Virus record (IMG/VR): IMGVR_UViG_3300023174_000090
Span: 1-64,000 of that record
Direction: 5' to 3' (one strand)
From: a virus
Length of the DNA: 64,000 nt
Below are positions 1-64,000 of the stretch, piece by piece; position 1 is the stretch's first letter; the number at the start of each line of letters is the position of its first letter. The position numbers and the translations under genes are program-made. Below the pieces are notes generated by a model, which worked only from the letters and a program-made list of their open reading frames with translations, did not search any database and was not told where the DNA came from.

Positions 1-126
1 TGGCCTTATGGAGATCATGAGATAAGAAATCGAGTAGAGCCTTTAAAGAAAGATTATTCTGAGATATTAGGAAAAGACTTCTCTGAAAAAATTAATGAGT
101 CGTTTAAATGGATTAATAGTCTTTAA
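1..126 (+). CDS. 3' end of a sulfotransferase-family protein (partial; paralog of 39301..40119)
   Basis: Frame 1 reads WPYGDHEIRNRVEPLKKDYSEILGKDFSEKINESFKWINSL*, which aligns with the C-terminus of 39301..40119 (DLHTIRSEVIPLNTDYKEVLGKDICNWI). Confidence 0.65.
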   Translation, partial: WPYGDHEIRNRVEPLKKDYSEILGKDFSEKINESFKWINSL

Positions 127-148
127 AAGTTAATATAAACTGATAAAT

Positions 149-185
149 AAACTTAGGAGTGGTTATCTGCTCCTAAGTTTTTTTT
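149..185 (+). terminator. Rho-independent terminator
   Basis: Inverted repeat AAACTTAGGAG...CTCCTAAGTTT followed by a T-run, just after the stop at 126. Confidence 0.8.
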
Positions 186-199
186 GTATAAGTATAATC

Positions 200-367
200 A
201 TGGAAGAACAAAGAATATACAGCACAATTTTAATCAAAAGAAGAGTAAAGGGCGAAGCAGGACCGCCGCCAATGCTTAATAAAGGTGAATTAGCATTCAA
301 CGAAACAAATCAAACTTTATATATTGGATCAAATATGCCAAGTCTTTCAGCCGCAGAAGAATTTTAG
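200..367 (+). CDS. 55-aa protein consisting of a phage fibre N-terminal (Mtd_N/hyaluronidase-like) module; not in ORF track
   Basis: MEEQRIYSTILIKRRVKGEAGPPPMLNKGELAFNETNQTLYIGSNMPSLSAAEEF*; I-x-I-K-R...P..L..GELA.N....L.IG motif shared with the N-terminus of 409..1176; TAAGTA just upstream. Confidence 0.7.
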   Translation: MEEQRIYSTILIKRRVKGEAGPPPMLNKGELAFNETNQTLYIGSNMPSLSAAEEF

Positions 368-408
368 CATTGAAAAAACCAATTTTTTTACTAAATATGT
401 GATATATT

Positions 409-1176
409 ATGCCATCTCTAGGCGAAAGTATCATAAAATTTAAAAGATCAACAATTTCCAATAGAACACCTGATTTATCTGCATTAGAATTGGGTGAATT
501 GGCACTGAATCTTGCTGATGGTAAGATATTTTTTAAAAAAATTAATGATGAAAACGAGTCTCTAATTTCTTTTTTAAATTCTGAGCATAATTTATTTACA
601 TTTAATCAGAATCTAAGTTCATATTCATTTCAATATGGAAATAATATAGCTGATGAAATATTTTCATCAGTTTTTAATGGCATAAATAATAAAGTTTCCG
701 GTGCGGCATCAACAATAACAAATGGAGAAGAGAATGAGATTGATAGTAATTTTTCATTTATAGGTGCAGGATATAATAATAAAATTTTATTAGATTCTAA
801 CAACTCTTTTAATGCCGCAGGATCAAATAATTTAATTCAACACGAAAATGTTTTTACATTAGGATCTAACCTAACTAGTCATGCAGAAAATTTTACATAT
901 GTAAATAATTTAAGTTCTACGGGAAGTTTATATGTAACCAATAATTTAGAAATTAATAACAATCAAGAAACAATTTCTTTATATGTAGGATCAAACAAGG
1001 TTGGAATCAATACAGACAGTCCTACAGAAGCTTTAAGCATTGTGGGTAATGCTAGTATAACACAAGACATAGAAGTAACAGACTTTAACAAAGGTGTAAT
1101 ATTAAGATCACCGAATAACAATAGATGGAGAATTACCGTAAATAACTCAGGACAGTTAATTACGACAGCATTGTAA
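409..1176 (+). CDS. Fibre/virion structural protein
   Basis: N-terminal IKFKRS...P..L..GELALNLADGKIF motif; degenerate 14-aa repeats; FTLGSNLT...TYVNNL and VGINT..P..AL...G modules shared with 33321..37310; C-terminal ILRSPNNNRWRITVNNSG. Confidence 0.65.
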   Translation: MPSLGESIIKFKRSTISNRTPDLSALELGELALNLADGKIFFKKINDENESLISFLNSEHNLFTFNQNLSSYSFQYGNNIADEIFSSVFNGINNKVSGAASTITNGEENEIDSNFSFIGAGYNNKILLDSNNSFNAAGSNNLIQHENVFTLGSNLTSHAENFTYVNNLSSTGSLYVTNNLEINNNQETISLYVGSNKVGINTDSPTEALSIVGNASITQDIEVTDFNKGVILRSPNNNRWRITVNNSGQLITTAL

Positions 1177-1190
1177 TAAGTATATTATAT

Positions 1191-2078
1191 ATGCCTTATC
1201 CATCACAACCAGTTTTACCTAATTCTTTTCATGGCGGTACAACTTTTAATACTCAAATTAAAAGCTATGATCTTTTGGCACAAAGAGTTCGTAGAAGCTT
1301 GGGAGAACCTTTGATTCAAATAGAAATTAGTAGTGAACAAATCTATGAAATGATTGATATTGCAATCGAATATTTCACAAAATTTGCAGGTTTAGAAGAA
1401 GAATATTTAATTTTTAGATCCGATCTGTATAAATCTGGAGTTGGTCTTGAGATTGGAAAATTAATGAATATTACTCCAGACATGTATAATTCAAATACAT
1501 CCAATCCTTCATTAAGTGCTTCTTATGATTATGATTTAGATGATTATAGAAGAGTTGTAGACGTATTTTCATTTGCAGAAGGAAACAATACAGGAGTTAA
1601 TACCCTATTTACTATTGAAAATACAATCGCACAACAAGCTTATTTTGGACATTTATTGGGAAATGTTGGCTATGATTTAGTTACTTGGCAAGCTCTTAAA
1701 ACATGGTTAGATACAAGAGATAAATTATTAGCACTAACTCCATATTTAAGATTCGATCCAGATTCTCAAATATTAAAAATAATTCCAGAACCATCTCAGC
1801 AAAGCAGTACGCCATATTTTGGATTAATAGGCTGTAAAATGCAAAAACCATTGAAATACTTGGTTGGTCAACTGTGGGTTTACAGATATACCCTCGCATT
1901 AACAAAAATTGCAGTTGGACATACAAGAGGTAAATTCAGCGGAACTAACCTTTTCGGAGGACAAGCCGTTAATCATACGGATTTAATGTCTCAAGGAATT
2001 GCGGAAAAGAAAGAATTAGAAGACGAAATTACAAAAGATCTTGTGGACCGCGACCCCATTCGGTTCTTCGTCGGTTAA
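1191..2078 (+). CDS. gp13: Neck protein, T4 gp13-like
   Basis: LAQRVRRSLGEPLIQIEISSEQIYEMIDIAIEYF and C-terminal YTLALTK...G..RGKFSG..L.GG..VN pattern; head-gene context. Confidence 0.85.
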   Translation: MPYPSQPVLPNSFHGGTTFNTQIKSYDLLAQRVRRSLGEPLIQIEISSEQIYEMIDIAIEYFTKFAGLEEEYLIFRSDLYKSGVGLEIGKLMNITPDMYNSNTSNPSLSASYDYDLDDYRRVVDVFSFAEGNNTGVNTLFTIENTIAQQAYFGHLLGNVGYDLVTWQALKTWLDTRDKLLALTPYLRFDPDSQILKIIPEPSQQSSTPYFGLIGCKMQKPLKYLVGQLWVYRYTLALTKIAVGHTRGKFSGTNLFGGQAVNHTDLMSQGIAEKKELEDEITKDLVDRDPIRFFVG

Positions 2079-2080
2079 AA

Positions 2081-2545
2081 ATGAAACCTAAAATTGGTAA
2101 AAAAAATTCAAATTATATTCAAGGAATCTTTAGTATTTCAAATAAACAAAAATATAAAGGTTCTCTTCCTTGTATATATAGATCAAAATTAGAATTAACG
2201 GTATTCAGGTGGTTTGATAATAATCCAAACATATTATCATGGGGATCGGAAAGTGTTGTGGTTCCATATCAGTCTCCTCTAGACGGAAGAATTCACAGAT
2301 ATTTTGTAGATTTAGTTGCTGAGATGAAAGATAGGAATGGTAAAATTAGAAAATTGTTAATCGAAATTAAACCGTATAGGCAAACACTAAAACCGGAATC
2401 AAACAATAATAAAAAAATTAAAACAATTTTATATGAACAAACTCAGTGGGTAACAAATCAGGCTAAGTGGCAGGCTGCATCTGCGTGGGCGTCTAAAAAG
2501 GGCTATGAATTTTTCATTATGACAGAAAAACACATTAATGGTTGA
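2081..2545 (+). CDS. gp4: Head completion nuclease, T4 gp4-like (TnsA-like PD-(D/E)XK)
   Basis: IYRSKLE...WFDNNPNILSWGSESVVVPY.SP.DGRIHRYFVD...LIEIKP...NQAKWQAA motifs. Confidence 0.9.
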   Translation: MKPKIGKKNSNYIQGIFSISNKQKYKGSLPCIYRSKLELTVFRWFDNNPNILSWGSESVVVPYQSPLDGRIHRYFVDLVAEMKDRNGKIRKLLIEIKPYRQTLKPESNNNKKIKTILYEQTQWVTNQAKWQAASAWASKKGYEFFIMTEKHING

Positions 2546-2612
2546 ATTATAATATTTCAAGATAAATATGATAAAAAGAACATTCTTTGTAATAAATATA
2601 AATTAACAACAT

Positions 2613-3287
2613 ATGTCAAAAAATGCCTATAGCCTTTTAGTCGAAGAACCAACCTATGAAGTAAAATACCTCATAGAAGAAAAAAATAAAAACACTCCTT
2701 CTATTTTACATATCCAAGGACCATTCTTAATGGCTAATGAAGCCAACAAAAATAAAAGAGTCTATCCATTAGAAGAAATGGTAAAAGAGGTTGGTCGATA
2801 TACCGATGAAATGATTAGGACTCAGAGAGCTACAGGAGAACTTAATCATCCTTCAAGTCCAGAAATTAATTTAGAGAGAGTTTGTCATGTTGTCACAGAA
2901 TTAAAACAAAATGGTAATATTTTCGAAGGGAAATCCAAAGTTCTTTCAACTCCAATGGGACAGATTGTTAGATCCCTCATTATGGATGGTGTCAAATTAG
3001 GGGTATCCAGTAGAGCATTGGGAAGATTGGATGAAGGTAGAAATGGTGTTAATAAAGTTTCCGATTTTCGATTGGTTGCTGTTGACGTTGTTGCGGACCC
3101 TTCGGTTCCTACTGCATTTGTAAATGGAATTTTAGAATCTAAACAATGGATACTTAATGAAGATGGAAAATTTGCACCAGTGTTTGATCGTTTCGAAAAA
3201 GCTATTTCAAATCTTCCTAGAAGGAATACAGACAAATATCTTACAGAAGAAATTATAAAATTTATAAATTGTTTAAAGACATTGTAA
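2613..3287 (+). CDS. gp21: Prohead core protease, T4 gp21-like
   Basis: IQGPFLMANEANKNKRVYP, GELNHP, STPMGQIVRSL, LGVSSRALG, DVVADPSVPTAFVNGILE. Confidence 0.95.
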   Translation: MSKNAYSLLVEEPTYEVKYLIEEKNKNTPSILHIQGPFLMANEANKNKRVYPLEEMVKEVGRYTDEMIRTQRATGELNHPSSPEINLERVCHVVTELKQNGNIFEGKSKVLSTPMGQIVRSLIMDGVKLGVSSRALGRLDEGRNGVNKVSDFRLVAVDVVADPSVPTAFVNGILESKQWILNEDGKFAPVFDRFEKAISNLPRRNTDKYLTEEIIKFINCLKTL

Positions 3288-3308
3288 ATATTAGAATAAA
3301 TAATAAAT

Positions 3309-3560
3309 ATGAATATAAAAACCTTAATATCAAGTTTCATAGCTCAAATTTGTGAGAAGAAATATGCTACAGCAAATTCTACTCTCAAAAAAATTGTTAC
3401 TGAAAAAGTAAAACAAAAAGTGGAAAAAATTAAAAAGGAAATTGCTCCTAAAAAAGAAAAAAAATCTGTATCAGATAAAAGCAATTCCAAGAAACCAAAA
3501 TCCACAAAAAAATCTTTTAAAAAAAATATTAAAAAAGATTCTAAAAGAGGAATGAAGTAA
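3309..3560 (+). CDS. Small Lys-rich protein in the prohead cluster (possible prohead core protein)
   Basis: 83 aa, very basic, between gp21 and gp22, TAAATA upstream; function inferred from position only. Confidence 0.5.
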   Translation: MNIKTLISSFIAQICEKKYATANSTLKKIVTEKVKQKVEKIKKEIAPKKEKKSVSDKSNSKKPKSTKKSFKKNIKKDSKRGMK

Positions 3561-3581
3561 GAGTAAATAGTAATATATAAT

Positions 3582-4478
3582 ATGGATATCTCATCAATCA
3601 TATCAAATATTGATACAAGCGTTCTCAACGAAGAAACCGCATCTTTAATCGCAGAGGCATTTCAAACCGCTGTAGAAGAAAAGGTAACTGCCAATCTTGA
3701 ATTACAAGTCGAAAAAGCATTGTCCAGACAAGACGAGGAGCATGCTGCAAAACTTGAAAAACTTTTAGAAGCGATTGATGCCGATCATTCCGATAAATTG
3801 CAAAAAGTAGTAGGAGCCATCAATACCAATCATGCTGTTAAGCTCGACAAGTTGGTTTCTTTTTATAGAAAAGCTCTCAATGAACGTGCTGAAAAATTTG
3901 GAAATAAAGTTGTAAATGAACTTAGTACTTTTATTGACAAATATATTCAATCAACTCTTCCTTACACAGAACTCAAGGAAGCTGTTTCCAATACCTATGC
4001 CAAATCACAATTAGATAAGATTAAAGGAATAATTTCCATAGATCCCGAAGCTATTAACGAAAGTGTTAAGGGTGTTATTACTCAGGGTAAAAAGAAGATT
4101 GATAATCTTGAGGAAAGATTAAATGAATCTTATAAAGATAATTTGATTCTTCAAGAAGAACTTGAAAATGCAAAATCTTCACTTCTTTTGGAGCAAAAAA
4201 CAAGAGGCATGTCCAGTTCTAAAAAAGGATATGTTTTAAACTTACTTTCAGATAAATCTCGTTCTTACATCGAAGAAAATTTCAATTATGTAATTGAAAT
4301 GTTCGAAAAAGACGAAACAAAAACCACTAACAAACTTGTAGAGGAAGCTAAAAAAACTTCAATCTCCAAAGATGTTAGAGTTCCTACTAAAGTATTCACA
4401 GAATCTGTTAATACTGAAAATACATCAGAAGTAACTCCCGTAAATAGTTACTTGAGTGCTTTAAAGGAAATTCGATAA
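3582..4478 (+). CDS. gp22: Prohead scaffolding protein, T4 gp22-like
   Basis: Acidic coiled-coil (LNEETASLIAEAFQTAVEEKV), C-terminal VNSYLSAL; lies between protease and MCP. Confidence 0.85.
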   Translation: MDISSIISNIDTSVLNEETASLIAEAFQTAVEEKVTANLELQVEKALSRQDEEHAAKLEKLLEAIDADHSDKLQKVVGAINTNHAVKLDKLVSFYRKALNERAEKFGNKVVNELSTFIDKYIQSTLPYTELKEAVSNTYAKSQLDKIKGIISIDPEAINESVKGVITQGKKKIDNLEERLNESYKDNLILQEELENAKSSLLLEQKTRGMSSSKKGYVLNLLSDKSRSYIEENFNYVIEMFEKDETKTTNKLVEEAKKTSISKDVRVPTKVFTESVNTENTSEVTPVNSYLSALKEIR

Positions 4479-4544
4479 TTTTAAGGTGGAGAAGGTACAA
4501 CGCTTTCTCGAAACGCTAAATCCAAAGGAAAAAATAACAAAAAT

Positions 4545-6020
4545 ATGACTAATGTAAAACCCGCACCCGGATTCATTGACAAATCCCGTGCTAATCAACT
4601 CCTCGAAAAATGGGCACCCGTACTTAATTACTCAAGTGATAAAGTCCGTCCCATTGAAGATGAACACGCTCGCGTGACAACTGCCATGCTCATGGAAAAC
4701 CAAGAGCGTTGGTGTTTGGAGGAAAATGGTAACTTTGCTGGTAACGGTGGAGCTTTCGGTAGTGGAAGCACTATCGGGGGTATTTATACACCTCCCGGTA
4801 GAGTTGGATCGAATGACGGTTATGCCGCCAACGATGCTCGTTTACCAAAGGTTCTTATACCGATGATCAGACGTACCTTCCCAGAGTTGATTACTAACGA
4901 AATTGTTGGTGTCCAACCGATGAGTGGTCCTGTTGGTCTTGCTTTTGCTCTGCGCTACCGCTACGATGCTAATAGCTTGGGTGGAAACGGAGTTGACGGT
5001 TACTCAACCGGACTCGGTCCCACACAATCAAGCAATTACAACGTTGGGAACACAAACTATCAAGTTTCTCGCGCTGGCTCGGATGGTGCTGAACTCGGTT
5101 ATCAATATCTTGATACCCGTTTCACAGGCACTTCAGCTTCATCACTTACCGGAAATACTGATTTCTCGGTTGTTGATCAAGATAGAGGTGTTGCAGCTAT
5201 CCTCAGCCAATTCGAACTCACTGGTAACATTCCTCAAGTAACTGTCGAATTCAGCAAAACCGCCGTCGAGGCTGGCACACGCCGCCTCGCCGCTCGCTGG
5301 TCTGTTGAGCTTGAACAGGACTTGAAAAACATGAACGGTCTCGATATCGACTCTGAATTAACTAACGCTATGTCGTATGAAATTCAGGCTGAAATCGACC
5401 GCGAAATGGTTATCAGAATGATTCAAGTTGCTCTCAATGCAGGTAGCCTTAATGGATATAGCTTCTGGTACGCTCAATCCGCCGACGCACGTTGGTTGGG
5501 TGAGAGAAACAGAGACTTCTACAGCAAAGTTATCGTTGAGGCCAACCGTATTGCTATCCGCAATCGTCGTGGTTCCGCTAACTTCATTATTGCAACACCT
5601 CGCGTGTGTGCAATTCTTGAAATGTTGCCTGAGTTTCAGTGGATGCCAGTAAACGGTAACGTTAACACTCAGCCAACAGGCATTGCCAAAGTTGGTACAT
5701 TGGGTGGACGTTTCGCTGTTTACCGCGACACTCGTACAGATGCTCAATATCTCGCAGGACAAAGACAGAACCCATTAGAGTATGCCTTGTTAGGTTACAA
5801 AGGTACCGAGTATTACGATACTGGTATTGTATATTGTCCGTATATCCCTGTGATGATTCAGCGTACAGTTGGTCCGAATGACTTCTCACCTCGCGTTGGT
5901 CTTATGACTCGTTACGGAGTTGTTGATTATATCTTCGGTGCTGCACTGTACTACCATGTAATCATCGTCAAGGGTCTCGGTCAAGAATTTGCACCTAATC
6001 AGACAGCACTCTATCTGTAA
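4545..6020 (+). CDS. gp23: Major capsid protein, T4 gp23-like
   Basis: LLEKWAPVL, LIPMIRRTFPELITNEIVGVQPMSGPVGLAFALRYRY, RRLAARWSVELEQDL, YCPYIP, PRVGLMTRYG; raised GC/optimised codons. Confidence 0.97.
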   Translation: MTNVKPAPGFIDKSRANQLLEKWAPVLNYSSDKVRPIEDEHARVTTAMLMENQERWCLEENGNFAGNGGAFGSGSTIGGIYTPPGRVGSNDGYAANDARLPKVLIPMIRRTFPELITNEIVGVQPMSGPVGLAFALRYRYDANSLGGNGVDGYSTGLGPTQSSNYNVGNTNYQVSRAGSDGAELGYQYLDTRFTGTSASSLTGNTDFSVVDQDRGVAAILSQFELTGNIPQVTVEFSKTAVEAGTRRLAARWSVELEQDLKNMNGLDIDSELTNAMSYEIQAEIDREMVIRMIQVALNAGSLNGYSFWYAQSADARWLGERNRDFYSKVIVEANRIAIRNRRGSANFIIATPRVCAILEMLPEFQWMPVNGNVNTQPTGIAKVGTLGGRFAVYRDTRTDAQYLAGQRQNPLEYALLGYKGTEYYDTGIVYCPYIPVMIQRTVGPNDFSPRVGLMTRYGVVDYIFGAALYYHVIIVKGLGQEFAPNQTALYL

Positions 6021-6032
6021 GTTCCAAGACTC

Positions 6033-6074
6033 AAAAATTTTACCCATCCTCGAAAGAAGATGGGTAATTTTTTT
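6033..6074 (+). terminator. Rho-independent terminator after gp23
   Basis: TTACCCATC-CTC-GAAA-GAA-GATGGGTAA stem with GAAA loop and T7 tail; A-run on the 5' side. Confidence 0.85.
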
Positions 6075-6124
6075 GTATTTTTTTATTTACTTATGATACA
6101 GATTTGTAATTATAATATATAAAT

Positions 6125-7573
6125 ATGGAAAAAAAATTATGCAAATGTGGATGTGGAATTGAATTAAAAAACATAAAAAATACATATATTTTGGGACACT
6201 CTAATAGATCTCCAGATGTAAAGCTTAAAAAGGCACAAATTTTTTTAAATAAATATGGTGTTGATAATCCTTCCAAACTTAAAGAAGTGAAAGAAAAAAA
6301 AGAAAAAACCAATCTACAAAAATTTGGAACTAAATATGCGTCTCAAAATGATGATATAAAGAAAGAAGTTAAGGAAAAATGGATAGAAAAATATGGCGTT
6401 GATAACCCCTCTAAACTTCCAGAAGTTAGAAAAATCATATCAGAAAAGAGTAAAGCATCTAGAGAAATTGTTAGAGAAAAGACACAAAAATCTTTCTATA
6501 AAACAATTTTAAAACGCTTGTACGAAGAAGGAAAAATGGGAACATTGGAACCGATGTTTGATTATAATGATTATAGAGGTAGGCTTTTTAAATATCCATT
6601 TAAGTGTAAAAAATGCTCTACTACATTTGAAACAAATTTAAGAATTGCATATGAACCATTGAGATGTTTTACATGTAGTCCTAAAATTGACACGGGAGGA
6701 CAATCTATTTTAGAAAAAGAGATATGTGATTATGTTAAAACATTAGATTGTAATATAAAAGAGCAAAATAGAACTATTATATCCCCTTTGGAATTGGATA
6801 TTGTTTCAGAAACTCATAAAATTGCTATAGAAGTAGATGGATTATATTGGCATTCGGAAACATCTGGAAATAAAAATAAATTCTACCATTCAACAAAGAA
6901 AAAATTAACAAATGATGCTGGTTACAAATTAATACAAATATTCGAAGATGAATGGATGGAAAAGCAAAAAACAGTAAAATCCAGACTTAAAAATCTTTTC
7001 AATAAAAACAGTAGAAAAATATATGCCCGAAAATGTATTGTTAAAAAAATTTCATCTGAAATTAAATCAAAATTTTTAAAAAAATATCATATTCAAGGAA
7101 ATGATAAATCCAACATTCATTTAGGATTATACTATAAAAATCGTTTAGTTTCTGTAATGACATTCAATCCTTACCGAATAGCACTTGGAAATACACCCAA
7201 GAAAAATTGCTACGAATTGACAAGACTTTGTTCAATATTTAATTTTTCCATTATAGGGGGTGCATCAAAATTATTGAAATATTTTGAAACTAATTATAAA
7301 CCAAGAGAAATTCTATCATATGCAGATAAAAGATGGTCGGAAGGAAATGTTTATAATTTATTGGGGTTTGATTTTATAGGAACAACTCAACCAAATTATT
7401 GGTACATTATTAAAAACCAAAGAAAGCATAGGTTTGCTTATAGAAAATCAGAGCTTTCAAAACTGTTAAAAACATTTGATAATAACTTAACAGAATGGGA
7501 AAATATGCAACTAAATGGGTATGATAGAATTTGGGATTGTGGACACCTTAAATTTATAAAATCCTATTCTTGA
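6125..7573 (+). CDS. Free-standing Hef-like homing endonuclease
   Basis: N-terminal CxCGCG; repeated KYGVDNPSKL; CxxC..CxxC; ELDI...KIAIEVDGLYWHSE...LIQIFEDEW nuclease; C-terminal IYARKC...YHIQG...GGASKLLKYF...SYADKRWS.G...IWDCG domain. Confidence 0.75.
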   Translation: MEKKLCKCGCGIELKNIKNTYILGHSNRSPDVKLKKAQIFLNKYGVDNPSKLKEVKEKKEKTNLQKFGTKYASQNDDIKKEVKEKWIEKYGVDNPSKLPEVRKIISEKSKASREIVREKTQKSFYKTILKRLYEEGKMGTLEPMFDYNDYRGRLFKYPFKCKKCSTTFETNLRIAYEPLRCFTCSPKIDTGGQSILEKEICDYVKTLDCNIKEQNRTIISPLELDIVSETHKIAIEVDGLYWHSETSGNKNKFYHSTKKKLTNDAGYKLIQIFEDEWMEKQKTVKSRLKNLFNKNSRKIYARKCIVKKISSEIKSKFLKKYHIQGNDKSNIHLGLYYKNRLVSVMTFNPYRIALGNTPKKNCYELTRLCSIFNFSIIGGASKLLKYFETNYKPREILSYADKRWSEGNVYNLLGFDFIGTTQPNYWYIIKNQRKHRFAYRKSELSKLLKTFDNNLTEWENMQLNGYDRIWDCGHLKFIKSYS

Positions 7574-8034
7574 ACATTTCCTTCGATTAATTCAATTTTT
7601 TTTCTAGGCTCTTTATCTTGAATTTTTAATATTTCATCGCGTGTTGCGATAACAATATTATTGGTTTGACTTCCAATATTACCCAATCCTAATTTATTAG
7701 AACTTGCTTCTATATTTGCAACTTCTAAATTGTTTTTATGTTGCTTTGCCTGTAGATTGATTTTATTTAAATGGTCTATGGCTTTTGTGGTTGCTGCTAT
7801 GAGCTGTGCAAGTGCTGAAATTTCCTTCGGATCTTGTCCGGATACTACGCTATCCTTTAAATCGTTTGCTGCTGCTAATCCTATTTCTATGACTTCTGCG
7901 GTTTTGTTGTAAACATATTCTCCTACGTTTTGATCATTGAGATTGGGGGTTGTTTTTTCTATTTTCTTTTGGGATGGCACAGAATCATATTTCAACTGGT
8001 CTATAATGTTATCTATATCATTGTCTTGATCCAT
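7564..8034 (-). CDS. gp16: Terminase small subunit, T4 gp16-like
   Basis: PKEISALAQLIAATTKAIDHLNKINLQ helix and C-terminal QTNNIVIATRDEILK resemble the gp16 TNN..F.GST.EL pattern; TAAATA upstream. Confidence 0.6.
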   Translation of the reverse strand: MDQDNDIDNIIDQLKYDSVPSQKKIEKTTPNLNDQNVGEYVYNKTAEVIEIGLAAANDLKDSVVSGQDPKEISALAQLIAATTKAIDHLNKINLQAKQHKNNLEVANIEASSNKLGLGNIGSQTNNIVIATRDEILKIQDKEPRKKIELIEGNVQE

Positions 8035-8049
8035 ATTTTAAATATTTAC

Positions 8050-8077
8050 TTGTCAACGCATAGAAATATAGTATAGT
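8050..8077 (+). promoter_or_regulatory. sigma70-like promoter
   Basis: TTGTCA-N16-TATAGT, 6 nt upstream of the ATG at 8084. Confidence 0.55.
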
Positions 8078-8083
8078 TTGAGA

Positions 8084-8482
8084 ATGTTTAAAAGCCCAAC
8101 AATAACATTCTCCAAAACTACCGACAGTGCTACATTGCCTGTACAATTAAATATAAGCGATCCGGGATATATTTTAAAATCAGCAACTTCCGGAATTATA
8201 ACAACAGGAGAATTCGTGGAAGTTGAGACTGGATTGCTTATCGAAGATATTATTAAAGGTGTTTGGGCAATGATTCTTCCATTGGAAGATATGGAAAACA
8301 AACACGGAATAACAATCAAAAATAAGGTAATTAATAATTCTTTTAGGGGGGAATTGAAGATTTCTCTTTACAATACTTCAAACAAAGGATATTTTATGGA
8401 GGAGGGGACATCAGTTGCTCAGATTGTATATTTTCCTCTAATGACAATTCAATCAGAATTTAAAAATGAATCACTACAATAA
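8084..8482 (+). CDS. Trimeric dUTPase-fold protein with degenerate catalytic motifs
   Basis: ATLP...GYILKS...VETGL...KHGI...VINNSFRGELKISLYN...EGTSVAQIV follows the dUTPase pattern, but motifs 1-3 are altered and motif 5 is missing. ATG 8084 preferred to the TTG at 8078. Confidence 0.7.
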   Translation: MFKSPTITFSKTTDSATLPVQLNISDPGYILKSATSGIITTGEFVEVETGLLIEDIIKGVWAMILPLEDMENKHGITIKNKVINNSFRGELKISLYNTSNKGYFMEEGTSVAQIVYFPLMTIQSEFKNESLQ

Positions 8483-9407
8483 CCTTTGGGTAGAAAAATA
8501 TCGACCAAAAACTATCGATGAAATAGTTTTGGATGCAGAAACTAGGGAACATTTCGAAGAAATAAAAGAAGATGTCCCGCATCTATTGCTTTACGGTCCT
8601 CCGGGTACTGGCAAAAGCACTTTGGCTAAAATTCTGGTTAATGATGTTTTAAAGTGTCAATATTTGTATATTAATGCTTCTGATGAGAATGGTATCGATA
8701 CTATTAGAAATAAAGTTGTAAGTTTTGCACAAACACGATCAATTGATAGTAACAAGAAGGTTGTCATTCTAGAAGAAGCAGACGGGTTAACAGGCGATTC
8801 TCTTCGCATGTTAAGAAATGTAATGGAAGAGTATAGTTCTACAACAAGATTTCTTTTGACTGCAAATTATCTTAATAAGATTATCGAACCAATTCAGTCT
8901 CGTTGTACATTATTCAAAATTCAACCAACCCTTAAGGGATGTGCCGATAGGTGTATTGATATTCTAAAAAAAGAAAATATCGATCTTTCCCAAGAAGGAT
9001 TTAAAGAATCTTTTGTAAAATTCTTAAAAGAAAGATTTCCAGATTTTAGGAGAATATTGAATGATCTTCAAAGATTTTCTCTGTCTGGAACTTTGATATT
9101 CAATGATGTGAATATTTCAAATTCTTATGTTTCTAGTTTAATGGAAGACTTTCTAATCAATAGAAAATCTTCCACTGAAATTAGAAAAATGATAATTCAA
9201 AATGAGAAATCATTTGATAATGATTATCACAATCTAATGAAGAGCATGTTTGAATATGTTTATAACAATAAAAACATTTCAGAAAAACACAAAAAATCTA
9301 TAATGCTCGATATCGGAGAGCATATGTATAGAGACAATTTTGTCGTAGACCATGAAATCAACTTCTTCTGTTGTTTAATGGCTATTGAAAATACTATCTC
9401 TTCTTAG
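8466..9407 (+). CDS. gp44: Clamp loader large subunit, T4 gp44/RFC-like
   Basis: LWVEKYRPKTIDE, GPPGTGKST, INASDENGIDTIR, ILEEADGL, PIQSRC, PDFRRILN. Confidence 0.95.
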   Translation: MNHYNNLWVEKYRPKTIDEIVLDAETREHFEEIKEDVPHLLLYGPPGTGKSTLAKILVNDVLKCQYLYINASDENGIDTIRNKVVSFAQTRSIDSNKKVVILEEADGLTGDSLRMLRNVMEEYSSTTRFLLTANYLNKIIEPIQSRCTLFKIQPTLKGCADRCIDILKKENIDLSQEGFKESFVKFLKERFPDFRRILNDLQRFSLSGTLIFNDVNISNSYVSSLMEDFLINRKSSTEIRKMIIQNEKSFDNDYHNLMKSMFEYVYNNKNISEKHKKSIMLDIGEHMYRDNFVVDHEINFFCCLMAIENTISS

Positions 9408-9996
9408 ATTTTTTAGGACCAGTAAAATATCTCTTCTCAATAGCGGGAGACGCTGGTATTGAAGCGTGTTTACCAGTTAGTTTATTGTCAACTGGATTAT
9501 TCCCCAATCCTTTAAAAGCATTTTGATCAACTGGAGTCGGTTTGCCTTGAGTGTAATCGGGGTAATTCTCGTATTTATTAGGAACTCCTTGTACAGGAGG
9601 TAAGTTTACTCCGAAGTCTAAGACTTCAATTAAATTAAAATCCCCCGGAACTTGAAACTCATTCCACTCTGTAGGGGTCTGTAGCGTTCTAGGATCCGGT
9701 TTTAATGTTAATATAATGCTCATACCGCCAGACAGGTCATTTGCATCTTTTGCGCTGGCATTGGTGCTATTAGAGGCTATGTCGTGAATGAAAAAGAAAG
9801 AATCGGGGTTTTGCTCAATACATCCTCGTAGCCAGCCATCGAATGGTGTATTTTTTTGATAATGAGTTGTATAGAAATCTGACTTGAAAAATTCCGGTCT
9901 TAATCTAACGGGAGTGTTTGTTCGGAATCCTCCGTTAGAATGATGTGTAAATGCCTTTTCGCATAAGGTTTCGAATTTATTGAATTTTTTAATCAT
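9394..9996 (-). CDS. Hypothetical late protein
   Basis: 200-aa ORF, TAAATA upstream, divergent from gp25. Confidence 0.6.
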   Translation of the reverse strand: MIKKFNKFETLCEKAFTHHSNGGFRTNTPVRLRPEFFKSDFYTTHYQKNTPFDGWLRGCIEQNPDSFFFIHDIASNSTNASAKDANDLSGGMSIILTLKPDPRTLQTPTEWNEFQVPGDFNLIEVLDFGVNLPPVQGVPNKYENYPDYTQGKPTPVDQNAFKGLGNNPVDNKLTGKHASIPASPAIEKRYFTGPKKSKKR

Positions 9997-10031
9997 ATAT
10001 ATTGAATATTTACCATAAATATTTACATTAC

Positions 10032-10538
10032 ATGGCTAATATTTATATAGATAATATTATAAAACCTAGAGAAGTAAATTCCAATAAAACACTTCCAGAG
10101 ACGGAAACAAAACCAAATCAATTTGTTTATACAGATCTTCATTTGGATCTTGTGTTTGAGAAAAATGTTGGAAATGGATTAAATGCTGTAGATGGAAATG
10201 ATATTGTGGCTGATTACGATTCAAATGCGATCAGAAATTCTTTATATAACATATTCACCACAAAACAAGGACAGAAATTATATAATCCCAACTTCGGATC
10301 TTCTTTGGATCAATTTTTATTTGAATCTATTACAGAATTTAAAGCTAAAGTATTGGGAGATAGAATATTAAAATCTATACAAGAATATGAACCAAGAGTT
10401 CGTGTAGAATCGATAGATGTTATGCCTATGTATGATGAAAATCAATATTATGTATTTTTTAAGTATAAAATATTAAATATTGGTAGATTGGAAAATTTTC
10501 AAATAAATTTTGAAGCAAATAATATAAACATTGTATGA
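10032..10538 (+). CDS. gp25: Baseplate wedge subunit, gp25/GPW-like
   Basis: YTDLHLD...DSNAIRNSLYNIFTTKQGQKLYNPNFGSSL..FLFE...IQEYEPRV; ATG 10032 follows TAAATA. Confidence 0.9.
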   Translation: MANIYIDNIIKPREVNSNKTLPETETKPNQFVYTDLHLDLVFEKNVGNGLNAVDGNDIVADYDSNAIRNSLYNIFTTKQGQKLYNPNFGSSLDQFLFESITEFKAKVLGDRILKSIQEYEPRVRVESIDVMPMYDENQYYVFFKYKILNIGRLENFQINFEANNINIV

Positions 10539-12337
10539 GTGATATCGTTCCTTTTAATAAAAATTCTTATGTTGCGTTTGATGGATTGAGCATCAGAGAC
10601 ATTATAATAAACAGATTAAATCAATCTAAAATATTTACAGATCAAAATTATCAAGGATCTAATATGTCAGGTTTGATAGATATTGTAAGTTATACTTTTA
10701 ATACTTTATTGTATTATTTAAACAAAACATCTTCAGAGAGTATGTTTTCAGAATCACAGATTTATGAAAACATGAATAGAATTGTTAAATTAATAGACTA
10801 TAAACCGATAGGAAGATTGGGACAGAATGTTCCATTTGGATTAATTGGAACTGATCAACTTGCAATTGGAAATTATTTTATTCCGAGATATAGTTATGTA
10901 AACGTTGGTGGTACTCGATTTTCGTTAAGCAAGGACATTGGATTTTCCAAACTGGGATCAGCGCAATCTACTATATCTGACATAAACAATAACTATCTAT
11001 TATATCAAGGCGGTTTTCAAGAATACCCCCTTTATGTTGCTGCTGGAATAGACAATGAAGTCATTTATATTGCACTAGATGATACGATTAAAATAGATCA
11101 TTTTAATATATTTGTATATGTTAAACCAAAAAATGCTACAAAATGGCAAGAATGGCAAAATGTTCATGATACATTTTCTTATAAATCTTCTGATACAGTA
11201 TATACCACAAGATTTAATGAAAATTTACGATATGAAATACAGTTTGGAGATAATATAAATGGTAAAAAAGTAGAAGAGGGTGATCAAGTAGCTATCTACT
11301 ATTTACAAATAAATTCAGATGCTGCTGGACTTGCTCCTAATTCATTAAATGGATTAAAATTTGTATCATATAATACTAATAGATTTAATCAAATATTACA
11401 AGATACTGTTTTTAACATAGATGAAAAATTATCTATAAATCAATTATCAAATATATTACTTTATAATGATTATCCATCAAACTCATATTCCGATTATGAA
11501 AATGTCGATTCTATACGACAGAATGCTCCTAAGTTGTTTAAGTCACAAAATAGATTGATAACAATATCGGATTACGAATCTTTTATAGAATCTAATTTTT
11601 ATAATATAATTTCAGATGCTAATGTTGTTAGTAATGAAGATTATATGTCTGGTCACATAAAGTATTTGTTGGAAATTGGTTTAAACAATCCTCAAATTCA
11701 AAATCAAATTTTATTTAATCAAATTAAATTTGCCAATAGTTGTAATTTTAACAACATATATGTATATTCTGTTCCTAAAAATGAATTACAAGATTTCTTA
11801 TCTCCTCCTCAAAAAGAATTAATAAGAAATGGTTTAGAACCTTTAAAAACTATAACTTCTAATATAGTAATATCCGATCCGGTTTATATGTATTTAGATT
11901 TTTATGTAAAAGATGTTAATACTCCGATTTCAGTAAATGATATATCAAATTGTAAATTGCGATTAACAAAATCTAAAAATAGTAGACGCGCATCTTCTTC
12001 TATAATATCTGATGTTAAGTCTATACTTTTAAATAATTTTAACCACAAAACAAACAAATTAGGTCAAATTATAGATTTATATAAAATAACATCTGATATA
12101 TTGAATATTGACGGAATAGAAAGCATTCAAACATATAGAACAGATACTAAAAATTCCGTTAATGGATTATCGCTTTTAATATGGAATGAATTATATCCGG
12201 AGAATGATGCGAGCGTATACACTCAAAATGTTCAACTGAAATTTTTTCAATATCCAGTATTCAATCAAATTGAAAATATAATTTCAAGAATAGAAGTTGT
12301 TGATAACATCAATTCTACTAAATCAATAGATATATAA
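10535..12337 (+). CDS. gp6: Baseplate wedge subunit, T4 gp6-like
   Basis: FTDQNYQGSNMSGLIDIVSY...ESMFSESQ.YEN; YEIQFGD..NGK; ENVDSIRQNAP..FKSQNRLITISDYE; follows gp25. Confidence 0.88.
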   Translation: MSDIVPFNKNSYVAFDGLSIRDIIINRLNQSKIFTDQNYQGSNMSGLIDIVSYTFNTLLYYLNKTSSESMFSESQIYENMNRIVKLIDYKPIGRLGQNVPFGLIGTDQLAIGNYFIPRYSYVNVGGTRFSLSKDIGFSKLGSAQSTISDINNNYLLYQGGFQEYPLYVAAGIDNEVIYIALDDTIKIDHFNIFVYVKPKNATKWQEWQNVHDTFSYKSSDTVYTTRFNENLRYEIQFGDNINGKKVEEGDQVAIYYLQINSDAAGLAPNSLNGLKFVSYNTNRFNQILQDTVFNIDEKLSINQLSNILLYNDYPSNSYSDYENVDSIRQNAPKLFKSQNRLITISDYESFIESNFYNIISDANVVSNEDYMSGHIKYLLEIGLNNPQIQNQILFNQIKFANSCNFNNIYVYSVPKNELQDFLSPPQKELIRNGLEPLKTITSNIVISDPVYMYLDFYVKDVNTPISVNDISNCKLRLTKSKNSRRASSSIISDVKSILLNNFNHKTNKLGQIIDLYKITSDILNIDGIESIQTYRTDTKNSVNGLSLLIWNELYPENDASVYTQNVQLKFFQYPVFNQIENIISRIEVVDNINSTKSIDI

Positions 12338-12338
12338 A

Positions 12339-15300
12339 ATGGCGAAACCATACATAGCACCAAATCAAGTATTCAATTTAAATTTTGGAGAATATTTTTC
12401 TAATATTTTAAATTTCACGGGAACCTCACCGATAACATTTTCGGCTGTTGGGTTGCCGAGTGGTTTGGCCTTAAACACTTCTACTGGTGAATTGGTTGGA
12501 ACTCCTGTAGAGTCTGGTGTTGTATCTTCTTATATCATAGCAACAAATTCTGAAGGATCTTATGCTTCTGTTATAAAATTTAACATTAAAAAAATACCAG
12601 ATTCCAATGTATATTTTAATATTTCTCCTGTTGTTGGATATGCTAAAAATACAAAATATCAATTTACAACAAATGTGATCGAATCCTTATCTGCATATAG
12701 TGTTTTATGGGGGTTTGGAGACGGTTCTGTGTCTGATGAGATAAACCCCAAGCACACATACAATGTATCTGGTAATTATATAGTATCCTTAAATGCGTAC
12801 ACCAATACCGGAGTTGTTTTATTATCATCACAGTTAAGTGTTGGTCTATTATTAAACGAATCTGTATATTTTGATTATGTCCCCCCTCCTACCTTTGCTG
12901 GTCATTACAATAGATATCCATTCAAGTTAAATTTCACGTCTTCGGAGGAAGGTCCACATGTCATTGACTTAGCGGCACAGTATTCTAGATCATATCAATA
13001 TCAGTCTCCGAGAAATAAATGGTCTTTTCTCAGACCGGAGTGGAGATTTTTAGATTTAAATGGAAATCCAATTACAAGTATAATTCCAAATGAAACAAAA
13101 ATATATTGTAATGATTTAGGTAAATTAAATACAGATGGTTCTGGATTTGTCGCAGGAGTTACTGGAAGTGCCGAATTTTATTTTGTGGATGATATTCATA
13201 ATTTCGATTTAGCATTCGAGGGAGGTGCGTATACTACAGTAATAGCAACCCTACAAACAAGTGCGGTGCGCTCTTTTAACGATAGTTTTAATATTAGTGA
13301 TGACCTTCCTAGTTTTTCTAATAGTTTAGCAACTGTTTCTGTTCCATATATGGTTTTATTAAGACCACCGGATAATGTAAAAATAACAGAAAATGGAATT
13401 AGAGAATATATAAATCCTAGATGGAAAGAATCGATACAACCAATTGTAATAAATACTAATTTTGAAAACCCATTTCCAGAACCTTACTATTGGCAAGATT
13501 TTTCCAAAGAAATTAGCATTTATAATGAAAATAAGTCATTTTCGCATTCATTTCCACTAAGCGGTGACATGTCTTTAAATGTAGGTGTTTTAAATTTGAG
13601 TTCAACATTTACGCCGTCTGATGTGAAATTTTCTTGGCTAAATGAAGATGGATACAAATCCCCCGGATACTACAAGGGGTATTTTAAAACAAATCCTCCA
13701 TATTCATTCAAGACTCCTGTGACCTCAACTGTATCAGCACCGCTTCCAAATCTTTCGTCTCAGTATTTCAACCCAATAATTTGGGTGTCTAATCCAAATG
13801 CTGGAATGATGTGCAATTTTCAATATATAAATAACCCAGCACTGTCTGCGGCCATGAACACTCCTAACATGAACATAGCTGTCATAAAAAACTTTGAAAT
13901 GCCAGTAATAACTGAAGTAGATTTTCAAAAAGATCCGATGGCATTATCAGGATTTCATGGAATATATAGCATTGCTGCCACTACGTATCCAGCATATCAT
14001 GCATGGGCATTGGATTCTGAAATGAATAGTTTATATCGACTAACAACAAATGGAAATATATTGTGTTCCATAGATATAAATAAAATTATTTCGGATAATA
14101 ATTTAGGATTTTTAAGTGAAGATCAAACGTCTCCTGTTTCTATGGTTCTGGATAGTAAGCAAAATATATGGATAACATTGTATGATACAATATCTACAAT
14201 AAAATTAGATAGATTTGGAAATTTCTTATTTGCTACCACTCCTCTATCCAGTACTGGATATGTTTTTCCTCCTGCTCCAAATATAGATGGAAATTGGTAT
14301 GAGCAAAATACTTATTTTGATTCCGACAATTTTGCTGAATATGATTCTAATGCTTTAAATAATATAGATTTAAATTTTATAGAACCTACATGTGTCGATT
14401 CAGATTCGAATGATAATATATGGGTAACATATTCATATTTTGCTAGTGGATATATAGTAAAATATGATAAAGATGGAGCATTGTTAAATACAATTTCATA
14501 TCCCGTATGTTCTTGTCCACAACAAATTGTAGTGGATAATCAAGATAATGTTTGGATAGCACTTTCTAATAATCTCAATCCTTCTCACGAATGTATTTTA
14601 GAGAAAAGAAATTCAAATGGAGTTTTATTAAGTTCTGTAGGCGATATAAGAGGATTGAATTATTTAACATTAGATACACATCAAAATCCTTGGTTTACCT
14701 TCAGTTATAGTTGGATAGGTTCCGTTGATAATAATAACGGAACTGTATTTACTACAAATCTTTCCGGATCTAATTACACCTCAAACCCTCCCGATTGGTT
14801 TGATCCAGATAGTAATATAGATGAGACATGTTTGGAAGGAATTGGATGCGATTTAAGAGGTAGAATATATGTTGTGAATTCTCTTGAAAATCAAATTTAT
14901 ATATTAGATTCTTATACAAAAACGTTTTTGGACAAATTTTATGTAAACCCACAAGGATTTACATTTACAATAGACAATCAAGAGGGAGAAAACGGAATGA
15001 TTGCTTCTCTTTGGCAAAAGTCTCTTCAAGCGTCTGGAGATTGGACTGGATTGCGATGGATGAACAAATATGGAGTATCGGATCTTCCGTTTTTTACTAA
15101 TAATAGTTACGTTCATTCTATAAGCGGAACAACAAAACAATTACACTTTGCCGAACATGAAGATTATACTTCCTTTAAAATTAATGAAAATTTCGATTTG
15201 GCTGCAAATATGCAATCATATGCTTTCATACCATCTCTACGAGAGAGTACATTTCTATTTGAGGATTTCTTAGGCTCAATATACGGAAAATACCCATTTA

Positions 15301-15935
15301 ATAGAGATGATTTGGGAGTTTCTGTGTATGAAAAGATAGCAAATTTTGTTTCCAATCATTCTGATGTAGATTATTGTAATATAGATCAATTATATAACGT
15401 TATGAGTGAATTGGGGCTTGATGTTGATAAATTCGATTTAAATTATCCAGAAGAAATACAAAGATTAGTAAATCTTGCTAGTATAAATCAATCTAGATTA
15501 TTTGGAGCCAAATCTTTAAATGAAAATTATTTTACAAAAGTAAATAATCAAGATCAAACTAATAGGGGAGATTTGATAACTAGTTTTTGTTATACGGTAT
15601 CAGCTGGGCAAAAATTTGTGTTAAAAGACAAAACCATAAACAAATATGATTTGATTGAAACCTCGGAAATAAACGGATGTTCTGCATATTCCTTATCGGT
15701 TTTAGCTGAATTTTTAGGATTTAATTCATATGATTGGTCTTCTTACTATGAATTTTATGAATTTAATAATTCATATGACCTTAAACAATTAGAGGGTATA
15801 ATCGATTGGTCTAATCCGCAAACAACAATAAACGAAACATTATCAAGTTCTAAATATTGGTTTGGACCCGAAGGTCTTTTGGATTTAGAATTTTCGTATG
15901 AAATATATAAAGGATTAGGTTTTATTAACAAGTGA
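12339..15935 (+). CDS. Large baseplate/virion protein (gp7-position) with Ig, PKD and beta-propeller domains
   Basis: GLPSGLALNTSTGELVGTP (putative Ig), LWGFGDGS...NPKHTY..SGNY.VSL (PKD), repeated D.+.NIW blades, C-terminal IANFVSNHSDVDYCNIDQL wedge-like segment; follows gp6. Confidence 0.7.
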   Translation: MAKPYIAPNQVFNLNFGEYFSNILNFTGTSPITFSAVGLPSGLALNTSTGELVGTPVESGVVSSYIIATNSEGSYASVIKFNIKKIPDSNVYFNISPVVGYAKNTKYQFTTNVIESLSAYSVLWGFGDGSVSDEINPKHTYNVSGNYIVSLNAYTNTGVVLLSSQLSVGLLLNESVYFDYVPPPTFAGHYNRYPFKLNFTSSEEGPHVIDLAAQYSRSYQYQSPRNKWSFLRPEWRFLDLNGNPITSIIPNETKIYCNDLGKLNTDGSGFVAGVTGSAEFYFVDDIHNFDLAFEGGAYTTVIATLQTSAVRSFNDSFNISDDLPSFSNSLATVSVPYMVLLRPPDNVKITENGIREYINPRWKESIQPIVINTNFENPFPEPYYWQDFSKEISIYNENKSFSHSFPLSGDMSLNVGVLNLSSTFTPSDVKFSWLNEDGYKSPGYYKGYFKTNPPYSFKTPVTSTVSAPLPNLSSQYFNPIIWVSNPNAGMMCNFQYINNPALSAAMNTPNMNIAVIKNFEMPVITEVDFQKDPMALSGFHGIYSIAATTYPAYHAWALDSEMNSLYRLTTNGNILCSIDINKIISDNNLGFLSEDQTSPVSMVLDSKQNIWITLYDTISTIKLDRFGNFLFATTPLSSTGYVFPPAPNIDGNWYEQNTYFDSDNFAEYDSNALNNIDLNFIEPTCVDSDSNDNIWVTYSYFASGYIVKYDKDGALLNTISYPVCSCPQQIVVDNQDNVWIALSNNLNPSHECILEKRNSNGVLLSSVGDIRGLNYLTLDTHQNPWFTFSYSWIGSVDNNNGTVFTTNLSGSNYTSNPPDWFDPDSNIDETCLEGIGCDLRGRIYVVNSLENQIYILDSYTKTFLDKFYVNPQGFTFTIDNQEGENGMIASLWQKSLQASGDWTGLRWMNKYGVSDLPFFTNNSYVHSISGTTKQLHFAEHEDYTSFKINENFDLAANMQSYAFIPSLRESTFLFEDFLGSIYGKYPFNRDDLGVSVYEKIANFVSNHSDVDYCNIDQLYNVMSELGLDVDKFDLNYPEEIQRLVNLASINQSRLFGAKSLNENYFTKVNNQDQTNRGDLITSFCYTVSAGQKFVLKDKTINKYDLIETSEINGCSAYSLSVLAEFLGFNSYDWSSYYEFYEFNNSYDLKQLEGIIDWSNPQTTINETLSSSKYWFGPEGLLDLEFSYEIYKGLGFINK

Positions 15936-16379
15936 TAATAAATAATTAGCGTTGTTAAATGTTGATAGTATCTCCTCTACTGTATTGTTTACTCCAGATC
16001 GATTTTCTGATATAAATGATTTAAATTCTGATGATGTCAATATGCCAGATAATTCTAAGTATACAGAATTATATATTTCAAATAAATTAGTAGAGCAGAA
16101 AATATCGGAGTCGGTTACTGATAAAAACCCATTTATATTAAATTTTGGAAATAAAGTATTTTCATTTATTTTAGAAATTCCTATAATTTCTTCTTGTAAA
16201 GAATCCGTTAAATCGTTTAATTTATCATACAATTTTCCAAAAATTCTATGAGAATTGTAATCATCTATATACCAGTGAATCATTTTTAATAAAGTTAATG
16301 TTTTCATTAAAATTAATCCAAATTCTTTAGAATTATCAAAAGAATTTTCAACTTTTTGTGTTATTATTTGTATTTCCAT
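15915..16379 (-). CDS. Ferritin/Dps-like four-helix protein (DUF5856-like)
   Basis: LKMIHW....NSHRIFGKLYDKLNDLTDSLQEEIIG ... NTVEEILSTFNNANYLL. Confidence 0.6.
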   Translation of the reverse strand: MEIQIITQKVENSFDNSKEFGLILMKTLTLLKMIHWYIDDYNSHRIFGKLYDKLNDLTDSLQEEIIGISKINENTLFPKFNINGFLSVTDSDIFCSTNLFEIYNSVYLELSGILTSSEFKSFISENRSGVNNTVEEILSTFNNANYLLSLVNKT

Positions 16380-16791
16380 TTTTATATATCTCCGTTTTTA
16401 TTAAAAAATCACCTATTATTGTTTCGCTCGAACTCATCAAAATATAATTCGGGGTGTGATACTCTTCTTGCTCAGGGTCTTCTTCTTTTATATCTATTTT
16501 AGAAGAAGATAATCCCTTTCCATCTCTCGTTAAGGTAACTTCATGACCGAGTTCTTCTAATTCTAATTTTAAAGATAGAATATAATCTTCTTCTGATTTG
16601 AAAAATAATTTCCACAGTGGAAGTGGAAATATAATATTTAAAGCATCTCTTCTTTGTGTACATTTATTGCAGGGTGTTTTAGATTTGATTATTAGATATG
16701 TTATCCATCCTAATAATTTAGAATGTAAAATACATGCAATTAAATCTCCTAATCCCCTTGTGTATTTTATTTTTAAGTATGGATCTTTCAT
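16348..16791 (-). CDS. Hypothetical phage protein with GLGD...CxxC..RR..LN motif
   Basis: RGLGDLIACILH...PCNKCTQRRDALNIIFP. Confidence 0.6.
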   Translation of the reverse strand: MKDPYLKIKYTRGLGDLIACILHSKLLGWITYLIIKSKTPCNKCTQRRDALNIIFPLPLWKLFFKSEEDYILSLKLELEELGHEVTLTRDGKGLSSSKIDIKEEDPEQEEYHTPNYILMSSSETIIGDFLIKTEIYKNGNTNNNTKS

Positions 16792-17189
16792 TTTAAATTT
16801 TTATGATATGCTTTATAGTAATTAATCCTATTTTTAGTTTTTTCTATAGCATTTAATATAGATTGTGACATGTCTACAAAATCATCATCTGCTAAAGAAT
16901 CGTTATTTTCTAATATTTTGTTTATTTGTTGTATTATGTTTAATATCTGTATATCTATAGGGTATTTTGCTTGTATGTAATTTTTTAAATCATTTTCCAA
17001 TTCTATTTCTTTTTCTGGATATCCAACATTAAATCTTATCATACCTCCAGTATCATAACTTCCTTCCCATTTCCAAAGAGACAAATCTGATTTGTCTGGA
17101 GGTGTTTCTATGGTTAATATTTGATTAGATGGAGGTATATCTTCACTATAACCTATAAATTCTTTATCTTTATTAAATAATACAAACAT
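16788..17189 (-). CDS. Hypothetical protein (possible fibre assembly chaperone)
   Basis: 133 aa, directly downstream of the gp38-like adhesin, YPIDIQ.NI motif; function inferred from context. Confidence 0.45.
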   Translation of the reverse strand: MFVLFNKDKEFIGYSEDIPPSNQILTIETPPDKSDLSLWKWEGSYDTGGMIRFNVGYPEKEIELENDLKNYIQAKYPIDIQILNIIQQINKILENNDSLADDDFVDMSQSILNAIEKTKNRINYYKAYHKNLK

Positions 17190-18799
17190 TATACAACTCC
17201 CGGACCTAATATTATACCATACTTTGTAACGGTTCCATATGATGAAATATATTGAGCATTTAAATTTGTTGTGAGAGAAAGTATAAAAGTTTTACCATTT
17301 ATCGACAATCCAGAATTTCCGCCGAATGGTGGAAGTTGTCTATTTTTATTATCTAGTTTACCACTATCGACTCCTTTTTGCCCTAAAGAGCCTCCTGCTC
17401 CTCCCGTTGCACTATTTAAACTGCTAATACCAGAACCTCCTTTACCTCCACCCTGTCCCCCACCTAAATTATTAGATGTGAATGTGCCATCTCTGCCAAC
17501 GTCTCCTCTGTATGATTTAAATACATAATTTTTAGTAGGATCTAATGGTTGAGTATTGCCTAATCCTCCTTCTCCTCCCATTCCCCCAATAATTCCAGCA
17601 CCTCCACCGCCACCGCCACCGCCGAATATGTTTTCTACGTTGAGATTTGATGTTGGAAGTAGTTTTAAGTACGAAGTATCAGAAAAGTCTGCTAATCCGC
17701 CACCGCCACCACCACCGCCACCCGCTATTACGTTGTTATTTACTATGGTAACTGGATAGTTTAAAAATATAGCATCTCCTCCGTTTTCTCCGTTGTTATC
17801 AGCTGTTAATGCTTTTCCTAAATCTTGTCCATTTCCCCCGTTTCCTCCGTAACCAACTATAAATCCATTATTAACTATTTTTACAGTATCGCTGGAAGTA
17901 AACCCAGAAACAATGAATGCTGCTATATTTTTAGAGTTGCTTCCTATTTTTATATTCGCATTTATTGTTACTTCTATGTCGCTAAATCCGGGGTAATATA
18001 ATCCGGTGTTATACACATAAGAATATAAATCAAAATTTTGAGTATCTCGTTCTATTGTTATTGTTAATTTTGATCTGCCGTCAGCGTTTCCGGTTTGAGT
18101 GGAAATTCTATTTCCTTGAGATGCGATATAAGTTGGTTGATATGTTTCATCCGTAAATCCCTTTTCGATATTTAATAAGGTCCAACCATCATTGATATTT
18201 TTAAATGTAAAATTTACACCATTTCCAAATGAAATATCCTGTTTTAAAAATTTTACATACATATTTCTAACTGAATATGATATTTCAGGAGATAGGGTAT
18301 ATGTGATTAAATCATTAGGATCTGATGGATTTACTGGTACATTATATAAAAACATACAAACTGTTATCTCATTTCCCGTATTAAAGGAATTCGCTGGATA
18401 ATTTGCGTTTAAATATTTTTTAGCTAATGTTTGTAATTTTAAATCTGGTTGATTTACAGTGGGGCAGTTTATTGATAAATCATTTAAAATAGAAATATTT
18501 ATAGGATATAAAACAGTGAATTTATTTTTATTCCAAAAAGAACTTAATAAATTTACAGTGGTATATCCTAAATTATATCTATCAACATTATAAAAATATT
18601 TTACAGTATCATTAAAATACTGTAAATTTGAATTTAATTCATTAAATTTTGTAAAAAAATTGTCATTTGATAAAAAATATTGACTGGATACATTACATAC
18701 TTCGGTGTCCAATGATAATAAATTAAAATTGTGCTTAGATGGCGAATCCCCTACACAATCAGATTCGAATATTTCTTGTGTTAATAATCTAGGTGTCAT
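17189..18799 (-). CDS. Fibre protein with C-terminal gp38-like glycine-rich adhesin
   Basis: IVNNGFIVGYGGNGGNG...GENGGDAI...IVNNNVIAGGGGGGGGG...GGGGGGGGAG...GGAGGSLG matches the T-even gp38 polyglycine layout; N-terminal domain paralogous to the next two ORFs. Confidence 0.7.
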   Translation of the reverse strand: MTPRLLTQEIFESDCVGDSPSKHNFNLLSLDTEVCNVSSQYFLSNDNFFTKFNELNSNLQYFNDTVKYFYNVDRYNLGYTTVNLLSSFWNKNKFTVLYPINISILNDLSINCPTVNQPDLKLQTLAKKYLNANYPANSFNTGNEITVCMFLYNVPVNPSDPNDLITYTLSPEISYSVRNMYVKFLKQDISFGNGVNFTFKNINDGWTLLNIEKGFTDETYQPTYIASQGNRISTQTGNADGRSKLTITIERDTQNFDLYSYVYNTGLYYPGFSDIEVTINANIKIGSNSKNIAAFIVSGFTSSDTVKIVNNGFIVGYGGNGGNGQDLGKALTADNNGENGGDAIFLNYPVTIVNNNVIAGGGGGGGGGLADFSDTSYLKLLPTSNLNVENIFGGGGGGGGAGIIGGMGGEGGLGNTQPLDPTKNYVFKSYRGDVGRDGTFTSNNLGGGQGGGKGGSGISSLNSATGGAGGSLGQKGVDSGKLDNKNRQLPPFGGNSGLSINGKTFILSLTTNLNAQYISSYGTVTKYGIILGPGVV

Positions 18800-18802
18800 A
18801 TA

Positions 18803-19750
18803 TTATATATATTTGTCTAATACCCAAATACAATTTTTAACTTTAAAAAATAAAGTTGATATCTTTTCATTTTCATATCTATCTTGAAAATCCATTTCTA
18901 TATTGGCTGATATATATGCTTCCACCGTTTTACCTAATGGTTGTATAGGAAATCCCATTTTTAATGCGGGAAATGCGTTCACAGCTTTGGTTAAAGTTTT
19001 TTTTAAAAATTTTATTGTTTTACCGATTCTACTTTTAATTGGAATTTTTGTTACTACAGGTATATTACTATAGCTATTTATATTTTGTGTTAATGGAGGT
19101 GTCAGTATTTGTGATGTACTATATGGATAAGACGGGTAAGAGCACTCTAATGTCCGTGTTTGTTGACAAGAATTTGATTGTCCGTTACAATTAAAACCTC
19201 CATTCTCACAACTTACATATCCAGAATAGTAATTTGTACACGTAATTGAAACAATTTTATTTTGTGTTTGGCAAAATGTTCTGTCTCTTATAGATTGATT
19301 TTCACTTATAGAATTTCCGTACTGCCAAATGTGTGAATATACAATAATTTGTTGATTTTCTATATAATTTAAATTGTTGTCATTTGTCTGTACTGGAAAA
19401 TTTTCATTTATCCAAGAAGATAAAGTATCTATAATTGTTTCGTTATCTATAGAATATGGAAATATTGATGGATAAAAAACTGAGATAGGTTTTATCCATC
19501 CTGCGGAATTAGTTTCAACAGTAGTACATGCACTAAATACGTTACTAGAAGCTGCTTGTATTAGAGTCGAAGTTTCTTTTAAAAATGGTCCAAATGCTTT
19601 ATAATAATCTAACATTGGATTCCAATATAGATCTATATCGTTTTTAACAGCAGTTACACAATTTTCTAATCTAAGGTAATTGATATTTACAGAACTTAGA
19701 GAATCTCCTATTGTTTCGTTTTGAAATATTTCTATCATATTACACTCCAA
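18803..19750 (-). CDS. Virion protein, paralog family with Cys-rich insert
   Basis: ETIGDSLSSVNINY..LE; WIKPISVFYP; W.NENFP; Cys-rich segment; FKVKNCIW. Confidence 0.6.
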   Translation of the reverse strand: MECNMIEIFQNETIGDSLSSVNINYLRLENCVTAVKNDIDLYWNPMLDYYKAFGPFLKETSTLIQAASSNVFSACTTVETNSAGWIKPISVFYPSIFPYSIDNETIIDTLSSWINENFPVQTNDNNLNYIENQQIIVYSHIWQYGNSISENQSIRDRTFCQTQNKIVSITCTNYYSGYVSCENGGFNCNGQSNSCQQTRTLECSYPSYPYSTSQILTPPLTQNINSYSNIPVVTKIPIKSRIGKTIKFLKKTLTKAVNAFPALKMGFPIQPLGKTVEAYISANIEMDFQDRYENEKISTLFFKVKNCIWVLDKYI

Positions 19751-20514
19751 CTATTGTTTATATTTTTAAGCTTTGCCGAAATTATTCTAGCTACATTTCT
19801 ATCGCTTCCTGCTCTATTCAGTCCTATTTGTAATAATTTACCACCAGTGCCTGTGCATGTTACGTTTGCGCTTGCGGATGACACGGTGACTCTGCAACCA
19901 TCATATGCATTTGTACACCAATGTTTTTTATTTTTTCCGCTTCCAGAAGTATGGTTACATCCTCTGTGAGGTCTGCGGCAACCGCTGCACGATAACACTA
20001 AGCCGCCGCCTGTTGGTATACACGTTTCTCTATAGCTTCTATTAAAATTAAATGTAAACGAGCCTTGTTGGCTTACATGGAAAAATACATCAACTAACTG
20101 ATTTTTATTGTAATTGGATGTGGGAAAATATATATTCATCCATGAAATTGCTTTATTTTCTATTGTTTGTTGTAAGTTTGGAGTGGTAATGCTTATCATT
20201 TCTGGATAAAATATTGTCCATTTTTTTGTCCACCGAGAACTTAAAGATGAAACTGTTGTTGCCATATCTAACCATTTCGCGCTGAATGTTTGAAAATTTG
20301 ATGACGCTACCATCCATTTAGCACTATTTTCTGAAAAACTAGTATATATTGGATACCAGTTATCTTTAAATGATGATAGATATGCAACAGAAGAATATAG
20401 TTTACTAAAATTAAAATTTATAAGATTCAAACTATTTTTTAAACATAGATTTTGATCTATTAAATAGATATTAGAACATGTAGGATTTATTTTTTTAAAA
20501 CTTATCATAGCCAA
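19735..20514 (-). CDS. Virion protein, paralog family with Cys-rich insert
   Basis: CLKNSLNLINFNFSKL; WTKKWTIFYP; WMNIYFP; Cys/His/Arg-rich segment; LKNINNSW. Confidence 0.6.
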   Translation of the reverse strand: MAMISFKKINPTCSNIYLIDQNLCLKNSLNLINFNFSKLYSSVAYLSSFKDNWYPIYTSFSENSAKWMVASSNFQTFSAKWLDMATTVSSLSSRWTKKWTIFYPEMISITTPNLQQTIENKAISWMNIYFPTSNYNKNQLVDVFFHVSQQGSFTFNFNRSYRETCIPTGGGLVLSCSGCRRPHRGCNHTSGSGKNKKHWCTNAYDGCRVTVSSASANVTCTGTGGKLLQIGLNRAGSDRNVARIISAKLKNINNSWSVI

Positions 20515-23500
20515 TTTATTTTATATAATGAAGATTCTGCGGGTGTTAATTTTTTAATATTATTTTTAATAGACTCCTCTATTAAAAATTTTAAATCATC
20601 TTTTATATTTAGGTTATGTATATTAATATTAAAGTATTTGCTCTTGTTTCCGGGTAATTGATTTTTATACCAATATTGAATTTCTTCTATGTAGTTCCTA
20701 TCACCAACTAAAACATTCCAAGAAAGATCTTCTCTGTTACTCGAAAATTCCGAAGAAAAATATAACTGTTCTGTTTCTCCGATAGTTAGCGATTTTGAAT
20801 ATATTCTTAAATCTGATATACTTCCTATAAATTTATTTGTATTGTCTATTCCTATAATATCATTTAATGTTGTGTTCTTTATAGTAGCAGCACCTAATAA
20901 TAAAGAAGATCTATATTCATAATTCAACTGATATTTTCCAGAATCAAAATATGCCGAATCCACTTCTATGGAATCTATAAAATATTTTGCATAACCTTGT
21001 GTCGAATCAAATGTAAAAGTAAACATGTGCCAACCAATCGGAAGAGATTCCGAGTTATAATTTAAAGAGAACAATTGAGGTGTTTTTCCATTCGGCTCTG
21101 ATATCTTAAATTTCCATGACACATTTTTTATTGCGGCTCCGTATTTTCTTAAAAATTGATATCCAGTAAAATCTCCTTTTGCGTAGAATTTGAAATCGGA
21201 AGTATTTTTATCGAGCAATGCTCTTAGATCTAATTTCGATAATAAATTTCCAACTTCATCTATTAAATACGCTTCATTGTCCCTATTATCTATTAATATT
21301 AATACGTCATTATAAAATGTATTTTTATTACATCTATTATTATCTAATGGAATTCTTATAAAATTTAAAAATCTAAATGTATTCTGTGAAAAGCATAGGT
21401 TTAAAGGAGATCCCGAATTCTTTCCTATTCTGAATGAAAACTCAAAAATTCCCTTTTCGGTATTTAATTTAGATATGCGATCCTGTTCGTGTGATATCCA
21501 AATATTATTTTTAGAATCGCATGATATTTGTTGTACAAATCCTACATTAGCATATACTTGTCTGTTTTTATATAAATTGCCTCCGACTGCCTCCCATATG
21601 TTATTATTTCCATCTATTATGGAAGAGTTTCCATAAATTTCAATAACATTATTATTGCTATCTAATTGTATTCCATTTACACTCGAATCTGTGATTATAT
21701 GTGTGGATTGAATGCTTCCATTCTGATCAATAATAACATATTTTTTAAGACTATTATCATATAGATACATGTTCTGATTGGAATCCATTTCAAGTTGATC
21801 GATTGTATCTAATGATAGATATCCGGACGGTATTGTGTATACTAAATTGTTTATCGAATCGTATTTATGACCTATAATATTATTAGAATCAAATATCCAA
21901 TAGTTATAATCGGGGGTTCTTTGTATGAAAGAGAAGTTAGAATTATAAATTCCATTTAATGGATTTTGAGAAAGTTTGTTAAATTTATAATTAAAATTAT
22001 ACGAAATTGATGATGTTTGATTTACTATTGTTACTAAAGGAGAAGATAAAAATCCTTCATTAATCAAACCAAACCCGCTGTCATAATAGTTTCCAAAAAT
22101 TTGATCACCGGATATATTACCCCAGTCATCTACATTAACCCACATGGAAACTGTAAATTTATTTTTTTGTAGAAGTGATGTTTTTGATGGAAAAACTACA
22201 TGGTTATTACCGTTTAACGTAATATAATTCCCTTTAAAGGTATTATCATCAGAAAAAAATGCCAATCCGTTATTTTTATGTAAAGAATCGTCTAGAATAG
22301 GAGAGGATAGCCAGTTTGTAATTGTTAATACATTAGCACCTTTAGGATCGTTTATATCATAATTCAAATATTTTAAAAACTCTTTACTTCCGTTTATTCC
22401 ATAACGGGAATATGTGTACAATGCTCCCGGTTCCATGTACATTGTAGATGGTGTATCAAATGTTAATGGTTCGTTTGCTGATAATTTTGGGTGATATAAC
22501 AAGCTTTTTGCTGTTAATGCTTCATCGAGTGTATAAAATGCTGAATTGTAATATCTATCCAACCATATTTTATCTCCTAGATTTGTTCCCGAAAGCCAAG
22601 AACATAACCAAGTATTATCAAATTTTGTAATCGACAATGGCTGTGGAGCGTCTGGAATTAGTTCTTCGTAGTTTGTTTTATATAAATATATCCTATCAGA
22701 TGCATACGGCACTTCTCCTGCTACTGCACCGTCTTCTATCAATCCACATGAACTTAATGGAATTCTTGAAGATGTTGCTGGAAAATAAAATTTCGTATCT
22801 TGATCTACTTTAAAATCTATTTTTTTAGTATTTGCATGGAATCCTAAGAATATTTTATCATATCCTTTATTCTGATTCGTTCCTGTGAATATTTTATTAT
22901 ATACTCGTCTTATTGATGGAGAATCTGAAAATTTTGGATTTGAAGTAGAATATTCATATTCCGGAGTTTGATAGTTTTTTAATCCATGAATTTGAAAATC
23001 ATAAGCACAATCACTTTCATTCACAGTGGGATTTTCTACAGGATACATTCCCAAGTAATTTTGAGAGCATAGATTTTCATCAGAAAACTCTTTGTTTATT
23101 TCTAATTTATTTTCCGAGTATATTGGATTTGTTTTGTATTTCACTAAAAAACTATTAGAAACGCTATCCAAAAATTCCTCATCATTATATCTATACGAAC
23201 CTAATTTAAAAAATGAGTTTAATGGTAAATTTTGATTTTCAGTTAATGATATAGAACTTAACATTAAAATGTTTGAACTGTTTATTAATGCTATTTTATT
23301 ATATAAATTATCATATTTAAATATGTATATATTGTTGCGTTCTAGTATATAATTAAATTTTTGATTGTTTATATATGGCAATATTTGTTTACTAAAAATT
23401 AGTTTATCACTTGAAATTGTTAATACATTTCCTATTTTATTTTTTATTATTATAAAATCATCTTCAAAGAATAACGTTAATACATCAGAAGAATCTGCCG

Positions 23501-23873
23501 ATACTCTATCACTTTTTATTAAAATATTCGGATTATTTGGAATTGCAGAATTTGCATTAAATATTGATAGATAATACCCATCTAAAGTTTTTATGGGAGA
23601 TTCTATTTTTTCTAATTTTTCTACATCTTTGGGGTTTTCTTTATTAGTTACAAAATATGAATTATAAAACATGGAAGTAAGAAATGTTCCAGTTTTTTTA
23701 TTAAATGTAAAATCTGTAGAATTTTTTAAAAAATTATGCAAATAAAAAAACATTCCATTATTACATAATATGGATTGTTTTTTTGTAGAAAATTGATCTC
23801 CTATGATATTAAAATCTATAGGCTTCCAATATGTAGAACATAAATTATTAAATATACTAAACGTTGATGCCAT
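20505..23873 (-). CDS. Large virion protein with LamG (ConA-like) domain and inserted beta-propeller
   Basis: LNGNNHV...FTVSMWVNVDDW (LamG start); GWHMFTFTFD...YFID...FIGSISDLRIYSKSL...ETEQLY (LamG end); D.NNN.W blades between them. Confidence 0.7.
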   Translation of the reverse strand: MASTFSIFNNLCSTYWKPIDFNIIGDQFSTKKQSILCNNGMFFYLHNFLKNSTDFTFNKKTGTFLTSMFYNSYFVTNKENPKDVEKLEKIESPIKTLDGYYLSIFNANSAIPNNPNILIKSDRVSADSSDVLTLFFEDDFIIIKNKIGNVLTISSDKLIFSKQILPYINNQKFNYILERNNIYIFKYDNLYNKIALINSSNILMLSSISLTENQNLPLNSFFKLGSYRYNDEEFLDSVSNSFLVKYKTNPIYSENKLEINKEFSDENLCSQNYLGMYPVENPTVNESDCAYDFQIHGLKNYQTPEYEYSTSNPKFSDSPSIRRVYNKIFTGTNQNKGYDKIFLGFHANTKKIDFKVDQDTKFYFPATSSRIPLSSCGLIEDGAVAGEVPYASDRIYLYKTNYEELIPDAPQPLSITKFDNTWLCSWLSGTNLGDKIWLDRYYNSAFYTLDEALTAKSLLYHPKLSANEPLTFDTPSTMYMEPGALYTYSRYGINGSKEFLKYLNYDINDPKGANVLTITNWLSSPILDDSLHKNNGLAFFSDDNTFKGNYITLNGNNHVVFPSKTSLLQKNKFTVSMWVNVDDWGNISGDQIFGNYYDSGFGLINEGFLSSPLVTIVNQTSSISYNFNYKFNKLSQNPLNGIYNSNFSFIQRTPDYNYWIFDSNNIIGHKYDSINNLVYTIPSGYLSLDTIDQLEMDSNQNMYLYDNSLKKYVIIDQNGSIQSTHIITDSSVNGIQLDSNNNVIEIYGNSSIIDGNNNIWEAVGGNLYKNRQVYANVGFVQQISCDSKNNIWISHEQDRISKLNTEKGIFEFSFRIGKNSGSPLNLCFSQNTFRFLNFIRIPLDNNRCNKNTFYNDVLILIDNRDNEAYLIDEVGNLLSKLDLRALLDKNTSDFKFYAKGDFTGYQFLRKYGAAIKNVSWKFKISEPNGKTPQLFSLNYNSESLPIGWHMFTFTFDSTQGYAKYFIDSIEVDSAYFDSGKYQLNYEYRSSLLLGAATIKNTTLNDIIGIDNTNKFIGSISDLRIYSKSLTIGETEQLYFSSEFSSNREDLSWNVLVGDRNYIEEIQYWYKNQLPGNKSKYFNINIHNLNIKDDLKFLIEESIKNNIKKLTPAESSLYKINWL

Positions 23874-23903
23874 TTATTATATTTAGATAAAAAAATAAAA
23901 TTA

Positions 23904-24410
23904 CTACACTATTTCAACTTTAATTCCAGATATACAAGGTTTTTGAGTTTGAACAAATCCCCTCCAAGAACTTACGGAATAGCTGTAGCTATCTCTAGAG
24001 AGTTGTCCATATCCAGCTTCGTTTTGAATTAAAATATCAAAATATGTGGTATATCCAATTGATTTTGTTTGTAAATGATATATAAGAGCGTCTGGAATAT
24101 CTAATACCATAAATTTCTCATCGGGAACATCGAATTGTGATATTAAAGATGCGTCAAATGACGGATTTAACGCAGAAAGATTTTTAATTGCTGAAAATGG
24201 ATTATAATACGAAAAATTTAAATTCTGTAAAATACTTGTATCTGAACTGCTTAAAAAAACATTTTGTATTTGATAAAAACTTTTACCAGTTATTACGATT
24301 TGTTTTTCCTGTTTTGCTGATAATATGGGATTTACTATATACAGATTGTAAGGGAATACATCGGTAGCACTTGGTTTTGCGTATACAATAATTCTTGAAT
24401 CGTAGCTCAT
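23904..24410 (-). CDS. Hypothetical virion protein (Ig/IPT-like)
   Basis: IVITGKSF...DILIQNEAGY pattern; sits in the structural operon downstream of gp15. Confidence 0.5.
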   Translation of the reverse strand: MSYDSRIIVYAKPSATDVFPYNLYIVNPILSAKQEKQIVITGKSFYQIQNVFLSSSDTSILQNLNFSYYNPFSAIKNLSALNPSFDASLISQFDVPDEKFMVLDIPDALIYHLQTKSIGYTTYFDILIQNEAGYGQLSRDSYSYSVSSWRGFVQTQKPCISGIKVEIV

Positions 24411-25105
24411 AATTCTGGTAAATTAAAAAAATCACCTTTCGGGTTATTTGTTATGAAAAACTTTTCATCAATTGTATATATTTTTTTCACAATTTCGTCT
24501 GTTTTTTTAAACAACCAACCTTTAATTGTGAAACTGGTGTCACATGTTATCCTAAAATTTTGAGTACCACCTATATCTGAAATAGGATAAGAAGTTGTAA
24601 TATTTCCACTCCACAATACTTCTGTTCTTATTTCATAATTGTTTGCAAATGGTAATTTCCATGAAATTATTATATAGGGATCACAATATGGCGCAAAATT
24701 TGATATTATTTGATCCATATCGCTTTGAAATTTAGTAATAATACTCATATTAACACCTATGTTTATAGGAACGGGTTGAGGTATTGGTTTTACAAAATTA
24801 TTTGTTTCTGTGTTGAATTTATTTACAATAAATCCATCTATTTTATTAGAAACCCTATTCTGATCTCTGGTTATACCGTTTAAACTAACGGCTACTACAG
24901 GAACCGATATTCCTCCGGGAGCAGGATTTTCTAATGATGCGTACACTCTCTGCTTTGGCGCATATACATAATTTACAGGATATCCACTTAAGGATCCTCC
25001 AACAGTTTTATCATTATTATATTTTAATACTATAATATCATTAAAAGCTGCAACAAATTGCTCCATTAATGTTTGTATTTCAAAATGGAATGTATAATTC
25101 TTCAC
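24407..25105 (-). CDS. gp15: Tail terminator / sheath stabiliser, T4 gp15-like
   Basis: FVAAFNDI.V, PV.Y.YAPKQR, PQPVPINIGVNMSIITKFQSDMDQIISNFAPY.DP, FTIKGWLF; GTG start behind TAAATA. Confidence 0.85.
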   Translation of the reverse strand: MKNYTFHFEIQTLMEQFVAAFNDIIVLKYNNDKTVGGSLSGYPVNYVYAPKQRVYASLENPAPGGISVPVVAVSLNGITRDQNRVSNKIDGFIVNKFNTETNNFVKPIPQPVPINIGVNMSIITKFQSDMDQIISNFAPYCDPYIIISWKLPFANNYEIRTEVLWSGNITTSYPISDIGGTQNFRITCDTSFTIKGWLFKKTDEIVKKIYTIDEKFFITNNPKGDFFNLPEL

Positions 25106-25118
25106 TAATAATATTTAG

Positions 25119-26792
25119 TCAAAAAATACGATCTAAAAAACATTTAGGTAGAATATTTTTATTTCTAATAATAGAATTTACCGCATTTCCATCTAAAATA
25201 TATGTTACGGAAAAATCTTCTTTTGATCTTGTACATCTACCGGACATCTGTACTAAAGTGTTTAGCATCTTCATCATATAATATTCCTTATTGATTTCAT
25301 ATATGTGTTTAATTCTCTTGGAATTTAATGGAAGAAATGGGGCTTTTACTATAACTTGAAACCTACCCAAATCACCGTCCAAGCTTATTCCAGTATCCAT
25401 CGATGGGCTTACTATAATACTATCATCCAATCGCTCACAATGTTCCTTTATTACGGATTCATTGTTATATCCAATATCTCTGAAGATAAATCTATCATTT
25501 TTACCAACCATGCGTTTCAACTCCTGTGTAATTGCATTGGTATGCGTGTGTATGATTCCCTTTTCGCCCTTATGTTGTTCACATAGATATAATGTAGCTC
25601 CTAGAATATTAGGCAAATCCTTATTCTTATTTTTGTAAGAAAGGCTGTATTTTTGAGAAGTTTTTATTGGGGATTTTTGTGGATTGAATGCCGAAGGTAC
25701 TTCGATGTATTCATATTCGCCCTCGGATATTCCTAATGTTTTTGCGAATTGATAATGATTCGTGATTGTTGCAGACATCATTAAAACCATATCGGCTCCC
25801 CTAAACAACTTTCTTGCAATAGGCTTGATATCTAGTGGGACTAAAGTAACTCCATCGGAATCCTTACTTTCTACTATGTAATTGCAGTCTGTAAATACTT
25901 GCAATATTTCTGATATGGAATTATATATTAAATTTATCTTGGAAAGATTTTGTGTATCTCGTTTAAAAATAGCAGTATTTTCGGAAGAATCCTTACTTTG
26001 CTTGGATAACCTAGATTTTAATTTTTCTATTTCACTCTCGATTTTTATAAAAATACCATTCAACCACAATAAAACATCTTGAGATTTTTCGGTTTTTAAT
26101 TTTTGAACTTCGATATTATATGAAAGTAAATTTGAGTAACTTATATTCAAAGTGTATTGCGATACAATTTCATCTTCAATATCAGAAGCTTCATCACAAA
26201 TATAAATTTCTCTTTTTCTCAGAAATTCCGGAAGATTCATAAAAACTCGATAATTTAAAATTGGATCCTTTGAAAGTAATGCTTCTTTTCTTGCTTTGTA
26301 ATAAGGACATCTATCCATAGCAAAGCAAGACTCTTTAAGGTTTGGCGTATACAAACAAGGGGCAAAATCTACTGGTATATTCGGATCGATATCACAACTG
26401 TAATTAGATTTCCCCTTTAAAACTGAAATATCCGAGAAAAGAGATTTATATTGTTCCTGAAGGGATTTTGTTACAGTAAGAATAACAGAGCCGAATGATT
26501 CTTCATTGAGAAAGGCATCTTGATATTCATATCCGTTTCCGGATTTGTCTTTTTTATAAATACTATAATTATCTATCAAATTTTTCCGATAAGAATCTAT
26601 TTCTTCGGAAGAATTTCCTACGGATGATGCTATATGAGATTTGCCAGATCCGGTGGGCAAAGATGCTATTACAAATTTTTTACCACTTTTAAAGGCATTT
26701 TCAATTTTTTTTAGAGCTACTTTTTGGGATTCTCTAGGAGAGGAGTCTTTCGGAAAAAAACTTAGATAACTGGATTCAATTATTGTTTGCAT
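25119..26792 (-). CDS. DinG/Rad3-like SF2 helicase
   Basis: Q-motif PRESQ, LPTGSGKS, four Cys of an Fe-S-type region, ICDEA, MSAT, SPSMDTGISL, LVQMSGRCTRSKED. Confidence 0.85.
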   Translation of the reverse strand: MQTIIESSYLSFFPKDSSPRESQKVALKKIENAFKSGKKFVIASLPTGSGKSHIASSVGNSSEEIDSYRKNLIDNYSIYKKDKSGNGYEYQDAFLNEESFGSVILTVTKSLQEQYKSLFSDISVLKGKSNYSCDIDPNIPVDFAPCLYTPNLKESCFAMDRCPYYKARKEALLSKDPILNYRVFMNLPEFLRKREIYICDEASDIEDEIVSQYTLNISYSNLLSYNIEVQKLKTEKSQDVLLWLNGIFIKIESEIEKLKSRLSKQSKDSSENTAIFKRDTQNLSKINLIYNSISEILQVFTDCNYIVESKDSDGVTLVPLDIKPIARKLFRGADMVLMMSATITNHYQFAKTLGISEGEYEYIEVPSAFNPQKSPIKTSQKYSLSYKNKNKDLPNILGATLYLCEQHKGEKGIIHTHTNAITQELKRMVGKNDRFIFRDIGYNNESVIKEHCERLDDSIIVSPSMDTGISLDGDLGRFQVIVKAPFLPLNSKRIKHIYEINKEYYMMKMLNTLVQMSGRCTRSKEDFSVTYILDGNAVNSIIRNKNILPKCFLDRIF

Positions 26793-27024
26793 TGTTATTG
26801 GTCAGCACTAAATCTACAGATTTTCTGACACAATTGCAAGGATTAAATACCAATGTTTCTACATTTCTTCCAACATGACCTCTTTTATAGCATTTTGAAC
26901 ATGCTTTAAACTCTTGTTTGAGAATTATTTGTCCATTATTCAATATAGGTACATCTTTTTCCAAAATTTCGTAAAAAGTTCCGGAAAACACACTAAATAT
27001 TTTTTTTGTATTATTATTTTGCAT
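26776..27024 (-). CDS. Small Cys-containing hypothetical protein
   Basis: 82 aa, CSKCYKRG...PCNC; overlaps its neighbours in an operon. Confidence 0.55.
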   Translation of the reverse strand: MQNNNTKKIFSVFSGTFYEILEKDVPILNNGQIILKQEFKACSKCYKRGHVGRNVETLVFNPCNCVRKSVDLVLTNNNANNN

Positions 27025-27367
27025 CTATTGTTAGAATTTTATTCCAAAATTTATTGGAATTGTTTTTATTTGAATAAATTTTTAATAAGGGTTCTGTTTC
27101 GGGGGAATGTTTTGTAAGGGTTTTAATTCTATAATCAAAATATACCAAACAGTCATCCTCATGAATTTCTACATCAAATGGAATGGGTATTTCTATTTTT
27201 TCTTTATTCTTTTTTACTGTATCTATTATAAGTGTAATGTGAAAGTTTTTTTGATAAAAAAGTATTAACTTTCCCCGTTTGAACGATTTTTCAGAAAGCT
27301 CGAGTGATATTTGTTTTTGTAAAAGAAACATACACGCTTCTTCGAGTTTTGTTTTGTGAATATTCAT
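27014..27367 (-). CDS. Hypothetical protein
   Basis: 117-aa ORF, translationally coupled in the minus-strand operon. Confidence 0.6.
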   Translation of the reverse strand: MNIHKTKLEEACMFLLQKQISLELSEKSFKRGKLILFYQKNFHITLIIDTVKKNKEKIEIPIPFDVEIHEDDCLVYFDYRIKTLTKHSPETEPLLKIYSNKNNSNKFWNKILTIDAK

Positions 27368-27747
27368 TTTTGCATAAATGTAGCTTTTTGAGCCGCTGTC
27401 ATTTTTCCTAATACTTTATCGAAGTATTCCCAAAATTTTTCTTGAGGTTTAGTGGGGATAGCTGAAACGACAACTGTAGATTCAACTGGTATATTTCTCC
27501 AATCTTGAAATAATAAATCCCAAACCGTCAATAAACCCTTAGATTCCGCATCGTATTGTGGAATTTTTGTTGGTGGTTTGAAATTTAAAATCTCTTTTCC
27601 CATAACAGAGTTCAATAATTCAGCATCTAGGGTAGCCAACATTCTTCTTGATCTTGGTATTCCAACCAATCGAAGTCTTCGGTTGAATTTTAATTCAACC
27701 AGATTAGAATTGCATAGTTGTTTTAATCCCCCTAGAGATAATTTCAT
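27364..27747 (-). CDS. SH3-fold/WYL-like phage protein (DUF2693-like)
   Basis: LKQLC..NLVELKF.R...RRMLATL...VWDL..QDWRNI; second ATG chosen because it overlaps the upstream stop. Confidence 0.55.
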   Translation of the reverse strand: MKLSLGGLKQLCNSNLVELKFNRRLRLVGIPRSRRMLATLDAELLNSVMGKEILNFKPPTKIPQYDAESKGLLTVWDLLFQDWRNIPVESTVVVSAIPTKPQEKFWEYFDKVLGKMTAAQKATFMQK

Positions 27748-28130
27748 TCGGATGTATTTGATTCGCAAATACCAAATATTCTCGCTTCATTTAAGAACAC
27801 TATATGTTTCAATCCATTTAAATTAGAAACTTGTATTCCTCGGTCGTTTGGGAAAACAATGTTATCCCCTTCTTTAACGGTTCGGCAGTTGGGTCCAGCT
27901 AGTAAAACCTTGCCAACTCTCCATACATGGTTTACGGCGTTTATAGGAACCCACATGCTTCCTCGTTTTACTAAGTCTCCATCCTCATTTATATCTGAAA
28001 ATTGAACCATGAGAATATCATCTAAAACTTTAGTTAGTTTCCATCCATCGAGTTCAAATTGACTGCCTTTGTAGTTATCAATCTGTACTAATCCACCAAT
28101 TAGGTCTTCTTGTTCGGGTCTTTGTATCAT
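27744..28130 (-). CDS. groES: GroES/Cpn10-like co-chaperonin (gp31-like)
   Basis: KVLDDILMV...RGSMWVP...GKVLLAGP....VKEGDNIVF...FLNEARIFGI. Confidence 0.8.
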   Translation of the reverse strand: MIQRPEQEDLIGGLVQIDNYKGSQFELDGWKLTKVLDDILMVQFSDINEDGDLVKRGSMWVPINAVNHVWRVGKVLLAGPNCRTVKEGDNIVFPNDRGIQVSNLNGLKHIVFLNEARIFGICESNTSE

Positions 28131-28139
28131 AATTTATTT

Positions 28140-28556
28140 TTATTTATTAATGTAATTAAAATCTGCAAGTAGTTTTTTATATTCCAAGATTTCTCTATTA
28201 GAAATTTCTAAATGTATATGCATATTATCATCAGTATGTAATACGTCATCTATATTATTAAAGTTTTCATTTTTAGGGGCAACGTTTTTTTGTTTTTGAA
28301 TGTATTTAATATTTCTAGTGTTTTGAGGTATTATCTTTTTCAATAATCTCAAATTATCATACTTCAGAGAACATAATCCTTTTTTTGTTAGCCACCTATT
28401 TGTTGTTAGGTTGAGTATATTTGCAGATATACCATCAACCATGGAAACCCACCTATTAATAATAAATTGAGAAGGAAGATCAGGCTCCTCAATTTCTAAT
28501 ACACCTTTCTTTTTAAGAACAAAGTCTAAATTTTTAAAAAAATTATCGGATTGCAT
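28140..28556 (-). CDS. gp62: Clamp loader small subunit, T4 gp62-like
   Basis: FKNLDFVLKKK...SQFIINRWVSM...YD.L...KYIQK...EISNREILEY resembles gp62. Confidence 0.6.
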   Translation of the reverse strand: MQSDNFFKNLDFVLKKKGVLEIEEPDLPSQFIINRWVSMVDGISANILNLTTNRWLTKKGLCSLKYDNLRLLKKIIPQNTRNIKYIQKQKNVAPKNENFNNIDDVLHTDDNMHIHLEISNREILEYKKLLADFNYINK

Positions 28557-29217
28557 ATTTTTGCTTGAATTTTATAGAACTGTTAAACCATTCAGGAGAA
28601 TTCATACTATTTCCTAATCCGAAATGTGTCACTTTAATGGGATAAACTCCTATTTTAAGTTTATTTTGATTGGCAGTCAAGCAAAAAGAAATATCATAAT
28701 GATGGAATTCAAAATCCTCATCAAATTTTGTATTTGTTTCTAAAAGACGATTTACATTAACTCCTATAAATAAACCATCGATCAATAATGCTCTTGATGG
28801 CGTTTTTCCAAATGGTGTTGTCCAAAATAATTTATCATGTGAATGACAAACCTCCCCTACAAAATTATTTCTAGGAGACATTAAGTGCCAAGCGGACATT
28901 TCACTGTTAACATCGCAAGATTTTGTTCCCGCAAGTCCTACGATATCATATTTTTCAAATGCGGAGCACAATTTCTCTTTAAAAAACAAATCTTCTATTA
29001 TCACATCATCATGTACAAATACTAAAAATGTATCCTTATTACTTTCGCTTATGAATTGATTATAAATTTTCGGAAGTCCTTGTTTATTTTCATAAACAAT
29101 ATGCGAATCTGAAAATTTTAATAACTTATCAAGGGTTAAACATATTTTTGATTTTTCTTTAAATTCTTTTTCGTTATATGGAGTTGCAATTACAAATTTG
29201 TATTTAAAATTATTCAT
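28543..29217 (-). CDS. GT-A glycosyltransferase (Glyco_tranf_2_5-like)
   Basis: GLPKIYN...VFVHDDV, IVGLAG, LIDGLFIGV, FDEDFEFHHYDISFCL. Confidence 0.8.
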   Translation of the reverse strand: MNNFKYKFVIATPYNEKEFKEKSKICLTLDKLLKFSDSHIVYENKQGLPKIYNQFISESNKDTFLVFVHDDVIIEDLFFKEKLCSAFEKYDIVGLAGTKSCDVNSEMSAWHLMSPRNNFVGEVCHSHDKLFWTTPFGKTPSRALLIDGLFIGVNVNRLLETNTKFDEDFEFHHYDISFCLTANQNKLKIGVYPIKVTHFGLGNSMNSPEWFNSSIKFKQKYAIR

Positions 29218-29249
29218 GTTGTAGTAAATATAAATATTATAGCAATAAA

Positions 29250-30149
29250 ATGAAAAAAATCAAATCAACAACAAAAAATATTCATAAAACATTTACTGAA
29301 TCCTCATCCCATCGATCAAAAGATTCTACTGATTATATCAAATTAGCACAGACTCCGGAATATGGTTCGTGTACTGTTGAATACAAAAGAAACAATGTTA
29401 TTGTTATAACCCCGAAAGACCCAAGTATACCAAGAAGAACGGTTCATGCTGGACAAAAAGCAGAACACCCTCTTCGTAGGTGGTTGGCTGCTATGAAAGA
29501 TTATGTAGAAACTGGAAAAAAAAGTTCTGCTTTAACTGCACCTTCGGAAGTAAGTAGTGTAGTTCCAAAAAAAGAAATTAAATCCATTGAAAATATGTCA
29601 AAAAAGGAAAGAAAAGCTCATATGAGATCACAAAAAGAATTTAGAGAAGGTATTTTAAATATTATAAAAGGTTCTAATGCAAAAGATTGTGATATTCCTT
29701 TTATTAAATCATTTTATTCTAGCCTTATAAAAGAACAGGAAGAAGAGGTACCTGCCTCTGATGTTCTCGATCAAAAAACTCCTGATGATTTCACACCAGA
29801 TAGAACTCGAAAGGATTATGAAGATTCTTTAGAGCCACAAACTGATAAAGAATCATTCGATATTGAGGGATTAGATCCAAATATTTCTACTGAAAGTATT
29901 AAAAAAATCAAAGAGTGGTCTGGTAAATTAGATAAATTTGCAGAATTTTTAAACGATCCTACAGATCAATCCTTACATAAAATTCTTGCCGATAATGATA
30001 AACCGGGAAGTTTGCTTCGTGGTATAACTAGAAAAGCATCTGATTCTATTACTCGTATTGCAGGAGAAATTGAAAAGTTAAAAGAAGTTTTAAATTCTTT
30101 TATTATCATGGCTCCCAAAAAATTAAGAGATTCAGAACAATTGCAATAA
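29250..30149 (+). CDS. Hypothetical late protein
   Basis: 299 aa; TATAAATA upstream; basic N-half, acidic middle, helical C-terminus. Confidence 0.6.
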   Translation: MKKIKSTTKNIHKTFTESSSHRSKDSTDYIKLAQTPEYGSCTVEYKRNNVIVITPKDPSIPRRTVHAGQKAEHPLRRWLAAMKDYVETGKKSSALTAPSEVSSVVPKKEIKSIENMSKKERKAHMRSQKEFREGILNIIKGSNAKDCDIPFIKSFYSSLIKEQEEEVPASDVLDQKTPDDFTPDRTRKDYEDSLEPQTDKESFDIEGLDPNISTESIKKIKEWSGKLDKFAEFLNDPTDQSLHKILADNDKPGSLLRGITRKASDSITRIAGEIEKLKEVLNSFIIMAPKKLRDSEQLQ

Positions 30150-30151
30150 AT

Positions 30152-31111
30152 TTAATACATATTATCTATAATAGTATTAAAATGTATTTCATCTAGATTT
30201 TCAGAAACCGCCCATTCGTTAAAATCTTTGTATGGAACATCTATCCATTTAAAAATAGATTCTCCGTTCATTACTTTCGACTTTGTGAGTTCTTTTGAAG
30301 TGCTATCCACCTTTGGATTATCTAAAACCCACACCTTTTTATGAAAAGGAAATGCGTTTAATTGAATTTTTTGCTTTTCTGTTAAGGTCAACCCCGCAAC
30401 GGCAACGCCATTTTTAACCATCATCGCATCAATTGGACCTTCAAACAAAAATATATATTCAAAAGTAGGGTCTACTCTTTCAATTCCAAATAAACTCTTT
30501 TCGTGTCCAATTTTATTTAAATACCTAGGCTCGGAACCATCTAAAGAGCGGGTTTGATAAAATATAATCTTTCCAGACAGATCATAATACGGAATACAAA
30601 GCCTATTTGAATGAATAAAATCTTTAAATGATATAAAATACAAAGGACTTCTATTGATAGCGGTGTCGAGTTTTCTACTTTTTATATAATCCAAAGATTT
30701 TCTAAAAAACTCATTTTTATTATAAAAATTATTCTGTTTAGAATCTAAAATATTTACAGAATCATATGGAAGACTTTCAATTTTCTTGTTAACCGTCTTT
30801 TTTTGTTTGAGAATAATATGCCTTGATATGTCTATCGAAGATTCACCGCAATACAATTCCTGAATAATTTCTTCTTTAGATAAAGCGCATATTTCGCCTA
30901 TCCAATTGATATAATTCCAATGTTTTGAACAATTAAAACAAAAAAAGGAGTTACTTTCTGGATAAAAAAACAAACGTTTCTTTTTTAACCAAGACTTGCC
31001 TTCTCTACACGATGGACATGAACCATTATATGTATTTGTAAACTTATTATACGTGGGGTTTCCTGCGTGGGAATAGAATTTTTCTACAATATAGCTAGTC
31101 TTGTTGTCCAT
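30152..31111 (-). CDS. gp61: DNA primase, T4 gp61-like
   Basis: Zn finger CPSCREG...FFCFNC; RLCIPYY...YQTRSL; TOPRIM FEGPIDAM, VLDN, KDFNE. Confidence 0.92.
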   Translation of the reverse strand: MDNKTSYIVEKFYSHAGNPTYNKFTNTYNGSCPSCREGKSWLKKKRLFFYPESNSFFCFNCSKHWNYINWIGEICALSKEEIIQELYCGESSIDISRHIILKQKKTVNKKIESLPYDSVNILDSKQNNFYNKNEFFRKSLDYIKSRKLDTAINRSPLYFISFKDFIHSNRLCIPYYDLSGKIIFYQTRSLDGSEPRYLNKIGHEKSLFGIERVDPTFEYIFLFEGPIDAMMVKNGVAVAGLTLTEKQKIQLNAFPFHKKVWVLDNPKVDSTSKELTKSKVMNGESIFKWIDVPYKDFNEWAVSENLDEIHFNTIIDNMY

Positions 31112-31122
31112 TATAATTTTGC

Positions 31123-31151
31123 ATTATAGAACAACCTCTTTAGTTTGTCAA
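31123..31151 (-). promoter_or_regulatory. Consensus sigma70 promoter for primase
   Basis: Minus strand reads TTGACA-N17-TATAAT, 11 nt before the primase ATG. Confidence 0.85.
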
Positions 31152-31153
31152 TT

Positions 31154-31978
31154 CTACTTCTTCCAAAATTTTCTACCGAAATAATCTTCTCTATCACCCC
31201 AAGAAGACATGTCATCATTGTTTGTGGTGTCTACTGTTCTTTTAAAAGTGTCTTCTATTTCAGGGCTATCGTCGAGTGGGTTTGAGTCGCCTTCATCTAA
31301 GTCTGGATCTAAAACCGGAATGTCATCAGATTCAGAATCTCTTATATAAATTTCATTTCCTACTTTATCTATAATGCCTTTTGCAAGCATGGAATCCAAT
31401 ATATCTTCTGAGTTAGGAAACTGGGCTTCTATGTCTCTGACTGTTGTGGTTTCTTCTGATTGTTTTATAAAATTATATATAGAGGATTCAGCGGTTGTCA
31501 TTCCCCATACATCTTCCTCGGATTTAATCATTCCTGTATATTCAGAATCATTTTCGAAAGAATCTTCCATTTCTTCTCCTTTTGAGGCCAATCCATATTC
31601 TTTATGAACAATTAAATTTATAATAGATTTTGCAAATCTTTCTACATATGTTTTTCTCTTTTCTCCTTTATAGGAATAAAAATTATCTAAAATACTTGAT
31701 ATTAAACCTCTTAAAGATGTAAAATCTGTTGGGCTATTTTCTTTAATCGATTCTGCTATCTCTCGAAGTGTAGATTTTATTTGATTTGAATCTAGATTTC
31801 CGTATCGAGGACTACCTTCCCAGCTTGTTATTAAAACATCAAAGTCTCCATCATTTAATTTTTGAAGCATTTTATCTGCATTTATTTGTATTAATGCAAA
31901 TTTATCAATATTAGATGTTCTTGCTTCTTTTAAATAATATTCTTGAGTGTAGTGTTCAATTAAAGTATCAAATTTCAT
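31154..31978 (-). CDS. Hypothetical acidic late protein (winged-helix-like segment; candidate internal head protein)
   Basis: MKFDTLIEH...LKE start; TAESSIYNFI...ILDSMLAKGIIDKVG; TAAATA upstream. Confidence 0.55.
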   Translation of the reverse strand: MKFDTLIEHYTQEYYLKEARTSNIDKFALIQINADKMLQKLNDGDFDVLITSWEGSPRYGNLDSNQIKSTLREIAESIKENSPTDFTSLRGLISSILDNFYSYKGEKRKTYVERFAKSIINLIVHKEYGLASKGEEMEDSFENDSEYTGMIKSEEDVWGMTTAESSIYNFIKQSEETTTVRDIEAQFPNSEDILDSMLAKGIIDKVGNEIYIRDSESDDIPVLDPDLDEGDSNPLDDSPEIEDTFKRTVDTTNNDDMSSWGDREDYFGRKFWKK

Positions 31979-31990
31979 ATTAAATATTAT

Positions 31991-32635
31991 TTATCTATTA
32001 GGAACGTAAATATCTGAAATTAAACTTTGATCTTCTTCATATGCTTTACCTTCTAAGGTTAGATACATTTCTGTAAGTTTAATTCTTTCTTCTCTATTTC
32101 CAAATATTTCTATAATCGGAGGAGTGTCTTCTACAGGAAAAATTCTTCCATCTTGTTGTTGATATGATTTTAAAAATATTTTAAATATATTATCAATTTC
32201 TTCTCTATAAATCAAATCATCATCCCGCATCTCGTCTTTTTGAAAATCTACGGGAGAAAATTTTGTTATAGGAAAAAAGAAAATAATATCAAAGGACTTT
32301 AATGCTTCTCGTACTATAATCCTAGATTCATCCAAGTTTTTATCGGATATTTTACCATTTAAATTCAACCAACTAGAATATGCCAGATTATCTAAAATAC
32401 ACCTATCGAATATTACGTTATCTGTCCTAGAATATTGCTGTGATTCGTCCAAAAGAGCATTTAAAATTTCTCTCTGAGACTCTTCTGTTCCGTTTTTTGA
32501 GTGTGCGAGGTTTTTATCTTTAATAAAATCCCTATAAGTTTTTTCTGGAGTCTTATAATTTGTCCATTTTTTAAGGAAATCTTCAATGTATGTGCTTTTT
32601 CCTTGGCAGTGTGTTCCTGATATTGCTATTTTCAT
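31991..32635 (-). CDS. P-loop kinase (AAA_28 / dNMP-kinase-like)
   Basis: MKIAISGTHCQGKST Walker A; IFDRCILDNLAY; RDDDLIYREEID. Confidence 0.75.
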   Translation of the reverse strand: MKIAISGTHCQGKSTYIEDFLKKWTNYKTPEKTYRDFIKDKNLAHSKNGTEESQREILNALLDESQQYSRTDNVIFDRCILDNLAYSSWLNLNGKISDKNLDESRIIVREALKSFDIIFFFPITKFSPVDFQKDEMRDDDLIYREEIDNIFKIFLKSYQQQDGRIFPVEDTPPIIEIFGNREERIKLTEMYLTLEGKAYEEDQSLISDIYVPNR

Positions 32636-32637
32636 AA

Positions 32638-32901
32638 TTAAATTCTGGTTTGTAGTTCTGGAAAATATTGTAAAAATTCATCTTCACCTACGTTACAGGA
32701 AGAATCCATTTCTACATTTTTACATAAAATGTTAGGATACGAAGATCTAAGTTTAATTGCTAAATTAGCAATTGTGTCATATTCTTCTTTATACCAATTG
32801 CTTGTTATAGGATACAAAGAGGAATATAATAAAGACTCTAGTAAAATTCTGTATTCGTTTTCAGATAAATTTTCAATATTCATTGATTTGAATATTAACA
32901 T
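32638..32901 (-). CDS. Hypothetical protein
   Basis: 87-aa ORF in the operon; start could be the ATG at 32883. Confidence 0.5.
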   Translation of the reverse strand: MLIFKSMNIENLSENEYRILLESLLYSSLYPITSNWYKEEYDTIANLAIKLRSSYPNILCKNVEMDSSCNVGEDEFLQYFPELQTRI

Positions 32902-32925
32902 ACTTAAATTTAAAAATCAAATATT

Positions 32926-33273
32926 TTATTCAGTTTCCGGAATTGTTTCTATTTTTCCCAAAAAAGTCATTAATTTATTTTCAATTTTATTTAATAATTT
33001 TAAATCATCCGTATCTATAGTTATATTTGATAATGCTCTTTGTTCTTCAAAATCAGAAGATAATGATTTGTATATAGCTTTTTTAAGTGCTTTTAACAAA
33101 GTTTTATATTTTATAACATCTAATGCAACGTCTTCTTCTTCTGGAAGTGCGCTATTGATTGTATCATCCATTTGCAATGGTGATATTTCAACGGGATTTT
33201 TTTCTTTTTTATCAGAGTTTATGTCATCTTGCTCTTTTAATACAGATTCTAAAAGTTTTAAAAATTTGCTCAT
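32926..33273 (-). CDS. Hypothetical late protein (candidate internal head protein)
   Basis: MSKFLKLLESVLKE start; TAAATA upstream. Confidence 0.55.
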   Translation of the reverse strand: MSKFLKLLESVLKEQDDINSDKKEKNPVEISPLQMDDTINSALPEEEDVALDVIKYKTLLKALKKAIYKSLSSDFEEQRALSNITIDTDDLKLLNKIENKLMTFLGKIETIPETE

Positions 33274-33320
33274 TTAAATATTATTTACCCTAACCTTGAG
33301 GTAAATATAGATATTAATAT

Positions 33321-36300
33321 ATGGCTTCAAAGAAAATTAGTCAATTACCATTAAACACTTCAAGTTTACCAACAAGTGCTGTTATAATAACAAATATAGG
33401 AGGTGTTACGTACCAATCTCCTCTTTCTGCATTAGTAGATCCTTCCCCCTATAAATTTTCTAATACAAATAGTAATGCAATTATTCCAAAATTAGGAAAT
33501 AATACTTCTTCTGGATATTATTCAAATGTTTCTGGTGGTAGTTATAATATTGCTTCTGGAAATTGTTCAAATGTAAATGGTGGTAGTTTTAATACTGCTT
33601 GTAAGGGTTTTTCAAATGTAGCAGGAGGTTATTGCAATACTGCTTCTGGATATTATTCGAATGTAGCTGGTGGCATGAATAATACTGCGTCCGGAGATTA
33701 CTCTAGTGTTTCTAATGGTCTTGAAAATATTTCTTCTGCAAATTATTCAAATATAGTTGGTGGTGTTTTAAATACTGCTTCTGCATATGCTTCAAACATT
33801 GCTGGGGGTTGGGGGAATAACGCCTCAAACGATTATTCAAACGTTGCTGGTGGCAGGTCTAATACTGCTTCTGCATGTTATTCAAACGTAGCTGGGGGTT
33901 ATATTAATACTGCTTCTGGATGTTATTCAAACGTTGCTGGAGGACGTAATAATACTGCTTCTAATTATATTTCGAATGTTGCGGGTGGTGGTTATAATAC
34001 TGCTTCTGGATATTATTCAAATATTACTGGTGGTTATGGTAATACTGCTTCTGGATATTCTTCAACTATTGCGGGTGGTTTTTGTAATACTGCTTCTGGT
34101 CGTTATTCTTCAATTTTAGGCGGACGTAACAACAATACCAACAACCAATGCAATACGTTTATTTTAGGTTCTAATATAACAGCAAATGCACAAGATACTA
34201 CATATGTAAATAATTTATTTGCTACTAATAATATTGTAATTCAAGGTTCTTTGAGTGCTGCTGGAGGTGCGACATTTGCAGATACTGTTTTTACAACCAC
34301 TAGCGCATTAAGTGTTGTTAATTTAGGTGTTGGTCCTGCTTTATATGTATATCAAGCATCTGGTCCGTATGATGTTGCTTCATTTGTTGATGGAGACGGT
34401 ATAGAAGTTTTACACGTTGGTAATGCAAATTTTGGTCAAACCGGAAAAATTGGTATAAATCAAAGTTTTCCTAATAAAGAATTAACAGTTACTGGAGAAA
34501 TCAGTGCAACTGGAATTATTTATGCTTTAAGCGGAAATAGTTCTAGTTGGAATTCTGTTTATAATTCAGTTTTATCAAATTCTGCTAATAATGCTTCTAT
34601 AAATTATGTAAATTCCAATTATCTTCCATTAACCGGAGGAACTATAATAGGTGAGGTTAATGTTCTATCGGGATTGAACGCGGGTTATGGAAATTTAACA
34701 CTAGAAATAAATGAAAATAGTGTTTCTGTATATGGCCCGTTAAGTTCTAACAATACAATTTATGATTCTGTTGGAAATTCAACAGAATGGAATTCTGTTT
34801 ATACTACAGTATATAATACTTCGGCTGATTGGGATTCTACATATACAAATCAAACAAATTATTTACCATTAAGCGGTGGAACAATAACAGGTGACGTTAC
34901 TATTTTATCTGGTTTAGAAGTTGGGTATGGAAATTTAACACTAGAAATAAATGAAAATAGTGTTTCTGTATATGTACCGTTAAGTTCTAACAATGCAATT
35001 TACGATTCTGTTGGAAATTCAAATCAATGGAATTCTGTTTATACTTCTGTTCTAAATACGTCTGCTAGTAATGCTTCTATAAATTATGTTAATTCTAATT
35101 ATCTTCCATTAACCGGAGGAACAATAACAGGTCCGGTTGAAATAAATGCATCAGAGGTTGATAATGTATTAAAATTAAAAGGAAAGTATGGCGGTTATTT
35201 AGACATAGTATTAACCGATGAGTCTTTTACAGCTGGATATCCTGCTCCGGTTGGATCTATTGGATCATCCGGTGAGGGATTTTCTGTAAAATATGGAGTA
35301 GGAGATACTCAATGGGGTAAGGTTGTTTATAGTACTAATTTTGACGAGGGCGATGAAGCTACTATTAAAAATCTAAAACTAGAAAAATTAAAAGATGGTA
35401 ATAACAATTTTGTTTTAGATACGACTGGTGGGTTTAATGTTTATAATACTGCTAATTCAAATAAAGCTATAGAAATTGTTGATAATCAACTTTTATATAA
35501 TGTTTCTAATGAAGTAGTATTAGATTTTACAGATAAATTTTATATTAAAAAAAACACAAGAATAGATGCAGATGTTACTATTTTTGGAAACCTTACATCA
35601 ACTGGCACTCAAACATTTGCAAATACTATATTCTCGACAACAAGTTCATTAAGTGTTTATCATGTTGGAACCGGACCAGCATTATGGGTCGGTAACTATG
35701 GAACTGGTGATATTGCTTCCTTTTATGACTTAGATAAAAATATAGAAATTCTTCATGTCGGAGGAAATGATGGAATATTTCCTAATGTTGGTGTTAAAAC
35801 ATCTTATCCTAATAAAGATTTTACAGTTAACGGAGAAATTAGTGCTTCTGGTGATATATGGACATCTGGAAGAATTATTTCTGATATTATCGAAACAGGA
35901 TCAGGAAGTATTACACTCTTTGTTTCTTCTGGGCTTGTTGGTATTAATACAGAACTTCCAAATAAATCTCTTACAGTTAACGGAGAAATTAGTGCTTCTG
36001 GTGATATATGGACATCTGGAAGAATTATTTCTGATATTATCGAAACAGGATCAGGGAGTATTACACTCTTTGTTTCTTCTGGGCTTGTTGGTATTAATAC
36101 AGAACTTCCAAATAAATCTCTAACAGTTAACGGAGAAATTAGTGCTTCTGGAATTATTTATGCCTTAAGTGGAAATAGTTCTAATTGGAATTCTGTTTAT
36201 TCATCATGGGAAACTGCATCTGCAACTTCTATTGTTTCTTACAATGATACTAGATTTTCAAAACTTTCTAGCCAAGCATATAAATTAACATATCCTAGGC

Positions 36301-37310
36301 TTTCGATAAGTCCTATAAATGGAAATAATACTGCTTCTGGATATTATTCAAATGTAAATGGTGGTTATGGTAATAATGTACTTGGAGATTATTCAAGCAT
36401 AGGTGGCGGTATTTGTAATAATGCGTCTGGATATGTTTCGACAATTTCTGGTGGTAGAAGTAATACTGCTTCTGGATGCAAATCAACAGTAAGTGGTGGT
36501 TATTGTAATAGTTCTTGTGGATATAGTTCAACAGTTTCTGGTGGTTGTTGTAATACTGCTTTTGGATATGCTTCTAATGTTTCTGGTGGTATATCTAATA
36601 CTGCTTCTAACTATAATTCAAATGTTTCTGGTGGTAGAAGTAATACTGCTTCTGGATGTATATCAACAGTAAGTGGTGGTTGTGGTAATAGTTCTTGCGG
36701 ATATAGTTCAACAGTTTCCGGTGGTTGTTTCAATACTGCTTCTGGATGTGCTTCGAATGTTTCGGGTGGTATAGATAATACTGCTTGTGGCGATTATTCA
36801 AACGTTACTGGGGGTCGTTTCAATACGGTTTCTGGGGCGTATTCACACGTTGCTGGAGGTCGTGATAATATTGCTTCTGGAGATTATTCTGCGATATTGG
36901 GTGGTAGCTGTAATGATACCAACAATAAATCTAATACTTTTACTTTAGGTTCTAGTATAACAGCATCACAACCAAATTATACATACGTAAACAATTTATC
37001 TTCACAGAATAATATTAATGCTACTGTTATAAGCTCTATGGGTGGAAATTCAAATCAATGGAATTCTGCTTACTCAAACCAAACAAATTTTCTTCCATTG
37101 AGTGGTGGAATAATATCAGCAAACTCTTCTACAAACGCATTAACCGTTGTTGGTAATATATCTGCAACACAAAATTATTTTTCTGGAAGCAATAAATCAG
37201 TATTTACACCACAAACAAATACAGTCGGTATTAGTGCAATAAGTAATATTGTTGCTGTATCGGTTTTACCCGCAACACCAAATCCTTCAACACTATATAT
37301 TATTATATAA
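33321..37310 (+). CDS. Long modular tail fibre / adhesin
   Basis: MASKKISQLP start; two blocks of 14-aa NTASGxYSxVxGG repeats; YLPLSGG and GINT..PNK.LTVNGEISA fibre modules; C-terminal PNPSTLYII. Confidence 0.8.
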   Translation: MASKKISQLPLNTSSLPTSAVIITNIGGVTYQSPLSALVDPSPYKFSNTNSNAIIPKLGNNTSSGYYSNVSGGSYNIASGNCSNVNGGSFNTACKGFSNVAGGYCNTASGYYSNVAGGMNNTASGDYSSVSNGLENISSANYSNIVGGVLNTASAYASNIAGGWGNNASNDYSNVAGGRSNTASACYSNVAGGYINTASGCYSNVAGGRNNTASNYISNVAGGGYNTASGYYSNITGGYGNTASGYSSTIAGGFCNTASGRYSSILGGRNNNTNNQCNTFILGSNITANAQDTTYVNNLFATNNIVIQGSLSAAGGATFADTVFTTTSALSVVNLGVGPALYVYQASGPYDVASFVDGDGIEVLHVGNANFGQTGKIGINQSFPNKELTVTGEISATGIIYALSGNSSSWNSVYNSVLSNSANNASINYVNSNYLPLTGGTIIGEVNVLSGLNAGYGNLTLEINENSVSVYGPLSSNNTIYDSVGNSTEWNSVYTTVYNTSADWDSTYTNQTNYLPLSGGTITGDVTILSGLEVGYGNLTLEINENSVSVYVPLSSNNAIYDSVGNSNQWNSVYTSVLNTSASNASINYVNSNYLPLTGGTITGPVEINASEVDNVLKLKGKYGGYLDIVLTDESFTAGYPAPVGSIGSSGEGFSVKYGVGDTQWGKVVYSTNFDEGDEATIKNLKLEKLKDGNNNFVLDTTGGFNVYNTANSNKAIEIVDNQLLYNVSNEVVLDFTDKFYIKKNTRIDADVTIFGNLTSTGTQTFANTIFSTTSSLSVYHVGTGPALWVGNYGTGDIASFYDLDKNIEILHVGGNDGIFPNVGVKTSYPNKDFTVNGEISASGDIWTSGRIISDIIETGSGSITLFVSSGLVGINTELPNKSLTVNGEISASGDIWTSGRIISDIIETGSGSITLFVSSGLVGINTELPNKSLTVNGEISASGIIYALSGNSSNWNSVYSSWETASATSIVSYNDTRFSKLSSQAYKLTYPRLSISPINGNNTASGYYSNVNGGYGNNVLGDYSSIGGGICNNASGYVSTISGGRSNTASGCKSTVSGGYCNSSCGYSSTVSGGCCNTAFGYASNVSGGISNTASNYNSNVSGGRSNTASGCISTVSGGCGNSSCGYSSTVSGGCFNTASGCASNVSGGIDNTACGDYSNVTGGRFNTVSGAYSHVAGGRDNIASGDYSAILGGSCNDTNNKSNTFTLGSSITASQPNYTYVNNLSSQNNINATVISSMGGNSNQWNSAYSNQTNFLPLSGGIISANSSTNALTVVGNISATQNYFSGSNKSVFTPQTNTVGISAISNIVAVSVLPATPNPSTLYIII
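33498..34140 (+). repeat. About 15 x 42-bp (14-aa) beta-roll repeats
   Basis: Recurrent aatactgcttctggatattattcaaatgt...ggtggt units. Confidence 0.85.
35821..36151 (+). repeat. Near-perfect 150-bp tandem duplication (about 2.2 copies)
   Basis: ttacagttaacggagaaattagtgcttctgg... starts at 35821, 35971 and 36121; only 1-2 synonymous differences seen. Confidence 0.9.
36324..36920 (+). repeat. Second block of about 14 x 42-bp repeats
   Basis: NTASGxxSxVSGG units, Cys-rich variants. Confidence 0.85.
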
Positions 37311-37312
37311 AT

Positions 37313-37555
37313 ATGATTCTTAATAATATTCAAAATGGTTATATAGGAAATAAAGAAATTTCTAGAATTTATCTTGGAAATAATTTAATTTTTCCAGCCT
37401 TAAGTGGATTTTGGCAATTCACCGAAATAAATTCTACTATTACTGCATTCTCTGTTACCACAGTTCCTTCTGGTACAATAGATATTGATTGGGGAGATGA
37501 AAACGTAAGTACTATAAATTCTGGACAAACGATAAATAAAACATATACCATTTAA
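37313..37555 (+). CDS. Small fibre-associated protein
   Basis: YIGNKEISRIYLGNNLIFP (typical of genes after fibres) plus IDIDWGD...KTYT half-PKD motif. Confidence 0.65.
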   Translation: MILNNIQNGYIGNKEISRIYLGNNLIFPALSGFWQFTEINSTITAFSVTTVPSGTIDIDWGDENVSTINSGQTINKTYTI

Positions 37556-37559
37556 TTTT

Positions 37560-38921
37560 ATGGCAAACACTTCCATTACAATTTATCCTCAATATAATAG
37601 CAATCAGGTAACAAATATTAATTGCGGAACTAGTTCTCCTAGAATTGGTGGAACAATTGATATTTCGTCTTTTCCAAATTTAAATAGTTTTACTTGTGAT
37701 TCTAATGATATAACTTCTTTTAAAGGATTTGCTAACTGCCCGAACTTAACAAACGTTAGTCTTACCCTAAATAAAATTACAGGAAATTTTAATGATATAT
37801 TTCCAAATTTTAACAATAGATTAAATATGGTGAGTTTTGGCGTACGGTCAAACCTAATGACAGGAACAATTCCAAGTTTAAGTGGATTGAGTAATTTGCG
37901 AGTTTTTAGTTGCAATGAAAATCAACTTACAGGACTCATTCCTAGCTTGAGTGGTTTGACTAATTTTCGAGTTTTTGGTTGCAACTCAAATCAACTCACA
38001 GGAACAATTCCAAGTTTAAGTGGATTAATTAATTTGCAAGAGTTTCGTTGCTACTCAAATCAACTCACAGGAACAATTCCAAGTTTAAGTGGTTTGACTA
38101 ATTTGCGAGAGTTTAGTTGCAATGAAAATCAACTCACAGGAACACTTCCAAGTTTAAGTGGCTTGACTAATTTGCGAGTTTTTAATTACAATGAAAATCA
38201 ACTCACAGGAACAATTCCAAGTTTAAGTGGTTTGACTAATTTGCGAGAGTTTCGTTGCTACTCAAATCAACTCACGGGACCCATCCCCAGCTTGAGTGGC
38301 TTGACTAATTTGCAATATTTTTATTGCAACTCAAATCAACTCACAGGAACAATTCCAAGTTTAAGTGGATTAATTAATTTGCAAGAGTTTCGTTGCAGCT
38401 CAAATCAACTTACAGGCTTTGCTGGTGGTTCAGTTTCTAATACTCTTAGCAATTTTCAGGCACAAAATAACCAACTAACCCAAAGTGCTGTTGATACCAT
38501 CTTATCAACATTTAATGCAACAACAAGAACCACGGGAACAAGAGTTTTAAATTTAGGTGGTGCAGGCAACAGTGCTCCAAGTTATACGGGAGGAGTTACT
38601 ACAACGTCTCTTGGATTTAATTTTTCTAGAACAGGAACTCTTGTAACAGCAAATGTAAATAATCATGGACATACAAATGGAAACCTTGTAACAATTACGG
38701 AAATACCACAAACAGATTTTCAAGGAACATTTACCATAACAGTAACTGGACCAAATCAATTCCGATACACAACGGTAACATCCGGATCTATTACAGGAAC
38801 AGGAACAGCCACTATGAGAAGAACGACCAATGCTAATGATGGATTTAGATCATATCAAAACCTTGCCCTCGTTACAAGACTAGGAGGATTTCCTTGGAAC
38901 GTAAATATTAACTTCCCATAA
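37560..38921 (+). CDS. Leucine-rich-repeat virion/receptor-binding protein
   Basis: Eight plant-type 23-aa LRRs (NQLTGTIPSLSGLTNLxxFxCxx) flanked by degenerate LRRs; QSAVDTIL cap; C-terminal VTANVNNHGHTNGNLVTI...GTFTIT...NQFRY beta domain common in phage tail proteins. Confidence 0.85.
   Translation: MANTSITIYPQYNSNQVTNINCGTSSPRIGGTIDISSFPNLNSFTCDSNDITSFKGFANCPNLTNVSLTLNKITGNFNDIFPNFNNRLNMVSFGVRSNLMTGTIPSLSGLSNLRVFSCNENQLTGLIPSLSGLTNFRVFGCNSNQLTGTIPSLSGLINLQEFRCYSNQLTGTIPSLSGLTNLREFSCNENQLTGTLPSLSGLTNLRVFNYNENQLTGTIPSLSGLTNLREFRCYSNQLTGPIPSLSGLTNLQYFYCNSNQLTGTIPSLSGLINLQEFRCSSNQLTGFAGGSVSNTLSNFQAQNNQLTQSAVDTILSTFNATTRTTGTRVLNLGGAGNSAPSYTGGVTTTSLGFNFSRTGTLVTANVNNHGHTNGNLVTITEIPQTDFQGTFTITVTGPNQFRYTTVTSGSITGTGTATMRRTTNANDGFRSYQNLALVTRLGGFPWNVNINFP
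37860..38415 (+). repeat. 8 x 69-bp tandem LRR-coding units
   Basis: Units start at 37860, 37929, 37998, 38067, 38136, 38205, 38274 and 38343 with high nucleotide identity. Confidence 0.92.
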
Positions 38922-38922
38922 T

Positions 38923-39129
38923 ATGATAAATGTATACACAAAAGCAGTAATTGAAATAACAGAAAACCAGTGGGTTATGCTTTACGAAGAAGAATCTAAA
39001 AATATTCTCATAGAACCTCAACAATCTTCGGGGTTTTATACAGCAGTTGATATATTAGTAGTTGCTGATTCTAAAGAAGAATTGGACCAATATATCTTAG
39101 AAAATCAGCTGTTTAAATTAATTTTTTAA
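38923..39129 (+). CDS. Small acidic hypothetical protein
   Basis: 68 aa, starts 1 nt after the LRR stop; LVVADSKEELDQYI. Confidence 0.6.
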   Translation: MINVYTKAVIEITENQWVMLYEEESKNILIEPQQSSGFYTAVDILVVADSKEELDQYILENQLFKLIF

Positions 39130-39300
39130 ATTCTGCCAGTTCCACGACAATGTATTTGGAACTTTAAAGCCAAAAAATTTTAGTCAATTACTCTTGATTT
39201 TCCCATGTTTCTAATGTGTATTTAAAAAGCGAACCAATTACCGTCTTCAGCAGTGAATACAATTGTGGAAGGTTGCAATAACATTTCAACAATAATACAA

Positions 39301-40119
39301 TTAGCTAATATAACCAAAACGTTTTTGATAGTTATAATAAGTTTTATCAATCCAATTACAAATATCTTTACCTAAAACTTCCTTATAATCCGTATTTAAG
39401 GGAATCACTTCACTTCTAATAGTGTGAAGATCACTAGTAAGACCATATACAGAATCATCTTCTTTAATGGACTGCTCAACATTTTTAAAATCATGTTGAA
39501 ATGACTCTAGTCCAAGATAATTGTAAATTTTATTAAGTTCTTGTTGAGGATTATTTGTTAAATCTTCTGCTCTGACATATAAAACATTTTTATTAATGCC
39601 CTCTAGAAAACATTGCTCTAAACGCTCCAGTGCAAGTCCCACTGGTGGCGATGCAAACCAAGAATCCACTCTTTTTGCTGTGTTTGTACCAGACATTTCC
39701 GCATGATTTTGAATTGATTGATGGTTTTCTTGGTTTTTACGATAAATTTTTTCCATGGATGAAATAATACTTTTTAAGTTTCTTACCATGCATATCATTT
39801 TTGGTTTATATGGCATAAATGCCTCAAACCATTTATAATGAATAGTACCGCCTCTTGTTTTTATGCAAATATTAGATTTTTCTGAATATGAACTTGCATA
39901 TCCTTCTAAACCACCCCAACAAAATCCTCTCCATGCATTTATTGCTAAATTCTTATTAATAGCCTTAACTTCTGGAGAATTTGTAAAATTCATTCTAGCT
40001 CCATAGAGATATTCAAGAACTGGATCAGTAGGAGTTGCTGTTATTGTTGGATTTTGATTAAGAATACATTGAAGAAGCGTTGACATGCTTCTAGGCATTG
40101 AAGAATTAAAAAATATCAT
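39301..40119 (-). CDS. Sulfotransferase-family protein
   Basis: 5'-PSB loop SSMPRSMSTLL; KMICMVRNLKSIISSME (3'-PB); VRAEDLT.NP..ELNKIY.YL. Confidence 0.8.
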   Translation of the reverse strand: MIFFNSSMPRSMSTLLQCILNQNPTITATPTDPVLEYLYGARMNFTNSPEVKAINKNLAINAWRGFCWGGLEGYASSYSEKSNICIKTRGGTIHYKWFEAFMPYKPKMICMVRNLKSIISSMEKIYRKNQENHQSIQNHAEMSGTNTAKRVDSWFASPPVGLALERLEQCFLEGINKNVLYVRAEDLTNNPQQELNKIYNYLGLESFQHDFKNVEQSIKEDDSVYGLTSDLHTIRSEVIPLNTDYKEVLGKDICNWIDKTYYNYQKRFGYIS

Positions 40120-40122
40120 ACA

Positions 40123-41052
40123 TTAAAACACTATAGTAGGATTCATATTAAAAAGCAACTCATTTTTTGAACCTAAAATTGATTCTATAAACCTATTTTT
40201 GTCAAATAGTTTATTAATATCTTTATACGGACATTCATGCAGTCTACCACCTGTCCAATCATCAGATTCTAAGTACGAATCTATTCTATGGCGAAATACT
40301 TCTTGTTTATCTACTACAATATTTGTATGAATTTCATGTCCAAATACTTTTGGAGAGTTTGAAATCCATCCAACGGTAGCATTTTTGTTTAAAGCTGCTG
40401 CTGCATGTTGAGCAAATGAATCTATACATAAAAATTTGTCTGATAATGCAATATAACAGAACAAATTTCTAAAATTATCTGTTACTGGAATGGTATTTTT
40501 AATATTTTGTTGATCTTCTCTCTTAATATGAAGTATTTTATCAAATTTATCTTTAATAGAATCAACAATTTCTGCGGTAAATGATATTGGAAGATCTCTG
40601 GACCAAGAATATGGTATTTTTTGATTTTCAGCACCTCCTGAAGATTGAATTGTGAGTATTGGACCTTGTTTATTTAAAATATTTTGAACAAACATCAACT
40701 CTCTTTCGGTTAGAAAGAGTTCTGGTTTAATAGAAATACATGGAATATTGAATATATCACACCAAATTTCTGCTAAATGTTTTTTTCTATATAAAAGATC
40801 TCCAGAATGATACGGTTCCATTCTGAATATTTTAGAATCTTTGTTTTTTATATAATCATCATAAAAATAAGAAATATTTCCAAATTTATATACCCTAAAA
40901 ACATTAGGATTATGTAAAAATACTTCTGGATAAGAAGTTACAACAATTAATTCATGTTCTGGATATGCAGATTTTATCGATTTTACAACTGATGTTCCTA
41001 CAATTGATTTTCCACAACCACCGTCAATATGATAAATTGCATATTTTTCCAT
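40123..41052 (-). CDS. GT-B glycosyltransferase, GT9 (heptosyltransferase)-like
   Basis: GGCGKSIV.T.VVKSIK.AYP...LIV; PELFL; CIDSFAQHAAAALNK. Confidence 0.75.
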   Translation of the reverse strand: MEKYAIYHIDGGCGKSIVGTSVVKSIKSAYPEHELIVVTSYPEVFLHNPNVFRVYKFGNISYFYDDYIKNKDSKIFRMEPYHSGDLLYRKKHLAEIWCDIFNIPCISIKPELFLTERELMFVQNILNKQGPILTIQSSGGAENQKIPYSWSRDLPISFTAEIVDSIKDKFDKILHIKREDQQNIKNTIPVTDNFRNLFCYIALSDKFLCIDSFAQHAAAALNKNATVGWISNSPKVFGHEIHTNIVVDKQEVFRHRIDSYLESDDWTGGRLHECPYKDINKLFDKNRFIESILGSKNELLFNMNPTIVF

Positions 41053-41053
41053 T

Positions 41054-41533
41054 TTATTTTATATATTTGTTAAAAAACTCTAAATCATCACCATTTGGTA
41101 TTCCTACTTTTATAGTTTTATAATATCCTAAAGTATTATTAAATAATAATTTATTATTATTAATATATTTAAAATATTTTGTTTTTTTCTTTAATATATT
41201 CTTAATATTATTACCAAATTTATTAATATCTTCAAAATATTCTGAATATTCTATAGATAGTGTATTATTTTTATATATTGTATATATTTTAATATTTAAA
41301 TCTCTAAAGAGTATTATAAATGATTCTAAAATTTTGTCAAGTTCTTTTTCTAGAAAAAATTTGAAATATTTTTCTCTTTGGGTGATCTTTTTATTCCCTA
41401 TCAATCCCCATTCATCCATGTCTCTAATAATATTATCCGCTATATGGGATAGATATTCATCTATTTTAAATATTATAACTCTTTGATTTAAATATATTAA
41501 TAGATGCTCTTTAATTTTTGATTTTTCCAGCAT
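41054..41533 (-). CDS. Hypothetical protein
   Basis: 159-aa, very AT-rich ORF in the operon. Confidence 0.5.
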   Translation of the reverse strand: MLEKSKIKEHLLIYLNQRVIIFKIDEYLSHIADNIIRDMDEWGLIGNKKITQREKYFKFFLEKELDKILESFIILFRDLNIKIYTIYKNNTLSIEYSEYFEDINKFGNNIKNILKKKTKYFKYINNNKLLFNNTLGYYKTIKVGIPNGDDLEFFNKYIK

Positions 41534-42068
41534 TTACTGCCAGTATAGCATCTACAATTGCATTTTCAAGCAATTCTTTTGGAATTTTCATAGAACCCTC
41601 TTGTACTATTTTGTTCAAATCTTCCATGTTTTTGACTATTTTTCTTTTAAAATCTATGCATTCTATCATTTCATGTTTAGAAAGATTTGAATATGTTGGA
41701 CTTTCTCTTAAATTAAAAGCTTCCATTAAAGGTTCCGCAGCTAAAGATATGATTGAAGCAATTTTTTTATACAATCTATCTAATGGAGATGTATATACAC
41801 GGTTTTCTTCTATTAAACTACTTGCAACATTTAAAAAATAACTCATAAGAGCGGATTTTTCCGATTGAATAGCAGTTCTATTTAAAAATTCTGCACTTTT
41901 TATATGAACTTTTCCATATGGATTGTGAGGACACCCAGATCCCACCGATTCAGAACCACAATATATGCATTTTCTATCAATATTCATATGCACATGGGTT
42001 TCTGTGGGGGAATATGGACACCCCCTACCAAAACAAGCAGCTCCGCAATATATACATTCAGAATTCAT
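41511..42068 (-). CDS. Hypothetical protein with tandem CxYCG...GCP..P...H motifs
   Basis: CIYCGAACFGRGCPYSPTETHVH / CIYCGSESVGSGCPHNPYGKVH; ATG 42068 follows TAAATA. Confidence 0.6.
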   Translation of the reverse strand: MNSECIYCGAACFGRGCPYSPTETHVHMNIDRKCIYCGSESVGSGCPHNPYGKVHIKSAEFLNRTAIQSEKSALMSYFLNVASSLIEENRVYTSPLDRLYKKIASIISLAAEPLMEAFNLRESPTYSNLSKHEMIECIDFKRKIVKNMEDLNKIVQEGSMKIPKELLENAIVDAILAVNAGKIKN

Positions 42069-42498
42069 AACTGTATTTATCACTTCTATTCAAAAATTCT
42101 TTCGGAGGACTTCCAATTCGTACGTTTATAATGCCGTTATAGTAATCGTCTCGAAGTAAAACATCACGTTCTATCTGTTCTTTAATCTCAAAATATGCTA
42201 ATTCCCATTTGGAATGGCATGTTTTTATAATTTTAAACGTAAAATTTTCCTTACCATGTTTTTGTATATCTTGATTCAATTTTTCGGATGAACTTGTGTA
42301 CGATTTCCAATCAGATTCTACAAAATCAATTCGTTTTCTTTTTTTACCCTTCAGTGGTTTTCTTGTTAATTTAGATTTACATTGTTTTTTGCCAATATAT
42401 TTTTTATTTTCAATGTTATTTGTAATTTCGTAAATTATTCCAAATGTATTTTCATTTAAAATTACATTTTCAGTTAAAATCCAATGACCCGTATCCAT
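42058..42498 (-). CDS. GIY-YIG endonuclease (Seg/DenA-like)
   Basis: FGIIYEITN...KKYIGKK...ESDWKSY.SSS...ELAYFE...DYYNG.I. Confidence 0.8.
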   Translation of the reverse strand: MDTGHWILTENVILNENTFGIIYEITNNIENKKYIGKKQCKSKLTRKPLKGKKRKRIDFVESDWKSYTSSSEKLNQDIQKHGKENFTFKIIKTCHSKWELAYFEIKEQIERDVLLRDDYYNGIINVRIGSPPKEFLNRSDKYSYEF

Positions 42499-42767
42499 TA
42501 TAGTTCTTTTCTATTCAAACTTCTTCTGATAATTAAAGGAGTTTTAGAATTTTTTTTATTTTTTTTCTTTGATTTTTTCTTTGATTTTGTAGCAGGAAAA
42601 ACACCACCATATATATTTCTAGAATCCCCTTTAGCTATTGAATCTGAAGAATTAATACTGTCCGGAGGTCCGTATACAGCTTGAGCAGGACTACCAAAAG
42701 CACCACCATCTCCCGCAGTATTATCTTCCATAATTAATTCAAATGCTTGTTGAAATTTGTTTAACAT
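42498..42767 (-). CDS. Small late protein (candidate internal head protein)
   Basis: MLNKFQQAFELIME start, Gly-rich middle, Lys-rich tail; TAAGTA upstream. Confidence 0.55.
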   Translation of the reverse strand: MLNKFQQAFELIMEDNTAGDGGAFGSPAQAVYGPPDSINSSDSIAKGDSRNIYGGVFPATKSKKKSKKKNKKNSKTPLIIRRSLNRKEL

Positions 42768-42788
42768 ATGTTATTATAAGAAATACTT

Positions 42789-43187
42789 ATGATGGACTTA
42801 GATAAATTCAAAGAAGAAATAGTCGAAGATACAAAAATCGATGAAATGAATTTAATGGAAAAACAGATGATGCTTCCCGCCATAAAACACAAATGGGCAG
42901 CAAGATTGATAGAAAAAAAGAGACAACTTAATTCTTTAAATAAAAAGAAAGATGGATTAAAGGAAAGAGTTTTAGATTCACTAAAGGAGAAGGGAATGCC
43001 GCCCGGAATTCCCAAAACTGCATTAGACAAAAAAATAGAATCTTCTGAAACAATTTTAAAAATACAAGAAGAGATTGAAGACGTTAAATTACATATAGAA
43101 TATTTGGAAAAAATAGAAACCATTTGCAGAAGCATGACATATGATTTGAAAAATATCATAGAGCTTACGAAGCTCGAAACAACATAA
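42789..43187 (+). CDS. uvsY: Recombination mediator UvsY
   Basis: EDTKIDEMNL....LP.IKHKW...IEYLEKI...MTYDLKNIIE; adjacent to uvsW. Confidence 0.85.
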   Translation: MMDLDKFKEEIVEDTKIDEMNLMEKQMMLPAIKHKWAARLIEKKRQLNSLNKKKDGLKERVLDSLKEKGMPPGIPKTALDKKIESSETILKIQEEIEDVKLHIEYLEKIETICRSMTYDLKNIIELTKLETT

Positions 43188-43188
43188 T

Positions 43189-44601
43189 ATGATAGAATTG
43201 CTACTCGAAGGTAATCAGGGAAAAATTTCAACAGATTCTTTAACTTTGAATTTGATAAGAGATCATCTCTCTATGGCAAATCCCGCATATAGGAGGAATA
43301 TACCCTACATACAAAGTAGGTTATATGCAATTACTCCCAGCGGGAAGTTTGATGTCGGATTACTAGGAGAAATAATACAACTTTTAAATCAAAATAGCTA
43401 CAATTACAACATTCACGATGATTTAAAAATAAAATATTATTGCGGATTCAAAGATATTTTTATTTATAAATTAAAATATGATTATAGAGACTATCAAGAG
43501 GAATCTATAAAAAACGCCATAAAACAAGGAAGAGGAATCACTGTAATCCCAACCGCAGGAGGAAAAACATTAATATGTGCAGGACTAATTTCTTCATTGA
43601 GACAAACATTAAAAGATGAAAACGCATTAGCTATGGTAATGGTTCCATCAATTCAACTTGTAGAGCAAACCGCCTCCGATTTTATATCATATGGAATGAT
43701 GAATGTAACCAAATGGTCTGGAGATAACAAACCAACTGAAGATGCAGATGTGATAGTAGCAGGAACTCAATTACTTTTAAGCGAAAAAACAGATTTATCA
43801 ATTCTATCGAATGTTAAAATATTGATAATAGACGAGTGCCATCACCTAAAAGCAAAAAATAAAATAAATAAAATACTGAAATTTGTAAAATCTGATCATA
43901 AATTTGGTTTTACAGGAACCATGCCTGTTCCCAAGATAGATCAATGGAATATAATAGGAAAATTAGGCCCGATAACATACGAACAAAAGACCTTATCTTT
44001 AAAAAATCAAGAATATATATCAAATTTTAAAATTATTATATTAAATGTTCAGCATAATCAAAAACCAAAAACAATAAAATCTTCAAATCCTGCGGCATCA
44101 TATGAAAATGAATTGGATTTCATTATAAACAATCATTACAGAAATGAAATTATATGTAAATTAGCAAATAATTTAGAAAACAATACTTTAATAATGGTTG
44201 ATAGAATTAACCATGGAGAAATTATGGAAAATGTATTAAAAAATATTTTAAATTTATCTAAAACTGTATACTTTATCAGAGGATCGACCGAAATGGAAGA
44301 CAGAGAATATATAAGAAATTTAATGAATGAGAGATCTGATATTGTTATTATTGCAATATCCAAAATATTTAGCACAGGTATTAATATACCAAATTTACAT
44401 AACATTATTTTTGCATCCGCTGGAAAAGCAAAGATTAAAATAATGCAATCGATAGGGAGAGCACTTAGATTGCATCCTACAAAAACATTAGCAAAAATAT
44501 TTGATGTTTCAGATAACACCAAATATTCCAAATTGCATTTAGAAGAACGAAAACTATTATACCAATCAGAAAATTATGAATACATCGAAAAAACGATATA
44601 G
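43189..44601 (+). CDS. uvsW: DNA helicase UvsW
   Basis: RDYQ, IPTAGGKT, IIDECH, GFTGT, FSTGINIPNLHNIIFAS, MQSIGRALR. Confidence 0.92.
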   Translation: MIELLLEGNQGKISTDSLTLNLIRDHLSMANPAYRRNIPYIQSRLYAITPSGKFDVGLLGEIIQLLNQNSYNYNIHDDLKIKYYCGFKDIFIYKLKYDYRDYQEESIKNAIKQGRGITVIPTAGGKTLICAGLISSLRQTLKDENALAMVMVPSIQLVEQTASDFISYGMMNVTKWSGDNKPTEDADVIVAGTQLLLSEKTDLSILSNVKILIIDECHHLKAKNKINKILKFVKSDHKFGFTGTMPVPKIDQWNIIGKLGPITYEQKTLSLKNQEYISNFKIIILNVQHNQKPKTIKSSNPAASYENELDFIINNHYRNEIICKLANNLENNTLIMVDRINHGEIMENVLKNILNLSKTVYFIRGSTEMEDREYIRNLMNERSDIVIIAISKIFSTGINIPNLHNIIFASAGKAKIKIMQSIGRALRLHPTKTLAKIFDVSDNTKYSKLHLEERKLLYQSENYEYIEKTI

Positions 44602-45226
44602 AAAAACAAAAGATGAAGATTTTGACAATCTTAAATACTCAGCCGAAGAATCCGAATTATTGGGAATACCATTTAAAAATTTAGATACAGAAAATGAAGA
44701 CACCGAAGACAATAATGAAAATATTGATGACGATGAAATTGTTTCGGAGGATTCTGTGGATGAGTTTGTAGAACACAAAATAGATTACGATAAAAAACCT
44801 AAAAATAAAAAGAAAGCAGATAAGGAAAAATTTTATGTAGATCCAAAAGAATTTGATTCTAAAATATTAGAATATTATGAAACAGGAGTATTATCAAATG
44901 AATTAGCGGAAATGGTTAGTAAAATAGCACATAAATTAAGTTATGCTTCTAATTTTATAAATTATTCATTCAGAGATGATATGATAGGAGATGGAATTAT
45001 TAGAATGTTAAAAGCTCTCATGTCAAAAAAATACAATCACAGCAAGGGAACCAATCCATTTTCATATTTCACACGAATAGCATTCAATGCATTTCGTAAT
45101 AGAATTAAAAAAGAAAAACACATGTATGAAACTCATGAAAAATATCAAAATGAATTCTTGATGTTTTCCGAGGGATATAATAATATGATCAAGAAAAATA
45201 ATAAAAATATACAAAAATACGAATGA
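44576..45226 (+). CDS. gp55: Late-transcription sigma factor, T4 gp55-like
   Basis: FYVDPKEF...KIAHKLSYASNFINYSFRDDMIGDG...NPFSYFTRIAFNAF.NRIKKEK. Confidence 0.9.
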   Translation: MNTSKKRYRKTKDEDFDNLKYSAEESELLGIPFKNLDTENEDTEDNNENIDDDEIVSEDSVDEFVEHKIDYDKKPKNKKKADKEKFYVDPKEFDSKILEYYETGVLSNELAEMVSKIAHKLSYASNFINYSFRDDMIGDGIIRMLKALMSKKYNHSKGTNPFSYFTRIAFNAFRNRIKKEKHMYETHEKYQNEFLMFSEGYNNMIKKNNKNIQKYE

Positions 45227-46272
45227 CAATTAAACAAGGTAAAATTGGAATTTTTTCAGATATTCACTTAGGATTGTGCCAAGACTCTAAAACATGGCAT
45301 GACATTTCATTGAATTTTGCAAAATGGGCGAGTGAAGAATTATATTCTAGGGGAATACAAACAATCATAATACCCGGAGATGTATTTCACAATAGAACTG
45401 AAATAGGAGTCGATACCCTATCTGTTTCTAAGAAATTTTTTGATTATTTCAAGAATTTTGAATTGATAATTTCCTCCGGAAATCATGATTGTTTTTTAAA
45501 ACAAGAAAGCTCTATCAATTCCATATCAATTTTAAATGGGTGGGAAAACATAACAGTTGTAGATGGAGACCCCTTGATATTAAAAAGAAATAAAAAAATA
45601 ATTTCAGTAATTCCGTGGGGAGTTGACATCAAAGATATTCCAAATACAGATATATGCTTTGGTCATTTTGAAATAAACACCTTTTATATGAATACATACA
45701 AGGTATGTGAGCATGGAATGGATTCCAAAAACATATTAGAGAAGGCTCCTATCGTATTTTCCGGACACTTTCATGGAAAAGAGCACAGAAGATACGATAA
45801 GGGAGAAATTATATATGTTGGAAGTCCACATCAACATAATTTCGGAGACGAAAATCAGCAGAGAGGGATATATGTGTATGATATAGATACAAATGATTTA
45901 GAATTTATTGAAAATACAGTATCTCCTAAACATATTAAAATATTTTTGAATAAAATTCAAAAAGAAGAGCAAAGTGTCGAATTTTTACAAAAAAACGTTC
46001 CGGACAATCTAATATGTTTCATAGTTAATACTGAAATATCAGAAAGTGATCTGGAATCTTTAATTTCTAAGATCAAAAGCTTAAACCCGAAAACATTTAG
46101 GCTTGATTACGAATCTAAATCGGAAAAATTAATTGAAAATTCGGATAAACATGATTATAATATGGTAAACATAGAACAAAATATTGCAGATTTTGTAGGA
46201 TCTACTAATTTTACACACAAAGATAGCGTTGTAAAGTATTTAACAGATTTATACAATCAAATTAGAAAGTAA
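45223..46272 (+). CDS. gp47: Recombination nuclease, T4 gp47 (Mre11/SbcD)
   Basis: SDIHLG, GDVFHNR, GNHD, GHFE, FSGHFH, YVGSP..HNFGD. Confidence 0.93.
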   Translation: MTIKQGKIGIFSDIHLGLCQDSKTWHDISLNFAKWASEELYSRGIQTIIIPGDVFHNRTEIGVDTLSVSKKFFDYFKNFELIISSGNHDCFLKQESSINSISILNGWENITVVDGDPLILKRNKKIISVIPWGVDIKDIPNTDICFGHFEINTFYMNTYKVCEHGMDSKNILEKAPIVFSGHFHGKEHRRYDKGEIIYVGSPHQHNFGDENQQRGIYVYDIDTNDLEFIENTVSPKHIKIFLNKIQKEEQSVEFLQKNVPDNLICFIVNTEISESDLESLISKIKSLNPKTFRLDYESKSEKLIENSDKHDYNMVNIEQNIADFVGSTNFTHKDSVVKYLTDLYNQIRK

Positions 46273-46275
46273 TTT

Positions 46276-47031
46276 ATGAAAGAACACATAGGAATTGGAA
46301 TATTGGATATATATGATCAAGAAGATTTGGAATCTTGTTATTCATCGATACCGGAAGAGTATAGAGATAATGTTTTAATCGCTTCGGCAACCAACAACTC
46401 GATTGCTTCCAATATAGCACATAAAAAATTTAACGAAGTTTCCATGGCAACTCTTAGAAATTGGATAATTTCAAAATTCAGAATAGACGGATTAAAATAT
46501 ATTTTTATTATTAGTTCGAATCAAATTATAGATGATCCGAAAATATTCGAAAAGACAATTAAACTCGGAGAAACCTTTGGTACATGGTTTATATTGGGAG
46601 ATGGAAAGAATTCACTACCAATGGAAGATGAATCCACCGGAAATACTATTTATGCTACTCCAGAAATGAATAGTGACTTCATGTTTATTCTCTCTGGAAT
46701 AGTTTCAAATACCGGATACTTCGATGAAAGATTTTACAACACTAAAGATTTAGATGTTTTGGATTATATAATGAAATTAAGAAAAAAGGGAATATATCCA
46801 CCCGCAAATTATAATTTAAGCATTGGAAATGGAGTCAAAGGACTTAATAAGCCAATCAAGAAAATAAAATATGCAGATGTGAATAATCCCGATAGAAGCG
46901 TTGGTATTTCGTATGGATATTTTAAACATATTCATAATTATTTGCCGGGAGTTAATGACCCTTCCGGAATAACACAAGAAAAATTGATTGAATTTATGCA
47001 AGAACTTCAAAAAAATTATGCAAAAAGATAA
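46276..47031 (+). CDS. GT2-like protein lacking the DxD motif
   Basis: Collinear with 47018.. and 47848.. (IGIGI...; KYIFII vs EHIFLM; IFEK; GYFDERFYN; GIYPP), but EDD is replaced by SSN. Confidence 0.6.
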   Translation: MKEHIGIGILDIYDQEDLESCYSSIPEEYRDNVLIASATNNSIASNIAHKKFNEVSMATLRNWIISKFRIDGLKYIFIISSNQIIDDPKIFEKTIKLGETFGTWFILGDGKNSLPMEDESTGNTIYATPEMNSDFMFILSGIVSNTGYFDERFYNTKDLDVLDYIMKLRKKGIYPPANYNLSIGNGVKGLNKPIKKIKYADVNNPDRSVGISYGYFKHIHNYLPGVNDPSGITQEKLIEFMQELQKNYAKR

Positions 47032-47875
47032 AATAGGACTCGGACTGATAACATGTGACCGATATAACTTTTTGGAAAAAAGTTTACTATCAGTATTTAA
47101 AGCCACTAGTGGACTAGATGATAATTTTTTCAAATTCATATTGATAGATGATACGTCATCTCCTATACCGGAAGGCTCGTATGATTTTGCAAATGAGTTT
47201 AACCTTGAAAAGATTCACACTACAGGAGAGGAAGGGGTGGGAATAGCCAAGAACAAGGCACTAAAAGCATTAATAGATGCAGATTGTGAACATATTTTCT
47301 TAATGGAAGATGATGTTGAAATGCTAGATGCTTCTATTTTTGAAAAATACATCAACGCTTCTAGAATAACTGGAATCAAACATCTCAATTTTGCTCTTCA
47401 TGGCAATCATAACAGAGATTTTAATAGTAACCCAACACCAAGAAGAACTATAAATTATCCAGATAATGAAACACGAATAGTTTTATATCCAAATATTCTA
47501 GGAGCATTTAGCTATTATCATATAGATGTTTTAAATGAAGTGGGATTGATAGATGAACAGTTTTACAATGCCTTGGAACACGTAGATCATACATATCAAA
47601 TAATAAAGGCAGGATATCACCCATATTTTAGATGGTTTGCTGATATAGAAGGATCGGAAAAATATTTAAAAGACATTGTACCCGATCATATGAACAGTAA
47701 AATACGATCTGAACAGGATTTTGTTGAAAATTTTATGAAAAATCATGACAGATTTGTATCCAAAAACAATTTTGCAGTTGTATACGGAAAGGGTCCAATA
47801 GAAAACACTTATACCGAAGAAGAAGTTGTCAAAAATTTACAAGAAATATGGAAAAAACACCACTACAAGGAATAG
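47018..47875 (+). CDS. GT2 glycosyltransferase
   Basis: IGLGLITCDR, LIDD, GVGIAKNKAL, IFLMEDD, VGLIDEQF..ALEHVD; ATG 47018 preferred to the TTG at 46988. Confidence 0.85.
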   Translation: MQKDKIGLGLITCDRYNFLEKSLLSVFKATSGLDDNFFKFILIDDTSSPIPEGSYDFANEFNLEKIHTTGEEGVGIAKNKALKALIDADCEHIFLMEDDVEMLDASIFEKYINASRITGIKHLNFALHGNHNRDFNSNPTPRRTINYPDNETRIVLYPNILGAFSYYHIDVLNEVGLIDEQFYNALEHVDHTYQIIKAGYHPYFRWFADIEGSEKYLKDIVPDHMNSKIRSEQDFVENFMKNHDRFVSKNNFAVVYGKGPIENTYTEEEVVKNLQEIWKKHHYKE

Positions 47876-49329
47876 GAGTGGCGATTATTACATACAATCG
47901 ACCAGAATATTATAAAAAAGTATTAAAAACCATACCCAGACATAGGATAAAATCCCTATTAGTGGTAAATGACGGAGAAAACTCGTATGTTGAGGAAACA
48001 GATGCAGATTTTGTTATAAAACATAACGCAAAATTGGGTGTTGCGGTATCAAAAAATCATGCACTTCATTTTTTAATAGAAAAAATGAAGTGCGAACATT
48101 TGTTTTTGATTGAAGATGACATATTGGTATTGGACGAAAATGTATTTGACGAGTATATCAAGGCCGCAAATTCTACCGGAATACATCATTTATGTTATGA
48201 AAAGGTAAATGGCAATGAAAAAACTTTAAAATTTACACAAGAGCAACCTGATGGAGTAAAAATTGGTTTTTATCATAATCCCCAAGGAGCATTTATGTAT
48301 ATGAATGCAAATTTAATTAAAAAACTTGGATACTTTGATGAAAATTATATAAATGCATTTGAACATGTGGATTTTGAATATAATTTGGTAAAAAATGGAG
48401 TAGCCCCATCATTTTGGTATTTCCCCGATTTACTGGAAAGCAATAAATTTTTAAAAGAAATTGAAGGAAGCTCTGAAAACTCTTCAATAACAAATAAAGA
48501 AGGATATAAAGAAAATGTAGAAAAATCTGCTCATTATTTTACAAAAAAATGGGGACATTTTACAAATGCTATAAAAGATGAAGGACAAATTCCATTATTA
48601 CATTCTTTAATACACCTACAGGCAAATTATTCCAGAAAAAAACTCATAAACAAAGACAAACGATTGGCAATTATAATTCCATATAGAGATAGGAGAACTT
48701 CTTTGGAGAATTTATTGCCAAATTTAAGAAAATATGTAGAAAAACAAGTAAAGCATTTTGATATCTACGTTGTAGAACAAAATGACACTAAATTATTTAA
48801 TAAAGGATTACTAAACAACATAGGATATATTTTAAATTCCAATTATGACTATTACTGTTTTCATGACGTTGATTTAATCCCAGAAATGTCGGATTATTCA
48901 TATCCAACAAGACCAATACACCTTAGTTCACATTGTAGTCAATTTAATTATATTAATATACCAGATAAAATAATGGGAGGCGTTATTCTCTTTACAAAAG
49001 AACATTTTAAATTGACTAATGGATATCCAAATGACTATATAGGCTGGGGAGGAGAAGATAACAACTTGTATGCTAGATGTGAAAAGGTGAATATTCCCCC
49101 TCTAAAACATTCTTTCGGAAAATATTTCTCTATACCACATGAGCACAGATTATTCAACCCCGAAGAAAAGAAAAAGCATTTGGAGAATGGAAAAAAAACA
49201 GATGATTTTATCGCTGGAATTACAAATTTACAAGATAATGGATTATCTACCATAAATTTAAATGATTTTGAAATTCAAAAAGCAAATTTAAATGATTTTT
49301 TTCACATAAAAATAAAACCCAAAATTTGA
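47848..49329 (+). CDS. Bifunctional GT2 + GT7 (beta-1,4-galactosyltransferase-like) protein
   Basis: N-half IITYNRP...LFLIEDD...GYFDE..INAFEHVD; C-half AIIIPYRDR...VVEQ...FNKGLL.N.G...FHDVDL.P...GGV...NGY.N.Y.GWGGEDN. Confidence 0.9.
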   Translation: MEKTPLQGIGVAIITYNRPEYYKKVLKTIPRHRIKSLLVVNDGENSYVEETDADFVIKHNAKLGVAVSKNHALHFLIEKMKCEHLFLIEDDILVLDENVFDEYIKAANSTGIHHLCYEKVNGNEKTLKFTQEQPDGVKIGFYHNPQGAFMYMNANLIKKLGYFDENYINAFEHVDFEYNLVKNGVAPSFWYFPDLLESNKFLKEIEGSSENSSITNKEGYKENVEKSAHYFTKKWGHFTNAIKDEGQIPLLHSLIHLQANYSRKKLINKDKRLAIIIPYRDRRTSLENLLPNLRKYVEKQVKHFDIYVVEQNDTKLFNKGLLNNIGYILNSNYDYYCFHDVDLIPEMSDYSYPTRPIHLSSHCSQFNYINIPDKIMGGVILFTKEHFKLTNGYPNDYIGWGGEDNNLYARCEKVNIPPLKHSFGKYFSIPHEHRLFNPEEKKKHLENGKKTDDFIAGITNLQDNGLSTINLNDFEIQKANLNDFFHIKIKPKI

Positions 49330-49345
49330 AAAATACAATAAAACA

Positions 49346-49353
49346 TATAAATA
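49346..49353 (+). promoter_or_regulatory. T4-type late promoter
   Basis: Exact TATAAATA, 10 nt upstream of the GT2 ATG at 49364. Confidence 0.65.
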
Positions 49354-49363
49354 ATTTATTAAA

Positions 49364-49906
49364 ATGAGTAAAAGACTTTCTATATTAACGCCTACATTAA
49401 ACAGTAGAAAACAATTGTTTCAGAATTTAGCAAAAGTATTAAAGGCCCAATCAAACTCCCAAGTGGAAATGCTGGCACTTTGCGATGATGGAGAACAATC
49501 TATAGGCAAGAAAAGAAATGAGCTTGTAGAAGCAGCCAAGGGAGATTATGTCGTGTTTATAGACGATGATGACATGATTTCTCCGTTTTATGTATTTGGA
49601 ATTTTAGAGGCAATAAAAAACAATCCGGACTGCTGTGGAATCGAAGGTATAATAACAGAAAGACGATCCGGTCCCAAAAAATTTGTTCATTCGTTAAAAT
49701 ATACAGATTGGTTTGAAAAAGATGATGTTTATTACAGATGTCCAAACCATTTAAACCCGATTAAAAGAGAGATAGCAATGGATGTAAAATTTCCAGAATT
49801 ATACTTCGGAGAAGATAAAGACTTTTCACACAAACTTATTGGAAAATTAAAAACTGAAGTTTTTATAAATGGTCCAATTTATTATTACTATCCATCAATT
49901 AGCTAA
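49364..49906 (+). CDS. GT2 glycosyltransferase
   Basis: LSILTPT..SR, SIGKKRNEL...AKGDYVVFIDDDD, FGEDKDF. Confidence 0.85.
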   Translation: MSKRLSILTPTLNSRKQLFQNLAKVLKAQSNSQVEMLALCDDGEQSIGKKRNELVEAAKGDYVVFIDDDDMISPFYVFGILEAIKNNPDCCGIEGIITERRSGPKKFVHSLKYTDWFEKDDVYYRCPNHLNPIKREIAMDVKFPELYFGEDKDFSHKLIGKLKTEVFINGPIYYYYPSIS

Positions 49907-49908
49907 AC

Positions 49909-51168
49909 ATGAAAAACAATCTAAAATTATTAATTAAATTTCCGACAAGAGGAAGACCCGAAAAATTTTTCAATGTATTGAACAAATATATTGAAATGGC
50001 GCATGAACACAATTCAATTGCATTTTTAATATCTATGGATGCAGATGATAAATCCATGAATAATGATATTATTAAAAATAAATTAAATGATATTCAAAAA
50101 ACAGTTAAATTGGTATATTTTTATGGAAATAGTAAGACTAAAATAGAAGCTATCAATGCTGACATGGGAAACGTATCCGGATGGGACATAGTTTTACTCG
50201 CATCTGATGATATGATTCCAATAGTACATGGATATGATTGTATTATAAGAGATCATATGAAAGAATTTTTTAGAAATACTGATGGGTGTTTATGGTATTC
50301 GGATGGAGGTCAAAATAATATCTGTACGTTGAGTATTTTAGGAAAAAAATATTATGATCGATTTGAATATATTTACAATCCAGAATATAAAAGCTTGTGG
50401 TGCGATAATGAGCATACAGATGTAATGACACAATTGGGAAAGGTTTATAAATCCGATCAAGTTATTATAGAACATCAACATCCCGTTTATCAAAAAACAA
50501 ATTATGATGAATTATATGTTAGAAATGAATCATATTTTAACATTGATAGAGAAATTTATGAAAAAAGAAAAGTTAAAAATTTTGATTTGAATTTAAACTA
50601 TCCACTTTTATCAATATTAACGCCATCAATTACAAGCAGAATGGACTCGCATTTAAAAAAATTGATTGAAAAATTGAAAAAACAAATTGGAAATAGTAAT
50701 GTCGAACATTTAATATTAACGGATAATAGAAAAAGAAGCATAGGAGAAAAAAGACAGTCATTGTTAGATGTTTCTAATGGAAAATATGTAACATTTATTG
50801 ATGATGATGATGATATTTCAGATGATTACATAGAATGTGTATTGAATGCAATTGAAGAAAATGCAGACGTTATAACATTTAAACAAAAATGTTTAATAAA
50901 TAACAATCCACCATCTATTATAAATTTTTCTCTACAAAATAAAGAAAACGAACCCTATCTTCCGGGAATGCTTATAAACAGAATGCCATTTCATGTGTGT
51001 ATATGGAAGTCTAAAATTGCTAAAAAATATAAATTTCCAAGTACAAGTTACTCAGAAGATTGGTTTTGGGTGGAACAGTTATTGAAAGAAGTTAAAACCG
51101 AATTTCATATAGATAAAGCGATACATAGCTATATCTACGATGAAAATGTAACAACAACTCCTTTATGA
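49909..51168 (+). CDS. Two-domain GT-A glycosyltransferase
   Basis: N-domain KFPTRGRP...LASDDMIP...YKSLWCDNE...IEHQHP; C-domain LSILTP...SIGEKRQ...FIDDDDD...SEDW. Confidence 0.85.
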   Translation: MKNNLKLLIKFPTRGRPEKFFNVLNKYIEMAHEHNSIAFLISMDADDKSMNNDIIKNKLNDIQKTVKLVYFYGNSKTKIEAINADMGNVSGWDIVLLASDDMIPIVHGYDCIIRDHMKEFFRNTDGCLWYSDGGQNNICTLSILGKKYYDRFEYIYNPEYKSLWCDNEHTDVMTQLGKVYKSDQVIIEHQHPVYQKTNYDELYVRNESYFNIDREIYEKRKVKNFDLNLNYPLLSILTPSITSRMDSHLKKLIEKLKKQIGNSNVEHLILTDNRKRSIGEKRQSLLDVSNGKYVTFIDDDDDISDDYIECVLNAIEENADVITFKQKCLINNNPPSIINFSLQNKENEPYLPGMLINRMPFHVCIWKSKIAKKYKFPSTSYSEDWFWVEQLLKEVKTEFHIDKAIHSYIYDENVTTTPL

Positions 51169-51842
51169 AATCTTGTATTATTAATTTTGCAAATGGTTAT
51201 TGGTATGAAAATGGAAAGAATAGATTATTAAACTCTATCAATGCTTTTAAAAAAGAAACATCAACATATGATTTTTTATCATTTAAAGATTATAGTGATA
51301 TCGGTTCTCCGCATCATAAAGATTTGAATTATGCTTTTAAATTTTATAGTTTCAAAAAGGCATTGGAAATGGGATATCAAAATATCCTATGGCTGGACTG
51401 TTCCATGTATGCAATAAAAAATATTGATGAATGTTTTGAGCACATTAACAACTGTGGATATGCAGTTACATGGTCAGAATATAATAATGCACAATGGACA
51501 AATGATAGAACACTAGAAGCATTTAATATGACCAGAGATGAGGCGGAAAAAACTAGACATATCTATAGCGGATGCTTTGGAATTAGTACAAATTATACAA
51601 AATTTCAAGAATTTTATACAATGTATGAAACCCATCTTCCATATTTAAATGGGGCTTGGAATAACAACAATAAAACAGAATCTTTAGATGAAAGATGTAA
51701 GGGACATAGACATGATCAAACCATATTAAGTTTAATATTAAATAAATTAGAAATGGACGACACTAATGGAACTTTTTTTGAATATTGGAATTCTTCGGAA
51801 AATTATAAACAAAAAACTTGCTTTATAGCGAGAGGTATGTGA
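51165..51842 (+). CDS. GT-A-like transferase (WxD...HRHDQ family)
   Basis: YAFK...ILWLDCS; GHRHDQTILSLI. Confidence 0.65.
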   Translation: MKSCIINFANGYWYENGKNRLLNSINAFKKETSTYDFLSFKDYSDIGSPHHKDLNYAFKFYSFKKALEMGYQNILWLDCSMYAIKNIDECFEHINNCGYAVTWSEYNNAQWTNDRTLEAFNMTRDEAEKTRHIYSGCFGISTNYTKFQEFYTMYETHLPYLNGAWNNNNKTESLDERCKGHRHDQTILSLILNKLEMDDTNGTFFEYWNSSENYKQKTCFIARGM

Positions 51843-51859
51843 TAATAAATATCTAAATT

Positions 51860-52474
51860 ATGTATAGTCAAAACAACGAAGATAAAATTTTCCTAGAATA
51901 TTTTAAAGATAAACCCGAAGGAACACTCCTAGAAATAGGAGCATATGATACCACAACATTTTCAAACTCAAGAGCCTTGATAGAAAAAAATTGGACTGCG
52001 TATTTGGTGGATGCATCTCCTTTTTGTATAACCAAATTATTTGAATCGTATAAGCAAAATAAAAAGGTAAACTTAATACAATCTCTTATCATGACAGAGA
52101 AAAGCGAATCCTTACATTGTTTTTATGACTGTCCATTTTCAGCAGTTTCATCTATTTCAAAAGAGCATACTAAAAAATATCATAAAAATGACCCTGACAT
52201 AGAAAATAAAATTAAAGAAATTTACTTAAAAAGTTTAACTTTGAATGAATTGTTGAGTTTTGTTTTACAACAACAAAATGGTTTAGATTTTCTATCAATA
52301 GACGTCGAGGGATTTTCGGCAGATTTGGCAGTATCTATGGATTTGGACATTGTGAAACCCGATTGCATCTGCATTGAACATGATTCCAAGCAAAATATTT
52401 TAATTGATAAATTTGGTGCTTTTTATAACGTAGTTCATAAAAACGGAGAAAATATTATTTTTACTAAAAAATAA
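51860..52474 (+). CDS. FkbM-family SAM methyltransferase
   Basis: MYSQNNED, LEIGAYD...SNS, DFLSIDVEG, PDCICIEH; TAAATA at 51846. Confidence 0.85.
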   Translation: MYSQNNEDKIFLEYFKDKPEGTLLEIGAYDTTTFSNSRALIEKNWTAYLVDASPFCITKLFESYKQNKKVNLIQSLIMTEKSESLHCFYDCPFSAVSSISKEHTKKYHKNDPDIENKIKEIYLKSLTLNELLSFVLQQQNGLDFLSIDVEGFSADLAVSMDLDIVKPDCICIEHDSKQNILIDKFGAFYNVVHKNGENIIFTKK

Positions 52475-54273
52475 TGAAAGATATTTTATTTGAAAAAATA
52501 AAAATCAAAAATTTTCTATCAATAAAGGATGAAGTTGTTTTTGATATCAAGTCTGGATTAAATCTCATAACAGGAGAAAACAGAGATTCTGAAAGTAGAA
52601 ACGGAGTTGGAAAGAGTTCTCTTATAGAATCGCTCTACTGGTGTTTATTCGGAAACACCATTAGAGACATTAAAAATGATAAAATAATACACAATCAATC
52701 TGATAAGAATTGTTGCGTTACCTTAGATTTTTCTATTAAAAATTTGGATATTAATAAAAAATATTCAATAAAAAGAACATTAGAACCTTCTAAAATTCAA
52801 ATTTTAGAAGATGAAAAGGACATAACACTTTCAACTATTCCTAAGAATGATGAATTTATAAAGCAACTTTTAGGAGCCAATGAAGAAGTGTTTCAAAATG
52901 CTGTTATAATGACAGCAAACAACACTATTCCATTCATGGCACAGAAGAAGATAGACAAAAGAAAGTTTATCGAGGGAATATTGAACATGGAAGTATTTGG
53001 GGAAATGTTATTAAAGGTTCGTTCGGATTTTAATGACTTAAAAAAGAAAAATGATATTACTTCCACTATTTTAAACGAAAAGAATAAAAATATAATTCTT
53101 TATAATAATCAAATTCAAAAAAATAAAGAATTAAATAATACAAAAATACAAAATTTAAATCTAAAAATAGAAGAAAACAATAAAAAAATTAAAATATATT
53201 CTGATATTGATTCTATCAACGATAGAATAACAAAAAATAAAGAATCTATAGATAAATTATTCGAAACAAATAATAAATCAGATGCGGGAATTGATAAAAT
53301 TGAGGATATTTTATCCAAAAAAAATAAAAATAAAATAGAAATAGATTTTGAAATAAAGGAATTAAATTCTAAATTAAAATCTATAGACAAAACACCAGAT
53401 GTTTGCCCTACTTGTAAACGAAAATACGACAAACAAGAAAATTCTCCGTGTATAGATGTCGATTCGATTAAAAATGAATTAGATTCTAAAAAAATAATAT
53501 CAAAACAATATGAAAGTGAATTGTTTGAATTGAATGATAAAAAAAGAAAACTAAAAGAAATTATAACATCAAATTTGAATAAGATTAACGCATTGAAAGA
53601 TGAAATTAATAAATTAAACTTAAATTTGAGTGACGTTAAAAATTTGGAGGATAAAAACGAGGAAATCTTAGTTCAAATTAAAGAAATTGAGAACATAGAA
53701 GATCCTTTATTGGAAAATATTCAAAAAACGGAAGAAGAAATACAAAATATATCCGAAGAATTGGAACAAATTCAAAAAAATTTACTGATTTTGGATAATT
53801 GCAAGTTTGTTCTCTCGGAAGAAGGGGTAAAATCATTTATAGTTAAAAAAATGATTTCAGTATTAAATTCTCAGTTGAATTTTTATCTTAAAACATTAAA
53901 TGCACCATGTATTTGCACGTTTGATGAATCTTTCGAAGAAACCATAACAAACAATCAAGGAAAAGAGTGTTCATATTTCAATTTCAGTGGTGGGGAGAGA
54001 AAAAGAATCGATATTGCAGTTCTTTTTATGTTCCAAGATATCTTAAAATTACAAACAGGAATCCATTTTAATCTCAGTATGTATGATGAGCTATTAGACT
54101 CTGCTTTAGATTCTAGCGGAACATCAAAAATAATGGAAATTTTGAAAGAAAGAAGTAATAATTCTTCAGAATCTATATACATCGTATCTCATAATAAATC
54201 CACGCAGGTAAATGGATTTGATAATATCATTATGTTAGAAAAGAAAGATGGCAAAACAACTATAGCTTCTTGA
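52474..54273 (+). CDS. gp46: Recombination ATPase, T4 gp46 (Rad50/SbcC)
   Basis: KNFLS, NGVGKSS, CPTC zinc hook in coiled coil, FSGGE, DELLDSALD, IVSH. Confidence 0.95.
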   Translation: MKDILFEKIKIKNFLSIKDEVVFDIKSGLNLITGENRDSESRNGVGKSSLIESLYWCLFGNTIRDIKNDKIIHNQSDKNCCVTLDFSIKNLDINKKYSIKRTLEPSKIQILEDEKDITLSTIPKNDEFIKQLLGANEEVFQNAVIMTANNTIPFMAQKKIDKRKFIEGILNMEVFGEMLLKVRSDFNDLKKKNDITSTILNEKNKNIILYNNQIQKNKELNNTKIQNLNLKIEENNKKIKIYSDIDSINDRITKNKESIDKLFETNNKSDAGIDKIEDILSKKNKNKIEIDFEIKELNSKLKSIDKTPDVCPTCKRKYDKQENSPCIDVDSIKNELDSKKIISKQYESELFELNDKKRKLKEIITSNLNKINALKDEINKLNLNLSDVKNLEDKNEEILVQIKEIENIEDPLLENIQKTEEEIQNISEELEQIQKNLLILDNCKFVLSEEGVKSFIVKKMISVLNSQLNFYLKTLNAPCICTFDESFEETITNNQGKECSYFNFSGGERKRIDIAVLFMFQDILKLQTGIHFNLSMYDELLDSALDSSGTSKIMEILKERSNNSSESIYIVSHNKSTQVNGFDNIIMLEKKDGKTTIAS

Positions 54274-54298
54274 TTTTTAACATAAAGAGTGTTAATAT
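54270..54298 (+). promoter_or_regulatory. sigma70-like promoter
   Basis: TTGATT-N17-TAATAT, 7 nt before ATG 54306. Confidence 0.55.
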
Positions 54299-54305
54299 AT
54301 AGTAT

Positions 54306-55607
54306 ATGGTAAAACTGAAGTCTGAAAATATTCAAAATTCATCTGGAATTGTTTTTGAATATGAAACACATCAATTAGGAATTCCCAATCCCCCATCAAA
54401 CATGCCTGTTGGCATGCCCAAATACTCATATGTGGGGGTAAAACCCGTACAAGTCCCCACAATACCTCCAGTAGAGATGCCAGAAGCATCTCTTCCTAGA
54501 GCAATAAATTATTATGCCGACTATGGTGGATGTGGGTTCTGGCGAATGATATGGCCAGAAATGTGTTTAAACGCCTATCAGAAGGCAGTTATTTCCGGTT
54601 TGACCTGCATGGTATTAGATTTGAGATTTTATCAGAATATTAAAACTATTAGAATGCAAAGACAGGCAACACCTGTTCAAAATGCATTTATCAAACAATT
54701 ACACGGCGCAAAATCAAAATATAATTACAGATTGCTATATGAGGTCGATGATATTGTCTTTAAAGACGATATTCCTGACTATAACAGATGTAAAGAGGCA
54801 TTTTGTGATGAAAATATTGTAAAAAGCATAACCGAAATCATGTCCATGATGGATGAAATCACTGTTACATGTGATTTCATGAAACAATATTATATTAATA
54901 AGACTGGAAATAAAAAAATAACAGTTATTCCCAACTATGCTCCGAAATTTTGGCTTGATAGGTTCTATGATAAGAAAAGACTCATGGAATCTTTCGAGAA
55001 AAACAAAAAACAACCGAGAATCTTGTATGCAGGATCTGGAACACATATCGACGTTGCAAATAAAACGGGAATGAAAGATGACTTTCATCATGTTGTTGAA
55101 GAAATCATCAAAGCCAGAAAAAAATTTAAATTTGTATGGAAGGGATGCTATCCACTAGCAATAAAACCATTCATTCAAAATGGAGAAATGGAATACCTAG
55201 ATTGGTCTGCTCTCATGGATTTACCAGAAGCAATTTTCAATGCAAATTGTAACGCAACTTTCGCTCCTCTTATGAACAATACTTTTAATAAATCAAAAAG
55301 TGACATTAAAATTATCGAGTCTGGAGCGTTTGGAATGCCCGGAACGTATCAAGACCTATGTACATACGCAGAAGCCGAATTTAAATTTGAAAGTGGAAAG
55401 GATTTGATATCTCAACTCGAATATATAACATCGGATTATGACAGATATGCAAAATTATCCGAAAATTCCAGAAACTTTACAGAAACGAGATGGTTGGAAA
55501 ATCATTTAGACAAGTACATGGGATTGTATACTACAGAATGGGGTTCCGCTGAAAGAAATAGACTCTATCCGGATATAATTAGACTCAATCCTGATCAAAA
55601 GATTTGA
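54306..55607 (+). CDS. GT-B (GT4-like) glycosyltransferase
   Basis: GGCGFWRMIWP, YEVDD, ITVTCDFMK, VIPN, RILYAGS..H, APL..N.FNKSKSDIKIIE.GA.G.P. Confidence 0.8.
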   Translation: MVKLKSENIQNSSGIVFEYETHQLGIPNPPSNMPVGMPKYSYVGVKPVQVPTIPPVEMPEASLPRAINYYADYGGCGFWRMIWPEMCLNAYQKAVISGLTCMVLDLRFYQNIKTIRMQRQATPVQNAFIKQLHGAKSKYNYRLLYEVDDIVFKDDIPDYNRCKEAFCDENIVKSITEIMSMMDEITVTCDFMKQYYINKTGNKKITVIPNYAPKFWLDRFYDKKRLMESFEKNKKQPRILYAGSGTHIDVANKTGMKDDFHHVVEEIIKARKKFKFVWKGCYPLAIKPFIQNGEMEYLDWSALMDLPEAIFNANCNATFAPLMNNTFNKSKSDIKIIESGAFGMPGTYQDLCTYAEAEFKFESGKDLISQLEYITSDYDRYAKLSENSRNFTETRWLENHLDKYMGLYTTEWGSAERNRLYPDIIRLNPDQKI

Positions 55608-55631
55608 CACTTTTCCTGCAAGTGCTAATAT
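55604..55631 (+). promoter_or_regulatory. sigma70-like promoter for DNA polymerase
   Basis: TTGACA-N16-TAATAT, 6 nt before ATG 55638. Confidence 0.65.
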
Positions 55632-55637
55632 AGGGGC

Positions 55638-58202
55638 ATGGGATGGAGAAATATTTTTTATGATGGTAAAGAAGAATGCATACATTTGTGGACTTGGAAT
55701 GAATTTGGAAAAAGAATTAAAGTAAAATCCAGTTACAATCCCTATTTGTATGTAGAAACTCAAAATGCGGATGACGCTACCTCTATTTTTAATACAAAAC
55801 TTAAAAAACTTACATTTAAAAATCAATTTGAGAGAAGCAAGTATGTAAACGAAACGCCAATTAAGCGTTTATTTCATAATATATCCTGTGAACAGGATTT
55901 TTTATTAACTTATTATAAAGATTCCTCGAATGATCCCGATTTTGGTAATTTTCCATTAAAAATTTATCTGTTTGACATCGAAACAGACTCTCGAGGAGCA
56001 TTTCCTGTCCCAGAAAAGGCGGAAGATCCTATAAATTTGATCACCATTTATGATACGATAGAAAAGGTATTTCACACTTGGGGATTGAAACCATATAACC
56101 CCAAAGATTCTAATGTCTATTATCATTATTGCACAAGTGAAATTCAACTTATAGAAGAATTTTTAAAATTTTGGGAGGACGATCCTCCTGATATGTTTGT
56201 GGGATGGAATTCAAATGATTTTGATATTCCATATATCATGAATAGAATAATAAATCTACTCGGAGAAGAAGATGCTCGACGATTATCACCTGTTAAAAAA
56301 ATTTATTTTAGAGAGAACATAGGAGTAAACAAGTTCGGAAAACAGGTTAACAAGTGGTATATTAGAGGAATTAGCCTGATCGACTACATGGAGGTATATA
56401 AAACCTTTTCTAGAAATGAAAAAGAATCCTATTCTCTGAATTACATATCACAACATGAATTAGGGGAAACAAAAACCAATATTGGAACTACAACACTCGC
56501 ACAGCTGGCAGACAGTGATTGGGATTTATTTGTAGATTACAATATTCAAGATGTTAGACTTCTCGTTAAACTCGAAGAAACCTTAAAGTTCCTTAAATTG
56601 GTTAAAATTCTATCATATAAGGGATTTATTCCATTCGAACAATCGCTTGGAAAGGTTTCAATGATTACAGGCGCAATTTCAAATCAAGCTTCCAGAGAAA
56701 ACCTTATTATTCCAACATTTAAAAATGATAATCTGGAAACAGATTATATAGGAGGGTATGTACACGATCCAGAACGAGGACTTAGCGTTGATGTTATTAG
56801 TTATGACGCAAATAGTCTATATCCCAATACAATTATTACATTAAATGTTTCTCCGGAAACAAAAATTGGAAAAGTAATTTCCAAAGAAAATTCTGAATAT
56901 GTATTAAAATTAACAACTGGAAAAACAGTTTCATTAAAAGAGGAAGTTTTTAATAAACTTTTGATAAAAGAACAATTATCCCTATCCAAACATAACATTT
57001 TATATAGTCAAAAATTTAAAGGAGTCATTCCCAAATTTATTGATACTCTATATTCAGAGCGAGTTGATGCCAAGGATAGAATGTTGGAACTTTCTAAAAA
57101 ACTCCATACCTTTAAGAATAAGGAAGAAATACAAGAGCAAATTTCCGATTTGGATACCATTCAATACACTTATAAAATTTTATTGAATTCAATTTATGGA
57201 GTTTTCGGACAGAAATACTCTCCATTTTATGATGTGGATCATGCCGCTAGTATTACACTAACCGGACAGGCTGTTGTTAAGCAAGCTGCTGAAATTATCT
57301 CCAAATACGCAATAGATATTGGAGTGGAGTGTACAAAAGAAGATATATATAGATATGGCGATACGGATAGTATTTATATATCTATAAATAAAATTCTTAA
57401 AAATAATAGAATTGATTTGATTTGTGATAATAAAATTACAGATGGTGCAAAAAAATTAATAAATGATATTGGTCAATTGTTAAACACCAATATTAAGGAT
57501 TGGGCCGAGGAAGAATTGAAATCAACAGATCCTCGATTCATCTTTAAACAAGAATCTACGTGCGATGTTGCAGTTTTCATGGAAAAGAAGAGATATATTT
57601 TACATATTATCGAATCAGAAGGATTAGCTCCTAAAAATCCATTTAAATATGTGGGTGTCGAAGTTGTGCGTTCTTCGTTCTCAGAACCTACCAAGAAGCT
57701 AATTAAAGATGTTATTGAATCCGCTATTCTTTCCAAAGATAAACAACAGTCTGATAAAATTCTTAAAAACGCATACGAAAAATTTTGCAAAATGCCTATA
57801 GAAGATATTTCTTTTAGAACTAAAATTACAGACATTAAAAAACAAATTAATAAAATTAGGGATGGAAAAATTGGCTTAGGAACTCCGGTTCACGCAAAAG
57901 GTGCTATTTATTTCAATCAAATGCTTGCACATTTGAATTTGGAAGCCAAATATGAATCAATATCAAATGGAATAAAAATTAAATGGTTTTATCCCTCAAA
58001 AAACACATTCAACTATAATGCAATGTCCTTTATAGATGAATTTCCTACAGAATTTACCGATTTGTTTAAAATAAATTTTGAAAAAATGTTCGATAAAAGC
58101 GTAACCCCTCCTGTTGAGAGATTATATGATTGTTTGGGGTGGCAACTTCCACAAGTTACGCAAGAAACAGTAACCGATTTGATTGACTTATTTGGAAATT
58201 AA
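55638..58202 (+). CDS. gp43: Family B DNA polymerase, T4 gp43-like
   Basis: ExoI FDIET, ExoII GWNSNDFDIPY, ExoIII YNIQDV; SYDANSLYP, KILLNSIYG, YGDTDS, KKRY. Confidence 0.97.
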   Translation: MGWRNIFYDGKEECIHLWTWNEFGKRIKVKSSYNPYLYVETQNADDATSIFNTKLKKLTFKNQFERSKYVNETPIKRLFHNISCEQDFLLTYYKDSSNDPDFGNFPLKIYLFDIETDSRGAFPVPEKAEDPINLITIYDTIEKVFHTWGLKPYNPKDSNVYYHYCTSEIQLIEEFLKFWEDDPPDMFVGWNSNDFDIPYIMNRIINLLGEEDARRLSPVKKIYFRENIGVNKFGKQVNKWYIRGISLIDYMEVYKTFSRNEKESYSLNYISQHELGETKTNIGTTTLAQLADSDWDLFVDYNIQDVRLLVKLEETLKFLKLVKILSYKGFIPFEQSLGKVSMITGAISNQASRENLIIPTFKNDNLETDYIGGYVHDPERGLSVDVISYDANSLYPNTIITLNVSPETKIGKVISKENSEYVLKLTTGKTVSLKEEVFNKLLIKEQLSLSKHNILYSQKFKGVIPKFIDTLYSERVDAKDRMLELSKKLHTFKNKEEIQEQISDLDTIQYTYKILLNSIYGVFGQKYSPFYDVDHAASITLTGQAVVKQAAEIISKYAIDIGVECTKEDIYRYGDTDSIYISINKILKNNRIDLICDNKITDGAKKLINDIGQLLNTNIKDWAEEELKSTDPRFIFKQESTCDVAVFMEKKRYILHIIESEGLAPKNPFKYVGVEVVRSSFSEPTKKLIKDVIESAILSKDKQQSDKILKNAYEKFCKMPIEDISFRTKITDIKKQINKIRDGKIGLGTPVHAKGAIYFNQMLAHLNLEAKYESISNGIKIKWFYPSKNTFNYNAMSFIDEFPTEFTDLFKINFEKMFDKSVTPPVERLYDCLGWQLPQVTQETVTDLIDLFGN

Positions 58203-58217
58203 TTTAAAATATTAAAT

Positions 58218-58871
58218 ATGGAAGTAAAACTAACAAGCATAACACAACCACTAATCGAGGGTTTGGTAAGTCCGGAAGATTTGATAAGCTATACAGCAAG
58301 AGTATCAAATCCTTCGAATCAATTAAATACTGAAACTGCTCCTAAATTATTGAAATATTTGATACAACATAAACATTGGTCTCCATTTGAGCACGTATCA
58401 TTGACATTTCAGATTGTAACTTCTAGAGCCATAGCCGCACAGATTCTTCGACATAGGAGCTTTTGTTTTCAGGAATTCAGTCAAAGATATTCAACTAATA
58501 CTGAACTGGAATCATTTGATGTAAGACAACAGGCGTTAAAAAATAGACAATCTAGTTCTGAACAATTAGAACTCTCCGAAGATAATATTACGCTTCTTAA
58601 AGATTATTTGACAACAGGTGTTAAACTCTATGAAGATCTTATAGAAAAGGGAGCAGCTAAAGAGTGCGCTAGAATGTTCTTGCCACTGTGTACACAAACA
58701 ACCTTATTTATGACAGGAACCCTCAGAAGTTGGATACATTACGTGGAAGTTAGAACAGATGAAACAACACAGTTAGAACATAGAGAGATTGCCTTGGCTA
58801 TTAAAGAGGGATTGATTTCTATATTTCCAAATGTTACAGAAGCCTTAGAGTGGACAGTTGACAAAAACTAA
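58218..58871 (+). CDS. thyX: Flavin-dependent thymidylate synthase
   Basis: ARVSNP, HKHWSPFE, QILRHRSFCFQEFSQRY, AKECARMFLP, TQLEHR. Confidence 0.96.
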   Translation: MEVKLTSITQPLIEGLVSPEDLISYTARVSNPSNQLNTETAPKLLKYLIQHKHWSPFEHVSLTFQIVTSRAIAAQILRHRSFCFQEFSQRYSTNTELESFDVRQQALKNRQSSSEQLELSEDNITLLKDYLTTGVKLYEDLIEKGAAKECARMFLPLCTQTTLFMTGTLRSWIHYVEVRTDETTQLEHREIALAIKEGLISIFPNVTEALEWTVDKN

Positions 58872-58895
58872 TTGTGTGTTAAATTATATACGAAT

Positions 58896-59282
58896 ATGGA
58901 AACACAAAATCTCATAACAATCCTAGACAATGTCGGCAGAACAATTTTAGGCGAAGTAAACGCAGAACTTACAAATGATAGCGTTCTAGTTATCAAAAAT
59001 GCAGTTGTTTTGCATGTAAAAGAACATGATGGTGGAAGAGTATCGATTCAACTACTTCCTATCTTCTTTAGAGAATTCTTTGCAGACAAAACATCTGATT
59101 ACAATATTTTCTACAAAAAGACTAATATTTCAGAAACAGATATTACAGCATATGATTTTAGATTGTTGGGTCAATACGGTCAAATGTTTAATAAGTCCAA
59201 TACGTTTGTTGCACCAACTCCACAAGCAAATCAAGGAGAAGCTCAAAATAAACCATCTGTGATCAATTTATTTGACGAATAA
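58896..59282 (+). CDS. Hypothetical protein (Sm-like/small beta-barrel?)
   Basis: ATG 58896 behind TTGACA-N16-TAAATT (starting 58858); followed by a terminator. Confidence 0.6.
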   Translation: METQNLITILDNVGRTILGEVNAELTNDSVLVIKNAVVLHVKEHDGGRVSIQLLPIFFREFFADKTSDYNIFYKKTNISETDITAYDFRLLGQYGQMFNKSNTFVAPTPQANQGEAQNKPSVINLFDE

Positions 59283-59304
59283 GGAAAAAAGACACAGTAA
59301 AAAC

Positions 59305-59342
59305 AAAAAATCCCGAAAGTTGTTTGACTTTTGGGATTTTTT
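59305..59342 (+). terminator. Rho-independent terminator overlapping the uvsX promoter
   Basis: AAAAAATCCCGAAAGT-loop-ACTTTTGGGATTTTTT; TTGACT(59324)-N17-TATTAT(59347) is embedded in it. Confidence 0.75.
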
Positions 59343-59364
59343 ATTGTATTATTAAATTCTAATT

Positions 59365-60456
59365 ATGGCTAAGAAAAAAACAGAAGACGAACAACTAAAA
59401 TCCGGTGATATTTCAGATGCTTTTAAAATTTTGGATGATTTAAATCCAGATGCACAGTTTTTGGACGAAAACACATTATCCACGGTAAATGAATGGGTAG
59501 ACACGGGATCGATGGCATTGAATGCTATTATTTCCGGATCTTTATATGGCGGAATCCCCATGGGAAGAATTATCGGCTTCGCAGGACCAACTTCTTGCGG
59601 AAAAACCTTAATGGTAAATAAAATTATGGCAAATGCACAAAAAAAGGGAATGCATGTTGTCTATTTTGACACTGAAAATGCACTTGATAAAGATACCGCA
59701 CAATCTTTAGGATGTGATCCATCAAAAATCAAACACTGTCCGATAGAAATCATCGAAGAATGTAGAAATCAAATTGTTAAATTTTTAAAATCTGTTGTAG
59801 ATAATGGATTGCAGGGTAAAATTCTACTTGCAATTGATTCTTTGGGCAACCTGATCTCTTCAAGAGAAGCCAAAATAATCGAGGATGGAAAGGATTCTGC
59901 CGACATGGGAGCAAGAGCAGTCAGCTTAAAAAGCATGCTTAGGGCAATCACCCACGCAGCCGCAAAAGCAAACTGTCCTGTAATTTTTACCAATCACACT
60001 TATGATAATCCCGGAGCATTGTATCCAACGCTTGTTAAAAGCCAATCTGGAGGCTCTGGACCGCTCTATATGTCGTCTGTACTCGTTCAGATGGCAACAA
60101 AGCAGGAGAGAGTTGGTAAATCGGATAACAAAAACGCATCCGATGAAACAACACCACTTTCTAAAGACGTAAATGGACTTACAATGCGAGCACTCACAAC
60201 AAAAAATCGATTCGTACCACCATTTTTGGAAGTCGAAATGTATTTAAATTTCAGAACCGGACTTTCTAAATATTCTGGACTCTTGGAAATGGCAGAAGGA
60301 TATGGAGTAATTTCAAAACAAGGACATCGCTATGTTTTAGGTGAAGAGGTTTTGGGATTTTACAAAGATTTCAAAGATAATAACGAAATTTGGGCTAGAA
60401 TTCTACCTCTATTGGAAGAAAAATTAAAATCTGAGCTTAAATTTAAAAAAGAATAA
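59365..60456 (+). CDS. uvsX: RecA-like recombinase UvsX
   Basis: DTGSMALNAIISGSLYGGIP.GRI..FAGPTSCGKT, YFDTE, IDSLG, ADMG.RA, SGGSG..Y, KNRF. Confidence 0.93.
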   Translation: MAKKKTEDEQLKSGDISDAFKILDDLNPDAQFLDENTLSTVNEWVDTGSMALNAIISGSLYGGIPMGRIIGFAGPTSCGKTLMVNKIMANAQKKGMHVVYFDTENALDKDTAQSLGCDPSKIKHCPIEIIEECRNQIVKFLKSVVDNGLQGKILLAIDSLGNLISSREAKIIEDGKDSADMGARAVSLKSMLRAITHAAAKANCPVIFTNHTYDNPGALYPTLVKSQSGGSGPLYMSSVLVQMATKQERVGKSDNKNASDETTPLSKDVNGLTMRALTTKNRFVPPFLEVEMYLNFRTGLSKYSGLLEMAEGYGVISKQGHRYVLGEEVLGFYKDFKDNNEIWARILPLLEEKLKSELKFKKE

Positions 60457-60463
60457 AAAAGTA

Positions 60464-60492
60464 TTGATCTATTCTTCTGGACCATGTATAGT
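60464..60492 (+). promoter_or_regulatory. sigma70-like promoter for gp41
   Basis: TTGATC-N17-TATAGT; implies the true start is ATG 60499. Confidence 0.55.
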
Positions 60493-60498
60493 CCTTAT

Positions 60499-61881
60499 AT
60501 GAATAATACAATATCTATGGATTTTGATCTCTTTGAGAGAGTCTTAATATACAACTCTCTCATTGATCAAAACTATTTAGAAACTATTGTAGAACATATC
60601 AAGCCTTCATATTTCAAAAATAAAGAAATACGAACTGTTGTCGAGTGTTTATTAAAATTTTACCATAATTTTGGTAAAATTCCTAATAATACTGAGTTAA
60701 AAACTCATATGACCGTCGATGAAGAGCGACAAGCACTTAAATCAGTAGCATTGGGGTTCAATCAAATTGATAAAACATATGATAAGGAAGTTTTATTAAA
60801 AAATACTGAAAGATTTATTAGGGAAAAGGCGGTTTTAAATACCGTTGTCAAAACATCCGTTGATGTAAACTCCGGAACATTCAATACTGCTCAGATTTTG
60901 GCAGATTTTGAAAAGGCTTGTAATATTTCTTTGGTTGAAAGTTTGGGATTGGATTATTTCAATTCTATCGATAAACATTGCGATGACCTTTTAAAGGTTT
61001 CTAAGACTCTTTCAACTGGATGGAAGTGGTTGGATGATAAAATTGGAGGAGGTTTTCTAGCAGAGGGCAAGGCTCTTTATGTTTTTTATGGAGTTACCAA
61101 TGTAGGCAAATCCATATTTTTAGGAAACGTTGCATCCAATATTTTAAACCAAGACAAAACGGTGCTTCTAATCTCATTGGAGATGTCTGAGCAGGTATAT
61201 GCTACTCGAATGAGTTCAAACTTGTCACAAATTGCAATGGCAGATTTGTCTACTAATATTAACCCCCTCAAAAAAGAGTTGGGAATATATAAAACAAATC
61301 ATAAAAATTCTAAATTAATTATTAAAGAATTTCCCCCACAATCAATCACGCCAAATCAGATTAAAGTATATATTGAAAGATTGGTTAGAAAGGGAATATC
61401 TCCAGATGTTATAGTGATTGACTATTTAAATCTAATTGCGGCTCCTGAAAGGGGAAAGAATTCATATGAATCTATTAAAGCAGTCACAGAACAAATTAGA
61501 GCATTGTCATATCATTTTAATTGTCCAGTAGTCAGCGCAACTCAAACAAACAGAAGTGCGTATGGAGAAGCTAACCCCGGACTGGAAACAATGAGCGAAT
61601 CTATGGGATTGGCGCATACAGCAGATGCACAATTTTCAATCTGGAGCGAGGAGGGCGACATTGAATTAGGACAAATACATCTGGGAGTGAATAAAAATAG
61701 ATTTGGTCCTATTGGAGCACATACTACCTTGGAAATTGACTACCCAACATTAACCCTTCGAGATTCTAGCAACGCTACAGTCGAATTGACGAATAAATTA
61801 AACAATAAAATATCATCCTCTATAACTTCTTCTAGTCTATCCGATACGTTTGATCTAATAGAGGGGTTGGATATTGATTGA
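60499..61881 (+). CDS. gp41: Replicative DnaB-like helicase, T4 gp41-like
   Basis: GVTNVGKS, ISLEMSE, LIIKEFP, IDYLNL, SATQTNR, SESMGL..TAD, KNRFG. Confidence 0.93.
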   Translation: MNNTISMDFDLFERVLIYNSLIDQNYLETIVEHIKPSYFKNKEIRTVVECLLKFYHNFGKIPNNTELKTHMTVDEERQALKSVALGFNQIDKTYDKEVLLKNTERFIREKAVLNTVVKTSVDVNSGTFNTAQILADFEKACNISLVESLGLDYFNSIDKHCDDLLKVSKTLSTGWKWLDDKIGGGFLAEGKALYVFYGVTNVGKSIFLGNVASNILNQDKTVLLISLEMSEQVYATRMSSNLSQIAMADLSTNINPLKKELGIYKTNHKNSKLIIKEFPPQSITPNQIKVYIERLVRKGISPDVIVIDYLNLIAAPERGKNSYESIKAVTEQIRALSYHFNCPVVSATQTNRSAYGEANPGLETMSESMGLAHTADAQFSIWSEEGDIELGQIHLGVNKNRFGPIGAHTTLEIDYPTLTLRDSSNATVELTNKLNNKISSSITSSSLSDTFDLIEGLDID

Positions 61882-61925
61882 TTTTTAAGTTATTACAAAT
61901 AAATATGCTTTTATATAGTATATTT

Positions 61926-62228
61926 ATGATAATAACTTCAACTCAACAAATAGAGGAAATGATAAATCCTTCAAATGCATTAGATATGACAGAATTTGAA
62001 GATACAACTTTAAAACTTGGTTCTTTTGTATGCATTGCAAAGAAAAAAAAGTTTAATTTTTTAAATTTTTTAAAATTAATACTAGAAGATGAAAAAACAC
62101 AAAAAATATATTTTAATTTATTGGGAGAAACCAATATTCAACTTATTATTAGAGCATATTTAAATAGTACGCCAAACGTATATAAAAAGATTTTTAGATC
62201 AAAATTTAACCATAAAAATAAAAATTGA
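61926..62228 (+). CDS. Hypothetical protein
   Basis: ATG at 61926 in the 61878 ORF; tightly packed operon. Confidence 0.55.
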   Translation: MIITSTQQIEEMINPSNALDMTEFEDTTLKLGSFVCIAKKKKFNFLNFLKLILEDEKTQKIYFNLLGETNIQLIIRAYLNSTPNVYKKIFRSKFNHKNKN

Positions 62229-62884
62229 ATACAAAATTAACTGAAACAGAAAAAAAAATTTACAATACACATTTGAAATATTCCAGAAATGGACAGGCAT
62301 ACACGCCTAGAAAAGATTTCTCCGGTCTGGATGCTTCTACTATACTGTTTTTAAAAAAAATAAATATATTCTTCGGGAAATTTGAACATATTTCTTGCGA
62401 AGATTACTTTAAAGCCCCTCTATTGCTTCATCCGGATGAAAAATATCCACATTTGGGATATTTTATAACAAGACCCGCAATTAAAACATACTCATTGGCA
62501 ATGAAAAAGCTTGAAGATGAGTCGCCTGAAAATCAAATAGAAAAAATAAAAGAAAGTATTAGATTTATAACAATGTTCTGCCTTCAAAATAGGATCAATA
62601 TAGATCAGTATTTGGATCATAGAACATTCAACATGCCCACTTGGATGCAACACTACAGAGAACATACCGTAAATCCATATGCACTGATAGGAGTTGGAAG
62701 TTTAGATAGATTTTTAATGCTACAAGAAGATGAGAAGGCATTATGGGCTGGAAATTTTTTTGAAAAATATGATACTTTTCGTATAAGGTTTTACAATTCA
62801 AAGAAAACAAAAGAACTTGTAACTGAAGCCTACTCCCGAATGAAAATTTTTTTAAAAAAAGAGTTGCAATTTAAAACTACTTGA
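62225..62884 (+). CDS. Hypothetical protein (gp59 helicase-loader position)
   Basis: 219 aa, immediately upstream of gp32 where T4 has gp59 of similar size; no motif confirmed. Confidence 0.45.
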   Translation: MNTKLTETEKKIYNTHLKYSRNGQAYTPRKDFSGLDASTILFLKKINIFFGKFEHISCEDYFKAPLLLHPDEKYPHLGYFITRPAIKTYSLAMKKLEDESPENQIEKIKESIRFITMFCLQNRINIDQYLDHRTFNMPTWMQHYREHTVNPYALIGVGSLDRFLMLQEDEKALWAGNFFEKYDTFRIRFYNSKKTKELVTEAYSRMKIFLKKELQFKTT

Positions 62885-62892
62885 TGTAATAT
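62864..62892 (+). promoter_or_regulatory. sigma70-like promoter for gp32
   Basis: TTGCAA-N17-TAATAT. Confidence 0.6.
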
Positions 62893-62912
62893 TATAGCCT
62901 AATCTAACAAAT

Positions 62913-63761
62913 ATGAAATATTCAAACAATCTATTCGAATCTATTAAAGATGCGTTCAACAAAAAAACAAATGGAGAAAATGCAGCTTATAAGGATTTTT
63001 TGAAGCTTGAAGCAGGAAATACCTATGTGGTTCGCCTTGTTCCAAACATCAAGAACCCTGATAGAACTATTTTCCATTATTTTCACCACATTTGGAAGAG
63101 CATTCATAATGGACAATACGTTTCCGTATTGTGTCCTAACACTTACGGGGAAAGCTGCCCGATTGATGAGTATCGTTCCAAAATCTACGCAACCAAAAAC
63201 GAATCTTTGATTGAAAAGACAAAGCCCCTGAAGAGAAACGAGAATTGGCTTTGCAATGCTTACGTCATCAAAGACCCCACAAACCCTGAAAACCAAGGAG
63301 CACTGAAGGTTCTGCGCTTTGGAAAACAACTTTTCGAAGTTATCTCCTCTGCAATTAGCGGCGACGATTCTGAAGAGTTTGGTGCAAAGATTTTTGACCT
63401 CTCTGAAAACGGTTGCAGCCTTAGAATCAAGGTAGAAACCAATGAAGGCGGTTATCCTAAGTACACCGCATCTCGATTTATGACTCCGTGCGCTGTTGAG
63501 GGATTGGAGAACTTGGAAGAAGTGTACGAGGCGGCAAAAGAACTTGACGCCGTTTTCGAGAGCAAGTCGAAAAAGGAAATCCAAGATCTTCTTAACCTGC
63601 ATTTCTTGGGCAAAGATCGAGAAGAAGAAAAGAACACTGTAGTTGAGAAGGAAGAGGAAATCGATGTTCCGATTACATCTCAAACAGAGACATATATCGA
63701 GCGAGATGCCACTATTTCAGATAGTGACGATAAAATTCAAGATATTTTGAAGGATCTGTAA
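62913..63761 (+). CDS. gp32: Single-stranded DNA-binding protein, T4 gp32-like
   Basis: VVRLVP, HIW, CPNTYGESCPI, N.YVIKDP.NPENQG..KV.RFGK, IFDL...G, YPKY..SRF; acidic tail. Confidence 0.92.
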   Translation: MKYSNNLFESIKDAFNKKTNGENAAYKDFLKLEAGNTYVVRLVPNIKNPDRTIFHYFHHIWKSIHNGQYVSVLCPNTYGESCPIDEYRSKIYATKNESLIEKTKPLKRNENWLCNAYVIKDPTNPENQGALKVLRFGKQLFEVISSAISGDDSEEFGAKIFDLSENGCSLRIKVETNEGGYPKYTASRFMTPCAVEGLENLEEVYEAAKELDAVFESKSKKEIQDLLNLHFLGKDREEEKNTVVEKEEEIDVPITSQTETYIERDATISDSDDKIQDILKDL

Positions 63762-63765
63762 TTAA

Positions 63766-64000
63766 ATGAATAAAGAAGACGCATATGAAGCAGCACTGTT
63801 GGCGAAAATGGTCGGTTCACACCTTATGGGTGTGGATCGACTAACTTCAGAGAGAACCAGTAATCCTGCAAATAAAATTAATATAGAAAATTTTATCGCT
63901 CCTCTCATTGGGAAACAATCACAACCTTCTAATTTTATTGACCCTAATAGTGTATCTCCTGATATGCTGAAGGCATATGAAAATGTAAACCAGATTGCAC
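63766..64000 (+). CDS. Hypothetical protein, 5' part (runs off window)
   Basis: MNKEDAYEAALLAKMVGSHLMGVDRL... open to the window end, 4 nt after the gp32 stop. Confidence 0.6.
   Translation, partial: MNKEDAYEAALLAKMVGSHLMGVDRLTSERTSNPANKINIENFIAPLIGKQSQPSNFIDPNSVSPDMLKAYENVNQIA

Follow-up and report, generated by a model that had tools for sequence, protein, structure and literature searches.

The window analysed here is a 64,000-nucleotide stretch (positions 1 to 64,000) of the 111.6-kb virus record IMGVR_UViG_3300023174_000090. It carries genes for outer virion proteins of a T4-like phage together with a large set of glycosyltransferase (GT) genes (Table 1). Eight of the virion proteins contain the Ser-centred tripeptide [LIVF]-S-[AGS] in numbers above expectation. 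The chief non-repetitive carrier is the gp7-like baseplate protein, whose gene lies directly 3' of the gp6-like gene, as it does in the relatives; its AF2 model (pLDDT 76) gives fold matches to NHL and Ig structures. The fibre head is built of xS[TN]VSGGxxN repeats and matches the UspA1 head (3pr7, E = 8e-23), and IPSLSGLTNL occurs once per 23-residue unit of the LRR protein. An earlier reading from the sequence only had counted the copies in these last two proteins correctly and had listed them with the others. Eight of the nine LRR copies, about nine VSGG copies of the fibre and further fibre copies (VNGEISASG four times, ITLFVSSG twice) are repeat-borne, however. The LSG copies of the LRR protein and the VSGG copies of the fibre are scaffold repeats, which are not independent and need no sequon.

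Table 1. Motif-carrying proteins and candidate glycan-related genes of the window, with copies of [LIVF]-S-[AGS]
Feature	Coordinates	Strand	Match or remark	Copies observed vs expected
gp7-like baseplate protein, 1198 aa	12339..15935	+	He_PIG/PKD Ig-like domains (Pfam), NHL-type propeller, helical C-terminus	17 vs 7.3
Tail-fibre protein with gp38-adhesin-like segment	17189..18799	-	PHROG tail fibre and Pfam GP38 matches	5 vs 3.0
Fibre-module protein, 315 aa	18803..19750	-	without family match	4 vs 1.4
Fibre-module protein, 259 aa	19735..20514	-	without family match	6 vs 1.9 (P = 0.003)
Large outer protein, 1122 aa, LamG/ConA-like domain	20505..23873	-	Pfam Laminin_G_3	11 vs 5.8
168-aa protein	23904..24410	-	no assigned family; highest motif density	6 vs 1.5 (P < 0.001 in every shuffle type)
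GT-A glycosyltransferase	28543..29217	-	Pfam Glyco_tranf_2_5, E = 5e-12	
Fibre protein, 1329 aa	33321..37310	+	residues 1000-1227, UspA1/YadA-type trimeric adhesin head	34 vs 15.5
LRR protein, 453 aa	37560..38921	+	Pfam LRR_4, E = 6e-28	9 vs 2.9
Sulfotransferase	39301..40119	-	Sulfotransfer_3/_1 matches; present in 4 of 4 relatives	
GT9-like transferase, 309 aa, 6 Cys	40123..41052	-	adjoins sulfotransferase; pair near fibre/LRR genes	
Glycan-building gene block	46276..52474	+	between gp47 and gp46; Pfam and NCBIfam matches	
GT-B (group-1/GT4-like) glycosyltransferase	54306..55607	+	between gp46 and DNA polymerase; Atlas neighbours 'glycosyl transferases group 1'	

The GT genes occupy more than 8 kb of the record. 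The block between gp47 and gp46 comprises a GT2-like gene, a GT2 gene, a GT2+GT7 fusion, a small GT2 gene, a double GT-A gene, a 225-aa gene of no assigned family and an FkbM methyltransferase gene, with the GT2/GT7 part spanning 46276..51168. Four relatives (G001, G003, G004 and G005) were read completely or to the extent of their assembly. All four keep the block at the same position, the GT-A gene (57-72% identity), the GT-B gene (63-72% identity) and the sulfotransferase gene, in keeping with the phage GTs that the earlier reading had invoked; the set is both large and conserved. In G004 the block was found by BLAST despite the lack of a PF00535 match, and the identity of the GT-B protein exceeds that of the DNA polymerase (49%). 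The GT2+GT7 fusion has no homologue in five outgroup phages. The GT9-like assignment is weak: Pfam gives no match, TIGR02201 (heptosyltransferase III) matches at E = 0.004 over 40 residues, and in the neighbouring Atlas clusters 26-32% of members bear PF01075 (TM 0.78). This gene is present in three of the four relatives and missing from G003, where the motif enrichment persists. At the family level, no GT of the set matches a known protein glycosyltransferase. DNA glycosylation is a less likely use of these enzymes, since no thymidylate-synthase-family hydroxymethylase was found in the clade, including two records that are at least 92% complete. The GTs could instead make a host-surface or other glycan.

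Pooled over the eight proteins, [LIVF]-S-[AGS] reaches 2.3 times expectation (92 observed vs 39.7 expected), compared with 1.15 times in the remainder of the genome (137 vs 119). The by-eye counts of the sequence-only reading (17, 11, 6, 34 and 9) proved exact, and its near-absence of the motif from the DNA polymerase, gp6-like protein and gp23 (0 copies each) and from gp46 (1, FSGG) was confirmed by counting. The isolated copies that it had listed in gp13, gp15, a 55-aa ORF and the 37313 product were all recovered (one copy in the 55-aa ORF; NPSLSAS, GGSLSG and FPALSG). The excess persists after shuffling inside blocks of 40, 20 and 10 residues. The tripeptide count is 1.5 times the prediction from dipeptide counts, which together with the block shuffles rules out local composition as the cause. 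Read in reverse, the motif occurs about as often as expected. [LIVF]-S-[AGS] ranks first among approximately 3,000 class patterns in a scan of the window.

The definition of the motif has to be narrowed, with Leu strong and Val weaker (V-S-[AG]) at position -1, and Ile and Phe showing no enrichment. L-S-[AGS] is found 45 times in the eight proteins against 11.4 expected (3.9-fold), and 25 times against 6.3 (4.0-fold) when the fibre and LRR proteins are left out; elsewhere in the genome there are 47 copies against 36.8. The gp7-like protein alone contains 11 vs 2.2 expected (P = 2e-5), eight of them within residues ~400-830, and the LamG protein 6 vs 1.9. In the genome-wide ranking, scoring is limited to virion proteins, with the gp7-like protein, the LRR protein, a 704-aa virion structural protein, the fibre, the gp5-like hub, the 168-aa protein and the LamG protein at the top. 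Around the motif, Pro, Ala or Ser is frequent at -2, a hydrophobic residue is enriched at +2 and acidic residues are depleted. Leu and Ser codon use at the motif sites equals background, pointing at a protein-level cause, and the nine-base words are diverse; a DNA-level cause is ruled out by these two features. The data support an enrichment that acts at the protein level, has a direction and is confined to virion proteins.

The L-S-[AGS] excess is kept in about 75 related metagenomic loci, with gp6 identity as low as 35%, at 1.8- to 6.6-fold. Enrichment in the relatives amounts to 4.7-fold for LSA, 3.5-fold for LSG and 3.4-fold for LSS, with I-S-x and F-S-x near 1 and L-T-G/S at about 1.0-1.1. 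Among 64 non-redundant outer proteins of the relatives, LSA, LSS and LSG rank third to fifth of 4,226 single tripeptides. The leading proteins of the four relatives belong to the same classes, homologues of the 168-aa protein among them, and the remaining genes lie at 0.8-1.14. The orthologue groups of the 17189 and 18803 proteins show 3.1- and 4.3-fold excess of L-S-[AGS] and that of the 19735 protein 3.5-fold, with significance values on such orthologue sets inflated by relatedness. Megablast against phage records gave no near relative, Pfam gave no match for six large motif-rich proteins of the relatives, and PHROGs gave none for most structural genes outside the window.

In contrast, the outer proteins of five outgroup phages show no excess (T4 0.96, P-RSM4 1.02, HTVC008M 1.30, S-CRM01 1.18, Xanthomonas X1 0.47), and pooled they contain 44 copies against 43.9 expected at similar Ser content. 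All five phages contributed gp7-like and structural proteins to the comparison, and X1 also a LamG protein. A general trait of fibre and baseplate proteins is ruled out by these phages, and the excess is restricted to a broad clade of uncultured T4-like phages. Within this clade the tag and the GT set are co-inherited. Every relative is enriched and all four contigs that were read carry the GT set, so the clade offers no internal contrast. The link between GTs and motif is a weak one, drawn from a single phylogenetic contrast between a clade that has both and five outgroups that have neither.

Alignment of the gp7-like orthologues offers a closer view of how the motif is kept. The family has 62 distinct motif columns, compared with 14-40 for controls, and 32 of the 62 are singletons. 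Inherited positions therefore cannot account for the excess, in line with the original argument that shared ancestry is insufficient. At 55-70% identity, 65% of the motif sites are retained vs 5-28% of matched control tripeptides. The sites are nevertheless placed in variable, indel-rich stretches, the motif flanks having a conservation of 0.355 vs 0.456 on average and a median gap fraction of 0.34 vs 0.10. A hydrophobic residue is retained at -1, and Ser is replaced preferentially by Thr (26% vs 14% background), indicating that the hydroxyl is the kept feature. L-S-[A/G/S] is positively maintained.

These observations bear on several explanations of different probability. It is very improbable that the excess arose artificially from composition, internal repeats, inherited positions or a motif chosen post hoc. 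It is true that repeats inflate the fibre and LRR counts, that Ser, Gly and Ala abound in the carrier proteins, and that motif and proteins were originally picked by eye. However, the 4.0-fold excess without the two repeat proteins, its survival of the block shuffles and of the dipeptide expectation, its top rank in an unbiased scan of the window and high rank in non-redundant relatives, the many singleton columns of one family and the outgroups of similar Ser content largely refute this reading. A more serious, if still rather unlikely, possibility is that L-S-small is an unmodified local structural device, such as a turn or strand end that is capped by the hydroxyl and lies beside a buried Leu, of which the beta-rich outer proteins of this clade would happen to make heavy use. 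L-S-G/L-T-x is part of LRR consensus sequences; here L-S-G belongs to the LRR repeat unit and V-S-G-G to the UspA1/YadA head repeat of the fibre. The hydrophobic residues at -1 and +2 fit such a device, as do several sites at strand starts or ends in the AF2 model. Ser and Thr also exchange at some conserved strand or strand-end positions (L-[ST]-G at 537, I-[ST]-G at 929 and V-[ST]-A at 1088), and this exchange looks structural. On the other hand, a structural device would not readily explain why like proteins of the five other T4-like phages lack the excess, why the reversed motif is not enriched, why Ile and Phe, which suit beta-strands well, gain no preference at -1, or why the sites fall in the least conserved stretches. 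Nor do the sites have one structural context in common: the AF2 model places the 11 gp7-like sites in loops, short helices, strands and a hairpin turn of the Ig-like, propeller and helical parts, and overall the sites span many secondary-structure contexts and domain types.

The motif might also be a tag that is read by another factor, through a different Ser modification (phosphate, acyl or sulfate) or by an assembly chaperone or partner recognising P-x-L-S-small. The evidence for selection is the same as for glycosylation and does not name the reader, the sulfotransferase is kept in all four relatives, and many genes are without assignment. We regard this as improbable, given that no kinase, acyltransferase or dedicated chaperone appeared among the approximately 60 proteins scanned (Pfam, PHROGs or NCBIfam) and that, among the conserved enzymes whose target is unassigned, the GTs form by far the largest set. 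The usual substrates of sulfotransferases of these Pfam families are glycans or small molecules. The reading that we tentatively prefer, at somewhat less than an even chance, is that L-S-[AGS] is a putative Ser-centred tag for O-glycosylation of the virion. An exposed acceptor would not usually have Leu next to it at -1, which counts against a sequon.

Comparison with known systems helps to place such a putative glycosylation tag. In their idea, defined bacterial sequons are similar, each being a brief acceptor motif that surface proteins carry in excess. The known ones were ruled out, with no enrichment to match them: the Bacteroidota motif D-(S/T)-(A/I/L/V/M/T) occurs 19 times vs 14.9 expected in the window and 179 vs 182 in the relatives (0.98-1.27), N-x-S/T lies at 0.85-0.95, the PglB sequon D/E-x-N-x-S/T at 0.48-0.64, the GAG-type S-G-x-G at 0.54 (window) and 1.08 (relatives), and [DE]-x-S-G at 0.27 and 1.34. 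The enzymes of the Bacteroidota, N-x-S/T and PglB sequons act outside the cytoplasm, and phage particles assemble inside. The LRR and YadA/UspA1-head consensus sequences resemble the motif as known solenoid scaffolds with one L-S-G or V-S-G-G per unit, but such scaffolds do not explain why the non-repetitive gp7-like, LamG, hub and small proteins have a fourfold excess.

Bacterial autotransporter heptosyltransferases are cytoplasmic GT-B enzymes of the heptosyltransferase lineage that modify many Ser sites on a repetitive, beta-rich adhesin. The phage motif is similar to the TibC/TibA and Aah/AIDA-I systems in that TibC sites are Ser followed by small residues and L-S-[AGS] is Ser-specific (3.4-4.7-fold), a likeness of the motif alone. 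In the phage, the weakly assigned GT9-like gene lies beside that of a fibre with S[TN]VSGG in its head repeats. TibC acts in the cytoplasm on a beta-helix adhesin, where it attaches heptose to the Ser of QNSGG and NTSAA but not to Thr (PMC4358343). The phage differs in having Leu rather than Asn or Thr at -1, in spreading the motif across many unrelated domains instead of one beta-helix, and in the GT9-like protein itself, which is shorter than TibC (~406 aa), weakly assigned and missing from the enriched G003. Mycobacteriophage GTs have been proposed to glycosylate the phages' own structural proteins (Freeman et al. 2023, cited in PMC12619734), with glycans on the C-termini of capsid and tail-tube subunits. 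Phage-encoded GTs are likewise present here (the GT-A, the GT2/GT7 block, the GT-B, and the FkbM methyltransferase). In contrast to the mycobacteriophages, a dispersed tripeptide is found in baseplate, fibre and hub, with no copy in the capsid protein and no C-terminal site pattern; moreover, these are metagenomic T4-like myophages with a much larger GT set.

Modification of the tag, the glycan nature of any such modification and the enzyme that would start it are all inferred. The tag, with V-S-[A/G] as its weaker form, would be written into baseplate-periphery, fibre, hub and a few other virion proteins. Its reader would most likely be a phage-encoded cytoplasmic GT, which would transfer the first sugar to the Ser hydroxyl of freshly synthesised structural proteins; for this initiating role the candidates are the 40123 (GT9-like) and 54306 (GT4-like) proteins. 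Elongation and decoration of the glycan would follow through the GT-A block, the FkbM methyltransferase and the sulfotransferase(s), leaving it on the distal tail. The earlier proposal of a glycan coat on exposed parts of the particle was overstated, as the gp6-like wedge and the major capsid protein of this phage have no motif copy. Because the capsid protein lacks it, any coat would cover the tail end only. A fuller picture, which we offer as speculative and on balance doubtful, is a large clade of uncultured aquatic T4-like phages with its own sequon-directed glycosylation, in which one GT reads Leu-Ser-small in the cytoplasm, a polymerase-like GT2+GT7 extends the chain, and methylation and sulfation yield a proteoglycan-like baseplate and fibre coat that affects host recognition, stability or defence escape.

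To our knowledge, virion glycosylation of tailed phages has been documented so far in mycobacteriophages only, and we know of no defined sequon for it there. The motif described here is a short, sharply defined Ser motif that is selected at the receptor-binding end of the particle and spans a large, abundant and uncultured group of T4-like phages. Even without glycosylation, a selected tripeptide at a clade-wide 3-4-fold excess in variable loops calls for an explanation. If the link between GTs and motif is true, a concrete target could be assigned to the GT islands of aquatic phages, modified sites would be predictable from sequence alone, and glycans on tail fibres could alter the interpretation of host range and adsorption. 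The putative tag may mark where the sugar-transferring enzymes of these phages modify the particle.

The tripeptide [LIVF]-S-[AGS], which the sequence-only reading had proposed as a Ser-centred glycosylation sequon of the outer virion proteins, is clearly over-represented in them. Counting on the called, non-overlapping gene set reproduced exactly its 17, 11 and 6 copies in the gp7-like, LamG and 168-aa proteins and gave 34 and 9 in the fibre and LRR proteins, in line with its estimates; its low counts for the polymerase, the gp6-like protein and gp23 (0 each) and for gp46 (1) were upheld as well. The three paralogues at 17189, 18803 and 19735 carry 5, 4 and 6 copies. Pooled over these eight proteins, 92 copies stand against 39.7 expected from composition-preserving shuffles, bearing out the predicted enrichment; across the record's 130 remaining genes the count is 137 against 119. 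Limiting the shuffles to blocks of 40, 20 or 10 residues leaves the excess unchanged, which rules out patchy composition as its source. The mirror motif [AGS]-S-[LIVF], of equal expectation, displays no excess. The tripeptide count is 1.5-fold above the prediction from its two dipeptide counts, and the pattern ranks first among ~3,000 class-X-class patterns, whether the two repeat proteins are included or not.

The enriched motif is far narrower than first proposed. In a residue matrix built around Ser from 120 outer proteins of relatives, the excess is carried by L-S-A (4.7x), L-S-G (3.5x) and L-S-S (3.4x), followed by V-S-A (2.6x) and V-S-G (2.1x). I-S-x and F-S-x reach just 1.0-1.5x, and among the Thr-centred versions L-T-A alone attains 2.1x. 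The enrichment therefore stands for L-S-[AGS] and V-S-[AG], but not for the full breadth of [LIVF]. In the eight window proteins, L-S-[AGS] occurs 45 times against 11.4 expected (3.9x), or 25 against 6.3 (4.0x) when the fibre and the LRR protein are set aside, as compared with 47 against 36.8 (1.28x) in the rest of the genome. Weak extended preferences (Thr at -6, Pro/Ala/Ser at -2, a hydrophobic residue at +2, few charged residues nearby) are common to unrelated families. Leu and Ser codon use at motif sites equals that elsewhere in the same genes, which places the signal at the protein level, not the DNA level.

Some copies are repeat-borne. Eight of the nine in the LRR protein belong to the IPSLSGLTNL segment of its 23-residue unit. 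Residues 1000-1227 of the fibre match the UspA1 head (3pr7, E=8e-23), and almost all of the nine xS[TN]VSGGxxN copies at residues 1042-1170 fall within this match; further fibre copies sit in duplicated segments. All these copies are scaffold elements and not independent. The remaining motif proteins display no visible repetition, yet carry the full excess.

The window covers the first 64 kb of a 111,556-bp linear fragment (31% GC) of a divergent T4-like myophage, in which gp23 capsid, prohead protease, gp6-like wedge, gp15-like sheath stabiliser, clamp loader, gp47-like phosphoesterase and Dda-like helicase genes are recognised. Its DNA polymerase shares only ~30% identity with cyanophage and pelagiphage polymerases, and no close relative was found among deposited phage genomes. 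The gp6-like protein as query retrieved >100 related IMG/VR contigs. As CheckV completeness is about 53% and complete relatives measure 195-226 kb, genes "missing" from the record may lie off the contig. The 482-aa protein just past the capsid gene, with a homologue in 1 of 80 related loci, may represent a DNA-modification or homing-type insertion, and the TnsA-like and SegE-like endonucleases are probably mobile homing-type genes.

Among ~75 related loci whose outer proteins total 1,500 residues or more, with gp6 identity down to 35%, every one displays the excess (1.8-6.6x), the second set of these loci giving 694 copies against 180 expected. The gp7-like family holds 368 against 85 (4.3x), the neighbouring gp6 family 81 against 56. 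The enrichment extends to large downstream proteins without Pfam domain or similarity to any window protein. In four relatives followed over their whole assembled length, the leading protein classes are the same as in the record, and the remaining genes lie at 0.8-1.14x in the three where this was computed. After clustering of the relatives' outer proteins at 40% identity (64 representatives), LSA, LSS and LSG are the third to fifth most over-represented of 4,226 tripeptides, with VSA, VSG and VSS further down. The sole tripeptides above them in the non-redundant outer proteins of the related loci (L001-L146) are the linker words TPT (5.8x) and PTP (5.5x); in other systems, linkers of the Thr-Pro type are a classic site of O-glycosylation. 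The outer proteins of T4 (8 observed/8.3 expected), P-RSM4 (9/8.8), HTVC008M (14/10.8), S-CRM01 (9/7.6) and Xanthomonas phage X1 (4/8.4) together give 44 against 43.9. A general trait of fibre and baseplate proteins is thereby ruled out, and the excess belongs to this clade.

Ranking by L-S-[AGS] excess across the whole record places virion proteins first; enzymes of replication or nucleotide metabolism do not score. The gp5-like hub is enriched (5 against 1.1), so the tag extends beyond the peripheral proteins. No copy occurs in either the capsid protein or the gp6-like wedge; "outer virion proteins" is thus roughly right for the tail end, but this phage leaves its capsid lattice unmarked.

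Features of the record, with rank by L-S-[AGS] excess where among the leading proteins
Positions	Product	Rank	Remarks
2081..2545	TnsA-like endonuclease domain protein		in head cluster, between 295-aa gene without assignment and prohead protease
6125..7573	482-aa protein		DUF7487, MTES_1575-type nuclease and Mom-family domains
12339..15935	gp7-like protein, 1198 aa	1	
17189..18799	fibre protein		segment matching T2-type gp38 adhesin family (Pfam GP38, E=1e-8)
20505..23873	LamG protein	7	
23904..24410	168-aa protein	6	
28543..29217	GT-A		
33321..37310	fibre	4	head domain of bacterial trimeric-autotransporter (UspA1/YadA) type
37560..38921	LRR protein	2	
39301..40119	sulfotransferase		
40123..41052	GT9-like protein		weak family evidence only
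42058..42498	SegE-like GIY-YIG endonuclease		
46276..52474	block between gp47 and gp46		GT2-like, GT2, GT2+GT7 fusion, small GT2, double GT-A, 225-aa gene without family, FkbM methyltransferase
54306..55607	GT4-like GT-B		between gp46 and DNA polymerase
68500..69750	gp5-like hub	5	OB and lysozyme-like (SLT) parts; outside window
92258..94372	704-aa "virion structural protein"	3	outside window

How the sites behave in an alignment of 27 gp7-like orthologues bears on whether the motif merely serves the fold; relatedness inflates significance on such sets, so effect sizes are the evidence. L-S-[AGS] is spread over 62 alignment columns, of which 32 have it in just one orthologue each (14-40 columns for control tripeptides of similar expectation). 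At 55-70% identity, 65% of sites are retained, compared with 11% for I-S-[AGS], 14% for the mirror motif, 5% for L-T-[AGS] and 17% for L-N-[AGS]; at 38-55% identity the values are 22% against 2-6%. Around the sites, conservation falls below average (0.355 vs 0.456) and gaps are much more frequent (median 0.34 vs 0.10). An AlphaFold model (pLDDT 76) combines a six-bladed propeller of NHL type with Ig-like domains and a helical C-terminus. Of the eleven L-S-[AGS] sites, those at 117, 407 and 536 lie in loops leading into strands and those at 636 and 808 in loops that follow strands; 162 and 764 are within strands, 472 and 502 in two short helices, 420 in a hairpin turn and 1168 in a segment modelled with low confidence. 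Being kept amid variable surroundings, arising at many new positions and having no single structural setting, the motif behaves as a tag read by something else and not as a fold element. Where its Ser is replaced, Thr is the commonest substitute (26% vs 14% at other serines). Some conserved sites in strands, at 537, 929 and 1088, exchange S for T and do look structural, so that the sites are probably a mixed population. A purely structural role of the motif is somewhat unlikely.

Candidate readers are encoded in the window. The block, both the GT-A and the GT-B, and the sulfotransferase occupy the same positions in all four relatives, the GT9-like gene in three. The GT-B, which has no Pfam or NCBIfam match, is 63-72% identical across these relatives; in the relative G004 it reaches 63%, against 49% for DNA polymerase, 45% for gp46 and 50% for gp47. 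The GT2+GT7 fusion has no homologue in any of the five outgroups, among which a clear GT2 domain occurs only in S-CRM01. Motif and enzymes thus occur together in the clade and neither in the outgroups, a single and weak evolutionary contrast. Searches of the clade, which took in two records of at least 92% completeness, detected no thymidylate-synthase-family hydroxymethylase; this is weak evidence against the classical role of phage GTs, the glycosylation of hydroxymethylated DNA.

Known sequons show no enrichment. The closest working precedent is the TibC/Aah family of cytoplasmic GT-B heptosyltransferases, whose acceptors on beta-helix adhesins are numerous and are Ser rather than Thr, with mapped sites NSGG and TSAA (PMC4358343). 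The present case resembles it in Ser specificity, in the small residue that comes next, in having a repetitive adhesin and in the neighbouring gene with its weak GT9-like assignment. Mycobacteriophages share the idea of self-glycosylation, but there, as cited in PMC12619734, it concerns C-terminal tails of capsid and tube proteins, a pattern differing from that of the present phage. Tag-like behaviour would also fit another kind of reader, which we regard as improbable. The computation establishes well that the Leu-Ser-small tag is selected, clade-specific and virion-restricted; the proposal of the sequence-only reading, that the tag is an O-glycosylation acceptor for the phage's own GTs, is tentatively kept as the best available reading.
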